A stretch of DNA of 39,093 nt, taken from positions 1-39,093 of the forward strand of contig JAYTXW010000177.1 of assembly GCA_043742745.1 (NCBI GenBank), read 5' to 3'. This DNA is from Sphingomonadaceae bacterium (lineage in GTDB: Bacteria > Pseudomonadota > Alphaproteobacteria > Sphingomonadales > Sphingomonadaceae). A program made the translations under genes and the position numbers. This document shows positions 1 through 39,093 of this stretch, one piece after another; within the stretch, counting starts at the first letter, position 1, and every line of letters starts with the position of its first letter. Under the pieces are notes generated by a model that worked only from the letters and a program-made list of their open reading frames with translations, had not been told where the DNA came from and ran no database searches.

Positions 1-1
1 G

Positions 2-307
<306 letters not shown>

Positions 308-591
308 CCGGATCGCTTGCGGCTTCAGGAGGAGCATCAAGCTGGCTGTTAACGCCGTTCCTTCCAAGGCCGGTCGCGAGGTCGCGGCGCACCTCCGTCA
401 GCGCGTCGTGGATGAACTGACGGCGACTTTTGCCCCAGCGAGAGCGCCCACATGATTAGCGTGAGTAAAGTGCTAAAAAACCCGGCATTTTGCTAGCCTA
501 CGAAGGCAAGGCAACGGGCGAGAAGTATCTGATCGATCCCACGCGCGATATTTTTTAACGCAAGCATGATCTAAATAATTTAATTAGCTGA

Positions 592-618
592 TCCTACCGG
601 GCCAATGGCCCGGTAGGA
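592..618 (-). terminator. Hairpin, probable intrinsic terminator of the TonB-dependent receptor gene
   Basis: Perfect inverted repeat TCCTACCGGGCCA-A-TGGCCCGGTAGGA, 13 nt downstream of the TBDR stop. It is followed on the minus strand by an AT-rich tract rather than a pure U-run. Confidence 0.7.
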
Positions 619-631
619 CGAATGCGCGAAT

Positions 632-3217
632 TCAGAAGTTCACTCGTGCACGCAAGCCGAATTGACGTTTGTCAGCCGCAAAGGTTGCCAACGACAGGCC
701 GCCTGCAGGTAGTGCTTGCGTATCACCACTTGATTGAGCCGATTGCACTGACTCATTGTCAAAGGTATTGTTTACGTAAAACAGCACCGTATATTTTGTA
801 TTTTCGATGCCTAGCTGAAAATTTACATTGGCATATGGGCTGTAATAGTACTGGTTCGTATTATCCTGATAGCGGCGACTACGGTATTGGACATCACCGT
901 TTGCTAGCAAATTCCAGTCACTTATCAGCGGCCGACGATAATTGAGCGATGCGACGAACGAATGACGTGCCGCGCCTTCAAGGCGGTTGCCGTCGAGGTT
1001 GACGTAGCAGCCCTTGAAGTTGCCGACCGTCTTGATCGTGCACCCGCCCGCGAGCGCGATCGTGATCGGGCTCGTCTGCGGGATGTTGAAGTCGATGTAT
1101 TTGGCGTCGAGATAGGTGTAGCCGAAGCTCAGGTTTAGGCCGCGCGTGAGTAGCGCCGCGATCTCGAGTTCGGCCCCGTCGACCCGCGCGCCGCCGATAT
1201 TCTGGATCAGGCTGACGTTACCCTGCGGATTGACCGAGAAGGGCACCGGCACGAGCGTCGATTCCTGCTTGTCCTTGTAATCCTCGCGGAAGATGGCGGC
1301 GTTGAACTGCAGCCGCCGGTCGAACAAGGTCGATTTGAAGCCCAGTTCGTAGTTGTACAGCTTTTCGGTACCGAAGGCCGCGTCTTGCGGGTTGGGCGTC
1401 TGCACCTGCGACAGGCCCGCGGGTTTGATCCCCTTCGCGAATGAGAAATAGGCGAGCAGGTTGGGATTGAACTTGTACGTCGCTGTTGCCCGCGGCGCGA
1501 AATAAGTCGTCGCCGTGCTCGCGGTAAACGCGCTGCCGACGAGGGTGAACGGGTAAATGCCGCCTACTGCCGTCTTCGAAATCGCGATGCTCTTGGCGAA
1601 CAGATAATCGTAGGTTTCACGCGCCTCGCGCCCTTCCACCGAGATCGTCAGCTTGTCGGTGATGTCGAACTCCGCGGTGGCATAGGCGGAATAGTGATGG
1701 GTGACGCGCCCCTGGTCCTGCGCCGGGCCGCGCCCGCCGAGCAGCTTGACATCATAATAGATGTTGACGGCCGTCGGCGGCGTGACGTCCGGAGCATTGA
1801 ACCCGGCGTTGGAGATGCTGCCAAGTTTCTGCTGGACATTCTCCCACCAATACAGCCCACCGACCGCCCAGCGGAAGCGATGGGCGCCCTGCTGCCCGAT
1901 CCGGAGTTCCTGACTGAACTGGCGCGTGTGCGTCGTTGCATCAAAGAAGAAGAGTCCGGTCGCGATGTTGCCGGCGGGAACCTCGGCGAGCCCGGTCGAG
2001 CCCGACTGGGTAATCGTCGTCAGCGGGCGCCCGAAGAAATCGGTGTCCTGGACGGAAGTCTGGTGGGAATCGGTGTAGCCGGTCCAAGTCGACAGCTCGA
2101 CGTCACTGAACAGGCCGATCTGAGAGCGAAGGCTGCTCAGCGAGGTCTTCGTGTGCGTCCCCGGAAAGTCGAGCCCGGTCAGCGGATCGGTCGACAGGTT
2201 AACCGTGCCGATACCTTTGCCGAGCAGACCGCGCTTGGCAAAGTAGGCAACCGAACCCAGCGTCGTCTGCGGAGCGCCGATGATGCCGACCTGCTGCCCG
2301 GCGACGTTCGCCGGCAACGCGACCGTCTCACGCTGCAAGACCTCGGGAGCCCCGCCAACATAATATTCGGCGCGCGGCTTATAGGTGTCGTCGGAGTACA
2401 TCGTCCGTGCGATGAACTTGAACCCTTCCCGCGGCTCCCATTTGGCCGCGATCGAGCCGCCTTCCGAACGGTTGCCGCCGATCCGCTTGCCAGTCACCTC
2501 GTTGTTATAAAAACCATCGAAATATGAGTAGAGACCATTGACCCGGACGGCGAGCGTGCTGGTCAGCGGCACGTTGATCGCCGCCCGCGCCTCGTAGAGG
2601 CTATAGGTGGCCGCTTCGCCGCTGACATAGCCTTCGATGCCTTTGGTCGACGGATCTTTGCTGATGTAATTGATCGCGCCGCCGAACGCGACACGACCGT
2701 AAAGCGCCGACTGCGGACCCTTGACGACTTCGATCCGTTCGAGGTCGACGAGCTTGAGGTTGGCAAGGTTGCCGCCGCCCGCCGTCGCGATCGATTCGGT
2801 CGAGATGTCGATGCCGTCGAGCAGGATCCCGACCGGCGGCCGCCCGCGCGTCGAGGGCAGTCCCCGGATGCTCGGCCGCACGTCCTGTTGGACGAAGCCC
2901 TTGTCGACGAAAAGTCCGGGAGTGTACCGCGCTACGTCGCCAACGTCGCGGATACCCTTGTTGAGGATGTTTTCGGCGGACAGGGCGGTGACCGTCAGCG
3001 GGACATTCTGCAGGCTTTCGGCCTTGCGCCGCGCGGTGACGGTGATGTCCTGGAGCTGATCGTCGGCGTCGTTCGCGGCGATCTGCGCGGGTGGCGTGTC
3101 CGTCGGCGCGGTCGCCTGTGCGAACGCAGGCGCGGCAATCATCGCCAAGGTCAGTGCGAGAAGCGACGATGCGCCGTTCAGCCGGACATTCCTGCAAAAA
3201 TCAGGTTGGTGCGTCAT
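632..3217 (-). CDS. TonB-dependent receptor
   Basis: 861 aa. Signal peptide (AAPAFA/QA), TonB-box-like DITVTARRK, plug motifs (SIRG, ERIEVVKGPQSALYG..AFGGAINYI), barrel motif E...NYELGFKS, C-terminal Phe (RVNF). Confidence 0.96.
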   Translation of the reverse strand: MTHQPDFCRNVRLNGASSLLALTLAMIAAPAFAQATAPTDTPPAQIAANDADDQLQDITVTARRKAESLQNVPLTVTALSAENILNKGIRDVGDVARYTPGLFVDKGFVQQDVRPSIRGLPSTRGRPPVGILLDGIDISTESIATAGGGNLANLKLVDLERIEVVKGPQSALYGRVAFGGAINYISKDPSTKGIEGYVSGEAATYSLYEARAAINVPLTSTLAVRVNGLYSYFDGFYNNEVTGKRIGGNRSEGGSIAAKWEPREGFKFIARTMYSDDTYKPRAEYYVGGAPEVLQRETVALPANVAGQQVGIIGAPQTTLGSVAYFAKRGLLGKGIGTVNLSTDPLTGLDFPGTHTKTSLSSLRSQIGLFSDVELSTWTGYTDSHQTSVQDTDFFGRPLTTITQSGSTGLAEVPAGNIATGLFFFDATTHTRQFSQELRIGQQGAHRFRWAVGGLYWWENVQQKLGSISNAGFNAPDVTPPTAVNIYYDVKLLGGRGPAQDQGRVTHHYSAYATAEFDITDKLTISVEGREARETYDYLFAKSIAISKTAVGGIYPFTLVGSAFTASTATTYFAPRATATYKFNPNLLAYFSFAKGIKPAGLSQVQTPNPQDAAFGTEKLYNYELGFKSTLFDRRLQFNAAIFREDYKDKQESTLVPVPFSVNPQGNVSLIQNIGGARVDGAELEIAALLTRGLNLSFGYTYLDAKYIDFNIPQTSPITIALAGGCTIKTVGNFKGCYVNLDGNRLEGAARHSFVASLNYRRPLISDWNLLANGDVQYRSRRYQDNTNQYYYSPYANVNFQLGIENTKYTVLFYVNNTFDNESVQSAQSSGDTQALPAGGLSLATFAADKRQFGLRARVNF

Positions 3218-3506
3218 TTTCAGTAGCCCCTCAATAAATCAGCTGAACCGTTCGCTGCTCGATCATTTTACGATGTCGGCGACGGCCAAATTCTCCCTGC
3301 CCACTGCCGCTAATTGGGCCCGTCTTCCCAGCTTGCTGGACCGAGCGGGGGAGCCAACTTTCCGACTACCCGGTTGATGTACCGAGGGCCAAGAACGACC
3401 GTACAGATCGATTCGAATTTATTCGCGGTTCGGATAGTGCTGCGTGGTCGGGCCGACGGCGCGCAGAGGGCGTATAGAAAGCGAAGGTGAACGCACGGAG
3501 ATTGGC

Positions 3507-3971
3507 ATGTTTCATCGGGCGTACCGGCTGGCCGCAGTTGGGTTAATGCTCGCAACCGTCGTCGCAACATCGGCGCAGCAGCCTGACGCTCGCGCGCAGG
3601 TGCGCGCGTTAATCTGGCAAAAAGAGCTGACAAATTACCGGGGTCGCGCGACCGTGGCCGGGCTGCAAAGCTATATCGACAGCATCGGCGACGATTACCT
3701 CGTCTGGCCGCCGGGCCGCGATCGGCCGATCCACCCGGTGGAACTCAAGGCACAAAATGCTGCGGCGGCAAAAGGCCCTCGGGAAAAGCTCTCGTTGACC
3801 CTGACCGATTTCACCATGCACGACGGCACGGCGATCATCTTCTACAGTTCCCACAAGACGATGACCGCGACCGGCGATCCTGTCGACGAGCGCTACGACA
3901 CGATCCACGTCTGGTCGCTGTACGGGACCGAATGGAAACTCATCGGCGGGCTGGCGCGCCGGACCAGTTGA
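3507..3971 (+). CDS. Exported NTF2-like/DUF4440 (SnoaL-fold) protein, paralogue 1
   Basis: ATG 3507 with GGAG upstream; hydrophobic signal peptide; C-terminal TAIIFY...HVW....EWKL typical of DUF4440-like proteins; homologous to 34055-34519 and 35905-36369. Confidence 0.8.
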   Translation: MFHRAYRLAAVGLMLATVVATSAQQPDARAQVRALIWQKELTNYRGRATVAGLQSYIDSIGDDYLVWPPGRDRPIHPVELKAQNAAAAKGPREKLSLTLTDFTMHDGTAIIFYSSHKTMTATGDPVDERYDTIHVWSLYGTEWKLIGGLARRTS

Positions 3972-3983
3972 GCGAAGCGCCGC

Positions 3984-5063
3984 CTACGGCGCGACGACCG
4001 GGCGAGTGCTAATTTTCAGGATGGTGATGCGGTCGCCGAACGACGTGCCGAGATAGATTCGACCACGCTTGACGACGCCGACCGAAAAACCGGGCGTCGC
4101 GATGCCGTCGCTGACGGCGATCGTGGTTAACCGAGAACGATCGAAATCGATTCGCGCCGCCATCGCTGGAAATCCGCAGCCAGGGCGGCGGAACTCGGGG
4201 CACCGTCGTGTGCTCACCAGCGGCTGGCCGGTCCCGCCGACGACGACGAACGTCCCGTCGCGCCGCGCGGTGACGTTATCGGGCTGCATCGCCACGGCCA
4301 GCCGGGTCCGCCCGCTACCATCGGGTCGGATACGATTGATGGCGTGGCCATAGGTTTCTGCGAAGGCCAGCCAGCGACCGTCCGGCGAGGCGTCAACTCC
4401 GTTGGGAAAGCTGCCTTCGCTGTGCAGGATCCGCTTCCAACCGGTCACCGCCGACCAGCGCACGAGAAAACCAGTCGGCATCCCGGCGCGGAACGCCGCC
4501 TCGCGTTCGTCGCGCGGAATGCCGGGATCGAACATGTGCGTGGCAGCAAACCCGCCGTCGGGCAACGGGGCGATATCGTTGAGGAAATAGGGCACCGGTG
4601 CCGCGACGCAGCCACTCCGCGTCAAACGCGGCTCGCCGCCGACGAACGCGATCCGGATGGTTTCGACCGCGTCGTTGGCAACCGCGGTGCCAGGCGGCGC
4701 GCCGTGAAGAATCCTCACCAGACGGAAGCCGCCGGTGTCGCGGCGGATGCCGATGCCGCCGCCCCGTGCCGCGGCGAAGCAGGCGGGGCCGAGCGCGTCG
4801 GACCGGAAGCGGACGATCGTCCCGGTCGTGGTGTTGAAGGCCGACAGTCCCGAACTGCCGTCGACCGCCCCTTCGCTGATCATCAACCACGGCGTGCCGG
4901 CAAGATCGGCGATATCCTCCGGGTCGGCGAAGCTACACACCTGCGCCGTCGTGCAGGCACCGACCGCATGGGCGACACCCCCTTCGGCCAGCGGCGAGCT
5001 CGCCTTGCCGGATAAGGCAAACAGCCCCAGCGCCGCGCCCGCCAGCCCCGCGCGGAGCATCAC
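3984..5063 (-). CDS. Exported SMP-30/gluconolactonase/paraoxonase-like six-bladed beta-propeller (lactonase/arylesterase-like)
   Basis: Signal peptide; PEDI, LNDIA, FPNGV and PDNV motifs match the E/N/N/D metal ligands of this family; stop-start overlap with the upstream SDR. Confidence 0.8.
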   Translation of the reverse strand: MMLRAGLAGAALGLFALSGKASSPLAEGGVAHAVGACTTAQVCSFADPEDIADLAGTPWLMISEGAVDGSSGLSAFNTTTGTIVRFRSDALGPACFAAARGGGIGIRRDTGGFRLVRILHGAPPGTAVANDAVETIRIAFVGGEPRLTRSGCVAAPVPYFLNDIAPLPDGGFAATHMFDPGIPRDEREAAFRAGMPTGFLVRWSAVTGWKRILHSEGSFPNGVDASPDGRWLAFAETYGHAINRIRPDGSGRTRLAVAMQPDNVTARRDGTFVVVGGTGQPLVSTRRCPEFRRPGCGFPAMAARIDFDRSRLTTIAVSDGIATPGFSVGVVKRGRIYLGTSFGDRITILKISTRPVVAP

Positions 5064-5860
5064 AACTGGTCGCGATACGGCGAGAGAATATCGCGGGGCG
5101 GCTGCATGGCGGCTCGCCGGCGGATCTTTGTCTTCGTCAGCCAGGTGAAGACCCGACCTCTGCGATCGTTGGTGTCAATGATCCGTGCCGCCCACCGCCC
5201 CGTCGTCGCCGGGTGATCGCCGATGATGTTGACGACCTTTTCGCGTGCCGGGCGCGCGTCGCGCGGGGTACGGGCGTGTTCGCGCAGGAAGCCTTCGGTG
5301 ATGACCAGCCCCGGGCTGAGAGCGGCGACGAGGATCGGGCTGCCGGCCAGTTCAGCGGCGAGTGACCGGGTCAGGAAGGTGACGGCCGCCTTCGACGTGG
5401 CGTAACCCGCCATGCCCGGCACCGGCACGCCGTCGGCCCCGGCCCCGAGCATATTGTAGATGGCACCGCCACGCGTCGTCATCCCCGCAACGGCCACCTG
5501 GCAGCCGAGCAGCGTGCCGACGAGATTTATATCGAGCATTCGCGTAAAATCGGTCGCGGCGATAGTCGATACCGACTGTCCGGTTAGGGCCAGCCCGGCG
5601 TTGTTGATCCAGACATCGATCGCGCCGAACGCGTGATGGGCCGCGCGCCACAGGTCCTCGACCTGCTCGCGCGAAGTGACGTCGCAGCCGAAGCCGACCG
5701 CGCGCGCGCCGGTAGCCGGCATCGCCGCTGCACAGCTTTGCGCTTCGACGGTGTCGGGAGCAGAGATCGCGACGTTGATCCCTCGGGCGAGCAGGGCCTC
5801 GGCAAGGGCCCGGCCGATGCCCTTCGTGCTGCCGGTGACGACCGCGGTCTTCACCGGCAT
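5060..5860 (-). CDS. Short-chain dehydrogenase/reductase
   Basis: TGSTKGIG cofactor motif, WINNAG, catalytic YATSK. Confidence 0.93.
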   Translation of the reverse strand: MPVKTAVVTGSTKGIGRALAEALLARGINVAISAPDTVEAQSCAAAMPATGARAVGFGCDVTSREQVEDLWRAAHHAFGAIDVWINNAGLALTGQSVSTIAATDFTRMLDINLVGTLLGCQVAVAGMTTRGGAIYNMLGAGADGVPVPGMAGYATSKAAVTFLTRSLAAELAGSPILVAALSPGLVITEGFLREHARTPRDARPAREKVVNIIGDHPATTGRWAARIIDTNDRRGRVFTWLTKTKIRRRAAMQPPRDILSPYRDQL

Positions 5861-6801
5861 TCCTCAAGGGCCTTGCCAGCGGCGTTGCGGGCACTGTCGG
5901 TCGTCGGTGCGCGACCCGCGAGGGCATCGGCGAACAGCGCGAGGCTTGCGTCGCGAACGAGCGCGAGGCGGCCCCGGTCAGCGTCCTCGACCCCGACACG
6001 CCTGGGATCGACGATTCCCCCGAGATAATGGCGCGCGCCCATCATGGTGATCAGACAGGTCGCGGTACTTCGGCTCTTCCGGTAGACGTCGGCATGCCAG
6101 TCGGCGTCGCGCACGGTCATCACCTTGCTATCGTCGCTCGATCCCACGATCACCAGCAGCGGGCCCCGCAACGCTGCGAGGTCGACCGAAAGAAACCCGG
6201 CGCGCGCGCGGAACGCTGGGCTGAGATCGTCACCGCCCGACCCCGGCGGGGACAACAGCAACGCTCCGACGAAACGCGGATCGCTGAAGTCTTCGAACGC
6301 GGTCGCGTTCCACACGCGCATACCGATTAGCGCGGCGATCGTGTGACCGCCGAAACTATGCCCCGCCGCGAGCAGGTGCCGCCGGTCGAGATGTCGGCGC
6401 AATGCCGGCACCGCGGCTTCGACGACCGCGAGATAATCCGCGATCCGTCGCATATCGACAATTCGCGTGCGCCAAAGGTCGGCCGGGGGCGGCACCGCCG
6501 GCGCGAAGCCATCGACCGGAGCATCGTCGTGGTCCGGCTGCAGTACGACAAAACCGTGCTCCGCCCACCAGCTAACGAGTGGCTCGTAGGTGGTGCGCGA
6601 GAGCCCCGAGCCATGCGAGAACAGGATCACCGGCAGACGTCCACGGATAACCGCCGGCGCGGTGACCCGGACCAGCAATAAGTGTCCCCGCGCATCCGCC
6701 GGAATGGTCACCGGATCGGTGATTGTCACCGCGATCCGCGCCGCGGCGGAGGCGCACGCGATCAGCGCGGCGAACGCGACGATGCCGCACAGCCTAAGCA
6801 T
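5851..6801 (-). CDS. Exported alpha/beta hydrolase (chlorophyllase/PAF-acetylhydrolase-like)
   Basis: Start reassigned to ATG 6801 (MLRLCGIVAFAALIACASAAA signal peptide; overlaps upstream stop); PVILFSHG, GFVVLQPDH, nucleophile elbow GHSFGG, GARH. Confidence 0.85.
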   Translation of the reverse strand: MLRLCGIVAFAALIACASAAARIAVTITDPVTIPADARGHLLLVRVTAPAVIRGRLPVILFSHGSGLSRTTYEPLVSWWAEHGFVVLQPDHDDAPVDGFAPAVPPPADLWRTRIVDMRRIADYLAVVEAAVPALRRHLDRRHLLAAGHSFGGHTIAALIGMRVWNATAFEDFSDPRFVGALLLSPPGSGGDDLSPAFRARAGFLSVDLAALRGPLLVIVGSSDDSKVMTVRDADWHADVYRKSRSTATCLITMMGARHYLGGIVDPRRVGVEDADRGRLALVRDASLALFADALAGRAPTTDSARNAAGKALEECR

Positions 6802-8257
6802 AAAGCCATTCGCGGAAGGTCGATCCGGCGACGCGCGGCGGCAGCATCGCCGGCAGCCCGGTCTCATCGGCCACTTCGCGCAATACTTTGGCGGCGGTTC
6901 GAACCACCTCCTCCTCGTCCCACTGCGTCGAGCGACCACCGGCGATCAATCGTTTGCCGGCAACGAAGACGTCTTCGACTTGGGCCGACTGCCCGCCCCA
7001 GACCAGTGCGCCGAGCGCGCGGCGCCCGTCGTACGTCGGCTGCATCTCGGCGCGCGTCATGTCGACCACGACGCAGTCCGCGGCCTTGCCGACCTCGAGC
7101 GAGCCCGCGATGTCGTCGGTGAACAGCGTGCGCGCGCCGCCCAGCGTCGCCATTTCGATCATCCGCTCGCTTGTCGCCCAATGCTCTATTGCCGGACGCG
7201 AGCGACCGGCAGCGACGTCGGCCTTGACGGCGAGGTTCTGCGCCAGGATTGCGTGTCGCATTACTTCGAACGGGTTCTGGCAATCGGTAACCAATGGCGC
7301 GTCGGTGCCGAGCGCCGGGATGATCCCGCGCGCAAGATATTCGTGAAGGGCGAGACCGGCACCGTCGAAAAAGCGCAACATCGGGACCAACGCCATCCGG
7401 CAGTCGTACTCGGCGAGGAGCGAAAATTCGTGCGACCGCAGGTTGACGCCTTTGCCGGCATAGATCGGTCCCCGGTCGAGCAGGCCGAAGCTGCGATAGT
7501 AATCGACCTGTCCGCCGTCGAAGCCGCGCGCGGCCAGCGCCGCACCGCGGCTGTTGTCGGTCATATCGACCCCGAAGCGGACGCCAATGCGCGCCGCACC
7601 CTCGTGGATACGGCGCATATCTTCGGGGTCGGCGAGGAAATTGAAGTTGAGAAACCCCGCCGCCACGCCGATGCGGTCAGACGCGAAGCGCCCCGCAAGA
7701 CGCTCGACCTCGATCAGCCCGCGCTCGGCGGTTTCACGACCGCGAGCGGGAACGCCCGGCCCGTTGACGATGCAGCGGCACAGATAGCCTCGCATCCCCG
7801 AATCGGTGAGCGCCTGCCATGAGCCATCGGCACTGTCAGTGCGGACGTTGGTGAAATGCTCATCGTGGGTCGCGGTATATCCGGCCTTGAGCAGCTCGAG
7901 CGCATGCAGGCGGACGAGCGCGTAGCTGCGCTCGGCATCGAGCCGATCGCACACCGTGTACAGTTGCGTCAGCAGAGCCCGCACGGCGGTCGGGATGTCG
8001 AGCACCGGCCAGCGGTCGTCGTTATAGCCGCGAAACGCGATCTGGATCAGGTGGTTATGCGCATTCGCCATCCCCGGCAGGATCATCTTCCCCGCCGCCT
8101 CGATGACATTGTCGGCTGTAACCGTGCAGTCGACGGTTCGCCCGACAGCGAAGATCCGATCGTCCCGAAAGGCGATATAGCCATCGGTGAAGGCCCGCCG
8201 CTCGGCATCGACGGTGATGACGTACCCGCCGCGAATCAGCGTGTCGGCGTGGTCCAT
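6794..8257 (-). CDS. Amidohydrolase superfamily protein (TRZ/ATZ, deaminase-like) with atypical metal site
   Basis: LPGMANAHNH (HxH), LGTD, ATLGGAR, GSLEVGKAAD; the later His motifs are replaced (see findings). Confidence 0.9.
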   Translation of the reverse strand: MDHADTLIRGGYVITVDAERRAFTDGYIAFRDDRIFAVGRTVDCTVTADNVIEAAGKMILPGMANAHNHLIQIAFRGYNDDRWPVLDIPTAVRALLTQLYTVCDRLDAERSYALVRLHALELLKAGYTATHDEHFTNVRTDSADGSWQALTDSGMRGYLCRCIVNGPGVPARGRETAERGLIEVERLAGRFASDRIGVAAGFLNFNFLADPEDMRRIHEGAARIGVRFGVDMTDNSRGAALAARGFDGGQVDYYRSFGLLDRGPIYAGKGVNLRSHEFSLLAEYDCRMALVPMLRFFDGAGLALHEYLARGIIPALGTDAPLVTDCQNPFEVMRHAILAQNLAVKADVAAGRSRPAIEHWATSERMIEMATLGGARTLFTDDIAGSLEVGKAADCVVVDMTRAEMQPTYDGRRALGALVWGGQSAQVEDVFVAGKRLIAGGRSTQWDEEEVVRTAAKVLREVADETGLPAMLPPRVAGSTFREWLYA

Positions 8258-8259
8258 CG

Positions 8260-9621
8260 TCAGCCGGGGACGTAGGCGATGAGATCGAGCAGCGCATTCG
8301 CCCCGGGGACGGCCAGCGGCCCGCCGGTCTTCATTGTCGTGGACGCCGGCTTGACCCCCGGAAAATGCCTAGCCCATTCTTCGATCGAGTCGGCGAAGTG
8401 ATCGCCCGCGTCATGAAAGCACGCGCGACGAACGACGTTTTCGAGCGAGGTTCCCGCGGCCTCGCAGATCGCCGCGACGTGCTTTAGAATGAAGCGCATC
8501 TGCGCCTGTCCCGGCAGACCGTACCATGGGAACTCGGGGTGCCGCAGCATTCCGTCGGCGAGCACGCCACGCGAATCGCACGCCATTTGCTGGCTCATGA
8601 ACGGGAAGTTGCCCGCCTTGATCCCCTGTGGTTCGTGACTCCATGGCTCGGGTGCAGCCAAGGTTTCGATCACTTCGGCGACCAGTTTGCTGTCGTCGGC
8701 GAGCAAGGTCAGGGCGATCTCGATCCGGCTGCCCCGCGTTCCCAGCCCCATGTAGGGGATTACGCAGCGGGTGGGGGGATTCTTGGGGAACCAGCGCTTC
8801 CACACCCGGTCCATGCCCGCGAAATCAAACGAGTCCCCGATGTAGATATCGGCTTTGACCGCGCGTGCGAGCGATGACCCCGCGGCGTCGGCGATCGCCG
8901 CGAGCTTCGACAGCGTATAGTCGGTCTGCGCCTCGATCGGCGAACCGTACCACACGTGGGGGTTGGTCCTCGCGGCCTTGGCCAGTGCGCTCGGCTCCCC
9001 CATCGAGCGCGCCTCGCCATAGTCGCCGACCCAGTCGGTTGGAACTTCACCGGCCAAGAAGATCCAGTCGCCGAGGCGCAACGCGGGCGAATAGCCGGCG
9101 AGCGGCATCGGAATATCCGGAGGAGCGGCGAAACCCTGCCGCAGGGTGTCGTCGACGATGGCGATGACGTCGACCTCGATCCGCGCGCCGCGAACCGGTA
9201 GCGCCCGAATACTGACGGCGGTAGAGGCCGGGCGCGGTTCGACGATGTAGTCGTTGCGCACGTCGAGATACGGATTGATGCTCAACCCCGGCCACAAATC
9301 ACCGTCGGCGAATTGTTGCATCGTCGGCGTGTCGTATGGAAACCACTGCCAGATGCGCACGATGTCGGTCGCCATGTCGGCCCCGGCAGCATCGAGCGTG
9401 CGCTTCAGCGTCTCCATCACGAACCGCGATTGCAGCGCCTGTTCGTCGACGAGATTCGCGTTGCCAGCACGGGCCGCGGGGGCAATGCCGGTCTTGAAGT
9501 CGCTTGCGAGCTGGCCCGAGACAAACACCCAGTCAGCTGCCTTGACCGCCGGGCTGTACGGCATCAGCGGCTGCGGAATGTCGGGCCAGATCGACCGGGG
9601 GGCTTGAGAATCGATGACCAT
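8260..9621 (-). CDS. RidA/YjgF-family protein with three tandem domains
   Basis: Three repeats: YSPAVKAADWVFVSGQ...PAST...IEVD; YSPALRLGDWIFLAGE...PTRC...IEIA; EPQGIKAGNFPFMSQQ...PAST...LDLIA. Confidence 0.88.
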   Translation of the reverse strand: MVIDSQAPRSIWPDIPQPLMPYSPAVKAADWVFVSGQLASDFKTGIAPAARAGNANLVDEQALQSRFVMETLKRTLDAAGADMATDIVRIWQWFPYDTPTMQQFADGDLWPGLSINPYLDVRNDYIVEPRPASTAVSIRALPVRGARIEVDVIAIVDDTLRQGFAAPPDIPMPLAGYSPALRLGDWIFLAGEVPTDWVGDYGEARSMGEPSALAKAARTNPHVWYGSPIEAQTDYTLSKLAAIADAAGSSLARAVKADIYIGDSFDFAGMDRVWKRWFPKNPPTRCVIPYMGLGTRGSRIEIALTLLADDSKLVAEVIETLAAPEPWSHEPQGIKAGNFPFMSQQMACDSRGVLADGMLRHPEFPWYGLPGQAQMRFILKHVAAICEAAGTSLENVVRRACFHDAGDHFADSIEEWARHFPGVKPASTTMKTGGPLAVPGANALLDLIAYVPG

Positions 9622-9753
9622 GATTGTCTCCGATGACGACCCTAGTCTATGCCGCCGCTGTCGTCAGCCGACCGCCACCGTGCGATTTGTCCACCCTGCG
9701 GTCAGCCGTAATTTGCCAGCATACCCGGCGCGGCGGCGAGTCAAAGGAGCAGA

Positions 9754-10491
9754 ATGGCACAAGTCGGCAACGAGGTCGCCCTGGTAACCGGAGCCTCGGG
9801 CGGCATCGGTGGCGAGACGGCGCGGCGGTTCGCACTTGCCGGGGCACAGGTCGCCGTCCACGGCTTTCGTAACCGGGCCGGTGCCGAGCGAGTCGCAAGC
9901 GAGATTGCGGCGCTTGGCGGTACAGCGATCGTCGCGATCGGCGATGTCGGCGACGCCGCCGCGGCGACCCGAATCGCCGACGAAGTATCGGACCGGCTCG
10001 GCGGAATCGATATCCTCGTCAACGTGTCGGGTACCTCGCCGCAGATTTCGTTCGGATCGGTCACCCCGCAGTCGTTCGACGCACTGTTCCGCGACAACGT
10101 GCTCGGGACGATCCTGATGATGCAGGAATGCGCGCGGCACATGTCGGCGGGCGCGCGGATCGTAAATGTCGCGAGCAACCTGAGCTTTTCGCCGATTGCG
10201 GGCCTCGTTCCTTTTGCGGCAGCCAAGGCGGCGCTGATCACGTTGACCCAGGGTTTCGCCCGTGAGCTCGGAGCGCGCCGGATCGCCGTCAATGCCGTTG
10301 CACCGGGTGCGATTGAAACGCCGATGACCGAGTGGACACCCGATCATATTCGCGCCGGGATCGCCCAGGCGACGCCGACGGGACGGATCGGGCAGCCCGA
10401 CGATGTTGCGGATACGATCGTTTTCCTCGCGTCGCCCGCCGCGAAATGGATTAATGGACGGACCTTCATCGTCGATGGCGGCCTGGTGTGA
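9754..10491 (+). CDS. Short-chain dehydrogenase/reductase (FabG-like fold) with FxxxK in place of YxxxK
   Basis: RBS AAGGAG; TGASGGIG; VNAVAPG.IETPM; C-terminal VDGG; active-site segment PFAAAK. Confidence 0.9.
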   Translation: MAQVGNEVALVTGASGGIGGETARRFALAGAQVAVHGFRNRAGAERVASEIAALGGTAIVAIGDVGDAAAATRIADEVSDRLGGIDILVNVSGTSPQISFGSVTPQSFDALFRDNVLGTILMMQECARHMSAGARIVNVASNLSFSPIAGLVPFAAAKAALITLTQGFARELGARRIAVNAVAPGAIETPMTEWTPDHIRAGIAQATPTGRIGQPDDVADTIVFLASPAAKWINGRTFIVDGGLV

Positions 10492-10513
10492 GACGAGCCA
10501 CAAGGAGACGCGT

Positions 10514-11668
10514 ATGACCTTTCTGACTAAACTCGACGACGCACCGGCAGGGGCCGCCAGCAACCCCTTCGGCCTGTCGCAGCACGGTCGCGCCGGCATG
10601 GAAATTCTCGGGGCGATCCAACAGTTCGCCGCGACCAGTCTACGGCCGCAGGCGCGGGCCGTTTTTGAGGCCGATGCCAAGGCGCAGGCGCTGTCTGCCG
10701 AACACGCGGTCGACATGGCCGGGGTCGGCGGGCGCGAGCGCATCGCCGCGGCGCGGGCGATCGCCGATCGCAGCCCGATATTTCGCTTTGAGCGCTTTCT
10801 GCAGCGCTGGGTCGCGGAGGAGAATTTCAACACCGGCATCCCGGCGATCGAAGAGCGCCGGGCGCAGTTCGAGCGCTTTATGGCGCAGCCGATCGCGACG
10901 CCGGCCGGCGGAACACTCGACCTCCCCAATATAGAGTTGCCGAAATATTATAGCCGGGAATGGCATCTCGAGCCGGGCGGCTGGGACGGCTGGGACCTGT
11001 ACGGACCTCTGTTCGCGTTCGCGGTCGGCCCGATGGTGTTTAGCAAGGGAGGCTATGCCGCGGTCGGCGTTGGCGACGACATCACCCGGCAGCGGATTCA
11101 GGCGGTTCAGCAGTTTCCCAAATCGAGTTATCGCCGGGTCTATGAACCGGGGTGCGGCGGCGCGACGACGTTCAAGGCGATTCATACCGTCTTTCCCGAG
11201 GCCGAATTGGTCGGCTGCGATCTGTCGCCGCTACTACTGACCAATGGTCACAAGATGGCCGAACGTCAGGGCATTCCCGTCCACCTCAAGCAGCGCGACG
11301 CCACCTCGACCGGCGAGCCCGACGCGAGCTTCGATGCTGTCATCACCTACGCACTACATCACGAACTGCCGCCCAAGGAAAATGCGGCGATGTTCCGCGA
11401 GATGTATCGCATCCTCGAGCCTGGCGGGGATATCGTCCTGTCCGACCCGCCGCCGTTCCGCGCGGTCGACCTGTTCCACGCCGTCATCCTCGACTGGGAT
11501 ACCGACAATCGCGAGGAACCCTTTTTCTCGACGATGCTGCATACCAGCCTCGACAACCAACTGCGCGAAGCCGGTTTCGTCAATGTCGAATCCTATCCGC
11601 TCGGGCAGGGCCAGTATCCGTGGATCACCCGTGCGTCTAAGCCGGTCGCGCGGGAGCTGGCGGCGTGA
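10514..11668 (+). CDS. Class I SAM-dependent methyltransferase-fold protein A
   Basis: ATG 10514 after AAGGAG; motif I-like YEPGCGG, GCDLS, DASFDAV, HHELP, RILEPGG. Confidence 0.9.
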   Translation: MTFLTKLDDAPAGAASNPFGLSQHGRAGMEILGAIQQFAATSLRPQARAVFEADAKAQALSAEHAVDMAGVGGRERIAAARAIADRSPIFRFERFLQRWVAEENFNTGIPAIEERRAQFERFMAQPIATPAGGTLDLPNIELPKYYSREWHLEPGGWDGWDLYGPLFAFAVGPMVFSKGGYAAVGVGDDITRQRIQAVQQFPKSSYRRVYEPGCGGATTFKAIHTVFPEAELVGCDLSPLLLTNGHKMAERQGIPVHLKQRDATSTGEPDASFDAVITYALHHELPPKENAAMFREMYRILEPGGDIVLSDPPPFRAVDLFHAVILDWDTDNREEPFFSTMLHTSLDNQLREAGFVNVESYPLGQGQYPWITRASKPVARELAA

Positions 11669-11964
11669 CCGACGCGACGATGCCGCCCGAAAGCATTGAC
11701 GACGTCGCGAGGATCGTCATGGCGCTCGTCCAGGAGGTGTGGATCATGCGCGACCGGATGGCGGTGACAGAGCGGCTGCTCGCCGCGCGAACGGGCATCA
11801 CCGCCGCTGATATCGACGATTATGTCGGCGACGCGGGCTTCAAGACCGATATCGAAAAGCTGCGCGACCGCTTCACCGCCAAAGTGATCGGAGCTCCGTT
11901 GGCAGCGCGTGAACGGAGCGTCGAGCAGATCCTGACCCGCGCCGGGCTGTTGTCGCCCGCTTGA
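11665..11964 (+). CDS. Small helical hypothetical protein, partner of methyltransferase A
   Basis: GTGA overlap with the methyltransferase stop; clear paralogue of 11971-12234. Confidence 0.8.
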   Translation: MTDATMPPESIDDVARIVMALVQEVWIMRDRMAVTERLLAARTGITAADIDDYVGDAGFKTDIEKLRDRFTAKVIGAPLAARERSVEQILTRAGLLSPA

Positions 11965-11970
11965 AGAAAA

Positions 11971-12234
11971 TCACCGGACTCCGCTGAGCGCCCGCGACAC
12001 CGCCGCAACCAGTCGGTCACGGCGGGCGTCTAGTTCGGCTTGGCGGGCAGCGTCGGGTTCGAAGCCATCGATTTCGGCGGCGGCGTCGATACCGTGCCGA
12101 GCGAGGATCGTTTCCAGAACAAGCTGGCGATCGGCGACCACCCACAGTTCGCGGGCGAGCGCGACGACGGCGTCGGCAACATTGTCGATCTGATCGGTAC
12201 CGAAGAGCCGGCGTGGCGGCGTATGATCACTCAA
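11971..12234 (-). CDS. Small helical hypothetical protein, partner of methyltransferase B
   Basis: TTG at 12234 overlaps the TGA of methyltransferase B; IDNVADAVVALARELWVVADR..LE aligns with IDDVARIVMALVQEVWIMRDR..TE. Confidence 0.8.
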   Translation of the reverse strand: MSDHTPPRRLFGTDQIDNVADAVVALARELWVVADRQLVLETILARHGIDAAAEIDGFEPDAARQAELDARRDRLVAAVSRALSGVR

Positions 12235-13283
12235 TCGCCCAACCCCGACCTGCGGCCATAAACCAGATACGGGTTGCCGGTCGGTCCGACGCCCTCGGCA
12301 CGGACGTCGACAAATCCCGCATCGCGCGCGCCCTCGGCGAAGTCGATCATTGCCGCCGTGCGCCAGAACGGCTCGCCGCCCCATTTCGCCGCCCAATCTA
12401 CGCGCCACGCGCTTAAACGGTCGAGGTCGGCATAACGCGGAACGTCGACCATCAGCAGGTCCCCGCCCGGCTCGAGCAGCCGGAACGCTTCGGCGAACCA
12501 TGCGGCGATGATCTTCGGCGGCAGCTCGTGATGAATCGCGTAGGAAGTCACGAGATCGAAACTGGCGTCGTCGAAGCCCGTATCTTCGCCCGCCGCGACG
12601 ACCAGATCCCAGCTATGCCCCAGCTCATTGCCGACGCGGCGGGCCTGCTCGAGCATCCGCCGCGACAGGTCGACGCCGCTTATACGGGCGTCGGGAAATC
12701 GCTCGGCGAGCGCGACGGTGTAGTGCCCGCTCGACGTTCCCAGTTCGAGGATTCGTTTATGATCGTGACGAGGCAAAGCATCGAGGACACGGCGTCGCTG
12801 GCTGTAGATGTCGCCTGGAAAAATGCGCGACACATAGCGTTTGTGGACCAGCTCGCCGTGAATGAAGCCATTATACTCCGACGCGTCCCAACCGCCGGTC
12901 GTGCGGTGAAACCAGATCTCCGACCAGTAGCGCGGCGAAACGAATCCCGGCCGCTCGCGGAGCGTCGTCCCGCCGTCGTCGAGCCACGCGAGTTCCGGAG
13001 CGATCCGATCCTTGATCTCGGCGAACGCTTCTTCGCACATCATACCATGTTCCTTGGCGCCCCACTCGCCGAGCAATTCCCGAGTGCGGTACGGAGCGTG
13101 GTCCGCAAGCGTCGCGTCGATCAGCGCGTGGCGCGCGTCCATGTCGTCGGGCAGGGTTTCCGCTGTTACGCCACGGCTGGCGAGCAGCGCCTCTGCATCG
13201 CGCTGAAGGTGGCCAGCTTCGAGCCGGACGCCGACCTCGAAATCGATCAGCGCGCGCCCGCGCTGGGCAAGCTGAACATTCAT
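12231..13283 (-). CDS. Class I SAM-dependent methyltransferase-fold protein B
   Basis: Start reassigned to ATG 13283 (ATGA overlap with MFS stop); LELGTSSG, GVDLS, DASFDLV, HHELPP, RLLEPGG. Confidence 0.9.
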   Translation of the reverse strand: MNVQLAQRGRALIDFEVGVRLEAGHLQRDAEALLASRGVTAETLPDDMDARHALIDATLADHAPYRTRELLGEWGAKEHGMMCEEAFAEIKDRIAPELAWLDDGGTTLRERPGFVSPRYWSEIWFHRTTGGWDASEYNGFIHGELVHKRYVSRIFPGDIYSQRRRVLDALPRHDHKRILELGTSSGHYTVALAERFPDARISGVDLSRRMLEQARRVGNELGHSWDLVVAAGEDTGFDDASFDLVTSYAIHHELPPKIIAAWFAEAFRLLEPGGDLLMVDVPRYADLDRLSAWRVDWAAKWGGEPFWRTAAMIDFAEGARDAGFVDVRAEGVGPTGNPYLVYGRRSGLGD

Positions 13284-14692
13284 GCCGTCACCTCGTTCGC
13301 GATGCCGGGATCGCCGGCATTGGGGATCGGGGCGTCGGCCAGTCGCTGTTCGCTGAGCGAATAGAACCACAGTGCGACGCAGCTGGCGAGGAGCAGGAGC
13401 ATCGGTAGGGTCGAGGCAAGCATGTAGATCGCCTTGATCGCCGACTGCGGCTGCACCGCCGCGGTGTTGCCGGTGCCCTGGATATACCCCGCCCGCCCGA
13501 GGACGATGCCCGTCGCCGCCGCCCCGAGCGCGAATGACAATTTCTCGACCATGGTATACACCGCCGACAGCATCCCTTCGCGCCGCATCCCCGTCCGCCG
13601 GTAATCCCATTCCATCGTGTCGGGTAGCAGCGATTGCCCCAGCAGGAGGACGGCACCGCCGAGCGCGCCGAACAGCAGCGCGCGAGCATAGACTAGGATC
13701 AGCGGCTCGCCGGGGGCCAGCCAGTACCAGCTGAAATACAGCAACGCGTAGCCTATCGTCGCCCAGAGATAGACCGACCGCTTGCCCCAACGCCGCGCCG
13801 CACGAACCCAGAACGGCTGACAGACCATCATCACGCCGTAGAAGATCAGGAAATAAGCCCCGAGGAGCGTGTCGGACAGACCGAGAATGCGCTTGAAGAG
13901 GAAAGGCATCGACGCCTGCGTAACGGCTAAGGCGGTCAGCTGCAGCAACTTGATGACCAGCAGCAGGACGAACGGGCGGTTGTCCGCCATTAGCGCCAGC
14001 TTGCGCGACAAGCTGAGACGGACCGGCGATTCGTCGTAGTGGAACGACGCGTTGCGTGTCCCCCAAAAGCAACCGATCGTGCCTGCGACGATCACCACGG
14101 CCAAAAATATCGACAGCGTCGTGTGGCCGGCCTGGCCCCCGCCCGATCGCGCGATCAGCACCGGCCCGACGAACGTAGCGATCAGGCTGGCGATTGCGAC
14201 GCCAGTCACGCGGAACGAGATCAGCCGTGAGCGCTCGTGAAAACTTGTCGTCATCTCGGCCGGCATCGCCATGTAGGGGACGCTAAACGCGGCATAACCG
14301 CTGGCGTACACGAGGAGCGCGAAGATGATGAAGGCGGCCTTGCTGGTGGTAGACAGTCCATCCGGAATATTGAACAGCAACAGCGCAGATACCGCGAGCA
14401 GAAGGCCGCCGCCGAGGATGAACGGCCGCCGCCGCCCCATCGACGAACGCGTACGGTCGCTCCATGACCCGACCGCAGGGTCGATCACCGCATCGTAAAG
14501 CTTCGACAGCCCGATCAGTGATCCCGCGAGCACTGCGCCGAGACCGGCGTAGTCGACGATGTAACGCAGCAGCAGAACGTTGACCGAGTTGAACAAAGCC
14601 GCGACGGTAAGGGTGCCCAACCCCCACGAGACGCAGGTCCGGAGCGGCAGGACGTCCGGCGGCGTCGTCGGGGATTGGCTCACCATCGTCAT
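13280..14692 (-). CDS. MFS transporter, GPH (MelB-like glycoside:cation symporter) family
   Basis: YDAVIDP.VG.WSDRTRS..GRRRPF, VPY.AMPAEMT....ERSRL, LPDT.E.D....G.RREG. ATG 14692 follows GGAGGAG; alternative GTG start at 14731. Confidence 0.92.
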   Translation of the reverse strand: MTMVSQSPTTPPDVLPLRTCVSWGLGTLTVAALFNSVNVLLLRYIVDYAGLGAVLAGSLIGLSKLYDAVIDPAVGSWSDRTRSSMGRRRPFILGGGLLLAVSALLLFNIPDGLSTTSKAAFIIFALLVYASGYAAFSVPYMAMPAEMTTSFHERSRLISFRVTGVAIASLIATFVGPVLIARSGGGQAGHTTLSIFLAVVIVAGTIGCFWGTRNASFHYDESPVRLSLSRKLALMADNRPFVLLLVIKLLQLTALAVTQASMPFLFKRILGLSDTLLGAYFLIFYGVMMVCQPFWVRAARRWGKRSVYLWATIGYALLYFSWYWLAPGEPLILVYARALLFGALGGAVLLLGQSLLPDTMEWDYRRTGMRREGMLSAVYTMVEKLSFALGAAATGIVLGRAGYIQGTGNTAAVQPQSAIKAIYMLASTLPMLLLLASCVALWFYSLSEQRLADAPIPNAGDPGIANEVTA

Positions 14693-14727
14693 CGTCTCCT
14701 CCGGCAGGTCTGCCGCTGCTTGATCGC

Positions 14728-15639
14728 TCACGGGCGCCGGTCATCGAGAAAGCGATTGATCGCGGCGGCGACTTCAACCGGGCGCTCCTGATGCACGAAG
14801 GAACCGGCCCCGGCGATGGTGACGGCCTCCGAATGGGGGAGCAAGCGGCGACCGACTTCGCCATATTTTGCGTAGGCACCGCGATCCGAATTGATGAGCA
14901 GCGTCGGCGCCGCGACCCGTGGCAGGTAATCCGTGACGCCGACTCGGCCGACGCCGCGCTCGCACGGTCGCAGCCACGCCCCGGCCTTGGCGCGCGCCGC
15001 GATCTGCTCATCGCTAACGCGCGGATCGGTGGTGGCGAACAGTCGCATACGCTCCTGTTCGGGCGTAAGCCCTCGACCGAGCTTCGCAAGCCGTTCCTTT
15101 TCCGCATTGGCAGCGTCCTGGTCTGCTAGCTGCGCAACGCTCATCGGTCCGATCAAGCTCGAGCTGACGACGACGAGATGGTCGACGCGGTTTGACCACA
15201 GTGCCGCGAGCACGATGCCGATGACTCCGCCCATCGAGTTACCGGCCAACGAAAAGCGATCGACACCCATGCGGTCGAGGACGGCGAGCACGATCGCTGC
15301 GCACTCAGGTATCGTCATTATGTACGGTGGCGGCCCCGCCATGACCGAATCACCGTGTCCTGGGGGATCAAAGGCTATTACCCGCCGTCGTGCCGCCAGC
15401 GCCGGTGCAGCGAACCGCCAGTCGGCGATCCACCCGCCGAGCTTGGGCAGCAGGATTAGCGGTGGGCTATCGCCGTCGCCAAGCGATGCGAAGTGCAGGG
15501 TGCCGCCGCCAAAAGCGACGTCGCCACTATCGGTCCATGGCGGCGACGGAGTTGCCGTTTTCGCCGGCAGCGCAACGGCCGTGGACGCCACGGCGAACGT
15601 CCCCATTGCTTCGCGCCGGGTCACGCGCCTGTCAGACAT
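14728..15639 (-). CDS. Alpha/beta hydrolase with twin-arginine-like signal
   Basis: TRREAMG...AVALPA Tat-like leader; FDPPGHGDS; GNSMGG nucleophile elbow. Start at 15639 or 15663. Confidence 0.85.
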   Translation of the reverse strand: MSDRRVTRREAMGTFAVASTAVALPAKTATPSPPWTDSGDVAFGGGTLHFASLGDGDSPPLILLPKLGGWIADWRFAAPALAARRRVIAFDPPGHGDSVMAGPPPYIMTIPECAAIVLAVLDRMGVDRFSLAGNSMGGVIGIVLAALWSNRVDHLVVVSSSLIGPMSVAQLADQDAANAEKERLAKLGRGLTPEQERMRLFATTDPRVSDEQIAARAKAGAWLRPCERGVGRVGVTDYLPRVAAPTLLINSDRGAYAKYGEVGRRLLPHSEAVTIAGAGSFVHQERPVEVAAAINRFLDDRRP

Positions 15640-15738
15640 GATGCTCGCTGGGCATACTGGCATCCCGTTGTCAGTGGTGCAGGCTAGTCTGCAAGATGCT
15701 CCCCTACACTGCGAGACACTTTCATGATCGACAGGCGA

Positions 15739-16758
15739 TCATCCGAGGCGGCGAAGCCGACGCAAATCACCGATCGTCGCTGTCGCGAGACCGATGCCGC
15801 GCTCACCGTGATCCGCGCCAAGCGACTGAAAGCCGTAGTAATACAGATGGAGTTGTGCGTTCGCGATAACCAACCGATTGGCGGCGACGCCCAACTCATC
15901 CCACGCGCCCGGCTCGCCGACGTGAAAAATCGGCTCGCCGTAGAGCCGGTGCCAGCGAAACCCGTCGTCGGAATCGGCAGCAGCGATCGACCGGCGGTGG
16001 GCAGCGTCGGTGGCGGTATAGACCATCAGGAAACGGCGACCGCCCGGTAGCGGATTGGCCAAAACCTGCCGCGTCACCATCCCGCCCGCGTCGTAATCGC
16101 GGTCGCCGTCGGCCCATTCGAGCGCACCAATTTGACTCCAAGCGACGCCATCCGCCGACGTCGCGACGCGTGTTTCGAAGCGCGCCAGATTGAGTAGCGG
16201 GGCGGTGTACTGGACGATCAACTGGCGCCCATCGCCAAACGTGTTGGGCCATGCTGCGTAGACGCGCTCTTCAGGATAATCGAACAGTGCGCCGGTTTCA
16301 TGACTGCCGCGCACGCGGTGCCAGTGGATTCCGTCGGCGCTACGCGCGAGACCAGGGCGCATTCCGAGGCCAGCGACCGGCCTAATTGCACCCGTCTCGC
16401 GGATCGTCTTGTCACCGCCGAAATACCACATCAGCCACTCGCCAGCGCCGCGCGAAATGTCGGTGAGCCCGATATGGAGCGAGTCAAAGTCGGCCGGATC
16501 AGCGCTGGGTTCGAATACGGCACCTGCTGACAATGGGCCGTCGAAGCGGCGCCACGCGATGCCGTCGTTCGAAGTAGCCAAAGCGATCCGCCCGGTTCCC
16601 AGGGTAGGCGGCCCGTCGAACATTGCGTCGCGACAATAGTACCACATTCGCCACGCCCGACCGATCTCGTCGTAATCGACGATCGCACCACCGACCCGGT
16701 AGTCGTCGCAGCGCCCGCTCGGACCCTTACCGAAAACCAGACCTTTCCGAATCGACAT
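15739..16758 (-). CDS. Five-bladed beta-propeller glycoside hydrolase-like protein (GH32/43/130-like)
   Basis: Repeated blade motifs (W/F/Y)D...(V/I)...(W/F).M.Y and IALATSNDG..W, GLARSADG..W, ATSADG..W, AAADSDDG..W; no signal peptide; ATG 16758 with GAGG upstream. Confidence 0.75.
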   Translation of the reverse strand: MSIRKGLVFGKGPSGRCDDYRVGGAIVDYDEIGRAWRMWYYCRDAMFDGPPTLGTGRIALATSNDGIAWRRFDGPLSAGAVFEPSADPADFDSLHIGLTDISRGAGEWLMWYFGGDKTIRETGAIRPVAGLGMRPGLARSADGIHWHRVRGSHETGALFDYPEERVYAAWPNTFGDGRQLIVQYTAPLLNLARFETRVATSADGVAWSQIGALEWADGDRDYDAGGMVTRQVLANPLPGGRRFLMVYTATDAAHRRSIAAADSDDGFRWHRLYGEPIFHVGEPGAWDELGVAANRLVIANAQLHLYYYGFQSLGADHGERGIGLATATIGDLRRLRRLG

Positions 16759-16771
16759 CGACGGACCTCGA

Positions 16772-17944
16772 TCAGTTGGGCGCCACGCTAGGCGCAGTGG
16801 TGAGGACGACGATTGCGGCGATGAGCGATATGCCGGCGCCAATGAAGACAGCGCCATAGCCGGCATGATCGGCAAATAATCCGAAGATCGGCCCCGACAC
16901 GCCGAGCGCGATGTCAAAAAAAGCCGAGAAGCCGCCGATCACGGCGCCACGATTGGCGGGCGGCAAACGCCCCAGCAATTCGACACCAAGGGCCGGATAG
17001 ACCATCGAGAAGCCAAATCCCCCCAGCAGCGCGCCGAGGGCGACGATTGCCGGCGACAGCGCCACGACGATCAATCCTTGCCCCACCGCCGCAACCAGAA
17101 GCGAAAGCAGCGCAACTCGCCGGCCCCCAAAGCGCGCCGGAAGATCGGCAAGAAACAGACGGACCAGCACGTAACCGCTGCCAAACGCGGCAAGAGCCCA
17201 TGCCTCGCCGCTCCAGCCGAGCGCGGTATAGCGCAGGCCAAGAAACGCCAGCAACGTAGCATAGGGAATTGCCGCGAGCGTGAGCACCGTGCCGAACCGT
17301 GCGATTGCCAGCACGACACGGTAAAAGGGCAGACGGGTCCCGCCCGGTGAGGTCGCCGCTGAAAGGGGAAGCGCGATCAAGATGGCGAGCAGCGGCGCCA
17401 CCGTCGCCAGCGCCGCGACCGTCGCGAAGCCGCTCGAATGATGGAGCGCCAAACAAAGCGGCGCGCCGAGGCTTATTGAACCGAACATCGCGAGGCCCTG
17501 CCACGCAATAACCCGTCCGCTCTGCGTCGCCCCTAACCGCGCGATGCACCAGCTCACGGCGCCGGTCAGGAACAGGCTTTCGCCGATACCGAGCAGGATG
17601 CGCCCTCCCATCAGGATCGCGAGGCCGGTGCGGTGATCGGCGGCGATCGCCGCCCACATACTCGCCACTCCGGAGATCACACACAGCGGCAGGCCGAGGA
17701 GCACGGCGCTGCGGGGGCCGCGCCGATCGCTCAATCCGCCAGCATATTGACGGGTCGTGATCGTCGCTAGGGACTGTATACTGACGGCGCAGCCGGCAGT
17801 CGTACTGAACGACCAATCCTGCCGGACAAGGAGCGGAATCACCGGCAGCATCGTGCTGATGGCCAGAAAGCCAAGGAAGACGATCGCCGTTACCGGTACC
17901 AGCCGTCGCCACTGGCCTTCCAATGCAGGCGCGGCGCCGGTCAC
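16772..17944 (-). CDS. MFS transporter (YhhS/YfcJ-like)
   Basis: Multiple hydrophobic segments; GGLSDRRGPR motif A; GRILLGIGES; RGAVIGGFSAFFDIA; GTG start overlaps the upstream stop. Confidence 0.88.
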   Translation of the reverse strand: MTGAAPALEGQWRRLVPVTAIVFLGFLAISTMLPVIPLLVRQDWSFSTTAGCAVSIQSLATITTRQYAGGLSDRRGPRSAVLLGLPLCVISGVASMWAAIAADHRTGLAILMGGRILLGIGESLFLTGAVSWCIARLGATQSGRVIAWQGLAMFGSISLGAPLCLALHHSSGFATVAALATVAPLLAILIALPLSAATSPGGTRLPFYRVVLAIARFGTVLTLAAIPYATLLAFLGLRYTALGWSGEAWALAAFGSGYVLVRLFLADLPARFGGRRVALLSLLVAAVGQGLIVVALSPAIVALGALLGGFGFSMVYPALGVELLGRLPPANRGAVIGGFSAFFDIALGVSGPIFGLFADHAGYGAVFIGAGISLIAAIVVLTTAPSVAPN

Positions 17945-19134
17945 GTGATCGCGGCTGCTTCGCGCAGGCTGGTGATCATCGACTGGCGGAGCAGATACGC
18001 GCGCCGCTTTTCGGCATCGTTGGCCAGCATCGTCATCGTAGCTCGCTGCCACTTATGCGCCTCGCTCTGTCCCGCCCGCATCAATTGCATGTTTTGCATC
18101 GTCTGCTGCTGGATGAAGTCGTGCGTCACGGTCCGCCGCTGGCGATCATATCGATCGAGAAGTACCGGATCTGCACCGTCCTTGAAAACCTCGACGAGCT
18201 TCTCGCACAGGCTGAACGCGTCGTGGATGCCGCTGTTCATGCCGAATCCGCCGAGCGGATTGTTGAGATGCGCGGCATCGCCCATCAGAAAAATCCGTCC
18301 GATTTGGAACTGCTTTGCGACGCGCTGATGGACGCGATAAATTGTTCGGTGCGCGGTTTCCACCGCCGCACCGTCACCGGTCAGCCGGTCGAACACCTCG
18401 TTCTTCTTAGCGTCGGAGCGCAGATCGACCGACGCATCGTCAGCTGGGACCAATACCCGCCATAACGTTGGTACGCGGAGTAAAACTAGCCATTCGTCCG
18501 GGTCTGATACGTAGTTTACGAGCGCTAGCCCCGGCAGGTAGTCCTCGAGTGGAACCCGGGTAGTTAGGCAAAGAAATTTTTCCGGATAGGTAAAGCCATC
18601 GAAGCCTATCCCCAGCCATTTACGGACAATCGACGACGCGCCATCGGCGCCGATTACGTAATCCGCGCGCACGCGACGAATCTCGGTTGGAGTCTCCAGC
18701 GACACCAAAACGCCGGTATCGTCCTGCGCGATGTGCGCGACCCGGTGTCTGAACAGGACTTCGGCACCGGGTAGCGATGCGAGCCCGTCGGCCAGCATCC
18801 GCGCGAGATGATATTGTTCGCACTGAAGGCGAAACGGGTATCGCACGATATCGGCCAGTTCGCCCATGTCGAACGCGACGATCTCGCCGCTCCGGCGGTC
18901 GCGCCAGTGATAAATCGGTGCCTTCAGCCCTGTTTCGATCAAGCGGTCGGTGATGCCAAGGGTGTCGAGCATCTCAAGCGTCGGCGCGTGGAAGGTCGAC
19001 GCCCGCATATCCTGCGCGCAGTCGGCACCGGCTTCGACCAGCATGACGTCGATCCCATGCTGGGCAAGATACGTCGCCGCCACGCAGCCGACCGGCCCAG
19101 CGCCGGCGATCAAAACCTGCACCCGGTCGCTCAT
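17941..19134 (-). CDS. FAD-dependent monooxygenase (group A, MhpA/PheA-like)
   Basis: IAGAGPVG, VIGADGASSIVR, GDAAH..NPLGGFGMNSGIHDA, YD..RR. Alternative GTG start at 19146. Confidence 0.93.
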   Translation of the reverse strand: MSDRVQVLIAGAGPVGCVAATYLAQHGIDVMLVEAGADCAQDMRASTFHAPTLEMLDTLGITDRLIETGLKAPIYHWRDRRSGEIVAFDMGELADIVRYPFRLQCEQYHLARMLADGLASLPGAEVLFRHRVAHIAQDDTGVLVSLETPTEIRRVRADYVIGADGASSIVRKWLGIGFDGFTYPEKFLCLTTRVPLEDYLPGLALVNYVSDPDEWLVLLRVPTLWRVLVPADDASVDLRSDAKKNEVFDRLTGDGAAVETAHRTIYRVHQRVAKQFQIGRIFLMGDAAHLNNPLGGFGMNSGIHDAFSLCEKLVEVFKDGADPVLLDRYDRQRRTVTHDFIQQQTMQNMQLMRAGQSEAHKWQRATMTMLANDAEKRRAYLLRQSMITSLREAAAIT

Positions 19135-19255
19135 GCCTCGCACCACATGTGAGTTCGCCCCCGCAAGTTTCGCGTCGGCGCTAAGGTGATTGGCGTCGGG
19201 CGGCGACGGACTGATCCGGTTTATCCGCTGGACGAGTACGTCGCGCAGTCCCGCG

Positions 19256-20002
19256 TCAGAACGCCGCCATCAGCCGGCCAAATCCGTCCTTGCGGTCAGC
19301 GATACCGTTGCTGCGCAGCGCGTTCCAATACGTCGCGGCGTTGATAGCGATCACCGGCTTGCCGAGGAAAACCTCGGCGGCGGCGGCGAAGCGAACCATC
19401 GACAGGTTGGTGCCGACCTGGACGATCGCGTCGACATCGTCGCCGTCGAGCGCGAGCACCGTCTCCCGCAGCGTTGTCGAGGGGACCTCAGCGATCGCCG
19501 TCCAGCTGGGACAGCGCAGCGCGGTGTCGCGGACCACTTCGACGCCGTAATCGCTCATAAAGTTGGTGACTTCACGGTTCGCCACGGGGAAATAAGGCGA
19601 CAGCAGCGCGACCTTGCGAATGCCGCCATAAGCGTTGAACGCCGCGATCAGCGACTGCGCACCGGTACAGAGGCCGACGCCGGCGATCTCCTCGACCGCC
19701 TGCGACCATTGTGCCGATCCAGCGGCGCCGCCGTAGAAGGTCACCGCGGACATCCCCATCACGAGAAAATCAGGGCGGCACGTCATCACCCCGCGCACCG
19801 CGTCATGCGTCGCTGCGCTGATCTTCAAGGTGCCAGCCATGAAGCTTTCATCGGACAACGCCGGGGCGTCGTCGACGATGATCCGGCTGTAGTGATTCGT
19901 CACGCCGCTAACGCGCAGGTCGTCGAAGTCAGGCTGCACGACGGTATTGGTCGACGGCCCGAGAACTCCAAATTTCTTGCGCCACCCCAGTACGTCACCC
20001 AT
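19256..20002 (-). CDS. Asp/Glu racemase superfamily (maleate isomerase/arylmalonate decarboxylase-like), lacking both catalytic Cys
   Basis: GVLGPSTNTVV, ALLSPY, GTNL, GKPVIAIN.A..W..LR. The Cys positions read GMSA and VGTN. Confidence 0.87.
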   Translation of the reverse strand: MGDVLGWRKKFGVLGPSTNTVVQPDFDDLRVSGVTNHYSRIIVDDAPALSDESFMAGTLKISAATHDAVRGVMTCRPDFLVMGMSAVTFYGGAAGSAQWSQAVEEIAGVGLCTGAQSLIAAFNAYGGIRKVALLSPYFPVANREVTNFMSDYGVEVVRDTALRCPSWTAIAEVPSTTLRETVLALDGDDVDAIVQVGTNLSMVRFAAAAEVFLGKPVIAINAATYWNALRSNGIADRKDGFGRLMAAF

Positions 20003-20633
20003 CGCGATCGGCCTTGGTTAAGAGGGCGATGGCCTCATTCTCGCTGACGACCTCCGCCATCTTGGCTGCCATATCGAATAGATTCTGTTCGTGCGGCCGA
20101 ACATCGCGGTCGCCGCAGGCCTCGCGAACGACGAATGGTGCAAAACCGTGGCACAGGGCGTCGAGCGCGGTGGCACGGACGCAGCCCGACGTCGAAAAGC
20201 CGGTGATCAACAGTGTATCGAAGCCCGCGGCGTGAAGAGTCGAGGCGAGTGAGGTGCCGAAGAAGGCCGACGGATATTGCTTGCTGACGACGAGATCGGC
20301 GGCCTGCGGCTGAAGCGTCGGCGGGAAATCGCCTGCAGGAGAGCCGCCGACAAAGGCCTTGAGTGCGGGAACCTTGCGGAAGAACATGCCGCCGTCGCGC
20401 CCTCCTGGCGCATAGACGACATTTGTAAATGTCACTGGGACGCCCGCGCGCCGCGCCGCCGCCACCAGCCGCACGTTCGATGCGAGCACATCCTCGACGC
20501 CGGCGTATAGCGGCGACGCAGGGTCGAGATAGGCCATCACGACGTCGACGATCAGCAACGCTGGCTTCGGTCCGAAAGCGAGCCGTCCGCCGAAGCCGGC
20601 CGCAGCGTAGTCGGCTGCCAGGTCACCTTCCAT
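19995..20633 (-). CDS. Isochorismatase-family cysteine amidase (maleamate amidohydrolase/N-carbamoylsarcosine amidase-like)
   Basis: Asp-Lys-Cys triad motifs IVDV, SKQYPSAFFGT, STSGCVRAT. Confidence 0.93.
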   Translation of the reverse strand: MEGDLAADYAAAGFGGRLAFGPKPALLIVDVVMAYLDPASPLYAGVEDVLASNVRLVAAARRAGVPVTFTNVVYAPGGRDGGMFFRKVPALKAFVGGSPAGDFPPTLQPQAADLVVSKQYPSAFFGTSLASTLHAAGFDTLLITGFSTSGCVRATALDALCHGFAPFVVREACGDRDVRPHEQNLFDMAAKMAEVVSENEAIALLTKADRDG

Positions 20634-21483
20634 GGCGATCCCCCCAGGCGATCAAGGCGTCGGCGCCCGTAATGTGATTCATCGTCGCTAGGTCGGCCAG
20701 TTGTAGACCGCGAGAGGTGGCGTGCCCGTGCAAATGCTGCAGCCAGTGCGGAGCGGCCGCGACGAAGCCGTGCATCAAGAGGAGCGGGTGCAGGGCGATT
20801 GTAAAGCCAAGACGGTCGAGTTCGGCACCATCTTCGGTCGGCGTAACCCCGCCTTCGACCAAATTGTGGACGAGGGGGACACGGCCGGCGAAGCGCTGGG
20901 CGACGGCGATAAGCTCGCTCATCGTCCGCGGCCCCTCGACAAAGATCAGGTCGGCGCCAGCTTTGAGATATTCCTCCGCTCGGTCGAGGGCAGCAGCGAT
21001 CCCGTCTATGGCAACGGCATCGGTCCGCGCGACGATCAGCATCTCCAACCGGGTGTCGACCGCCGCGCTGATGCGGCCTACCGCCTCGGCGACCGGCACG
21101 ATCGTCTTGCCGGCCATGTGACCGCAGCGCTTGGGGTACCCCTGATCTTCGATCTGGATCGCGCTGGCGCCGGCACGTTCGAAGCTTCGCACCGTTCGTG
21201 CCAACGTCAGGGCGTTACCGAAGCCGGTATCGCCATCGACGATCAGCGGGATCGCAACGCGGTCACGGATTACCGCCACCGTTTCGGCGACCTCGCTCGC
21301 GGTAATCAGACCAATGTCTGGTCGACCAAACCGTCCCATCGCCAGCCCGCCACCGGTGAGGAAGGCGGCGGGGAATCCGGCCTGCTCGATTAGCAATGCC
21401 GTCAGACCATCCCAGCACCCTGGTACCGACACGAGCCGTCGTTCACCCAGTAGAGCGACCAGGGCGGCGACATGGCAGTGCAT
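20623..21483 (-). CDS. Isocitrate lyase/PEP mutase-family C-C lyase (2,3-dimethylmalate/methylisocitrate lyase-like)
   Basis: VDGDTGFG, IQIEDQ..PKRCGH, VARTDA, IFVEG; start at ATG 21483 (TGATG coupling). Confidence 0.92.
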   Translation of the reverse strand: MHCHVAALVALLGERRLVSVPGCWDGLTALLIEQAGFPAAFLTGGGLAMGRFGRPDIGLITASEVAETVAVIRDRVAIPLIVDGDTGFGNALTLARTVRSFERAGASAIQIEDQGYPKRCGHMAGKTIVPVAEAVGRISAAVDTRLEMLIVARTDAVAIDGIAAALDRAEEYLKAGADLIFVEGPRTMSELIAVAQRFAGRVPLVHNLVEGGVTPTEDGAELDRLGFTIALHPLLLMHGFVAAAPHWLQHLHGHATSRGLQLADLATMNHITGADALIAWGDRHGR

Positions 21484-22400
21484 CAGCCTTCCAGTTGACC
21501 GGGGATATGGCTCTCGTGATTGGCCAGATACCAGTCCGCGATCTCCTCCCGCGTGGTCCACCAGACACGGGGCGTCGACTTAGCATGTTCGATAAATTCA
21601 CGGAGGGCGCGGATTCGATGCGCCCGGCCGGAAACGTGCGGGTGCAGGCCAACGTTCATGATCCGCCCGGTCGTCGCTCCCTCAGCATAGAGCACGTCGA
21701 ATTCCTCGATCAGTGCATCCCGAAACTGGTCTGTCGTGAAATTCTTGCGGGTTATAAACGTGAAGTCATTGATTTCGTTTGAGTACGGCACGGATACAAT
21801 TGGTCCGTGCGCGGTCCGCAGCAGGTATGGCTGATCGTCGTTCATGATGTCGCAGTAAAAGGTCGCCCCCTGCTCGGCGAGAATATCAGCGGTCTGCAGG
21901 GTGCCGCGCAGTGAAGACGATAGCCAACCCTTTGACTTACGACCCGTGAAACGTTCGAACTGTGCGAGCGTCCGGAGCACGACCTCGCGCTCCTTGTCCG
22001 GATCATGGGCAAAGTCGGTCAGCAATTCGCCCTGTTCCCAGTTATGCGCCATCAATTCCCAGCCGCGCTCGAGCACCGCGTCGGTCATTGCCTTGCGGCG
22101 CTCGAAGGTCACAGCGTTGGTCGTGCAGGACGCCGCGACCCCGAGCTGGTCGAACAGCTCGATCAGTCGCCAGATGCCGACGCGCTGGCCGTATTCACGC
22201 CAGCTATAATTAGGAAAGTCAGGTGTGTTGCCCGGCAGAATGTCGGGGAGGATCGCCGGTCCACCGGCATAATAGGGCTTCGTCGTGTCCTTGGTCAGGT
22301 CCCACGTCTCGAGATTGAAGGTCAGGATCAGCGCGAGCTGGTTACCGTCGGGCCAGCGCAGAGGCTGGCGGTCAGGCAACGCGACGTAGGAATATTCCAT
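21483..22400 (-). CDS. Polysaccharide-deacetylase-fold protein, PuuE (allantoinase)-like, copy 1
   Basis: LRWPDG, FNLE, REYGQRVG.WR, AHNW, NDDQPY, VPYS.EIND, LHPHVSG; ATG 22400 after GGAG. Confidence 0.9.
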   Translation of the reverse strand: MEYSYVALPDRQPLRWPDGNQLALILTFNLETWDLTKDTTKPYYAGGPAILPDILPGNTPDFPNYSWREYGQRVGIWRLIELFDQLGVAASCTTNAVTFERRKAMTDAVLERGWELMAHNWEQGELLTDFAHDPDKEREVVLRTLAQFERFTGRKSKGWLSSSLRGTLQTADILAEQGATFYCDIMNDDQPYLLRTAHGPIVSVPYSNEINDFTFITRKNFTTDQFRDALIEEFDVLYAEGATTGRIMNVGLHPHVSGRAHRIRALREFIEHAKSTPRVWWTTREEIADWYLANHESHIPGQLEG

Positions 22401-22494
22401 GCGAGCTCCAATCATCGCGCCGACCGTGAAGCAGCGCAATCAGGTAACTACCTGCAATGGCACAGCGCGGATGGCGCGTGCGTTCATTTAATTC

Positions 22495-22507
22495 TCCGTC
22501 AGCCGGA
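22495..22507. promoter_or_regulatory. Candidate IclR-type operator TCCG-N5-CGGA
   Basis: Palindromic arms TCCG-TCAGC-CGGA between the IclR gene and the downstream operon; degenerate copies occur in other intergenic regions. Confidence 0.45.
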
Positions 22508-22533
22508 CACGCGCCGGTTGTGACCTGCAACCA

Positions 22534-23310
22534 CTATTTGAATTCCGCGCGGATCGCGGCGGCGGTGGCGGTAAGCGGCTCGACGAACTGCCCGATCGCG
22601 TGGCTCATCTTGGTCGTCGATGCGAAGAAAGCGAGAGTCAGTGCGCCGAGGACCGTGCCGGCGCCGCTCAGAATCGGCACCGCGATCGACGAAGTCTTGC
22701 CCGGATTATTCGTAAACTGGTTGAATCCACGGGTCGCATAACCGTCGCGACGGATATCGTCGATCAACGACTCGTTCTCGATCAGGTTAAGGACATGAAT
22801 GTTCGCACGCCGGGGCAGCAGCTTCAACGCTCGGATAAGTTCAATCCGCTCGTCCTCGGAGATATTGGCGACATAGGTGAGCCCCGCAGCGCATTCTAGA
22901 ATTGGGAGCGTGAAGCCCGGGTGATAATGGCTGAAGGTCAGTGTCGTCAGCGCGTGCGTCGAATCGCGGATCACCATCGAATGTCCGACATAGGTCGATA
23001 GCGAGATCGGCCAGCCGACGCGACGGGTCAGGTCGACAATGTGCGGTCGCGACACCTGGACTAGCTGCGCATCACCCTGGAAGCCATGCGCCAGTGCCTG
23101 CACCAGTGCTGTCGGACGGTAACGTTTCCGCGAGGGTTCGCGTTCGACCAGGCCTTCGTGCAGCAGCGTCTGGACGATCCGGCACGCGGTCGGGTACGGC
23201 ACTTCGGACGAGCGGGCGATTTCCATCATCGACAGAGCGCTGCCCCGATTAACCGCTTGCAGCACCGCGAGGCCACGCGACAGCGATCGGATCGGTACGC
23301 CTTTTTCCAT
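22534..23310 (-). CDS. IclR-family transcriptional regulator (MhpR-like)
   Basis: N-terminal HTH IRSLSRGLAVL...TACRIVQTL...G.V; C-terminal IR..GYA...SIAVPI. Confidence 0.93.
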   Translation of the reverse strand: MEKGVPIRSLSRGLAVLQAVNRGSALSMMEIARSSEVPYPTACRIVQTLLHEGLVEREPSRKRYRPTALVQALAHGFQGDAQLVQVSRPHIVDLTRRVGWPISLSTYVGHSMVIRDSTHALTTLTFSHYHPGFTLPILECAAGLTYVANISEDERIELIRALKLLPRRANIHVLNLIENESLIDDIRRDGYATRGFNQFTNNPGKTSSIAVPILSGAGTVLGALTLAFFASTTKMSHAIGQFVEPLTATAAAIRAEFK

Positions 23311-23391
23311 CTCAGCTGGAAAGCCTTCTCCGCATTTTCAAGATTTTATTAACCCTATCTAGGCTCAAGTCGAGCATCATATCGCGGTGCA

Positions 23392-24309
23392 TCATGACCC
23401 CGCAATCGCATCGATCACGCCACCCGCCGACGAGATCCATGCACCGCGCTGCCTGAGTCCTTCGACCAGGTTCTCGAAGCCGCCGATCCGATGTGGCAAG
23501 GCGATGATATAAGGTGTCAGATGGAGCGGGAGCATCCGGCGCCCATAGCGCCGGGCTTCGACCTCAAGCCAATCGAACGCGTCCCGGACTTGGGTTGCAT
23601 AACTGTCAGTCGACTGCTGCTGGACAGCGATGATCTGCCGGTCGGATAATTCGTGATTCAGCGGCAGGTTGATGATCGATCCGACGGGGGTCGTCATCGC
23701 ATAGGGCAGGTCGTCGTTTACCCAGTCGAGCATGTAGGTCACCCCGGCTTCTACCAGAAGCGAAGGGGTTGCAAAGCTCTGCGATCGGGCGATCGACAGC
23801 CATCCCCGCGGGCGCGTTCCGGTCGTTCGTTCTAGCGTGTCGAGTGAGGCGAGGATCAGCGCCCGCTCGTCGGCTTCGGCTAGTCCGGTGGCGATCGTCC
23901 CATTCATGTCGGTCGAATGGGCAACAATCTCGTGCCCGGCCGCGACGATATCGCGAAGCAGCGCCGGGTACCGATCGGCGATGGCCGCGTTGACGGCGAC
24001 CGAGATTGTCACGCCGTTTTTCGCGAAAGTGTCGAGCAGCCGATAGATGCCGACGCGCGTGCCATACTCGCGCGAGGTGTAATGTCGATAGTCGGGGTAG
24101 GCGGTCTGCATGTGGCTGGGCGCGCGGAATGGGTGGTCCACGGCGACGATCGGAAACCATTCGAGGCTGACGACGATCGGCACCGCCACCAGAGGCCCGC
24201 CGGGCCACGCGCCTGGCGCCCGCTCGAACAGGTTCGACCAGGCGTATAGGTCGTGATCCATGCCCCGGCGGCGACGGGGATATTCCAGATAGGCTGCGCC
24301 GAGTGCCAT
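23392..24309 (-). CDS. Polysaccharide-deacetylase-fold protein, PuuE-like, copy 2 (degenerate His motif)
   Basis: REYGTRVG, AHS, NDDLPY, LTPY; ATG 24309 coupled (TGATG) to copy 3. Confidence 0.88.
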   Translation of the reverse strand: MALGAAYLEYPRRRRGMDHDLYAWSNLFERAPGAWPGGPLVAVPIVVSLEWFPIVAVDHPFRAPSHMQTAYPDYRHYTSREYGTRVGIYRLLDTFAKNGVTISVAVNAAIADRYPALLRDIVAAGHEIVAHSTDMNGTIATGLAEADERALILASLDTLERTTGTRPRGWLSIARSQSFATPSLLVEAGVTYMLDWVNDDLPYAMTTPVGSIINLPLNHELSDRQIIAVQQQSTDSYATQVRDAFDWLEVEARRYGRRMLPLHLTPYIIALPHRIGGFENLVEGLRQRGAWISSAGGVIDAIAGS

Positions 24310-25226
24310 CACGCCCGCTTCGCGATGTCGGCGACAACCTGGTCGTAGCTGTTGGCGAGAAAATGATCGGCAATGTCGCCGCTGCGGGTAATCCACGCGC
24401 GTCCGTCGGCAGCGATGTGACGAAGCACCTCTTCGAACGCGCCGATCCGGTGCGGCTGGCCGATAAGATAACTGTGTAGCGGGATGCACATCACAGTGCC
24501 CGACCGCTCGCCCTCGACCGCAAGCCGGTCGAACTGGCGGATCAGCGTCTCGGCATATTCGCGGGGACTCATATTATACACGAAGAACCCATAATGATCG
24601 TTGACCTCGAGACTATACGGCATCGAGATCAAGCGACCGCTAGCGACCGCGACCGGCGAAGGCTGATCGTCATGGTACAGATCGCAAGTATAGCTGAGGC
24701 CGTATTCGGCGATCAAATCGAGGGTGCGGGTCGTATGGGTCAGCGCGGGGGCAAGCCAGCCCTTGATCGTCTGGCCGGTAGCGGAGCGAACCGTGCGGAT
24801 TGCGTCTTCGATAATCGCGCGTTCCTGCGCCTCGTCCATGCCGTAGCTGTAGCGGGTGTTGTAGATGCCGTGGCTGAAGAACTCCCAGCCGCGGGCGCTG
24901 GCGTCCTCGATCACCTCAGGAATATGATCGCACAACGCCACCGACAGGCTGACCGAGCCGGAGAAGCCGTGCTTGCTCATAACGTCGGCCATCCGCCAGT
25001 GGCCGACGCGGTTGGCGTAATCGCGGTGGCTGTAGCCGACAACGTCGGGATGGGGCTTCGACCAGCTCTTACGGAAGGGGTTTGCGGGCGGGTCAATTTC
25101 GTAGAATTCGAGGTTGGGCGAGACCCATACGGCGACCGTTTTGCCGCCCGGCCAGGCGATTTTCGTCCGGTCGCGGTATGGCCAGAAATCGTAAAGTCCG
25201 GGGTCGTCGTCTCCTTCACGCATCAT
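24309..25226 (-). CDS. Polysaccharide-deacetylase-fold protein, PuuE-like, copy 3
   Basis: WPGGK, PNLE, RDYANRVG.WR, SHG, HDDQP, MPYSLEVND, LHSYLIGQPHR. Confidence 0.9.
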   Translation of the reverse strand: MMREGDDDPGLYDFWPYRDRTKIAWPGGKTVAVWVSPNLEFYEIDPPANPFRKSWSKPHPDVVGYSHRDYANRVGHWRMADVMSKHGFSGSVSLSVALCDHIPEVIEDASARGWEFFSHGIYNTRYSYGMDEAQERAIIEDAIRTVRSATGQTIKGWLAPALTHTTRTLDLIAEYGLSYTCDLYHDDQPSPVAVASGRLISMPYSLEVNDHYGFFVYNMSPREYAETLIRQFDRLAVEGERSGTVMCIPLHSYLIGQPHRIGAFEEVLRHIAADGRAWITRSGDIADHFLANSYDQVVADIAKRA

Positions 25227-25905
25227 AGGCTTCCAGCCAGTCGATTACGACCTGCACCGGCTCGACATCGGCGTACTTTAATTGCAGGTCGGTCAGGTTG
25301 GCGTAATGGTAACTCTCGTGCTTGTCAGCGGTCGTTTCGATCGGAACGATCGTCCGGTATCCCCGGCTCAGCGACTCGACGGCGGTCGCGCGCACACAGC
25401 CCGACGTCGAGCCGCCGGTGACAACCACGGTGTCGATACGATGCCAGACGAGCAGGCTCTGCAGGGGTGTCTCGAAGAACGCCGACGGCATGCGCTTATT
25501 GTAGATGACGTCGACGGACGGATCGATCACGCAACGCTCGTCGAAATCGTGCCGGCGCGACCCGTATTTGATGTTCTGCAGCGAGTCCGGCGTGTTGGTA
25601 CGCGTGCCCCATACGCCGGCATCGGCGGCGTTGCCGGAATAGGCGACATGGGTCCAGACGACCGGTAGGCCCTTATCGCGAGCCAGGCGCGAGATTCGAT
25701 TGACGTATTCGATCTGATTCGGGTCGGTCTCGTACGCGGTCTTGAACTCGTCTACCCTTGTATAGGCGTTCTGGAAATCGACATTGATGATCGCCAGTCG
25801 ACTGCCGAAACCGAATTTGCTGCGTGCCGGGTTCGACATGACCTCGTTGAAGATCTGTTTCGCAGTCTTGCCGTCGGACACCATTTTCGTGCCTGCAATC
25901 GCCAT
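25216..25905 (-). CDS. Isochorismatase-family cysteine amidase, copy 2
   Basis: NVDFQ, NKRMPSAFFET, STSGCVRATAV, KYADV. Confidence 0.93.
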   Translation of the reverse strand: MAIAGTKMVSDGKTAKQIFNEVMSNPARSKFGFGSRLAIINVDFQNAYTRVDEFKTAYETDPNQIEYVNRISRLARDKGLPVVWTHVAYSGNAADAGVWGTRTNTPDSLQNIKYGSRRHDFDERCVIDPSVDVIYNKRMPSAFFETPLQSLLVWHRIDTVVVTGGSTSGCVRATAVESLSRGYRTIVPIETTADKHESYHYANLTDLQLKYADVEPVQVVIDWLEAYDA

Positions 25906-25917
25906 CTTGGCTCGCCC

Positions 25918-26853
25918 TCATGCTGCCGGCGGGGTCGCCGGTCGAAAGCCCCGTGGTATGCCCGCGTCGGGGACGAAGCCATAAAGCGGCTCATCCGCTA
26001 GAGCAGCGGAAAGGATTGATCGCACAGCGATTAGTTTTGCAAGATCGATCCCGGTGGCGATGCCCATCGCCTCGAGCATGAAGACCAGGTCCTCAGTCAC
26101 GATATTGCCCGAGGCACCCGGGGCAAAGGGACACCCGCCGAGCCCGCCCAGCGACGCATCGAAGGTCGTCAGCCCGCAGTCCAGCGCCGCAAGGACATTG
26201 GCGAGGCCCAAACCGCGGGTATTGTGCAGGTGGATACCCGTCAGCCGCGCGTCGCCGACCGCGCCCTGGACCAGTCGGATAAGCCGCCTCACCGCCGCCG
26301 GATCGGCGAAGCCGGTGGTGTCTGATAGCCCGACCTCATCGCACCCCGCCTCGATCAGGGCACCGGCCAGCCGCGTAACCTGCGCGTCCGGGATCATGCC
26401 CTCGAGCGTGCAACCGAAGACGGTCGACAGACTCCCTTCGAAATGCGGCCGTCGATCAGCTGGCAAAGCGGCGATCATCAGGGCGATGCTGCGCGCCTCG
26501 CCGATCACTGCGGCGTGGTTACGGCGTAGGTTCGCAAGACTGTGCGTCTCCGATACCGAAAGCGGCAGCGTTATCTTATCCGCCCCGGCGGCAATCGCCG
26601 CCTCGGCCCCGCGGGCGTTCGGGATTAGTACCGCCACGGTTAGGCCGGGGATTGTTTTCGCATAGGCGACGAGCTCGGCGGTATCGGCGAGCTGCGGCAG
26701 CACGCGCGCCGGGACGAAGCTACCGACCTCGATCTCGCGCACGCCGGCGGCGGCCTCGGCGGCGACCCAAGCCTTTTTCGCGGCGAGCGGCATGATGGCG
26801 GCGATACTCTGCAGGCCGTCGCGCGGGCCGACCTCGCTCACCAGAACGTCCAT
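25918..26853 (-). CDS. HMG-CoA lyase-family (DRE-TIM) C-C lyase
   Basis: EVGPRDGLQS, LSDTTG, HLHNTRG, GGLGGCPFAPGASGNIVTED. Confidence 0.94.
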   Translation of the reverse strand: MDVLVSEVGPRDGLQSIAAIMPLAAKKAWVAAEAAAGVREIEVGSFVPARVLPQLADTAELVAYAKTIPGLTVAVLIPNARGAEAAIAAGADKITLPLSVSETHSLANLRRNHAAVIGEARSIALMIAALPADRRPHFEGSLSTVFGCTLEGMIPDAQVTRLAGALIEAGCDEVGLSDTTGFADPAAVRRLIRLVQGAVGDARLTGIHLHNTRGLGLANVLAALDCGLTTFDASLGGLGGCPFAPGASGNIVTEDLVFMLEAMGIATGIDLAKLIAVRSILSAALADEPLYGFVPDAGIPRGFRPATPPAA

Positions 26854-26872
26854 CGTCGAACCTCGCTTGGCT

Positions 26873-26898
26873 TAATTGCATTAACTCTATAACAATTG
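26873..26898. promoter_or_regulatory. Candidate GntR operator (AATTG-N14-CAATT) in the divergent lyase/CoA-transferase promoter
   Basis: TAATTG-cattaactctataa-CAATTG; same arms and spacing as 28884-28909. Confidence 0.6.
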
Positions 26899-26925
26899 GT
26901 TCGTGATCGCAATCTGGAGAAACCG

Positions 26926-28071
26926 ATGGACGCCGCCGCGCTGCCGCTGGCCGGTATAAAGGTCGTTGAGTTTACGCATATGGTGATGGGGCCATCGATC
27001 GGCGTCATCCTCGCAGATCTCGGCGCCGACGTCATCAAGGTCGAGCCCGAGGGGGGCGACCAGACGCGCCGACTGCTCGGCTCGGGTGCCGGCTATTTTC
27101 CGATGTTCAACCGCAACAAGCGCAGCATCTGCCTCGATCTGAAGGCTGACGGCGGAATTTCCGCTGCCGTGACGCTGTGCGCACACGCCGACGTGGTGAT
27201 CGAGAATTTCCGTCCGGGCACCCTCGACCGGCTTGGGCTCGGCTATGCGGCGTTGGCGGAGACCAATCCGCGACTGATCTATTGCTCTGCCAAAGGCTTC
27301 CTGACTGGGCCGTACGAGCAGCGGACCGCGCTCGACGAGGTGACGCAGATGATGGGCGGCCTCGCCTATATGACAGGGCCGCCGGGTCGCCCATTGCGGG
27401 CCGGGGCTTCAGTGATCGACATCACCGGCGGCATGTTCGGCGTCATCGGCATTCTGGCCGCGCTCGAACGGCGGCACCACACCGGCGGCGGCGGCATGGT
27501 AAAATGCGCGCTGTACGAAACCACGGCGTTCCTCGTCGGCCAGCATATGGCGCAGATGGCCGTGACCGGGGAGGCAGCGCGGCCCATGCCGGTGCGCCTG
27601 TCGGCATGGGCGGTTTACGACGTCTTCGAGACGGCGACGCCCGGCGAGCAGCTGTTCGTGGGGGTGGTTAGCGATAGCCAGTGGCGAGCGTTCTGCGCCG
27701 CGTTCGGATTTACCGCGCTCGGCGAAGACCCCGGACTCTCGCTGAACAATCAGCGGGTCGAGGCACGGGACACGATCCTGCCGCAGATCCGCGCGCTCTT
27801 CGCCGCGATGCGGCGGGATGCGTTGATCGCCAGGCTGGAAACCGTGGGCTTGCCGTTCGCACCGATCGTTCGTCCCGACGAACTATTCCACGATCATCAC
27901 CTTCTTGAATCAGGTGGATTAGTCCCGGTAACCGTCCCAGGTGGCGCGGCGACCCGGCTACCGGCCCTGCCGCTCGAATTTGACGGTGAGCGTCTGCCGT
28001 TGCGCCACGACATTCCACACGCGGGGGCCGACGGGGCGGATATTCTGGCGGAGGTCGGCTGGTCCGCTTGA
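26926..28071 (+). CDS. CaiB/BaiF family III CoA-transferase
   Basis: LADLGADVIKVE, NRNKRSI.LDLK, ENFRPG, catalytic-Asp region TALDEV; ATG 26926 after GGAGA. Confidence 0.95.
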   Translation: MDAAALPLAGIKVVEFTHMVMGPSIGVILADLGADVIKVEPEGGDQTRRLLGSGAGYFPMFNRNKRSICLDLKADGGISAAVTLCAHADVVIENFRPGTLDRLGLGYAALAETNPRLIYCSAKGFLTGPYEQRTALDEVTQMMGGLAYMTGPPGRPLRAGASVIDITGGMFGVIGILAALERRHHTGGGGMVKCALYETTAFLVGQHMAQMAVTGEAARPMPVRLSAWAVYDVFETATPGEQLFVGVVSDSQWRAFCAAFGFTALGEDPGLSLNNQRVEARDTILPQIRALFAAMRRDALIARLETVGLPFAPIVRPDELFHDHHLLESGGLVPVTVPGGAATRLPALPLEFDGERLPLRHDIPHAGADGADILAEVGWSA

Positions 28072-28074
28072 AGC

Positions 28075-28842
28075 TCAGGCGGGCGCGATCGAAGGTCGCG
28101 GCGAGCCGTGAAAATCGACCGCGAGGTGATAGCGGTCGCCGCGATACCGCGCCGTGGTCATGAGCAGGGCGGTGCCGTCGGGACGGCGCACGACGCGGTC
28201 GATCCGGATGATCGGCGCGCGCGGTTCGACCTGCAGCAGGCTTGCCAGCGCAGGATCGGCAGCCACGGCTGAGATGCGCTGGGTTCCGCCGCCGATCGGG
28301 TTCCCGGCGTTGCGAAGCAATTCCAGTAGCGGGGCGGTGGTCAGCGCCGGACCGGTCAGGCCGGCAGCGAAGCGCTCGGGAACAAAGCTCTCGATCGCCC
28401 CGAGCGGTGCTTTCTCCAAGTATCGGACGCGGAGCGCCCGAACGACCATCGCATCGACCGTCAAGTCAAGCACCGAAGCCGTGTCCGCGGCGGCAGGCTC
28501 ACGCGTGAACGAGACGACCTCGACCCTTGTCCGCCGCCCAAATGCGATCAGCGATTCGACTGCCTGATCGATATCCGCCTCGATCGGAGCTTTAGGTGCC
28601 TGAAAGATCACGCGAGTCCCTGTCCGGCGTCGACGTTCGACCAGCGCGTTATCGGCGAGTTCGTCGAGAGCGCGCCGGGCGGTGATGCGCGAAATACCGT
28701 AGTGTGCAATCAAATCATGCTCCGTCGGCAGCATGCTGCCATAACCGCGCTGCCCCGACAGAATCTCGTCGCGCAGGCCGAGGTAGATCTGTTGGTAGAG
28801 CGGTATTCCCCCGCTGCGAACCATTTGCCCAAGCGACACCAT
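28075..28842 (-). CDS. GntR-family regulator, HutC/UTRA subfamily
   Basis: PLYQQI...LPTE..L...YGISRIT.RRAL..L...RR..GT HTH; UTRA-like C-terminus (YRGDRY). Start may be 28824. Confidence 0.93.
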   Translation of the reverse strand: MVSLGQMVRSGGIPLYQQIYLGLRDEILSGQRGYGSMLPTEHDLIAHYGISRITARRALDELADNALVERRRRTGTRVIFQAPKAPIEADIDQAVESLIAFGRRTRVEVVSFTREPAAADTASVLDLTVDAMVVRALRVRYLEKAPLGAIESFVPERFAAGLTGPALTTAPLLELLRNAGNPIGGGTQRISAVAADPALASLLQVEPRAPIIRIDRVVRRPDGTALLMTTARYRGDRYHLAVDFHGSPRPSIAPA

Positions 28843-28882
28843 CGATAATGATTGGCGTAATTTTCGCTGGCCGCCAACCGGT

Positions 28883-28910
28883 CTAATTGGTATATAAATA
28901 GTCCAATTAG
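28883..28910. promoter_or_regulatory. Candidate GntR operator, inverted repeat CTAATTGG-N12-CCAATTAG
   Basis: Perfect 8-bp arms in the AT-rich gntR/leuC-like divergent promoter, adjoining the RBS. Confidence 0.7.
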
Positions 28911-28919
28911 GAGTAGGCC

Positions 28920-30305
28920 ATGGGTCGGACAGTTTTCGACAAGATCTGGGACGCGCACCGCATCACCGATCTGTCGGCCGAGACGGCGCTCGTTCTGATC
29001 GACAGGGTACTGCTCCACGAGCGTACCGGGGGAATCGCCTTGGCAGGACTCGCCGCCGACCGTCGCGCGGTCCTCGATCCGGCACAGGTCTTTGCGACAA
29101 TGGATCACGTTGTCGATACGCTGCCGGGCCGCACCGACGCGACCGTCATGCCCACCGGACGCGATTTTATCGTCGCGACACGCCACGCGGCGCGAGCGGC
29201 GGGCATTACCTTGTTCGATCTCGACGACAACCGGCAGGGCATCGTCCATGTCATCTCACCCGAACAGGCGATCGTGCTGCCGGGCCTGACCCTTGTCTGC
29301 CCCGACAGCCATACCTGCTCGCAGGGTGCGTTGGGGGCGCTCGCGTGGGGCATCGGGTCGAGCGAGGCCGAGCATGCGCTCGCGACGATGGCCCTTCGCG
29401 TCAAACGACCGCTGACGATGCGGATCACGATCGACGGCTGCCTACGTCCCGGCGTCACGCCTAAGGATCTCGCCCTCCACCTCCTGATGCGGTTTGGATC
29501 GGGCGGCGCCCGCGGGCATGTCGTGGAATATGCTGGCGAAACTGTTCGTGCGCTCGATGTCGAGGGGCGGCTGACACTCTGCAACATGGCAACCGATCTG
29601 TCGGCTTTCTCGGCCATCGTCGCGCCCGACGCGAAGGTCTTCGAGTATGTCCGGGACCGCCCCTACGCCCCGCGCGGCGGCGAGTGGGATATGGCAGTTG
29701 CCGCATGGTCGTCGCTCGCGAGCGATATCGATTCGGTCTTCGAGGCGGAATTGTTAGTCGATGCGGATGAGGTTCGACCTATGGTGACGTGGGGTAATAG
29801 TCCGCAGCACGCCGTGCCGCTTGGCGAGGTAGTGCCCTCCGGCAGCGACGAGGCGCTAGTTCGCGCGCGTGACTACATCGGGCTTACCTCAGGCGCGCCG
29901 CTGGTCGGCCAGCCGATCGACGCGGCCTTCATCGGCTCATGTACCAACGGTCGGCTGTCGGATCTGCGCCGTGCAGCCGTGCAACTGCGGGGTCGTCACG
30001 TCGCTGCGGGCGTTCGCGCGATCTGTGTGCCGGGGTCGAAGGCCGTCAAGGCCGCGGCGGAGGCGGAGGGGCTTGATCGCGTTTTCCTCGACGCCGGCTT
30101 CGAGTGGCGCGAGCCCGGCTGCTCGATGTGCTTCTTCGCGGGCGGCGAAAGCTTCGGGCCGCAGGAGCGGGTCATCACGTCGACCAATCGCAACTTCGAA
30201 AGTCGGCAGGGACCGGGTACGCGCTCGCATCTCGCCTCGCCCGAAACCGTCGCCGCGTCGGCCGTCGCCGGTCGCATCGCGATGGCACTCGAGATCGCGG
30301 CGTGA
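28920..30305 (+). CDS. leuC: Aconitase-family hydratase large subunit (LeuC homologue, likely catabolic)
   Basis: DSHT, CNM, IGSCTNGR, PGCSMC ([4Fe-4S] cysteines), STNRNF..RQG. Confidence 0.92.
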   Translation: MGRTVFDKIWDAHRITDLSAETALVLIDRVLLHERTGGIALAGLAADRRAVLDPAQVFATMDHVVDTLPGRTDATVMPTGRDFIVATRHAARAAGITLFDLDDNRQGIVHVISPEQAIVLPGLTLVCPDSHTCSQGALGALAWGIGSSEAEHALATMALRVKRPLTMRITIDGCLRPGVTPKDLALHLLMRFGSGGARGHVVEYAGETVRALDVEGRLTLCNMATDLSAFSAIVAPDAKVFEYVRDRPYAPRGGEWDMAVAAWSSLASDIDSVFEAELLVDADEVRPMVTWGNSPQHAVPLGEVVPSGSDEALVRARDYIGLTSGAPLVGQPIDAAFIGSCTNGRLSDLRRAAVQLRGRHVAAGVRAICVPGSKAVKAAAEAEGLDRVFLDAGFEWREPGCSMCFFAGGESFGPQERVITSTNRNFESRQGPGTRSHLASPETVAASAVAGRIAMALEIAA

Positions 30306-30913
30306 CGGCCGCCATTTCCAAGCTCTGCGCTGTCGCCGTGCCCCTCATCCGCGACAACATCGACACCGACGCGATCATTCCCTCCAGGGAAATGAAATCG
30401 GTGGGAAAAAGCGGGCTGGCCGAAGGACTGTTTGCCGGTTGGCGCTACACGACCGTCGGTGGACGTGACCCCGAGCCGAATTTCGTCCTCAACCAGCCGC
30501 GCTATGCCGGGGCTCGCATCCTGCTGGCGGGGGCCAACGTCGGTTGCGGGTCGAGCCGCGAGCATGCCGCGTGGGCGCTCGCCGAATACGGCTTCAAAGC
30601 CATCGTCGCGACAAGCTTCAACCCCATCTTCCGCGCGAACTGTACGCGCAACGGCATCATCCCCGTCGAGCTCGACCCGAGTCCGCTTGCCGCGACCGAC
30701 GGACTTCTCACGATTGACCTTGTCGCGCAGACGGTGGGGACGGACGACGACCGCTGTTGGCCGTTCGCGATTGATGGCGAGGCGAAGGCGATTCTGCTCG
30801 GCGGGCTCGACGAGATTGGTCTGACGCTGCAGCGACTTGGCGAGATTACGGCGTTCCGGGCTCGCGATCGGACTCTCCGACCATGGGCGTATCTGCAAGG
30901 AGTTCGGCGGTGA
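30302..30913 (+). CDS. leuD: Aconitase-family hydratase small subunit (LeuD homologue)
   Basis: GTG 30302 overlaps the leuC stop; NIDTD.IIP, GCGSSREHA.WAL, GLDEIGLTL. Confidence 0.92.
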   Translation: MTAAISKLCAVAVPLIRDNIDTDAIIPSREMKSVGKSGLAEGLFAGWRYTTVGGRDPEPNFVLNQPRYAGARILLAGANVGCGSSREHAAWALAEYGFKAIVATSFNPIFRANCTRNGIIPVELDPSPLAATDGLLTIDLVAQTVGTDDDRCWPFAIDGEAKAILLGGLDEIGLTLQRLGEITAFRARDRTLRPWAYLQGVRR

Positions 30914-32292
30914 CCGACAGCATCCATTTCCCGGTCGTGATCGTTGGCGGCGGCGGGACCGGCCTCTCGGCGGCGCTGGCCGCCGCCGACGGTGGGATGG
31001 AAGTTCTGGTCATCGAACGCGATGCGACGCCACTGGGAACGACGGCAATGTCGACCGGGTTGATCCCCGCCGCCGGAACCCCCGAGCAGGCCGCGCTCGG
31101 CATCGAGGACAGTGCAGCGCTGCTCGCGCAGGACATCATGGCGAAGACCAAGGGGAGGACTGATGTGACGATGGCGCTACGCCTCGCCGAGGAATCGTCC
31201 GACACATTCCACTGGCTGCGCGACAGCCACGCCGTCCCCCTCGCCCTGATCGACGGCTTTCTCTACCCAGGCCATAGCGTGATGCGCATGGTCGGAACGC
31301 CCAACCGTACAGGGGGCGAACTGATGGCCGCGCTCGAGGCGGCAGTGGAGCGCCGAGGCGTCGTGGTGCTGACCGAGGCCGTCGTTCTCGACCTCGCGAC
31401 GGAAGGCGACCGGGTTACCGGCGTCGTAGTCGAACGCCCCGATGGCAAGCAGGAGCAGATTGGCTGCGACGCGTTGATTCTCGCCTGCTCAGGCTTCGGC
31501 GGCAATGCCGATCTCGTCGCGCAGCATATACCCGAGATGGCCGAGGCGGTTTACCATGGTCATCCCGGTAATCGCGGCGATGCCGTCCGCTGGGGCGCGG
31601 CGCTGGGCGCTGCCGTCGCCGACATGACGGGGTATCAGGGTCACGGCGGGCTTGCGGCGGGCCATGGCGTACCCATCCTCTGGCCCTTGATCATGGAAGG
31701 TGGCTTCCAGGTAAATTGCAATGGCGTACGTTTCTCGAACGAGGCGACCGGCTATTCCGAGCAGGCCGCACGGGTCAACGCCCAGCCGGGGCGCGTCGCG
31801 TGGTCAATCTTCGACAAACGACTGCACGAACTGATGCTGGCGTTCGACGACTATCGGGACGCCCTGAAAGCTGGAGCGGTCGTTCATGCAGCGACGGTCG
31901 CCGAACTCGCCGAGGTCGCTAGACTTCCGGTAAACGCGCTGGTGGAGACGGTCGCAGGCGTCGAAGCGCTGACGCTTGGCCGCGGCAAAGACACCTTCGG
32001 TCGAGATTTCACCGGCAAGCCGCCGCTGGCGGGGCCATGGCATGCCGCCAAGGTGACGGGCGCCCTTTTCCACACGCAGGGCGGTCTCATGGTCGACGGC
32101 GATGCGCGCGTGCTGCGGCTGGACGGCACGCCGATGCCCAATCTCTTTGCTGGCGGCGGGGCGGCACGGGGCATTTCAGGCGATGGTGCCGACGGCTACA
32201 TGGCAGGAAATGGACTGCTCACCGCGACCACGCTCGGCAAACTCGCCGGTCGAGCCGCCGCTCGTCAGCTCTCAATAACGCCGTCCCCTTGA
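30910..32292 (+). CDS. FAD-dependent oxidoreductase (FAD_binding_2; fumarate reductase flavoprotein/TcuA/KstD-like)
   Basis: GTG 30910 after AGGAG; VGGGGTG, GTTAMSTG, G.RF.NE, HTQGGL.VD..ARVL, NLFAGG, GNGL. Confidence 0.9.
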   Translation: MTDSIHFPVVIVGGGGTGLSAALAAADGGMEVLVIERDATPLGTTAMSTGLIPAAGTPEQAALGIEDSAALLAQDIMAKTKGRTDVTMALRLAEESSDTFHWLRDSHAVPLALIDGFLYPGHSVMRMVGTPNRTGGELMAALEAAVERRGVVVLTEAVVLDLATEGDRVTGVVVERPDGKQEQIGCDALILACSGFGGNADLVAQHIPEMAEAVYHGHPGNRGDAVRWGAALGAAVADMTGYQGHGGLAAGHGVPILWPLIMEGGFQVNCNGVRFSNEATGYSEQAARVNAQPGRVAWSIFDKRLHELMLAFDDYRDALKAGAVVHAATVAELAEVARLPVNALVETVAGVEALTLGRGKDTFGRDFTGKPPLAGPWHAAKVTGALFHTQGGLMVDGDARVLRLDGTPMPNLFAGGGAARGISGDGADGYMAGNGLLTATTLGKLAGRAAARQLSITPSP

Positions 32293-32690
32293 GCAATTTC
32301 GACAAATTCAAGAACATTCCCGAAGGGGTCGTTGATAAAGAGCGCGCGACCGAACAACTGGCCGACTTCCAAGACAATTTCGATCCGGCGGTCATTTAGC
32401 ACAGCGCGACAGCCATCTAAGTCGCTCGTCGCAAAGGCGACGTGCTTATGGCCGTGGATCTTCAGGTCGCCGCGCGGGTCGCGTCGGCTTTCCGCCATCG
32501 CCTCCGAACCCGCGACCTCGAACACCTCGAGACGCATCCCGGCCCGGTGCAGAAAGGCGACCTTGGCTCCAGCCGCACCGATCTCCCATTCCTGCTCCAC
32601 GGTGAAATCCAGAACCCCGCCGTACCAGCGGATCGCTTCGTGCAGGTTGGGCACCGACAGGGCAACGTGATGTAATCCGGCAAGCTGCAC
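32265..32690 (-). CDS. VOC/glyoxalase-family protein
   Basis: HHVALSV, LEVFE, HVAF, DPFGN.LEF give the H/E/H/E metal ligands; 3' end overlaps the convergent flavoprotein gene by 28 nt. Confidence 0.9.
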   Translation of the reverse strand: MQLAGLHHVALSVPNLHEAIRWYGGVLDFTVEQEWEIGAAGAKVAFLHRAGMRLEVFEVAGSEAMAESRRDPRGDLKIHGHKHVAFATSDLDGCRAVLNDRRIEIVLEVGQLFGRALFINDPFGNVLEFVEIAQGDGVIES

Positions 32691-32693
32691 GCT

Positions 32694-33992
32694 TCAGATC
32701 GGCTTCACGCGCAGCGTGGTTTCCATCGACGTGATCGCCTCGCAGCCGTCTTTGCGGACGATCATCATATCCTCGACGTGCGTCGTGCCCCAGCCGAACT
32801 CGTGATATGGCATGTCGAGGGTGAAAACCATGTTCTCCTCAAACTGCATGGGGTGATGACCGGGTAGCTCCGCCCCGACCGAGACAGGATGGTCGGTGTG
32901 CTCGATGCCTACCGAATGCGGCCCCGCAATGACGAAGCCGGGAAACCCCTCGTCATGGACAGCCTTCAAGGTCAAATCGACGATCTCCTTGAACGTTCTA
33001 CCTGGGCGAATATTTTCGTATGCGATCTGAAGCGCGCGGCTGACCGCCTTGGTCCGCCCCAGCATTTCCGCGGTGGGCTCACCGAAAAAAACCGAGCGAC
33101 CGACATCGCCTCGATATTCTTTCCATGAACCAACAGAATCAAGCTTCATGAGCTCATTTGCCTCGACTTTGCCGGTGGCCAGACCGCGAATGTTAGCGAT
33201 GATCCATTCTGACCGGCCGCCTTGTTCGGCCATCGCGATCGCATGGATGCGGCCGATCTCGTCGAGAGGCATGCCGATTTCCATTTGGTCAATCACCGCA
33301 TTAATCGCTGTCTCGCTCATTCGACCGGCGACCTTCAGCAGCTCGATCTCGTCCGGACTTTTTATCATCCGGATCTCCTTGAAAATGTTGAGCGCATCGC
33401 ATCCAGCGAGGTCTTCAAGACCGATAGCACTTAGCCATCCGATGATGCGTGGATCGTCGAAGCCAAGCTTTCCTTTCTCAAGTCCGGCCGTCCGGATCGC
33501 AGCGGCGAGGGCGCGCGTGCTGGTGAGTGCAGCACCGCCGCGATGTTTGGCATAGCGTTCGAGCAGCTGCAGGTCGCGCGGAGCCATCGTCGCTCCAGCG
33601 CGGGTTGGATAAGGCGTCAATGGCTCGTCGGGCAGGACCTCACCAGACACGATCCGGTCGCCGGTGTCGGCCTCGTCGATCTCTTCGGTCGAGAACTCGT
33701 AGTCGCGCGGAGGGATCGCCTTCGGCGCGATGCGGGTGACATAGCTCTGGACGTTCGGCATCCAGGTCGGCTTGTGCTCGAGGTGATAGACCCCGGTTCC
33801 CGGCATGATCAGCGCCGCTGGCGCCGACTCGTCGCGCGGCAGTAGGGCATAGAGCGTGTAGTTGCGCGACATCAGGAACATAGGTCCCCAATAGTCGGAC
33901 AGATAATAGATGTTCTCGGGGAACGCGGCGACGAGGCCGTCGAGGCCGTGGCGATCCATGACGTGATTGGCGCGCTCGCGGTTCAGCAGCAT
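32694..33992 (-). CDS. M24-family (Xaa-Pro peptidase/creatinase-fold) hydrolase
   Basis: ENIYYLS, RMIKSPDEI, LD...YRGDVGR, HSVG, TLDMP, HVED; start reassigned to ATG 33992. Confidence 0.9.
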   Translation of the reverse strand: MLLNRERANHVMDRHGLDGLVAAFPENIYYLSDYWGPMFLMSRNYTLYALLPRDESAPAALIMPGTGVYHLEHKPTWMPNVQSYVTRIAPKAIPPRDYEFSTEEIDEADTGDRIVSGEVLPDEPLTPYPTRAGATMAPRDLQLLERYAKHRGGAALTSTRALAAAIRTAGLEKGKLGFDDPRIIGWLSAIGLEDLAGCDALNIFKEIRMIKSPDEIELLKVAGRMSETAINAVIDQMEIGMPLDEIGRIHAIAMAEQGGRSEWIIANIRGLATGKVEANELMKLDSVGSWKEYRGDVGRSVFFGEPTAEMLGRTKAVSRALQIAYENIRPGRTFKEIVDLTLKAVHDEGFPGFVIAGPHSVGIEHTDHPVSVGAELPGHHPMQFEENMVFTLDMPYHEFGWGTTHVEDMMIVRKDGCEAITSMETTLRVKPI

Positions 33993-34054
33993 GGTCGGGC
34001 GTCCCTGTACGTTACGGCAGCAGGTGTTACGAACCGCTGACGATCCGAGGTTAA

Positions 34055-34519
34055 CTATTGCGGGTTCATCGGGCGTGACATGCTGGCGAGTACCTTCCAC
34101 TCGCCGTGGTCAAGTTGCCAGACATGGATGTTATCGTAGGTCTGGTCGACCGGTGTGCCATCAGCGAGGCGGGTCCGGTGATTTTGGTAATAAATGATTG
34201 CGGTATCGCCCGACAGGGAGAAATCTCGAAAGCTGATCTGGATGACCTCGTGATCGTGCCCGCGAAGCGCAGCGCTGCTGTTGCGAAGCTTGTCGACACG
34301 GAACGGCTCGGGAGTGCCGGCCGTCCATGCGAGGAAGTTCGTCGACACGTTCTCGAGGTAGAAATCGATCGATCCGTGGCTCCGACCTTCGTAAATTGCC
34401 ATTTCCTTGGCCCAGATCGCGGCGCGTGCCTTGTCGACGGGGTTGTCGGCTGCCCCAGCGGCGGCGAGTGCGCCGCTGCCCAGGAGGCATGTAGCGACTA
34501 GGACCACGATGCGACGCAT
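34055..34519 (-). CDS. Exported NTF2-like/DUF4440 protein, paralogue 2
   Basis: ATG 34519 after GGAG; signal peptide; AIWAKE..IY.GR, GDTAIIYY..H.TR..DG, HVW....EWKV. Confidence 0.82.
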   Translation of the reverse strand: MRRIVVLVATCLLGSGALAAAGAADNPVDKARAAIWAKEMAIYEGRSHGSIDFYLENVSTNFLAWTAGTPEPFRVDKLRNSSAALRGHDHEVIQISFRDFSLSGDTAIIYYQNHRTRLADGTPVDQTYDNIHVWQLDHGEWKVLASMSRPMNPQ

Positions 34520-34738
34520 GACCAACTCCAAAATCTCCGATAAGCCGGCATAATGCGGACGGATCGTCACGCCGCCTAAGAGTCCTACCATAAGCATGGC
34601 AGCCCGCATTCACCCAATTCTTGGTCCGGACCTATCCGACCACCGGTCAAACGAACGTCGCGTACTTCGCAATTTTCCGGGATGCGGCAGATTGCCCGCA
34701 TCACGGCGCTCTAACATGAGTGGAGCAAGCATGGGACG

Positions 34739-35785
34739 ATGACGATATCTACCCGCCTGTCGCTCGTGGCCCTTTTGCTTGCTCTTCTGCCCTGCGCAGT
34801 ACGAGCGCAGGCTCTGGGCGACGGCGAAGGCGCGTTTTCGGCCATCCGCCATCCGTCACCGTCCGATTATGCGCGACTTGGCGATTGGGCGGAATGGCGC
34901 GGAGGGTCGCGGGACGCACCGGTCGACCTGTTCTTCATTCAGCCGACAACGTATATTTCGGATCACTGGAACCAAGACCTCGCTGACACGAAGACCGATG
35001 ACTGGACCCGGGCAACCGTGGCAGTAAGACAGATCGGGGCGTTCGCGGCGTGTTGCAGGGTCTATTCGCCGCGCTATCGCCAAGCTTCGAGCCGGGCCTT
35101 CGCCGAAATGGCGGGGGATGGGGCGAAGGCGTACGATCTCGCCTACTTGGACGTTCGCGCCGCCTTTAGATACTATTTGGCGAACGAGAACCGCGGTCGG
35201 CCGTTCGTACTCGTCGGGCACAGCCAGGGCGCGCTCCACGTCATGCGGCTTTTGCGCGAGGAGATCGACAATCGGCCGATCGGTCGGCAACTGGTAGTCG
35301 CCTATGCGCCCGGTCTCGGCATCCCGGTCGGAACTTTCGGGACCGAGCTCAAGACGGTGGTTGCCTGCGACACACCTGATCGTACCCGCTGCGTCGCGAG
35401 TTGGAATAGCTTCCTCGGCAATGCGGATGTCGCGCCCTACGTCGCGCGATCTGCTCGACCGTGGGTGGCGAAGCATGGACCCGACGGGGCCGCCTTACTC
35501 TGCGTCAATCCGTTGACTTTTGACGTGCGCCGCCCCGCCGCCGACGCGGCCGGCAACCTTGGCGGCATCGTCCTCCCGACCGCTGCGGATGGCCCGGACG
35601 CGGCTGTTATTCCCGGTGCAGCCGGCGCAACATGCGATGGCGGCGTGCTTCGGGTCACCACAAGCTATGCGCTTCTCACGCTACCGGGCGGTAGCTTGCA
35701 CTATTACGATATTCCCCTATTCTGGACCAACCTTCGCGCCAACGTCGCTGTCCGCATTGCGGCAGCATCACGAGTGCATCGTTGA
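34739..35785 (+). CDS. Exported DUF3089-like alpha/beta hydrolase
   Basis: Signal peptide; VDLFFIQPTT, YSPRYRQ, AY.DV.AAF..YL...N.GRPFVLVGHSQG, LCVNPL, LH.YD. Confidence 0.88.
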   Translation: MTISTRLSLVALLLALLPCAVRAQALGDGEGAFSAIRHPSPSDYARLGDWAEWRGGSRDAPVDLFFIQPTTYISDHWNQDLADTKTDDWTRATVAVRQIGAFAACCRVYSPRYRQASSRAFAEMAGDGAKAYDLAYLDVRAAFRYYLANENRGRPFVLVGHSQGALHVMRLLREEIDNRPIGRQLVVAYAPGLGIPVGTFGTELKTVVACDTPDRTRCVASWNSFLGNADVAPYVARSARPWVAKHGPDGAALLCVNPLTFDVRRPAADAAGNLGGIVLPTAADGPDAAVIPGAAGATCDGGVLRVTTSYALLTLPGGSLHYYDIPLFWTNLRANVAVRIAAASRVHR

Positions 35786-35904
35786 ATTCGCCGAACCCGA
35801 CGCACTGCGCCCTAAGTGTCCGCCAGATGGATAGATCGCGCAAAGACCCCAAGCGGTATTCCCGCTGAACCTATCTTCCGAACATAGCTTCTAGGAATCA
35901 ACGC

Positions 35905-36369
35905 ATGCTGCTTTTCGCTCTCGCTACAGTCGCTGCGATGAGCGCGAATACGATGGTGCCGGCTCCACCCGACCAGGCGAAGGCGCAGTCCGAGATTTGG
36001 GCGAAGGAAAAAGCAATTTATGCTGCCCGGGGTGTCGGCAACCTCAAGCCTTATATCGACAATGTCGCGAGCAATTACCTGGCGTGGCCGCCTTTCAGTC
36101 CAGTACCCACGGGGGTCGGGGCGCTGCAGCAAGAGCAGCCGAAGATGGCAGTCGAAAACAAAGAGTTACTTGAGATGGAGTTCGTCTCTTTTGCGCTCAA
36201 TGGCGACGCAGCTATCATCTACTACAAGACGCACCGCACCCGGCTGCCCGACGGTAGGCCGGCTGACGAGCGCTTTGAAGTTACACATAGTTGGGTTAGC
36301 GAAGCAGGGCAGTGGAAGGTTTATGGGGGCATGGCGCGCGCGCAGCCAGACCGGTCCAGCGCAAAGTGA
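35905..36369 (+). CDS. Exported NTF2-like/DUF4440 protein, paralogue 3
   Basis: Signal peptide; EIWAKE..IY..R, YIDNV...YLAWPP, GDAAIIYY..H.TR..DG, HSW....QWKV.GGMAR. Confidence 0.85.
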   Translation: MLLFALATVAAMSANTMVPAPPDQAKAQSEIWAKEKAIYAARGVGNLKPYIDNVASNYLAWPPFSPVPTGVGALQQEQPKMAVENKELLEMEFVSFALNGDAAIIYYKTHRTRLPDGRPADERFEVTHSWVSEAGQWKVYGGMARAQPDRSSAK

Positions 36370-36417
36370 TTGAGGCGAACAAACGCCGCGCAACCAGCCC
36401 GCTGTGAGAGGAGCTCC

Positions 36418-37932
36418 GTGGCCGACCCCATCTTAAGCTATGTCGCACCCGTAACCGCAGCTGGGCGTGCGCTCATCGACGGCGCACCGGATCATCCCTT
36501 TCTGATAAACGGTGTCTGGCGAGAAGGGGCGGATGGGTGGATCGACACGGTGGATCCGGCGACCGGCCGTCTACTCGGGCGGGTGGCGGCAGCAGGCAGT
36601 GCCGATGTAAATTCAGCAGTGGCGGCGGCACGCGCTGCGCTCGATGGGCCGTGGTCGAGAATGGTCCCTAGTGAGCGCGCGCGGTTGCTACTGCACGTCG
36701 CCGAATTGATTGAGGCGGAGCTGGATTCGCTGTCCGAGGTGGAGAGCTTGGACCAGGGTAAACCGTTTTCAGTCTCACGCTGGGCCGAGGTGCCGTCGGC
36801 CGCCAAACAGTTCCGTTTCTTTGCTGGTCAAGCCATGACGATCGAGGGGCGAACGATTACCCCTTCGATCACGTATCAGCCGCAGGACCGGGATGTGCAC
36901 GCCTGGACGTTACGCGAGCCGGTGGGCGTCGTCGCGGCGATCGTGCCGTGGAACTCCCCACTCGTACTGACCGCCATGAAAGTCGCGCCAGCGCTGGCGT
37001 GCGGCTGTACGGTTGTGCTCAAGCCCGCCGAGAACACTTCGCTTACGGCGCTCAGGCTTGGTGCGCTGATTACAGAGGCAGGTATGCCACCTGGGGTTTT
37101 CAATATCGTCACAGGACTTGGACATACGACAGGCGCAGAACTGGCCGCTCACCCCGACGTAGACAAGGTGGCGTTCACGGGTTCGACTAGAACAGGACGC
37201 GATATAATACGTGCGTCCGCAGGAAATTTAAAGCGAGTTACACTTGAACTGGGGGGTAAATCTCCAGCTATAGTAATGGGAGATGCTGATCTCGAATTGG
37301 CGATTCCGGGCATTGCCAACGCTATATTTTTTAATGCTGGTCAAGTATGTGTCGCAAATTCGCGCGCCTACATCCACGATTCAATTTACGACAGGGTAAT
37401 CGCAGGTGTCGCCGCCTATGGCTCTGAAATGGCCCTTGGCCACCAACTGAACCCCGAGACGAGAATGGGTCCTCTGGTTTCGCAGCAACAGGCGGCGAGT
37501 GTGGCGAGTTTTATCGAGGGGGCGAGGCGTGAAGGGGCCAGCATCGTGTGCGGCGGCGAGCGGCTCGGTAGCGAAGGTACGTTTATGGCACCAACGATCG
37601 TGGCCGACGTAGGCGGGAGTCAAGCGATCTCGCGAGAAGAAGTTTTTGGCCCTGTGCTCGTGGCCCACCGCTTCTCGGATCTAGACGATGCCATGGCACA
37701 AGCGAACGATACCGAATACGGTTTGGCCGCCAGCGTGTGGACGCGCGATTTTTCAACTGCACATCGTGTCTCTCGAAAGTTGCGCGCGGGCACGGTGTGG
37801 ATCAACACGCATTCGATGTTCGACGCGTCGCTGCCCATCGGCGGTGTCAAGCAATCGGGATACGGCCGGGATAGCGGCCTGCTTGCGATGGACAACTATC
37901 TGGACTGGAAAACAGTTTGCGCCGTGGTGTGA
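36418..37932 (+). CDS. NAD(P)-dependent aldehyde dehydrogenase
   Basis: GTG 36418 after GAGGAG; VPWN, LKPAE, FTGS, LELGGKSP, NAGQVC, EEVFGPV, GG.KQSG.GR. Confidence 0.95.
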   Translation: MADPILSYVAPVTAAGRALIDGAPDHPFLINGVWREGADGWIDTVDPATGRLLGRVAAAGSADVNSAVAAARAALDGPWSRMVPSERARLLLHVAELIEAELDSLSEVESLDQGKPFSVSRWAEVPSAAKQFRFFAGQAMTIEGRTITPSITYQPQDRDVHAWTLREPVGVVAAIVPWNSPLVLTAMKVAPALACGCTVVLKPAENTSLTALRLGALITEAGMPPGVFNIVTGLGHTTGAELAAHPDVDKVAFTGSTRTGRDIIRASAGNLKRVTLELGGKSPAIVMGDADLELAIPGIANAIFFNAGQVCVANSRAYIHDSIYDRVIAGVAAYGSEMALGHQLNPETRMGPLVSQQQAASVASFIEGARREGASIVCGGERLGSEGTFMAPTIVADVGGSQAISREEVFGPVLVAHRFSDLDDAMAQANDTEYGLAASVWTRDFSTAHRVSRKLRAGTVWINTHSMFDASLPIGGVKQSGYGRDSGLLAMDNYLDWKTVCAVV

Positions 37933-37969
37933 CCTCATCGCCTCGGCGATTTAAGCACCAGATGCGGTC

Positions 37970-39093
37970 GTGACTGCAACGCCGTCTACGGTCGAGCTTG
38001 CGGTCGTCGACCTGCCGTTTCCCAGCCAGTTCCGCGCGTGGTGGGTGGTTTCGGCGATGTTCATGGCCTCGATTGTATCGGTGGTTGATCGCGGAATCCT
38101 AACCCTCGTCGTCGATCCCGTCCGTCATGATCTCGGCATCTCCGATGTACAGATCAGTCTGTTGCAAGGTCTGGCATTCGGCATTTTTTACGCCGTGGCG
38201 GGGGTTCCGCTCGGGCTGCTAGCGGACCGCTTCTCACGCCGCCGCCTGCTAACCGGCGGCATCGTCATATGGAGCGCGGCGACGTTCCTCGGCGGTCTCG
38301 CGACAAGCTTTGGCGAGCTATTCACGGCACGGCTGTTGGTTGGCCTCGGAGAGGCGGCGCTAGCACCCTGCGCCGTCTCGATGATCGGCGACATGTTCCC
38401 CGCTCATTGCCGCGGACGCCCCATCAGCATCTATCTGCTGGGCCAGTCGCTCGCCGGCGGATTGTCGGTATTGCTGACGGGCTGGGCACTGAGCGGCGTC
38501 CCCGCCGGTCGTTTTGCGTGGATAGGCCCGCTAGATGACCTTGCCCCATGGCGTGTCGCCTTTATCCTGGCCGGGATGGCCGGGTTGCCGGTGATTCTGA
38601 TGCTGCTGTCGTACCGCGAACCCATTCGTCGCGGTGCGCGTCTCGAGGGTAATGCGAATTCGCTGACGCAGGCGATTGGCTATTTGCGCCGCAACTGGAC
38701 AGTCTTCGTGCCATTTTACGCAGGCTTCGCGATGCTGGTTATGATGGCGTATAGCATCAACGCTTGGGGCGCGACGTACTTAATGCGCCAATTCAGCCTT
38801 GCCCCGGCGCAGGTCGGCAAGTGGCAGGGAACTGTCGGTATCGTCCTCGGCACGTTGGGCGCGCTTGCCGCCGGGTTCGCCGTCGACCAGGTTTCGCGGC
38901 GGATCCCGCCCGGGGGCAAGCTATTGTTCCTGGTTTGCGTTGCCTTCTTGATGATCCCGGCGACGCTGACCGTCTTTATGCCGACGCCAATGACCGCCGT
39001 CGCGACGCTCGGTTTCGTTACTTTTTTCATGCCTGTCATCGGCACCGCGATGGTTACCGGCATTCAGGAAATGGTGCCGAGCAACATGCGGGG
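37970..39093 (+). CDS. MFS transporter (spinster-like), runs off the window end
   Basis: Absent from the ORF track because there is no stop in the window. The frame from GTG 37970 reads ...AWWVVSAMFMASIVSVVDRGILTLVVDPVRHDLGISDVQISLLQGLAF...GLLADRFSRRRL...ARLLVGLGEA. Confidence 0.9.
   Translation, partial: MTATPSTVELAVVDLPFPSQFRAWWVVSAMFMASIVSVVDRGILTLVVDPVRHDLGISDVQISLLQGLAFGIFYAVAGVPLGLLADRFSRRRLLTGGIVIWSAATFLGGLATSFGELFTARLLVGLGEAALAPCAVSMIGDMFPAHCRGRPISIYLLGQSLAGGLSVLLTGWALSGVPAGRFAWIGPLDDLAPWRVAFILAGMAGLPVILMLLSYREPIRRGARLEGNANSLTQAIGYLRRNWTVFVPFYAGFAMLVMMAYSINAWGATYLMRQFSLAPAQVGKWQGTVGIVLGTLGALAAGFAVDQVSRRIPPGGKLLFLVCVAFLMIPATLTVFMPTPMTAVATLGFVTFFMPVIGTAMVTGIQEMVPSNMR

Follow-up and report, generated by a model that had tools for sequence, protein, structure and literature searches.

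What compound is degraded by the genes of a 39,093-nucleotide stretch of a Sphingomonadaceae genome (the whole of which is referred to here as the window)? A preliminary description had counted about 37 tightly coupled genes and eight C-N-cleaving enzymes. Indeed, 38 ORFs lie between positions 632 and 39093 in 10 same-strand blocks, and 20 of the 28 same-strand junctions measure 25 bp or less, with overlaps in the majority. Gene families were assigned with Pfam and NCBIfam. All eight C-N-cleaving enzymes matched their families (three PuuE-like proteins, two isochorismatase-family amidases, an amidohydrolase, an M24 hydrolase and a three-domain RidA protein), but on residues the label fails for the PuuE-like protein PDA2, which has Thr for the catalytic His. 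The FAD monooxygenase, transport genes (a TonB-dependent receptor and three MFS transporters) and two regulators (IclR and GntR) were likewise confirmed, as were LeuC, LeuD and an ICL-family lyase. An HMG-CoA-lyase-like gene, a family III CoA-transferase and a flavocytochrome-c/TcuA-like flavoprotein were missing from the earlier list. As stated before, the window is by gene membership no nic, rut, puu or pyridoxine catabolism cluster, and the same holds for eut (Pfam, NCBIfam). No published description of such a cluster was found in the literature.

Seven genes form a core:

23392..24309, minus strand: PDA2, PuuE-like, Thr replacing the catalytic His (62/62 loci)
24309..25226, minus strand: PDA3, PuuE-like hydrolase (PuuE 3cl6, E 3e-26)
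25216..25905, minus strand: Isoch2, isochorismatase-family amidase, triad D43/K137/C170 (62/62 loci)
25918..26853, minus strand: HMG-CoA-lyase-family enzyme (HMGL; NF004283, 271.9 bits, cut-off 246; 58/62 loci)
26926..28071, plus strand: family III CoA-transferase (CaiB/BaiF; PF02515; 55/62 loci)
28920..30305, plus strand: LeuC-like hydratase large subunit (NF009116, over cut-off; 55/62 loci)
30302..30913, plus strand: LeuD-like small subunit (PF00694; 55/62 loci)

The 62 loci are full-length and sphingomonad-type and were retrieved with the PDA3 protein as anchor, so that PDA3's own count is by construction. The trio of amidase, PDA3 and PDA2 stands together in all of them, with the other four genes as frequent as listed. 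Because the core recurs in 62/62 full-length loci, the clustering exceeds chance. The trio is also intact in 15/15 and 20/20 gammaproteobacterial loci from two orders. It is common in the second order (45/271) and mostly stands alone there (LeuC in 1/20 loci, HMGL in 2/20), and may therefore be a general imidase cassette. The core is common to many water, soil and plant bacteria. A second core copy, including a DUF3598-like gene, is present in the source genome on contig C262, and a second LeuCD pair on C219, separate from the LeuC of the window (47%), is probably the housekeeping copy.

PDA3 is the predicted imide-opening enzyme. Its residues E40, H119 and H251 are kept in 124-125 of 125 homologues, and 2688 homologues were found at E 1e-60 or better. 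Excerpts of the report on BpIH (PMC11424739) describe the opening of cyclic imides by PuuE-fold enzymes. PDA2 homologues have Thr at the catalytic-His position in 98 of 123 cases and His in 23, and PDA2 is likely a non-catalytic or altered partner of PDA3. The best solved match of Isoch2 is 4l07 (E 1e-28), which we take to be the maleamate amidase of P. putida. The ICL-family lyase had been proposed as the main cleavage step. This view is not supported, since 55-58 of the 62 loci have the CoA-transferase and HMG-CoA-lyase pair beside the core and only 9 have an ICL-type gene. Where HMGL and CaiB are absent, their place is often taken by an ICL lyase together with a hydratase of LeuCD or homoaconitase type, and two unrelated lyase solutions would fit one 2-methylmalate-type intermediate.

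We propose that PDA3, with PDA2 as its likely non-catalytic partner, would open the imide ring to a half-amide, that Isoch2 would free ammonia to leave a methyl-alkyl-maleate, and that LeuCD would hydrate the latter to a 2-methylmalate, which the CoA-transferase would activate and the HMG-CoA-lyase-like enzyme would cleave to pyruvate and an acyl-CoA. Overall, a substituted maleimide would be converted via half-amide, substituted maleate and malate to pyruvate plus an acyl-CoA or acid. Hematinic acid would yield glutaryl-CoA via 2-methyl-cis-homoaconitate and 2-methylhomoisocitrate, and methyl-ethyl-maleimide would yield butyryl-CoA. We consider it quite probable that the core chemistry runs as proposed, and the earlier scheme, in which a ring is opened and deamidated to a substituted maleate that is then hydrated and cleaved, fits the conserved core.

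The core region also includes two regulators and two operator-like sites:

22534..23310, minus strand: IclR-family (MhpR-like) regulator (PF09339, PF01614)
28075..28842, minus strand: GntR/HutC-type (UTRA) regulator (PF00392, PF07702; 31/62 loci)
26888..26896, minus strand: operator-like site TTG-N-TATA between the divergent HMGL and CaiB genes
28886..28894, plus strand: second operator-like site, between the divergent gntR and leuC genes

The two window matches compare with 0.06 expected, for a pattern derived from these same two sites; 36 of 41 homologous HMGL-CaiB spacers contain a match.

Six further genes are:

5060..5860, minus strand: SDR1, short-chain dehydrogenase of the subfamily adjoining RCCR
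17941..19134, minus strand: FAD-dependent monooxygenase (PF01494)
19256..20002, minus strand: racemase/arylmalonate-decarboxylase-fold protein with GMS and GTNL motifs and no catalytic Cys pair
19995..20633, minus strand: Isoch1, NicF-like amidase (PF00857; triad D30/K118/C151 read from sequence)
20623..21483, minus strand: ICL/PEP-mutase-family lyase, KRCGH loop (PF13714)
21483..22400, minus strand: PDA1, PuuE-like hydrolase (TIGR03212, 150.6 bits; Glu/His/His residues kept)

The 'racemase' had been named a maleate isomerase, a label that fails on residues, given the absent Cys pair. PDA1, Isoch1 and the ICL-family lyase may form a parallel set that would act on a differently substituted ring and release a free acid. 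Other accessory genes are:

632..3217, minus strand: TonB-dependent outer-membrane receptor, 861 aa (PF00593, PF07715; best relative near other core loci 39%)
3507..3971, plus strand: NTF2/DUF4440-like small protein a (PF14534, E 0.026, weak), with a signal-like N-terminal stretch that, as read from sequence, resembles its two paralogues
3984..5063, minus strand: SGL/strictosidine-synthase-like beta-propeller, signal-like N-terminus (PF08450, E 5e-5, below cut-off)
5851..6801, minus strand: PAF-AH/chlorophyllase-like alpha/beta hydrolase, signal-like N-terminus (PF03403, E 1.6e-9; PF07224, E 2e-7, 30.5 bits, cut-off 26)
6794..8257, minus strand: amidohydrolase, Atz/Trz-like superfamily (PF01979; no NCBIfam family above its cut-off; 60-64% partners near the core in 2/5 genomes)
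8260..9621, minus strand: three-domain RidA/Rid-family protein (PF01042, three stretches; 76-78% partners), the Rid-motif Arg being kept only in the middle domain by sequence reading
9754..10491, plus strand: SDR2, short-chain dehydrogenase (PF13561)
14728..15663, minus strand: alpha/beta hydrolase (PF00561), twin-arginine-like N-terminus by sequence
16772..17944, minus strand: PRK05122-like MFS transporter (PF07690; NF003477, 354.9 bits, cut-off 374)
30883..32292, plus strand: flavocytochrome-c/TcuA-like flavoprotein (PF00890)
32265..32690, minus strand: VOC/glyoxalase-family protein (PF00903)
32694..33992, minus strand: M24 (creatinase/prolidase-like) hydrolase (PF00557; 82-84% partners near the core in 2/5 genomes)
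34055..34519, minus strand: NTF2/DUF4440-like small protein b (PF14534, E 5.6e-6)
34739..35785, plus strand: DUF3089 hydrolase, signal-like N-terminus (PF11288)
35905..36369, plus strand: NTF2/DUF4440-like small protein c (PF14534, E 4e-4; 50-58% partners beside the core)
36418..37932, plus strand: aldehyde dehydrogenase (ALDH; PF00171)
37970..39093, plus strand: MFS transporter (PF07690), the last ORF, 3'-open at the contig end

The TonB receptor and MFS carriers would import the substrate, and exported hydrolases would trim esters. Larger fragments might be converted to imides by the monooxygenase, the Cys-less 'racemase', SDR1, ALDH, the amidohydrolase, M24 and RidA; these upstream assignments are speculative. 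The TcuA-like flavoprotein, found in 9/62 sphingomonad-type loci and a fixed member of compact ICL-type clusters, is a candidate succinate-to-maleate-type desaturase or reductase that would interconvert saturated (succinimide-derived) and unsaturated acids.

Four of the accessory enzymes are nearer to proteins from clusters with a red-chlorophyll-catabolite-reductase (RCCR) relative, detected as PF06405, than to any solved enzyme: the monooxygenase (331-360 bits versus 198.6 for PnpA), the ICL-family lyase (up to 317 versus 173 for PrpB and 142 for 2,3-dimethylmalate lyase), SDR1 (187 with an RCCR-locus SDR versus 99) and the 'racemase' (192 versus 43.5). Isoch1 shows no such preference (144 bits with RCCR-cluster amidases; 153 with PDB 26st and 149 with 3ot4 among solved amidases), and the PAF-AH/chlorophyllase-like hydrolase has 26-30% homologues within RCCR loci. 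In one gammaproteobacterial order, an RCCR relative occurs in 7/301 genomes, all seven among the 17 core (PDA3)-positive ones and none among the other 284. This co-occurrence spans six genera and four families, with a Fisher p-value of 4.7e-10 that is overstated because kin genomes are not independent. In four of the seven, RCCR and the trio are less than 50 kb apart (about 6, 19, 25 and 49 kb), and the 'racemase' family is found in 13 of the 301, including all seven. Of the 55 RCCR loci that span at least 5 kb, 27 have an SDR1 homologue within 2.5 kb of RCCR. It should be noted that 10 of the 17 trio-positive gammaproteobacteria do not have RCCR, and that only 2 of 25 metagenome RCCR loci of at least 10 kb have trio genes within 10 kb. 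Bacterial RCCR-like proteins, whose substrate is presumed, have a distant similarity to plant RCCR (E 3e-8), and the Rieske protein neighbouring bacterial RCCR gave no PaO-domain match.

Predicted bilin- or haem-type families were also found near the core, namely a CpeT/CpcT-family gene (E 1e-27; 56% homologues in loci L180 and L301) and DUF3598-like and HbpS-like genes; the HbpS-like family is not known to be haem-specific. A compact plasmid island, found in a search for which glutarate was the expected product (an expectation written down after the search), combines the trio with a homoaconitase-type hydratase, ICL, flavoprotein, ETF, glutaryl-CoA dehydrogenase (E 1.8e-220) and a succinate-glutarate CoA-transferase-like gene, but the dehydrogenase link was not replicated (1/11 plasmid loci; 0/62, 0/15 and 0/20 genome loci). 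According to excerpts of two reports (PMC7318184, PMC12860425), hematinic acid and maleimides do arise in leaves and sediments when chlorophyll and haem break down. From this gene company we infer that the substrate is rather probably of tetrapyrrole origin, and we favour, with slightly less assurance, the view that core and modules catabolise one- or two-ring pyrrole fragments of oxidised haem, bilins or chlorophyll, such as hematinic acid, methyl-ethyl- and methyl-vinyl-maleimide and related amides. Of four substrate classes considered earlier, alkyl-maleimides from tetrapyrrole decay gained evidence and the other three gained none.

Possible, though rather unlikely, is a reading that keeps the core chemistry (a cyclic imide or ureide taken through a substituted maleate to pyruvate and acyl-CoA) but in which the accessory genes of sphingomonads would supply it from a different nitrogenous natural product, e.g. 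an alkaloid or glycoside of plants. The cassette would then be portable, and its association with RCCR just one of several uses. A search that detected its positive control gave no RCCR in the source genome or in 50 other trio-bearing, mostly sphingomonad genomes (0/51), and by Pfam neither RCCR nor a Rieske oxygenase, haem oxygenase or bilin-lyase-type gene is present in the window. The mostly solitary trio of the second order also speaks for this reading, as do rhizobial and roseobacter plasmids, on which the trio adjoins amidases, hydantoinases and RutA, and the window-specific methyltransferases, GPH-type transporter and glycosidase-like propeller, listed here with the two small proteins that follow the methyltransferases:

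10514..11668, plus strand: MT1, class I SAM-dependent methyltransferase fold, helical N-terminal domain (PF13649; model pLDDT 89.5, solely generic methyltransferase matches at TMq about 0.4)
11665..11964, plus strand: hel1, 99 aa, overlapping the MT1 stop and following MT1 in relatives (77 homologues; no Pfam match)
11971..12234, minus strand: hel2, 87 aa, coupled to MT2 and following it in relatives (no significant Pfam match)
12231..13283, minus strand: MT2, second methyltransferase-fold protein (PF13649)
13280..14731, minus strand: GPH-family (glycoside-pentoside-hexuronide-like) MFS transporter, window-specific (PF13347; TIGR00792, 216.6 bits, cut-off 231)
15739..16758, minus strand: putative glycoside-hydrolase-like beta-propeller, weak (PF04041, E 0.067 only; 61% partner near the core in genome G1029)

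Any role of the two methyltransferase and small-protein pairs is speculative. Against another natural product stand the four enzymes, which are nearest to RCCR-cluster proteins among everything compared, the DUF3598-like or HbpS-like genes in 21/62 sphingomonad-type loci, and the CpeT-like genes found repeatedly next to the same LeuCD-CaiB-HMGL block.

A variant pyridine (maleamate-type) pathway appears improbable. In such a route, an HspB/NicC-like monooxygenase would give a methylated 2,5-dihydroxypyridine, and PuuE-like opening and deacylation followed by NicF-like deamidation would lead to citraconate or dimethylmaleate. Indeed, HspB is the second-best solved match of the monooxygenase (175 bits), both amidases match NicF/Ami-type structures, and LeuCD with the ICL-family lyase mirrors DmdAB with Dml, their established counterpart. 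However, the window has no molybdenum hydroxylase, NicX-like ring-cleavage dioxygenase family or Cys-bearing maleate isomerase, and the monooxygenase, which accompanies the core in only 12/62 loci, is much closer to RCCR-cluster proteins.

Still less probable is purine, pterin or flavin ring catabolism via methylated allantoin-like or lumichrome-derived intermediates, a reading in which the PuuE-like proteins would be allantoinases. PuuE allantoinases are the nearest solved PDA3 relatives, some homologues carry the JGI label 'allantoinase', and a distant (43%) homologue lies beside a xanthine-dehydrogenase-type complex on an Arthrobacter plasmid. However, the three PuuE-like proteins score 90-151 bits with TIGR03212 against a cut-off of 424.6, and the Trp of the PuuE Glu-His-Trp triad is missing in PDA1, PDA2 and PDA3. 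Neither the window nor the 32 recurrent neighbour proteins scanned include a uricase, HIU hydrolase, OHCU decarboxylase, allantoicase or xanthine dehydrogenase family, and ureide breakdown would not need LeuCD, the CoA-transferase or HMG-CoA lyase.

The region is a mosaic of a conserved seven-gene core and swappable accessory modules. Five other sphingomonad-type genomes were compared: for 32 of the 38 genes, one or more of them carry a partner (identity 40% or higher) no farther than about 50 kb from the core, and each genome has 15-21 such partners. Since no relative exceeds 21/38 and modules reassort, the earlier idea of one linear pathway of 37 genes was not upheld. The partners stand in reassorted order, and each of the two main accessory modules is found again next to the core in independent genomes; the TonB receptor, NTF2a, SGL, the PAF-AH-like hydrolase, one MFS gene and NTF2b have no 40% partner near the core. 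The term 'island' is in part justified by a weak transposase-like fragment and by composition:

2..307, plus strand: transposase-like fragment at the contig end (PF22483, E 8e-5, below cut-off; no NCBIfam match), presumably IS21-type

GC content is 63.4% in the window versus 66.8% in the genome, and among 71 contigs of at least 8 kb this contig has the second-lowest GC and the fourth most deviant tetranucleotide profile; it may be mis-binned. A chance assembly of catabolic cassettes that are unrelated and lie on mobile DNA, without a single function, would agree with the transposase-like fragment, the low GC, the six unpartnered genes and the maximum of 21/38, but is highly improbable given the 32 partnered genes in reassorted order and the recurrence of both modules. 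The earlier interpretation as a whole is partly supported.

If these genes do act on pyrrole fragments of tetrapyrroles, the cluster would complete the breakdown of haem- or chlorophyll-type pigments, its enzymes opening the small nitrogen rings that remain.

The window comprises the entire contig C177, the longest of the Sphingomonadaceae genome bin G000 (2.1 Mb, 80% complete), and its proteins have their closest named relatives in sphingomonads. From position 632 to the contig end it holds 38 ORFs, which form ten same-strand blocks; 20 of the 28 same-strand junctions measure 25 bp or less. The gene inventory of the preliminary description was borne out by Pfam and NCBIfam, which added an HMG-CoA-lyase-family gene (HMGL), a family III CoA-transferase gene (CaiB) and a gene for a flavocytochrome-c/TcuA-like flavoprotein. 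None of the enzymes in the window reached the cut-off of a pathway-specific NCBIfam family, among them PuuE, RutB/C/D, EutA, DoeA, PrpB and pyridoxal dehydrogenase. Altogether, the original observation was confirmed with two corrections: the protein named maleate isomerase lacks the catalytic cysteines, and one of the three PuuE-like proteins (PDA1, PDA2 and PDA3), namely PDA2, lacks the catalytic histidine. Features of the window that are cited here by position are as follows:

2 to 307: weak transposase-like fragment
3507 to 3971, 34055 to 34519 and 35905 to 36369: three paralogous NTF2-like proteins
5060 to 5860, minus strand: short-chain dehydrogenase SDR1
10514 to 13283: two convergent pairs, each of a methyltransferase and a small helical protein
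19256 to 20002, minus strand: the ‘racemase’, previously called maleate isomerase

The NTF2-like proteins, of 154 aa each with signal-like N-termini, sit at both cluster ends and are possible periplasmic ligand-binding proteins. Another product was weakly assigned as a putative beta-propeller. A promoter and terminator scan of positions 22300-29100 gave results close to chance. A methyltransferase family related to that of the convergent pairs adjoins the core in 32 of the 62 loci described below. The structure model of the first methyltransferase (MT1) was confident, and the fold search returned generic methyltransferases alone; its predicted complex with the small partner hel1 scored 0.21, against a mark of 0.32, a value that speaks neither for nor against the pairing.

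PDA3, used as the query against GTDB genomes, gave at least 559 confirmed matches. From these 80 loci were taken, of which the 18 under 19 kb were left out, and the core counts refer to the 62 loci of at least 19 kb. The trio formed by PDA3, PDA2 and the second isochorismatase-type amidase (Isoch2) was present in all 62 of these PDA3-anchored loci, together with HMGL in 58, CaiB, LeuC and LeuD in 55 each, and a GntR regulator in 31. The remaining window genes were each found in at most 14 of the 62 loci at 35% identity. The trio was likewise whole in two sets of gammaproteobacterial loci (15 of 15 and 20 of 20), the former omitting two short loci (L142 and L149) and loci split in halves. PDA3 also had 27 plasmid matches, 15 of them on conjugative plasmids. 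An operator-like motif, TTG-N-TATA, occurs at two window sites (26888 and 28886), the HMGL/CaiB and gntR/leuC spacers from which the pattern was drawn, and among 41 homologous CaiB-HMGL spacers 36 contain a matching motif.

When five close genomes were compared, 32 of the 38 window genes had a partner of at least 40% identity within about 50 kb of the core in one genome or more, with just 15-21 such partners in each single genome. The region is therefore a mosaic of the core and two accessory modules, the first comprising IclR, the monooxygenase, the ‘racemase’, PDA1, the isocitrate-lyase-family (ICL) protein and the first isochorismatase-type amidase (Isoch1), and the second the methyltransferases with their small partners, a GPH transporter, RidA, SDRs and an amidohydrolase. 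Of the set of about 37 genes proposed previously, the core recurs across genomes and the rest reassorts, with partners for at most 21 of the 38 genes in any one genome.

In another order PDA3 was found in 45 of 271 genomes, and in the loci examined, taken from 20 of these 45, the trio stood mainly alone. More distant trios on some alphaproteobacterial plasmids lie among amidases, hydantoinases and RutA. The trio cassette may therefore act on more than one imide. On pLDW-10 of Arthrobacter crystallopoietes (L127) a distant PDA pair (43%) adjoins a xanthine-dehydrogenase-type complex, an asparaginase and an ABC transporter, and this would be a separate N-heterocycle pathway. Two Sphingomonadaceae plasmids, pJE1 (L126) and pTomTYG65b (L131), carry a near-identical 28-kb version of the cluster with two LeuCD pairs and both lyase types, a VapBC toxin-antitoxin system at the boundary and, in pJE1, an integrase. 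Among cultured strains, Sphingomonas sp. YR710, Novosphingobium soli CCM 7706 and Sphingobium sp. TomTYG65 are carriers. Two recurrent core neighbours lack a Pfam family; one is a 243-aa protein with a DUF3108-like annotation (L106:13806-14537; 24 loci), the other a membrane protein with four helices (L056:3362-4090; 13 loci).

The GC content of the window is 63.4%, compared to 66.8% for the genome. In G000 the core occurs twice; the other copy, on contig C262, is 58-75% identical to that of the window. Only three of 20 relatives of the same genus carry the core, and all three have the C262 type without a close PDA1 orthologue, which argues for acquisition of C177 as a second cluster, or possibly for mis-binning of the contig. 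On C262 (L001, L002) the core is flanked by genes for DUF1838, a DUF3598-like protein, a nitrilase, an HpcH aldolase and DUF1330, and further by a methyltransferase with a small partner and two TonB receptors. A plasmid match of DUF1838, followed up in search of a cyanobacterial context, was an isolated fragment. A third contig, C78 (L003), encodes an additional PuuE-like protein, HapK-like and PrpD-like proteins and two CoA-transferases, and these genes adjoin the core in genome G024.

We examined whether the residues expected for catalysis are retained. Both amidases keep the NicF-type Asp-Lys-Cys triad (D30/K118/C151 in Isoch1, D43/K137/C170 in Isoch2), are nearest to maleamate amidases and match PDB 3ot4 (Isoch1) and 4l07 (Isoch2). 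The ‘racemase’ aligns best with arylmalonate decarboxylase (43.5 bits). At what we take to be the positions of the two maleate isomerase cysteines, it and most of 20 homologues have the motifs GMS and GTNL, and the Cys pair is found in none of them; the designation as maleate isomerase consequently fails. The ICL-family protein has the loop KRCGH, which fits KxCGH, and scores 173 bits for PrpB and 142 bits for dimethylmalate lyase. LeuC and HMGL retain their family motifs, HMGL exceeds the NF004283 cut-off, and the CoA-transferase belongs to PF02515.

For the PuuE-like proteins, Glu40, His119 and His251 of PDA3 are kept in 124-125 of 125 homologues, and the equivalent of the catalytic histidine of PuuE (H259) is His in 125 of 125. 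PDA1 keeps the same Glu/His/His residues, with the catalytic His in 8 of 8 sequences. In PDA2 of the window this His is replaced by Thr, as it is in 98 of 123 homologues, while 23 have His. PuuE has a Glu-His-Trp triad according to PMC11424739, and its Trp is missing from all three window proteins (Asn in PDA3, Gln in PDA1 and Met in PDA2). Since, in addition, they score 150.6 (PDA1), 90 and 115.1 bits for TIGR03212 (PuuE allantoinase), far under the cut-off of 424.6, an identity as allantoinase was rejected.

Membership of other known pathways was rejected by similar family and residue tests, namely of nic, puu, rut, eut, vitamin B6 catabolism and the plant PAO/RCCR pathway, in agreement with the earlier statement that the gene set is not recognisable as nic, rut, hpx/puu or pyridoxine catabolism. 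Pfam and NCBIfam detected neither a NicAB molybdenum hydroxylase nor a NicX-type ring-cleavage dioxygenase among 39 ORFs. RutA was absent, and the best bit scores against the cut-offs were 41.8 versus 378 for RutB, 78.5 versus 169 for RutC, 39 versus 238.5 for RutD, 60.9 versus 318 for EutA, 51.8 versus 575 and 35.9 versus 613 for DoeA, and 150.6 versus 325 for SDR2 with pyridoxal 4-dehydrogenase.

The combination of a maleamate-like amidase, a LeuCD-type cis-enoate hydratase and either of two lyase routes suggests that the core converts a half-amide, via a substituted maleate and a 2-methylmalate, to pyruvate plus an acyl-CoA or acid. The CoA-transferase/HMGL pair and the ICL-type lyase swap across lineages, and some loci hold both with two hydratases. 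The step ahead of the half-amide would be supplied by imide opening, which is known for the PuuE-fold enzyme BpIH (PMC11424739), and imide-to-pyruvate chemistry of the core is, in our judgement, quite probable. The earlier pathway interpretation is partly supported and narrowed: ring opening, deamidation to a substituted maleate, hydration and cleavage fit the conserved core, and a Cys-dependent isomerase is not supported. Compact versions of the cluster consist of the trio, a hydratase, ICL, a TcuA-like flavoprotein, GntR and a TRAP or acid-type MFS transporter, a make-up that points to a small carboxylic acid as the substrate. With hematinic acid, the predicted intermediates would be 2-methyl-cis-homoaconitate and 2-methylhomoisocitrate, and the products pyruvate and glutarate.

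The smallest complete-looking version found is a compact, IS-flanked island on a conjugative plasmid (L125:7630-23467 of NZ_CP066800.1), which holds the trio, an MFS transporter, GntR, a homoaconitase-type hydratase, a flavoprotein, ICL, a porin, ETF, glutaryl-CoA dehydrogenase and a CoA-transferase. Its acyl-CoA dehydrogenase, which was searched with glutarate in mind as the product, is a glutaryl-CoA dehydrogenase (E 1.8e-220). The adjoining CoA-transferase scores best for succinate-glutarate transferase, with 542 bits where the cut-off is 750, and the hydratase exceeds the homoaconitase-family cut-off. The linkage to glutaryl-CoA dehydrogenase was not replicated, being present in 1 of 11 plasmid loci and in 0 of 62, 0 of 15 and 0 of 20 genome loci. 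G000 carries a 63% identical glutaryl-CoA dehydrogenase on a different contig.

That the substrate derives from tetrapyrroles is a view we moderately favour, and the association with red-chlorophyll-catabolite reductase (RCCR, PF06405) is stronger evidence for it than the glutaryl-CoA dehydrogenase link. In genome G517, a PF06405 protein with an E-value of 3e-8 to Arabidopsis RCCR is encoded about 6 kb from the trio. Among 301 genomes of one gammaproteobacterial order, PDA3 was found in 17 and RCCR in 7, all of which are among the 17 (Fisher p-value of 4.7e-10, overstated because kin are not independent). The 7 genomes span 6 genera and 4 families, and in 4 of them RCCR lies less than 50 kb from the trio. 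The Cys-less ‘racemase’ family is present in 13 of the 301 genomes, including all 7 with RCCR; five more belong to one trio-negative genus (G439, G503, G561, G586 and G610; 52-54% identity, without trio or RCCR). Around the RCCR genes are homologues of the window monooxygenase (43-45%), ICL (53-54%), ‘racemase’ (34-41%), SDR1 (33-41%), Isoch1 (39-42%) and PAF-AH/chlorophyllase-like hydrolase (26-30%). For the monooxygenase, ICL, ‘racemase’ and SDR1, the RCCR-cluster bit scores are about twice or more those against any solved enzyme, an excess not seen for Isoch1.

Further pigment-related genes lie close to the core. CpeT/CpcT bilin-lyase-like genes are found near it, and an HbpS-like or DUF3598-like gene lies within 10 kb in 21 of the 62 sphingomonad-type loci. 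The features of the DUF3598-like protein resemble CpeS lyases (0.98, 0.91), with a Pfam E-value of only 0.006. A 661-aa OYE/BaiCD-like flavoenzyme (L052:17781-19766 and 10 other loci) and an HbpS-like gene stand beside the core in 11-12 sphingomonad-type loci; the flavoenzyme was rejected as a bilirubin reductase (223 bits, cut-off 750). BOX compounds bear an amide side chain, which would fit the many C-N hydrolases of the cluster. According to PMC7318184 and PMC12860425, these compounds, together with hematinic acid, maleimides and propentdyopents, arise when chlorophyll and haem are oxidised in leaves, herbivores and sediments.

An RCCR block recurs in L146, L152, L161, L167, L170, L174 and L175 and in the metagenome loci L188, L196, L206 and L212. 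It contains genes for an RCCR-like protein, a Rieske oxygenase, an alpha/beta hydrolase, a 369-aa protein with no Pfam family, a double nitrilase and an SDR, as well as a further RCCR-like protein that has diverged more (PF06405 E 0.004). This conserved block is a candidate upper pathway for chlorophyll-type pigments. The Rieske protein has VanA_C and no PaO-domain match in Pfam, and by that test is not a PAO.

Several results count against a tetrapyrrole-derived substrate, among them the lone trios and those beside amidases, hydantoinases and RutA described above. Pfam detected no RCCR, Rieske oxygenase or bilin-binding family in the window, and the RCCR profile had no match in G000 (80% complete) or in 50 other trio-bearing related genomes, while a control genome was matched. 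RCCR was also missing from 10 of the 17 trio-positive gammaproteobacteria. In the metagenome set, 55 of 80 RCCR loci were under 10 kb and were left out; among the other 25, trio genes lay within 10 kb in just 2, and homologues of SDR1 were found in 11, of the ‘racemase’ in 5, of ICL in 3 and of the monooxygenase in 2.

The individual steps can be compared with characterised systems. With the maleamate pathway (NicC/HspB, NicX, NicD, NicF/Ami, NicE) the window shares NicF/Ami-type Asp-Lys-Cys amidases and an HspB/PnpA-class flavin monooxygenase. However, NicAB, NicX and a Cys-dependent isomerase are missing from it; its maleate would undergo hydration and cleavage instead of isomerisation to fumarate, and it has PuuE-fold hydrolases in addition. 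In the route of DmdAB and Dml (Eubacterium barkeri) and of PrpB, a hydratase and then a lyase yield pyruvate and an acid. The window shares this order of a LeuCD-type Fe-S hydratase and an ICL-family lyase, but has an aerobic context and no nicotinate genes, its commoner cleavage is CoA-dependent, and glutarate or butyrate, not propionate or succinate, are expected as its products. The (R)-citramalate route of Chloroflexus aurantiacus uses a family III CoA-transferase and an HMG-CoA-lyase-family (R)-citramalyl-CoA lyase. Both occur in the window after a LeuCD-type maleate hydratase, a likeness at the level of families, but here they are coupled to imide/amide hydrolases. The plant PAO/phyllobilin pathway (chlorophyllase, PAO, RCCR; PF06405; PDB 2zxk, 3aga, 3agb) ends at linear tetrapyrroles. 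The core and four accessory enzymes have relatives in bacterial RCCR/Rieske/hydrolase/SDR clusters, whereas the window, without RCCR or a Rieske oxygenase, is predicted to act downstream of these. Finally, PuuE allantoinase and PuuE-fold imidases (PDB 3cl6, 1z7a; BpIH, PMC11424739) share their fold and the Glu/His/His residues with PDA1 and PDA3, but the window proteins differ in their low scores and missing Trp, in gene context and in the fixed partner PDA2, which is usually without the catalytic His. By analogy, the cluster would place a PuuE-fold imidase ahead of the lower half of the maleamate pathway and end in cleavage of the DmdAB/Dml and citramalyl-CoA kinds.

Taken as a whole, the explanation that this core serves the use of tetrapyrrole fragments falls slightly on the probable side. 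The odds seem even that it forms the lower half of an undescribed, widespread tetrapyrrole-mineralising pathway, in which marine gammaproteobacteria with RCCR- and Rieske-type genes would open chlorophyll-type macrocycles. Sphingomonads like the present one would bypass this opening and scavenge the fragments (bilins, phyllobilins, dipyrroles and maleimides), from which a two-subunit PuuE-fold imidase, together with an amidase, a hydratase and two alternative lyases, would release ammonia, pyruvate and glutaryl- or butyryl-CoA.

In the full-text literature searched, which leaves most subscription journals and all supplements outside, we found no description of this gene set, nor of genes for consuming hematinic acid, maleimides or dipyrroles; the pre-PcyA clusters of PMC10151467 are another gene set. 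Each single step is known from elsewhere; the pathway as assembled, and the substrate it likely uses, seem to be undescribed. Chlorophyll turnover is put on the order of 10^12 kg a year in PMC7318184, and dipyrroles, hematinic acid and maleimides are documented end products in leaves and sediments. The cluster supplies named, readily expressed candidate enzymes and defined small-molecule substrates, so that what microbes do with haem and chlorophyll rings can be tested directly. It also has a bearing on maleimides as sediment biomarkers, and at least 2688 family members now labelled ‘polysaccharide deacetylase’ or ‘allantoinase’ would gain a function.

What the first reader, a model, noticed from the sequence alone, without database searches (positions are those of the whole stretch)
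10514..13283. Mirror-image duplicated module: methyltransferase plus small unknown partner, twice, tail to tail
Seen: MTase A and small A on the + strand meet small B and MTase B on the - strand, with only 6 bp between the stops. Each small gene overlaps its MTase stop (GTGA, TTGA). The MTases are paralogues (LSQHGRA/LAQRGRA; PKYYSREWH..PGGWD/PRYWSEIWFH..TGGWD; DASFD; HHELPP; LEPGGD; EPF). The 87 and 99 aa proteins are also paralogues (ID.VA..V.AL..E.W...DR..V.E..LA......A.ID....DA........RDR....V). Motif I is non-canonical in both (YEPGCGGA, LELGTSSG). Inference: retaining the pairing through a diverged duplication implies an obligate two-subunit enzyme, with the small protein as activator or scaffold. 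Methyltransferase folds inside a degradative cluster are unusual and may perform methyl transfer/detoxification or non-methylating SAM-dependent chemistry.
Basis: partly seen in the sequence, partly recalled or inferred. Interest (0 to 1): 0.8.

Follow-up and report, generated by a model that had tools for sequence, protein, structure and literature searches.

The report
Methyltransferase-fold enzyme with its own partner
Two distantly related methyltransferase-fold genes, each glued to a small helical protein of an unnamed family, are two members of a widespread gene pair whose halves occur in the same bacterial genomes and usually in equal numbers; the small protein is likely a dedicated subunit of an enzyme that likely helps break down nitrogen-containing ring compounds, and the mirror-image layout is incidental.

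Summary
In detail: MT-A (384 aa) plus smA (99 aa) on +, smB (87 aa) plus MT-B (350 aa) on -, 6 bp apart, paralogues at 33% and 41%. It is not a local duplication. A and B are old clades found together in tandem, divergent and separated layouts; no other locus examined has this exact layout. A third pair lies elsewhere in the genome. The small protein has no Pfam, NCBIfam or clear fold match, yet its family spans 1,343 clusters. In three genome samples (301, 301, 151) every genome with a clear small-protein gene had the full-length enzyme, copy numbers usually matched, and the two trees mirror each other (rho 0.85). Against a strict one-to-one pair: some genomes hold far more enzymes than partners (38 vs 6). 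SAM-binding residues are kept family-wide, so motif I is only mildly odd. An invariant His/His-Glu/Glu set could bind metal but is shared with a partner-less sister family. Neighbours suggest catabolism of an imported N-heterocycle through substituted maleamate/maleate. Binding, reaction and substrate are untested.

The parts
10514..11668 (+). MT-A, 384 aa class I SAM-dependent methyltransferase fold with a ~130 aa helical N-terminal extension (clade A)
10964..10966 (+). His151 codon of MT-A, invariant in 103 of 103 family members
11138..11164 (+). motif I of MT-A (residues 209-217, VYEPGCGGA); E211 and G213 match the family's conserved acidic residue and Gly
11360..11365 (+). His283-Glu284, invariant 103 of 103; aligns with the His-His of BelI; candidate metal or base site (inferred)
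11516..11518 (+). Glu335 of the EPF motif (E/D in 101 of 103)
11665..11964 (+). smA, 99 aa all-helical partner protein (clade A), start overlaps MT-A stop (GTGA)
11965..11970 (.). 6 bp gap between convergent stops; no terminator-like site found there
11971..12234 (-). smB, 87 aa partner protein (clade B), start overlaps MT-B stop (TTGA)
12231..13283 (-). MT-B, 350 aa paralogue (clade B)
9754..10491 (+). SDR oxidoreductase, 22 bp upstream of MT-A; with MT-A and smA it forms a + strand block inside a mostly - strand island; SDR-MT-A-smA order also in L017-L019
13280..14731 (-). GPH-family MFS transporter overlapping the MT-B start; present in 13 of 24 A/B loci
632..3217 (-). TonB-dependent receptor of the island; present in 14 of 24 A/B loci
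17941..32292 (.). Downstream catabolic block: FAD monooxygenase, Asp/Glu racemase, 2 isochorismatase-family, ICL/PEP-mutase, 3 PuuE-like hydrolases, HMGL-like lyase, CoA-transferase III, LeuC/LeuD-like pair, FAD_binding_2 flavoprotein

Best explanation
The four genes are two old paralogous copies (clades A and B) of a widespread pair made of a class I methyltransferase-fold protein and a small all-helical protein, and the small protein likely binds the enzyme as a structural or assembly subunit in a SAM- and likely metal-dependent step that likely prepares an imported nitrogen heterocycle for breakdown. Shown: fold, kept SAM-binding residues, invariant H151/H283/E284/E335, joint occurrence, matched copy number, mirrored trees, catabolic neighbours. 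Inferred: (1) the partner's long, unusually hydrophobic helix (residues 9-41) packs into an oligomer with the enzyme's family-specific N-terminal helices; (2) a partner can serve more than one paralogue in expanded genomes; (3) MT-A and MT-B act on two steps or two substrates of one pathway (TonB or ABC import, esterases, MT steps, flavin monooxygenase, PuuE-like ring opening, maleamate amidase, maleate isomerase or LeuCD-type hydratase, CoA-transfer and lyase to pyruvate). Methyl transfer is my slightly preferred reaction (about 50% vs 40% non-methylating). The tail-to-tail layout likely comes from rearrangement of the SDR-MT-A-smA block.
For: Class sample, 301 genomes: 17 had the small protein at E<=1.8e-7 and the same 17 had the full-length enzyme; one more genome had a C-terminal half at a contig edge; two had only weak small-protein hits. 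Phylum sample, 301: the same 6 genomes with equal copies, plus 6 weak small-protein hits (E 9e-5 to 9e-4) without enzyme. Order sample, 151: the same 19 genomes, copies equal in 16; a broader profile found divergent partners beside the extra enzyme in 2 more. Five further genomes: 2/2, 2/2, 6/6, 2/2, 4/4, including non-adjacent pairs. 35 of 55 small genes in five rich genomes lie within 400 bp of an enzyme gene, against 0.47 expected. Mirror trees for 74 adjacent pairs: rho 0.85 (max of 999 permutations 0.14); within genomes G051 0.75 and G208 0.81 (p about 0.003), G210 and G216 not significant. Small-protein model is an open four-helix chain (pLDDT 93) whose first helix is hydrophobic at most positions. 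A sister enzyme family has a different N-terminus and no partner: 0 of 10 loci; 23 genomes carry only it. Neighbour census.
Against: Enzymes outnumber partners in expanded genomes (G216 38/6, G208 29/19, G051 21/17), and a broader profile found no partner in the flanks of any of the 15 G216 regions fetched. 13 of 55 small genes had no enzyme gene within 10 kb on the same contig; 8 of 39 metagenome loci lacked an enzyme in the fetched flank. Adjacent genes are inherited together, so mirrored trees do not show contact. Candidates scored per genome were capped (6-34), so absences are 'not found in those searched', and kin are not independent. No substrate-specific marker was found.
Confidence: 0.6

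Rival explanations
1. A non-methylating SAM-dependent enzyme: SAM is a cofactor or group donor and an H151/H283/E284/E335 metal site does oxidative, decarboxylative or ring-opening chemistry on N-heterocycles (as RquA and RdmB do in other pathways); the small protein is its second subunit.
For: The family sits in catabolic islands and is expanded to 20-40 copies in 3-5 Mb genomes, where spending SAM per substrate seems costly (inference). The second Gly of motif I is kept in only 54 of 103. RquA is among the top NCBIfam hits, far below cut-off (42 vs 175 bits). PMC9814641 (abstract, passages) shows a methyltransferase homologue doing Mn-dependent amino transfer.
Against: Acidic SAM contacts are kept. 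H283/E284 align with the metal-binding His-His of BelI, a true O-methyltransferase (PMC11408123 passages). The same residues are in the partner-less sister family.
Confidence: 0.3
2. Strict obligate one-to-one heterodimer: each enzyme works only with its own cognate small protein.
For: Copy numbers are equal in 18 of 19, 6 of 6 and 5 of 5 genomes. Clade A partners sit beside clade A enzymes and B beside B in every layout.
Against: G216 has 38 enzymes and 6 partners; G064, G327 and G263 also have enzymes with no partner nearby.
Confidence: 0.25
3. The small protein works in the same pathway but not as a subunit: for example a substrate or intermediate carrier, a methyl acceptor on its invariant Glu, or a regulator.
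For: Invariant charged residues E24, R31, E36 (344, 354 and 356 of 359). Some small genes sit beside transporters, SDRs or hydrolases rather than the enzyme.
Against: The tree of the small protein follows the enzyme's paralogue identity rather than genome or island. No pocket-forming globular core in the model.
Confidence: 0.2
4. Ordinary detoxifying methyltransferases with a hitch-hiking small ORF that is co-inherited only because it is adjacent.
For: Adjacency alone gives mirrored trees; the cassette travels on plasmids.
Against: Equal copy numbers persist when the genes are separated by kilobases or inverted (L020, L022, L026, Actinomadura). No genome with a clear small-protein gene lacked the enzyme in three samples.
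Confidence: 0.05

Closest known systems
Trm112-methyltransferase holoenzymes (PMC6144793, abstract and outline read; PDB 6f5z among the fold hits)
   Same: A small protein that activates class I methyltransferases and can serve several of them; the Hvo_0019 methyltransferase chain is tied among the top MT-A fold hits (Z 16.3, rmsd 2.8, 199 aligned).
   Different: The partner here is predicted all-helical, has no Trm112 Pfam match, is encoded next to its enzyme, co-duplicates with it, and lies in catabolic rather than translation contexts.
BelI/CysG metal-dependent O-methyltransferases (PMC11408123, passages read)
   Same: Class I fold (Foldseek E about 2e-10); H283-E284 align with BelI's His-His.
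   Different: His-Glu instead of His-His, an extra invariant His151, a ~130 aa helical N-terminal extension and a partner gene; catabolic islands rather than biosynthesis.
RquA (PMC9814641, abstract and passages read)
   Same: UbiE-like fold with partly degenerate motif I; weak NCBIfam hit covering the C-terminal region.
   Different: 42 and 36 bits against a cut-off of 175; different length and context; no partner was mentioned in the passages I read.
Partner-less sister family of Alphaproteobacteria (PxYYxQxFH motif; unnamed, seen here in L254-L263)
   Same: Shares H151, HE and EP(F/Y) (10 of 10).
   Different: Its N-terminus shows no profile match to this family's (hhalign probability 0.15%); one match per genome; no small gene in 10 of 10 flanks.
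MbtH-like proteins (recalled, not from a call)
   Same: A small accessory gene in the cluster, needed for an enzyme family and shared in trans among paralogues.
   Different: Different sequence family (no Pfam match); serves NRPS adenylation domains.

Membership tests
Class I SAM-dependent methyltransferases | Seven-stranded Rossmann-like methyltransferase fold | tested here: met
   Pfam Methyltransf_25 above cut-off; model pLDDT 93; top Z 16.5, rmsd 3.2, 209 aligned
Class I SAM-dependent methyltransferases | Motif I acidic residue and Gly, and acidic ribose-binding residue after strand 2 | tested here: met
   D/E211 99 of 103, G213 103 of 103, D/E236 103 of 103; MT-A lacks the last Gly and MT-B the middle Gly of GxGxG
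Class I SAM-dependent methyltransferases | Transfers a methyl group from SAM | not testable with these tools
   needs an assay
Trm112 activators | Trm112 sequence family | tested here: not met
   No Pfam family for smA, smB or smC; not among the 25 families listed (of 78) for 149 members
Trm112 activators | Trm112 fold | tested here: inconclusive
   Model is four helices; best fold hits Z<=6.1, generic helices
Trm112 activators | Binds and activates the methyltransferase | not testable with these tools
   needs pull-down and assay
RquA (NF038261) | Score above the equivalog cut-off | tested here: not met
   42.2 and 35.5 bits vs 175
BelI/CysG HHD methyltransferases | His-His-Asp metal motif | tested here: inconclusive
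MbtH-like proteins | MbtH Pfam family and NRPS neighbourhood | tested here: not met
   No Pfam match; no NRPS among the annotated neighbour families
Nitrile hydratase alpha N-terminal arm | Sequence homology beyond the RxxxLExxLxxxG motif | tested here: inconclusive
   23-residue match, per-domain E 6.3, inflated by a duplicated target; TIGR01323 in 3 of 149 members, best E 0.03

The most novel reading that the evidence does not exclude
An undescribed two-subunit, SAM- and metal-dependent enzyme family that does not methylate but opens or activates nitrogen heterocycles (possibly pyrrole or tetrapyrrole breakdown products) for catabolism. It is built from a methyltransferase fold plus a new helical subunit and is expanded to 20-40 paralogues in some Proteobacteria as a substrate-scavenging repertoire.
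Probability: 0.2. Interest if true: 0.85.

Novelty: new variant of a known kind. Interest (0 to 1): 0.58.

Why it matters
The small protein defines a family of 1,343 clusters with no name, domain model or clear fold match, tied genome for genome to an enzyme family annotated only as 'class I SAM-dependent methyltransferase'. If it is a subunit, anyone expressing these enzymes alone would get inactive protein, and bacteria would have a dedicated partner system for small-molecule methyltransferase folds, comparable to Trm112 or MbtH. The enzyme family reaches 38-41 copies in 3-4 Mb genomes inside uncharacterised catabolic islands, which points to an unrecognised route for turning over N-heterocyclic organic matter. 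Minimal two-pair islands in cultured Actinomadura, Novosphingobium and Brevundimonas strains make this testable.

Tried and rejected
Complex prediction, MT-A + smA 1:1 with alignments: no answer (0.23, 0.36, 0.23; mark 0.32; controls not folded); no other stoichiometry or non-cognate pair could be run. Inter-protein covariation on 162 pairs (effective 130): top z 5.9, no higher than three shuffles (5.8-8.2), underpowered. Fusion search among 259-2000 aa proteins: none in 7,993 candidates, weak evidence; the 150 best library hits are 75-182 aa. Fold search of smA: no Foldseek hit at E<=0.001, best Z 6.1. ESM Atlas gave no answer for smA or a homologue. My recalled link to chlorophyll/bilin catabolism through red chlorophyll catabolite reductase was rejected: PF06405 in 1 of 151 genomes (1 of the 19 pair-bearing ones) and 0 of 5 rich genomes. 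DUF1838 is enriched (15 of 19 pair-bearing vs 13 of 132 other genomes) but has no known function. Homology of the small protein to the enzyme's own N-terminus or to the sister family's N-terminus: none (hhalign about 0.1%). The nitrile hydratase alpha match is too weak. The first mirror-tree run paired window MT-A with smB by a script bug; one search fixed it and dropped 2 pairs sharing one partner. The IQ-TREE run did not finish, so trees are FastTree, midpoint-rooted. No RNA holder listed. The smB scan of metagenome contigs confirmed nothing. No promoter-like site found. Literature: 10 searches listed no paper on this family or pair; pJE1 returned 0 papers; two TomTYG65 papers were seen as listings only. 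No supplements were read, and most subscription journals are not searched. Earlier scan findings: none.

Full report
Observation. The four ORFs, overlaps and the 6 bp gap are as described. MT-A and MT-B are 33% identical (E 6e-41) and smA and smB 41% (E 5e-14). Both large proteins are class I methyltransferase-fold proteins by Pfam, model and fold search. Residues before about 100 were barely covered by the structural hits. The small proteins match no Pfam family. The junction is carried intact by single contigs in two runs that may be the source of this DNA.

Not a local duplication. The genome (2.1 Mb, 80% complete) has a third pair, MT-C plus smC, on contig C262 beside a nitrilase, MFS, TonB receptor, PuuE-like hydrolases, isochorismatase, LeuCD-like pair, HMGL-like lyase and CoA-transferase. 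A tree of 103 enzymes puts MT-A and MT-B in separate clades that each span several families. In 23 named genome loci the A and B pairs occur in tandem (L021, L024, L025), divergent (L014), 7 kb apart (L016), mixed (L026) or interleaved with ABC genes in Actinomadura and kin. None of these, and none of 41 metagenome loci, has the window's exact tail-to-tail layout. For 10 loci showing only an A pair, a full-length MT-B orthologue (46-50%) lay elsewhere in 6 genomes. In the window SDR-MT-A-smA is a + strand block in a mostly - strand island, so rearrangement explains the mirror image (inference).

The small protein is a large unnamed family. A profile search found 1,343 clusters at E<=0.001; the best 150 are 75-182 aa. 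Sources call them hypothetical. The model is four helices with pLDDT 93. Over 359 sequences E24, R31 and E36 are nearly invariant (344, 354, 356), and most positions of the first helix are hydrophobic, which suggests it is buried in an oligomer (inference).

Coupling to the enzyme. In 301 genomes of the class, 17 had the small protein at E<=1.8e-7 and the same 17 had the full-length enzyme. G082 had a half enzyme at a contig edge without partner, G076 and G230 had weak partner hits without enzyme, and 23 genomes had only a sister family. In 301 genomes of the phylum the same 6 genomes carried both with equal copies, and 6 weak partner hits had no enzyme. In 151 genomes of the order the same 19 carried both. 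Copies were equal in 16, and in 18 once a broader profile found divergent partners in G664 and G722, the latter split over two frames. Five more genomes gave 2/2, 2/2, 6/6, 2/2 and 4/4, even where the genes are not adjacent. The samples share G000, scored candidates were capped at 6-34 per genome, and kin are not independent. In five rich genomes 35 of 55 partner genes lie within 400 bp of an enzyme gene (0.47 expected). Trees of 74 adjacent pairs correlate at rho 0.85 (permutation maximum 0.14), and at 0.75 and 0.81 among paralogues within G051 and G208; G210 and G216 were not significant. Adjacent genes co-duplicate, so this shows lasting linkage, not contact.

Against a strict pair. G216 has 38 enzymes and 6 partners, G208 29 and 19, G051 21 and 17; only 36 of 105 enzymes there have a partner within 400 bp, and 13 of 55 partners have no enzyme within 10 kb on their contig. 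A broader profile found no hidden partner in any of the 15 G216 regions fetched. Either partners are shared in trans, as Trm112 is (PMC6144793, abstract) and as I recall for MbtH-like proteins, or some paralogues no longer need one.

The enzyme. Among 103 members, motif I keeps its acidic residue (99) and first Gly (103), and the ribose-binding acidic residue is kept in all 103, so SAM binding is likely; the middle Gly is kept in 54. H151, H283 and E284 are invariant and position 335 is E or D in 101. H283-E284 align with the His-His of BelI, part of a Ca-binding His-His-Asp motif in true O-methyltransferases (PMC11408123, passages). RquA, which transfers an amino group with Mn (PMC9814641, abstract and passages), is a sub-cut-off hit. 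A sister family shares these residues in 10 of 10 sequences but has an N-terminus with no profile match to this family's and no partner nearby. So the partner likely does not supply catalytic residues and more likely goes with the family-specific N-terminal helices (inference).

Pathway. Of 24 A/B loci (the window plus L013-L035), 14 have a TonB receptor, 13 a GPH transporter, 12 an FAD_binding_2 flavoprotein, 11 an alpha/beta hydrolase, 10 an FAD monooxygenase, 9 an isochorismatase-family enzyme, 8 an ICL/PEP-mutase, 8 an SBP5 binding protein, 7 PuuE-like hydrolases and 6 a LeuCD-like pair (my own gene calls, flanks of unequal length). From known nicotinate and citramalate chemistry (recalled), cyclic amide hydrolase, maleamate amidase, maleate isomerase, hydratase, CoA-transferase and lyases would funnel a substituted N-heterocycle to pyruvate. 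I put that substrate class at about 50% and a tetrapyrrole-derived substrate at about 15%, since the reductase marker I expected was absent. Related cassettes are on Sphingomonas and Sphingobium plasmids.

Verdict. A real, ancient and widespread enzyme-plus-partner module. The mirror image is incidental, strict one-to-one obligacy is contradicted in expanded genomes, and binding, reaction and substrate are untested. Ten literature searches listed nothing on it. New variant of a known kind; interest 0.58.

Noticed in passing
L001:13914-15457 (G000:C262): Third enzyme-partner pair (MT-C, smC, ATGA overlap) in a second island with nitrilase, CitE-like lyase, two PuuE-like hydrolases and a DUF1838 gene 15 kb away; orthologous pairs in four genomes of the same genus or family (L003-L006).
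   Followed up: yes
G216, G348, G208, G051: The enzyme family is expanded to 38, at least 41, 29 and 21 copies in 2.8-5 Mb genomes, an unusual expansion for a methyltransferase-fold family.
   Followed up: partly
window 8260-9621: 453 aa protein with three Rid (YjgF/YER057c) domains in tandem; also in L015 and L019.
   Followed up: no
window 15739-16758: 339 aa protein with no Pfam match, repeat-like sequence and a weak beta-1,2-mannobiose phosphorylase hit (E 0.001), perhaps a five-bladed propeller hydrolase; also in L013 and L016.
   Followed up: no
window 3507-3971, 34055-34597, 35905-36369: Three SnoaL/DUF4440-like paralogues; one often sits next to the TonB receptor in A/B loci (8 of 24).
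   Followed up: no
window 34739-35785: DUF3089 protein, recurring next to the B pair in 6 of 24 A/B loci.
   Followed up: no
L254-L263: Partner-less sister methyltransferase family of Alphaproteobacteria with the same His/His-Glu/Glu residues and a different N-terminus; no curated family above cut-off.
   Followed up: partly
L088 and L089: In G051 and G208 an orphan small gene follows mobA-mobB, an MFS-clustered gene and a 4Fe-4S gene, with no enzyme gene nearby.
   Followed up: no
L229:14947-16535 and L230:19947-21531: Similar MT-C-like plus partner cassettes on plasmids pJE1 (Sphingomonas sp. JE1) and pTomTYG65b (Sphingobium); on pJE1 with HapK-like, PrpD-like, hydantoinase and flavoprotein genes.
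   Followed up: partly
L248:2187-2511 (G722): Divergent small gene split over two reading frames beside a convergent enzyme gene; may be frameshifted.
   Followed up: no
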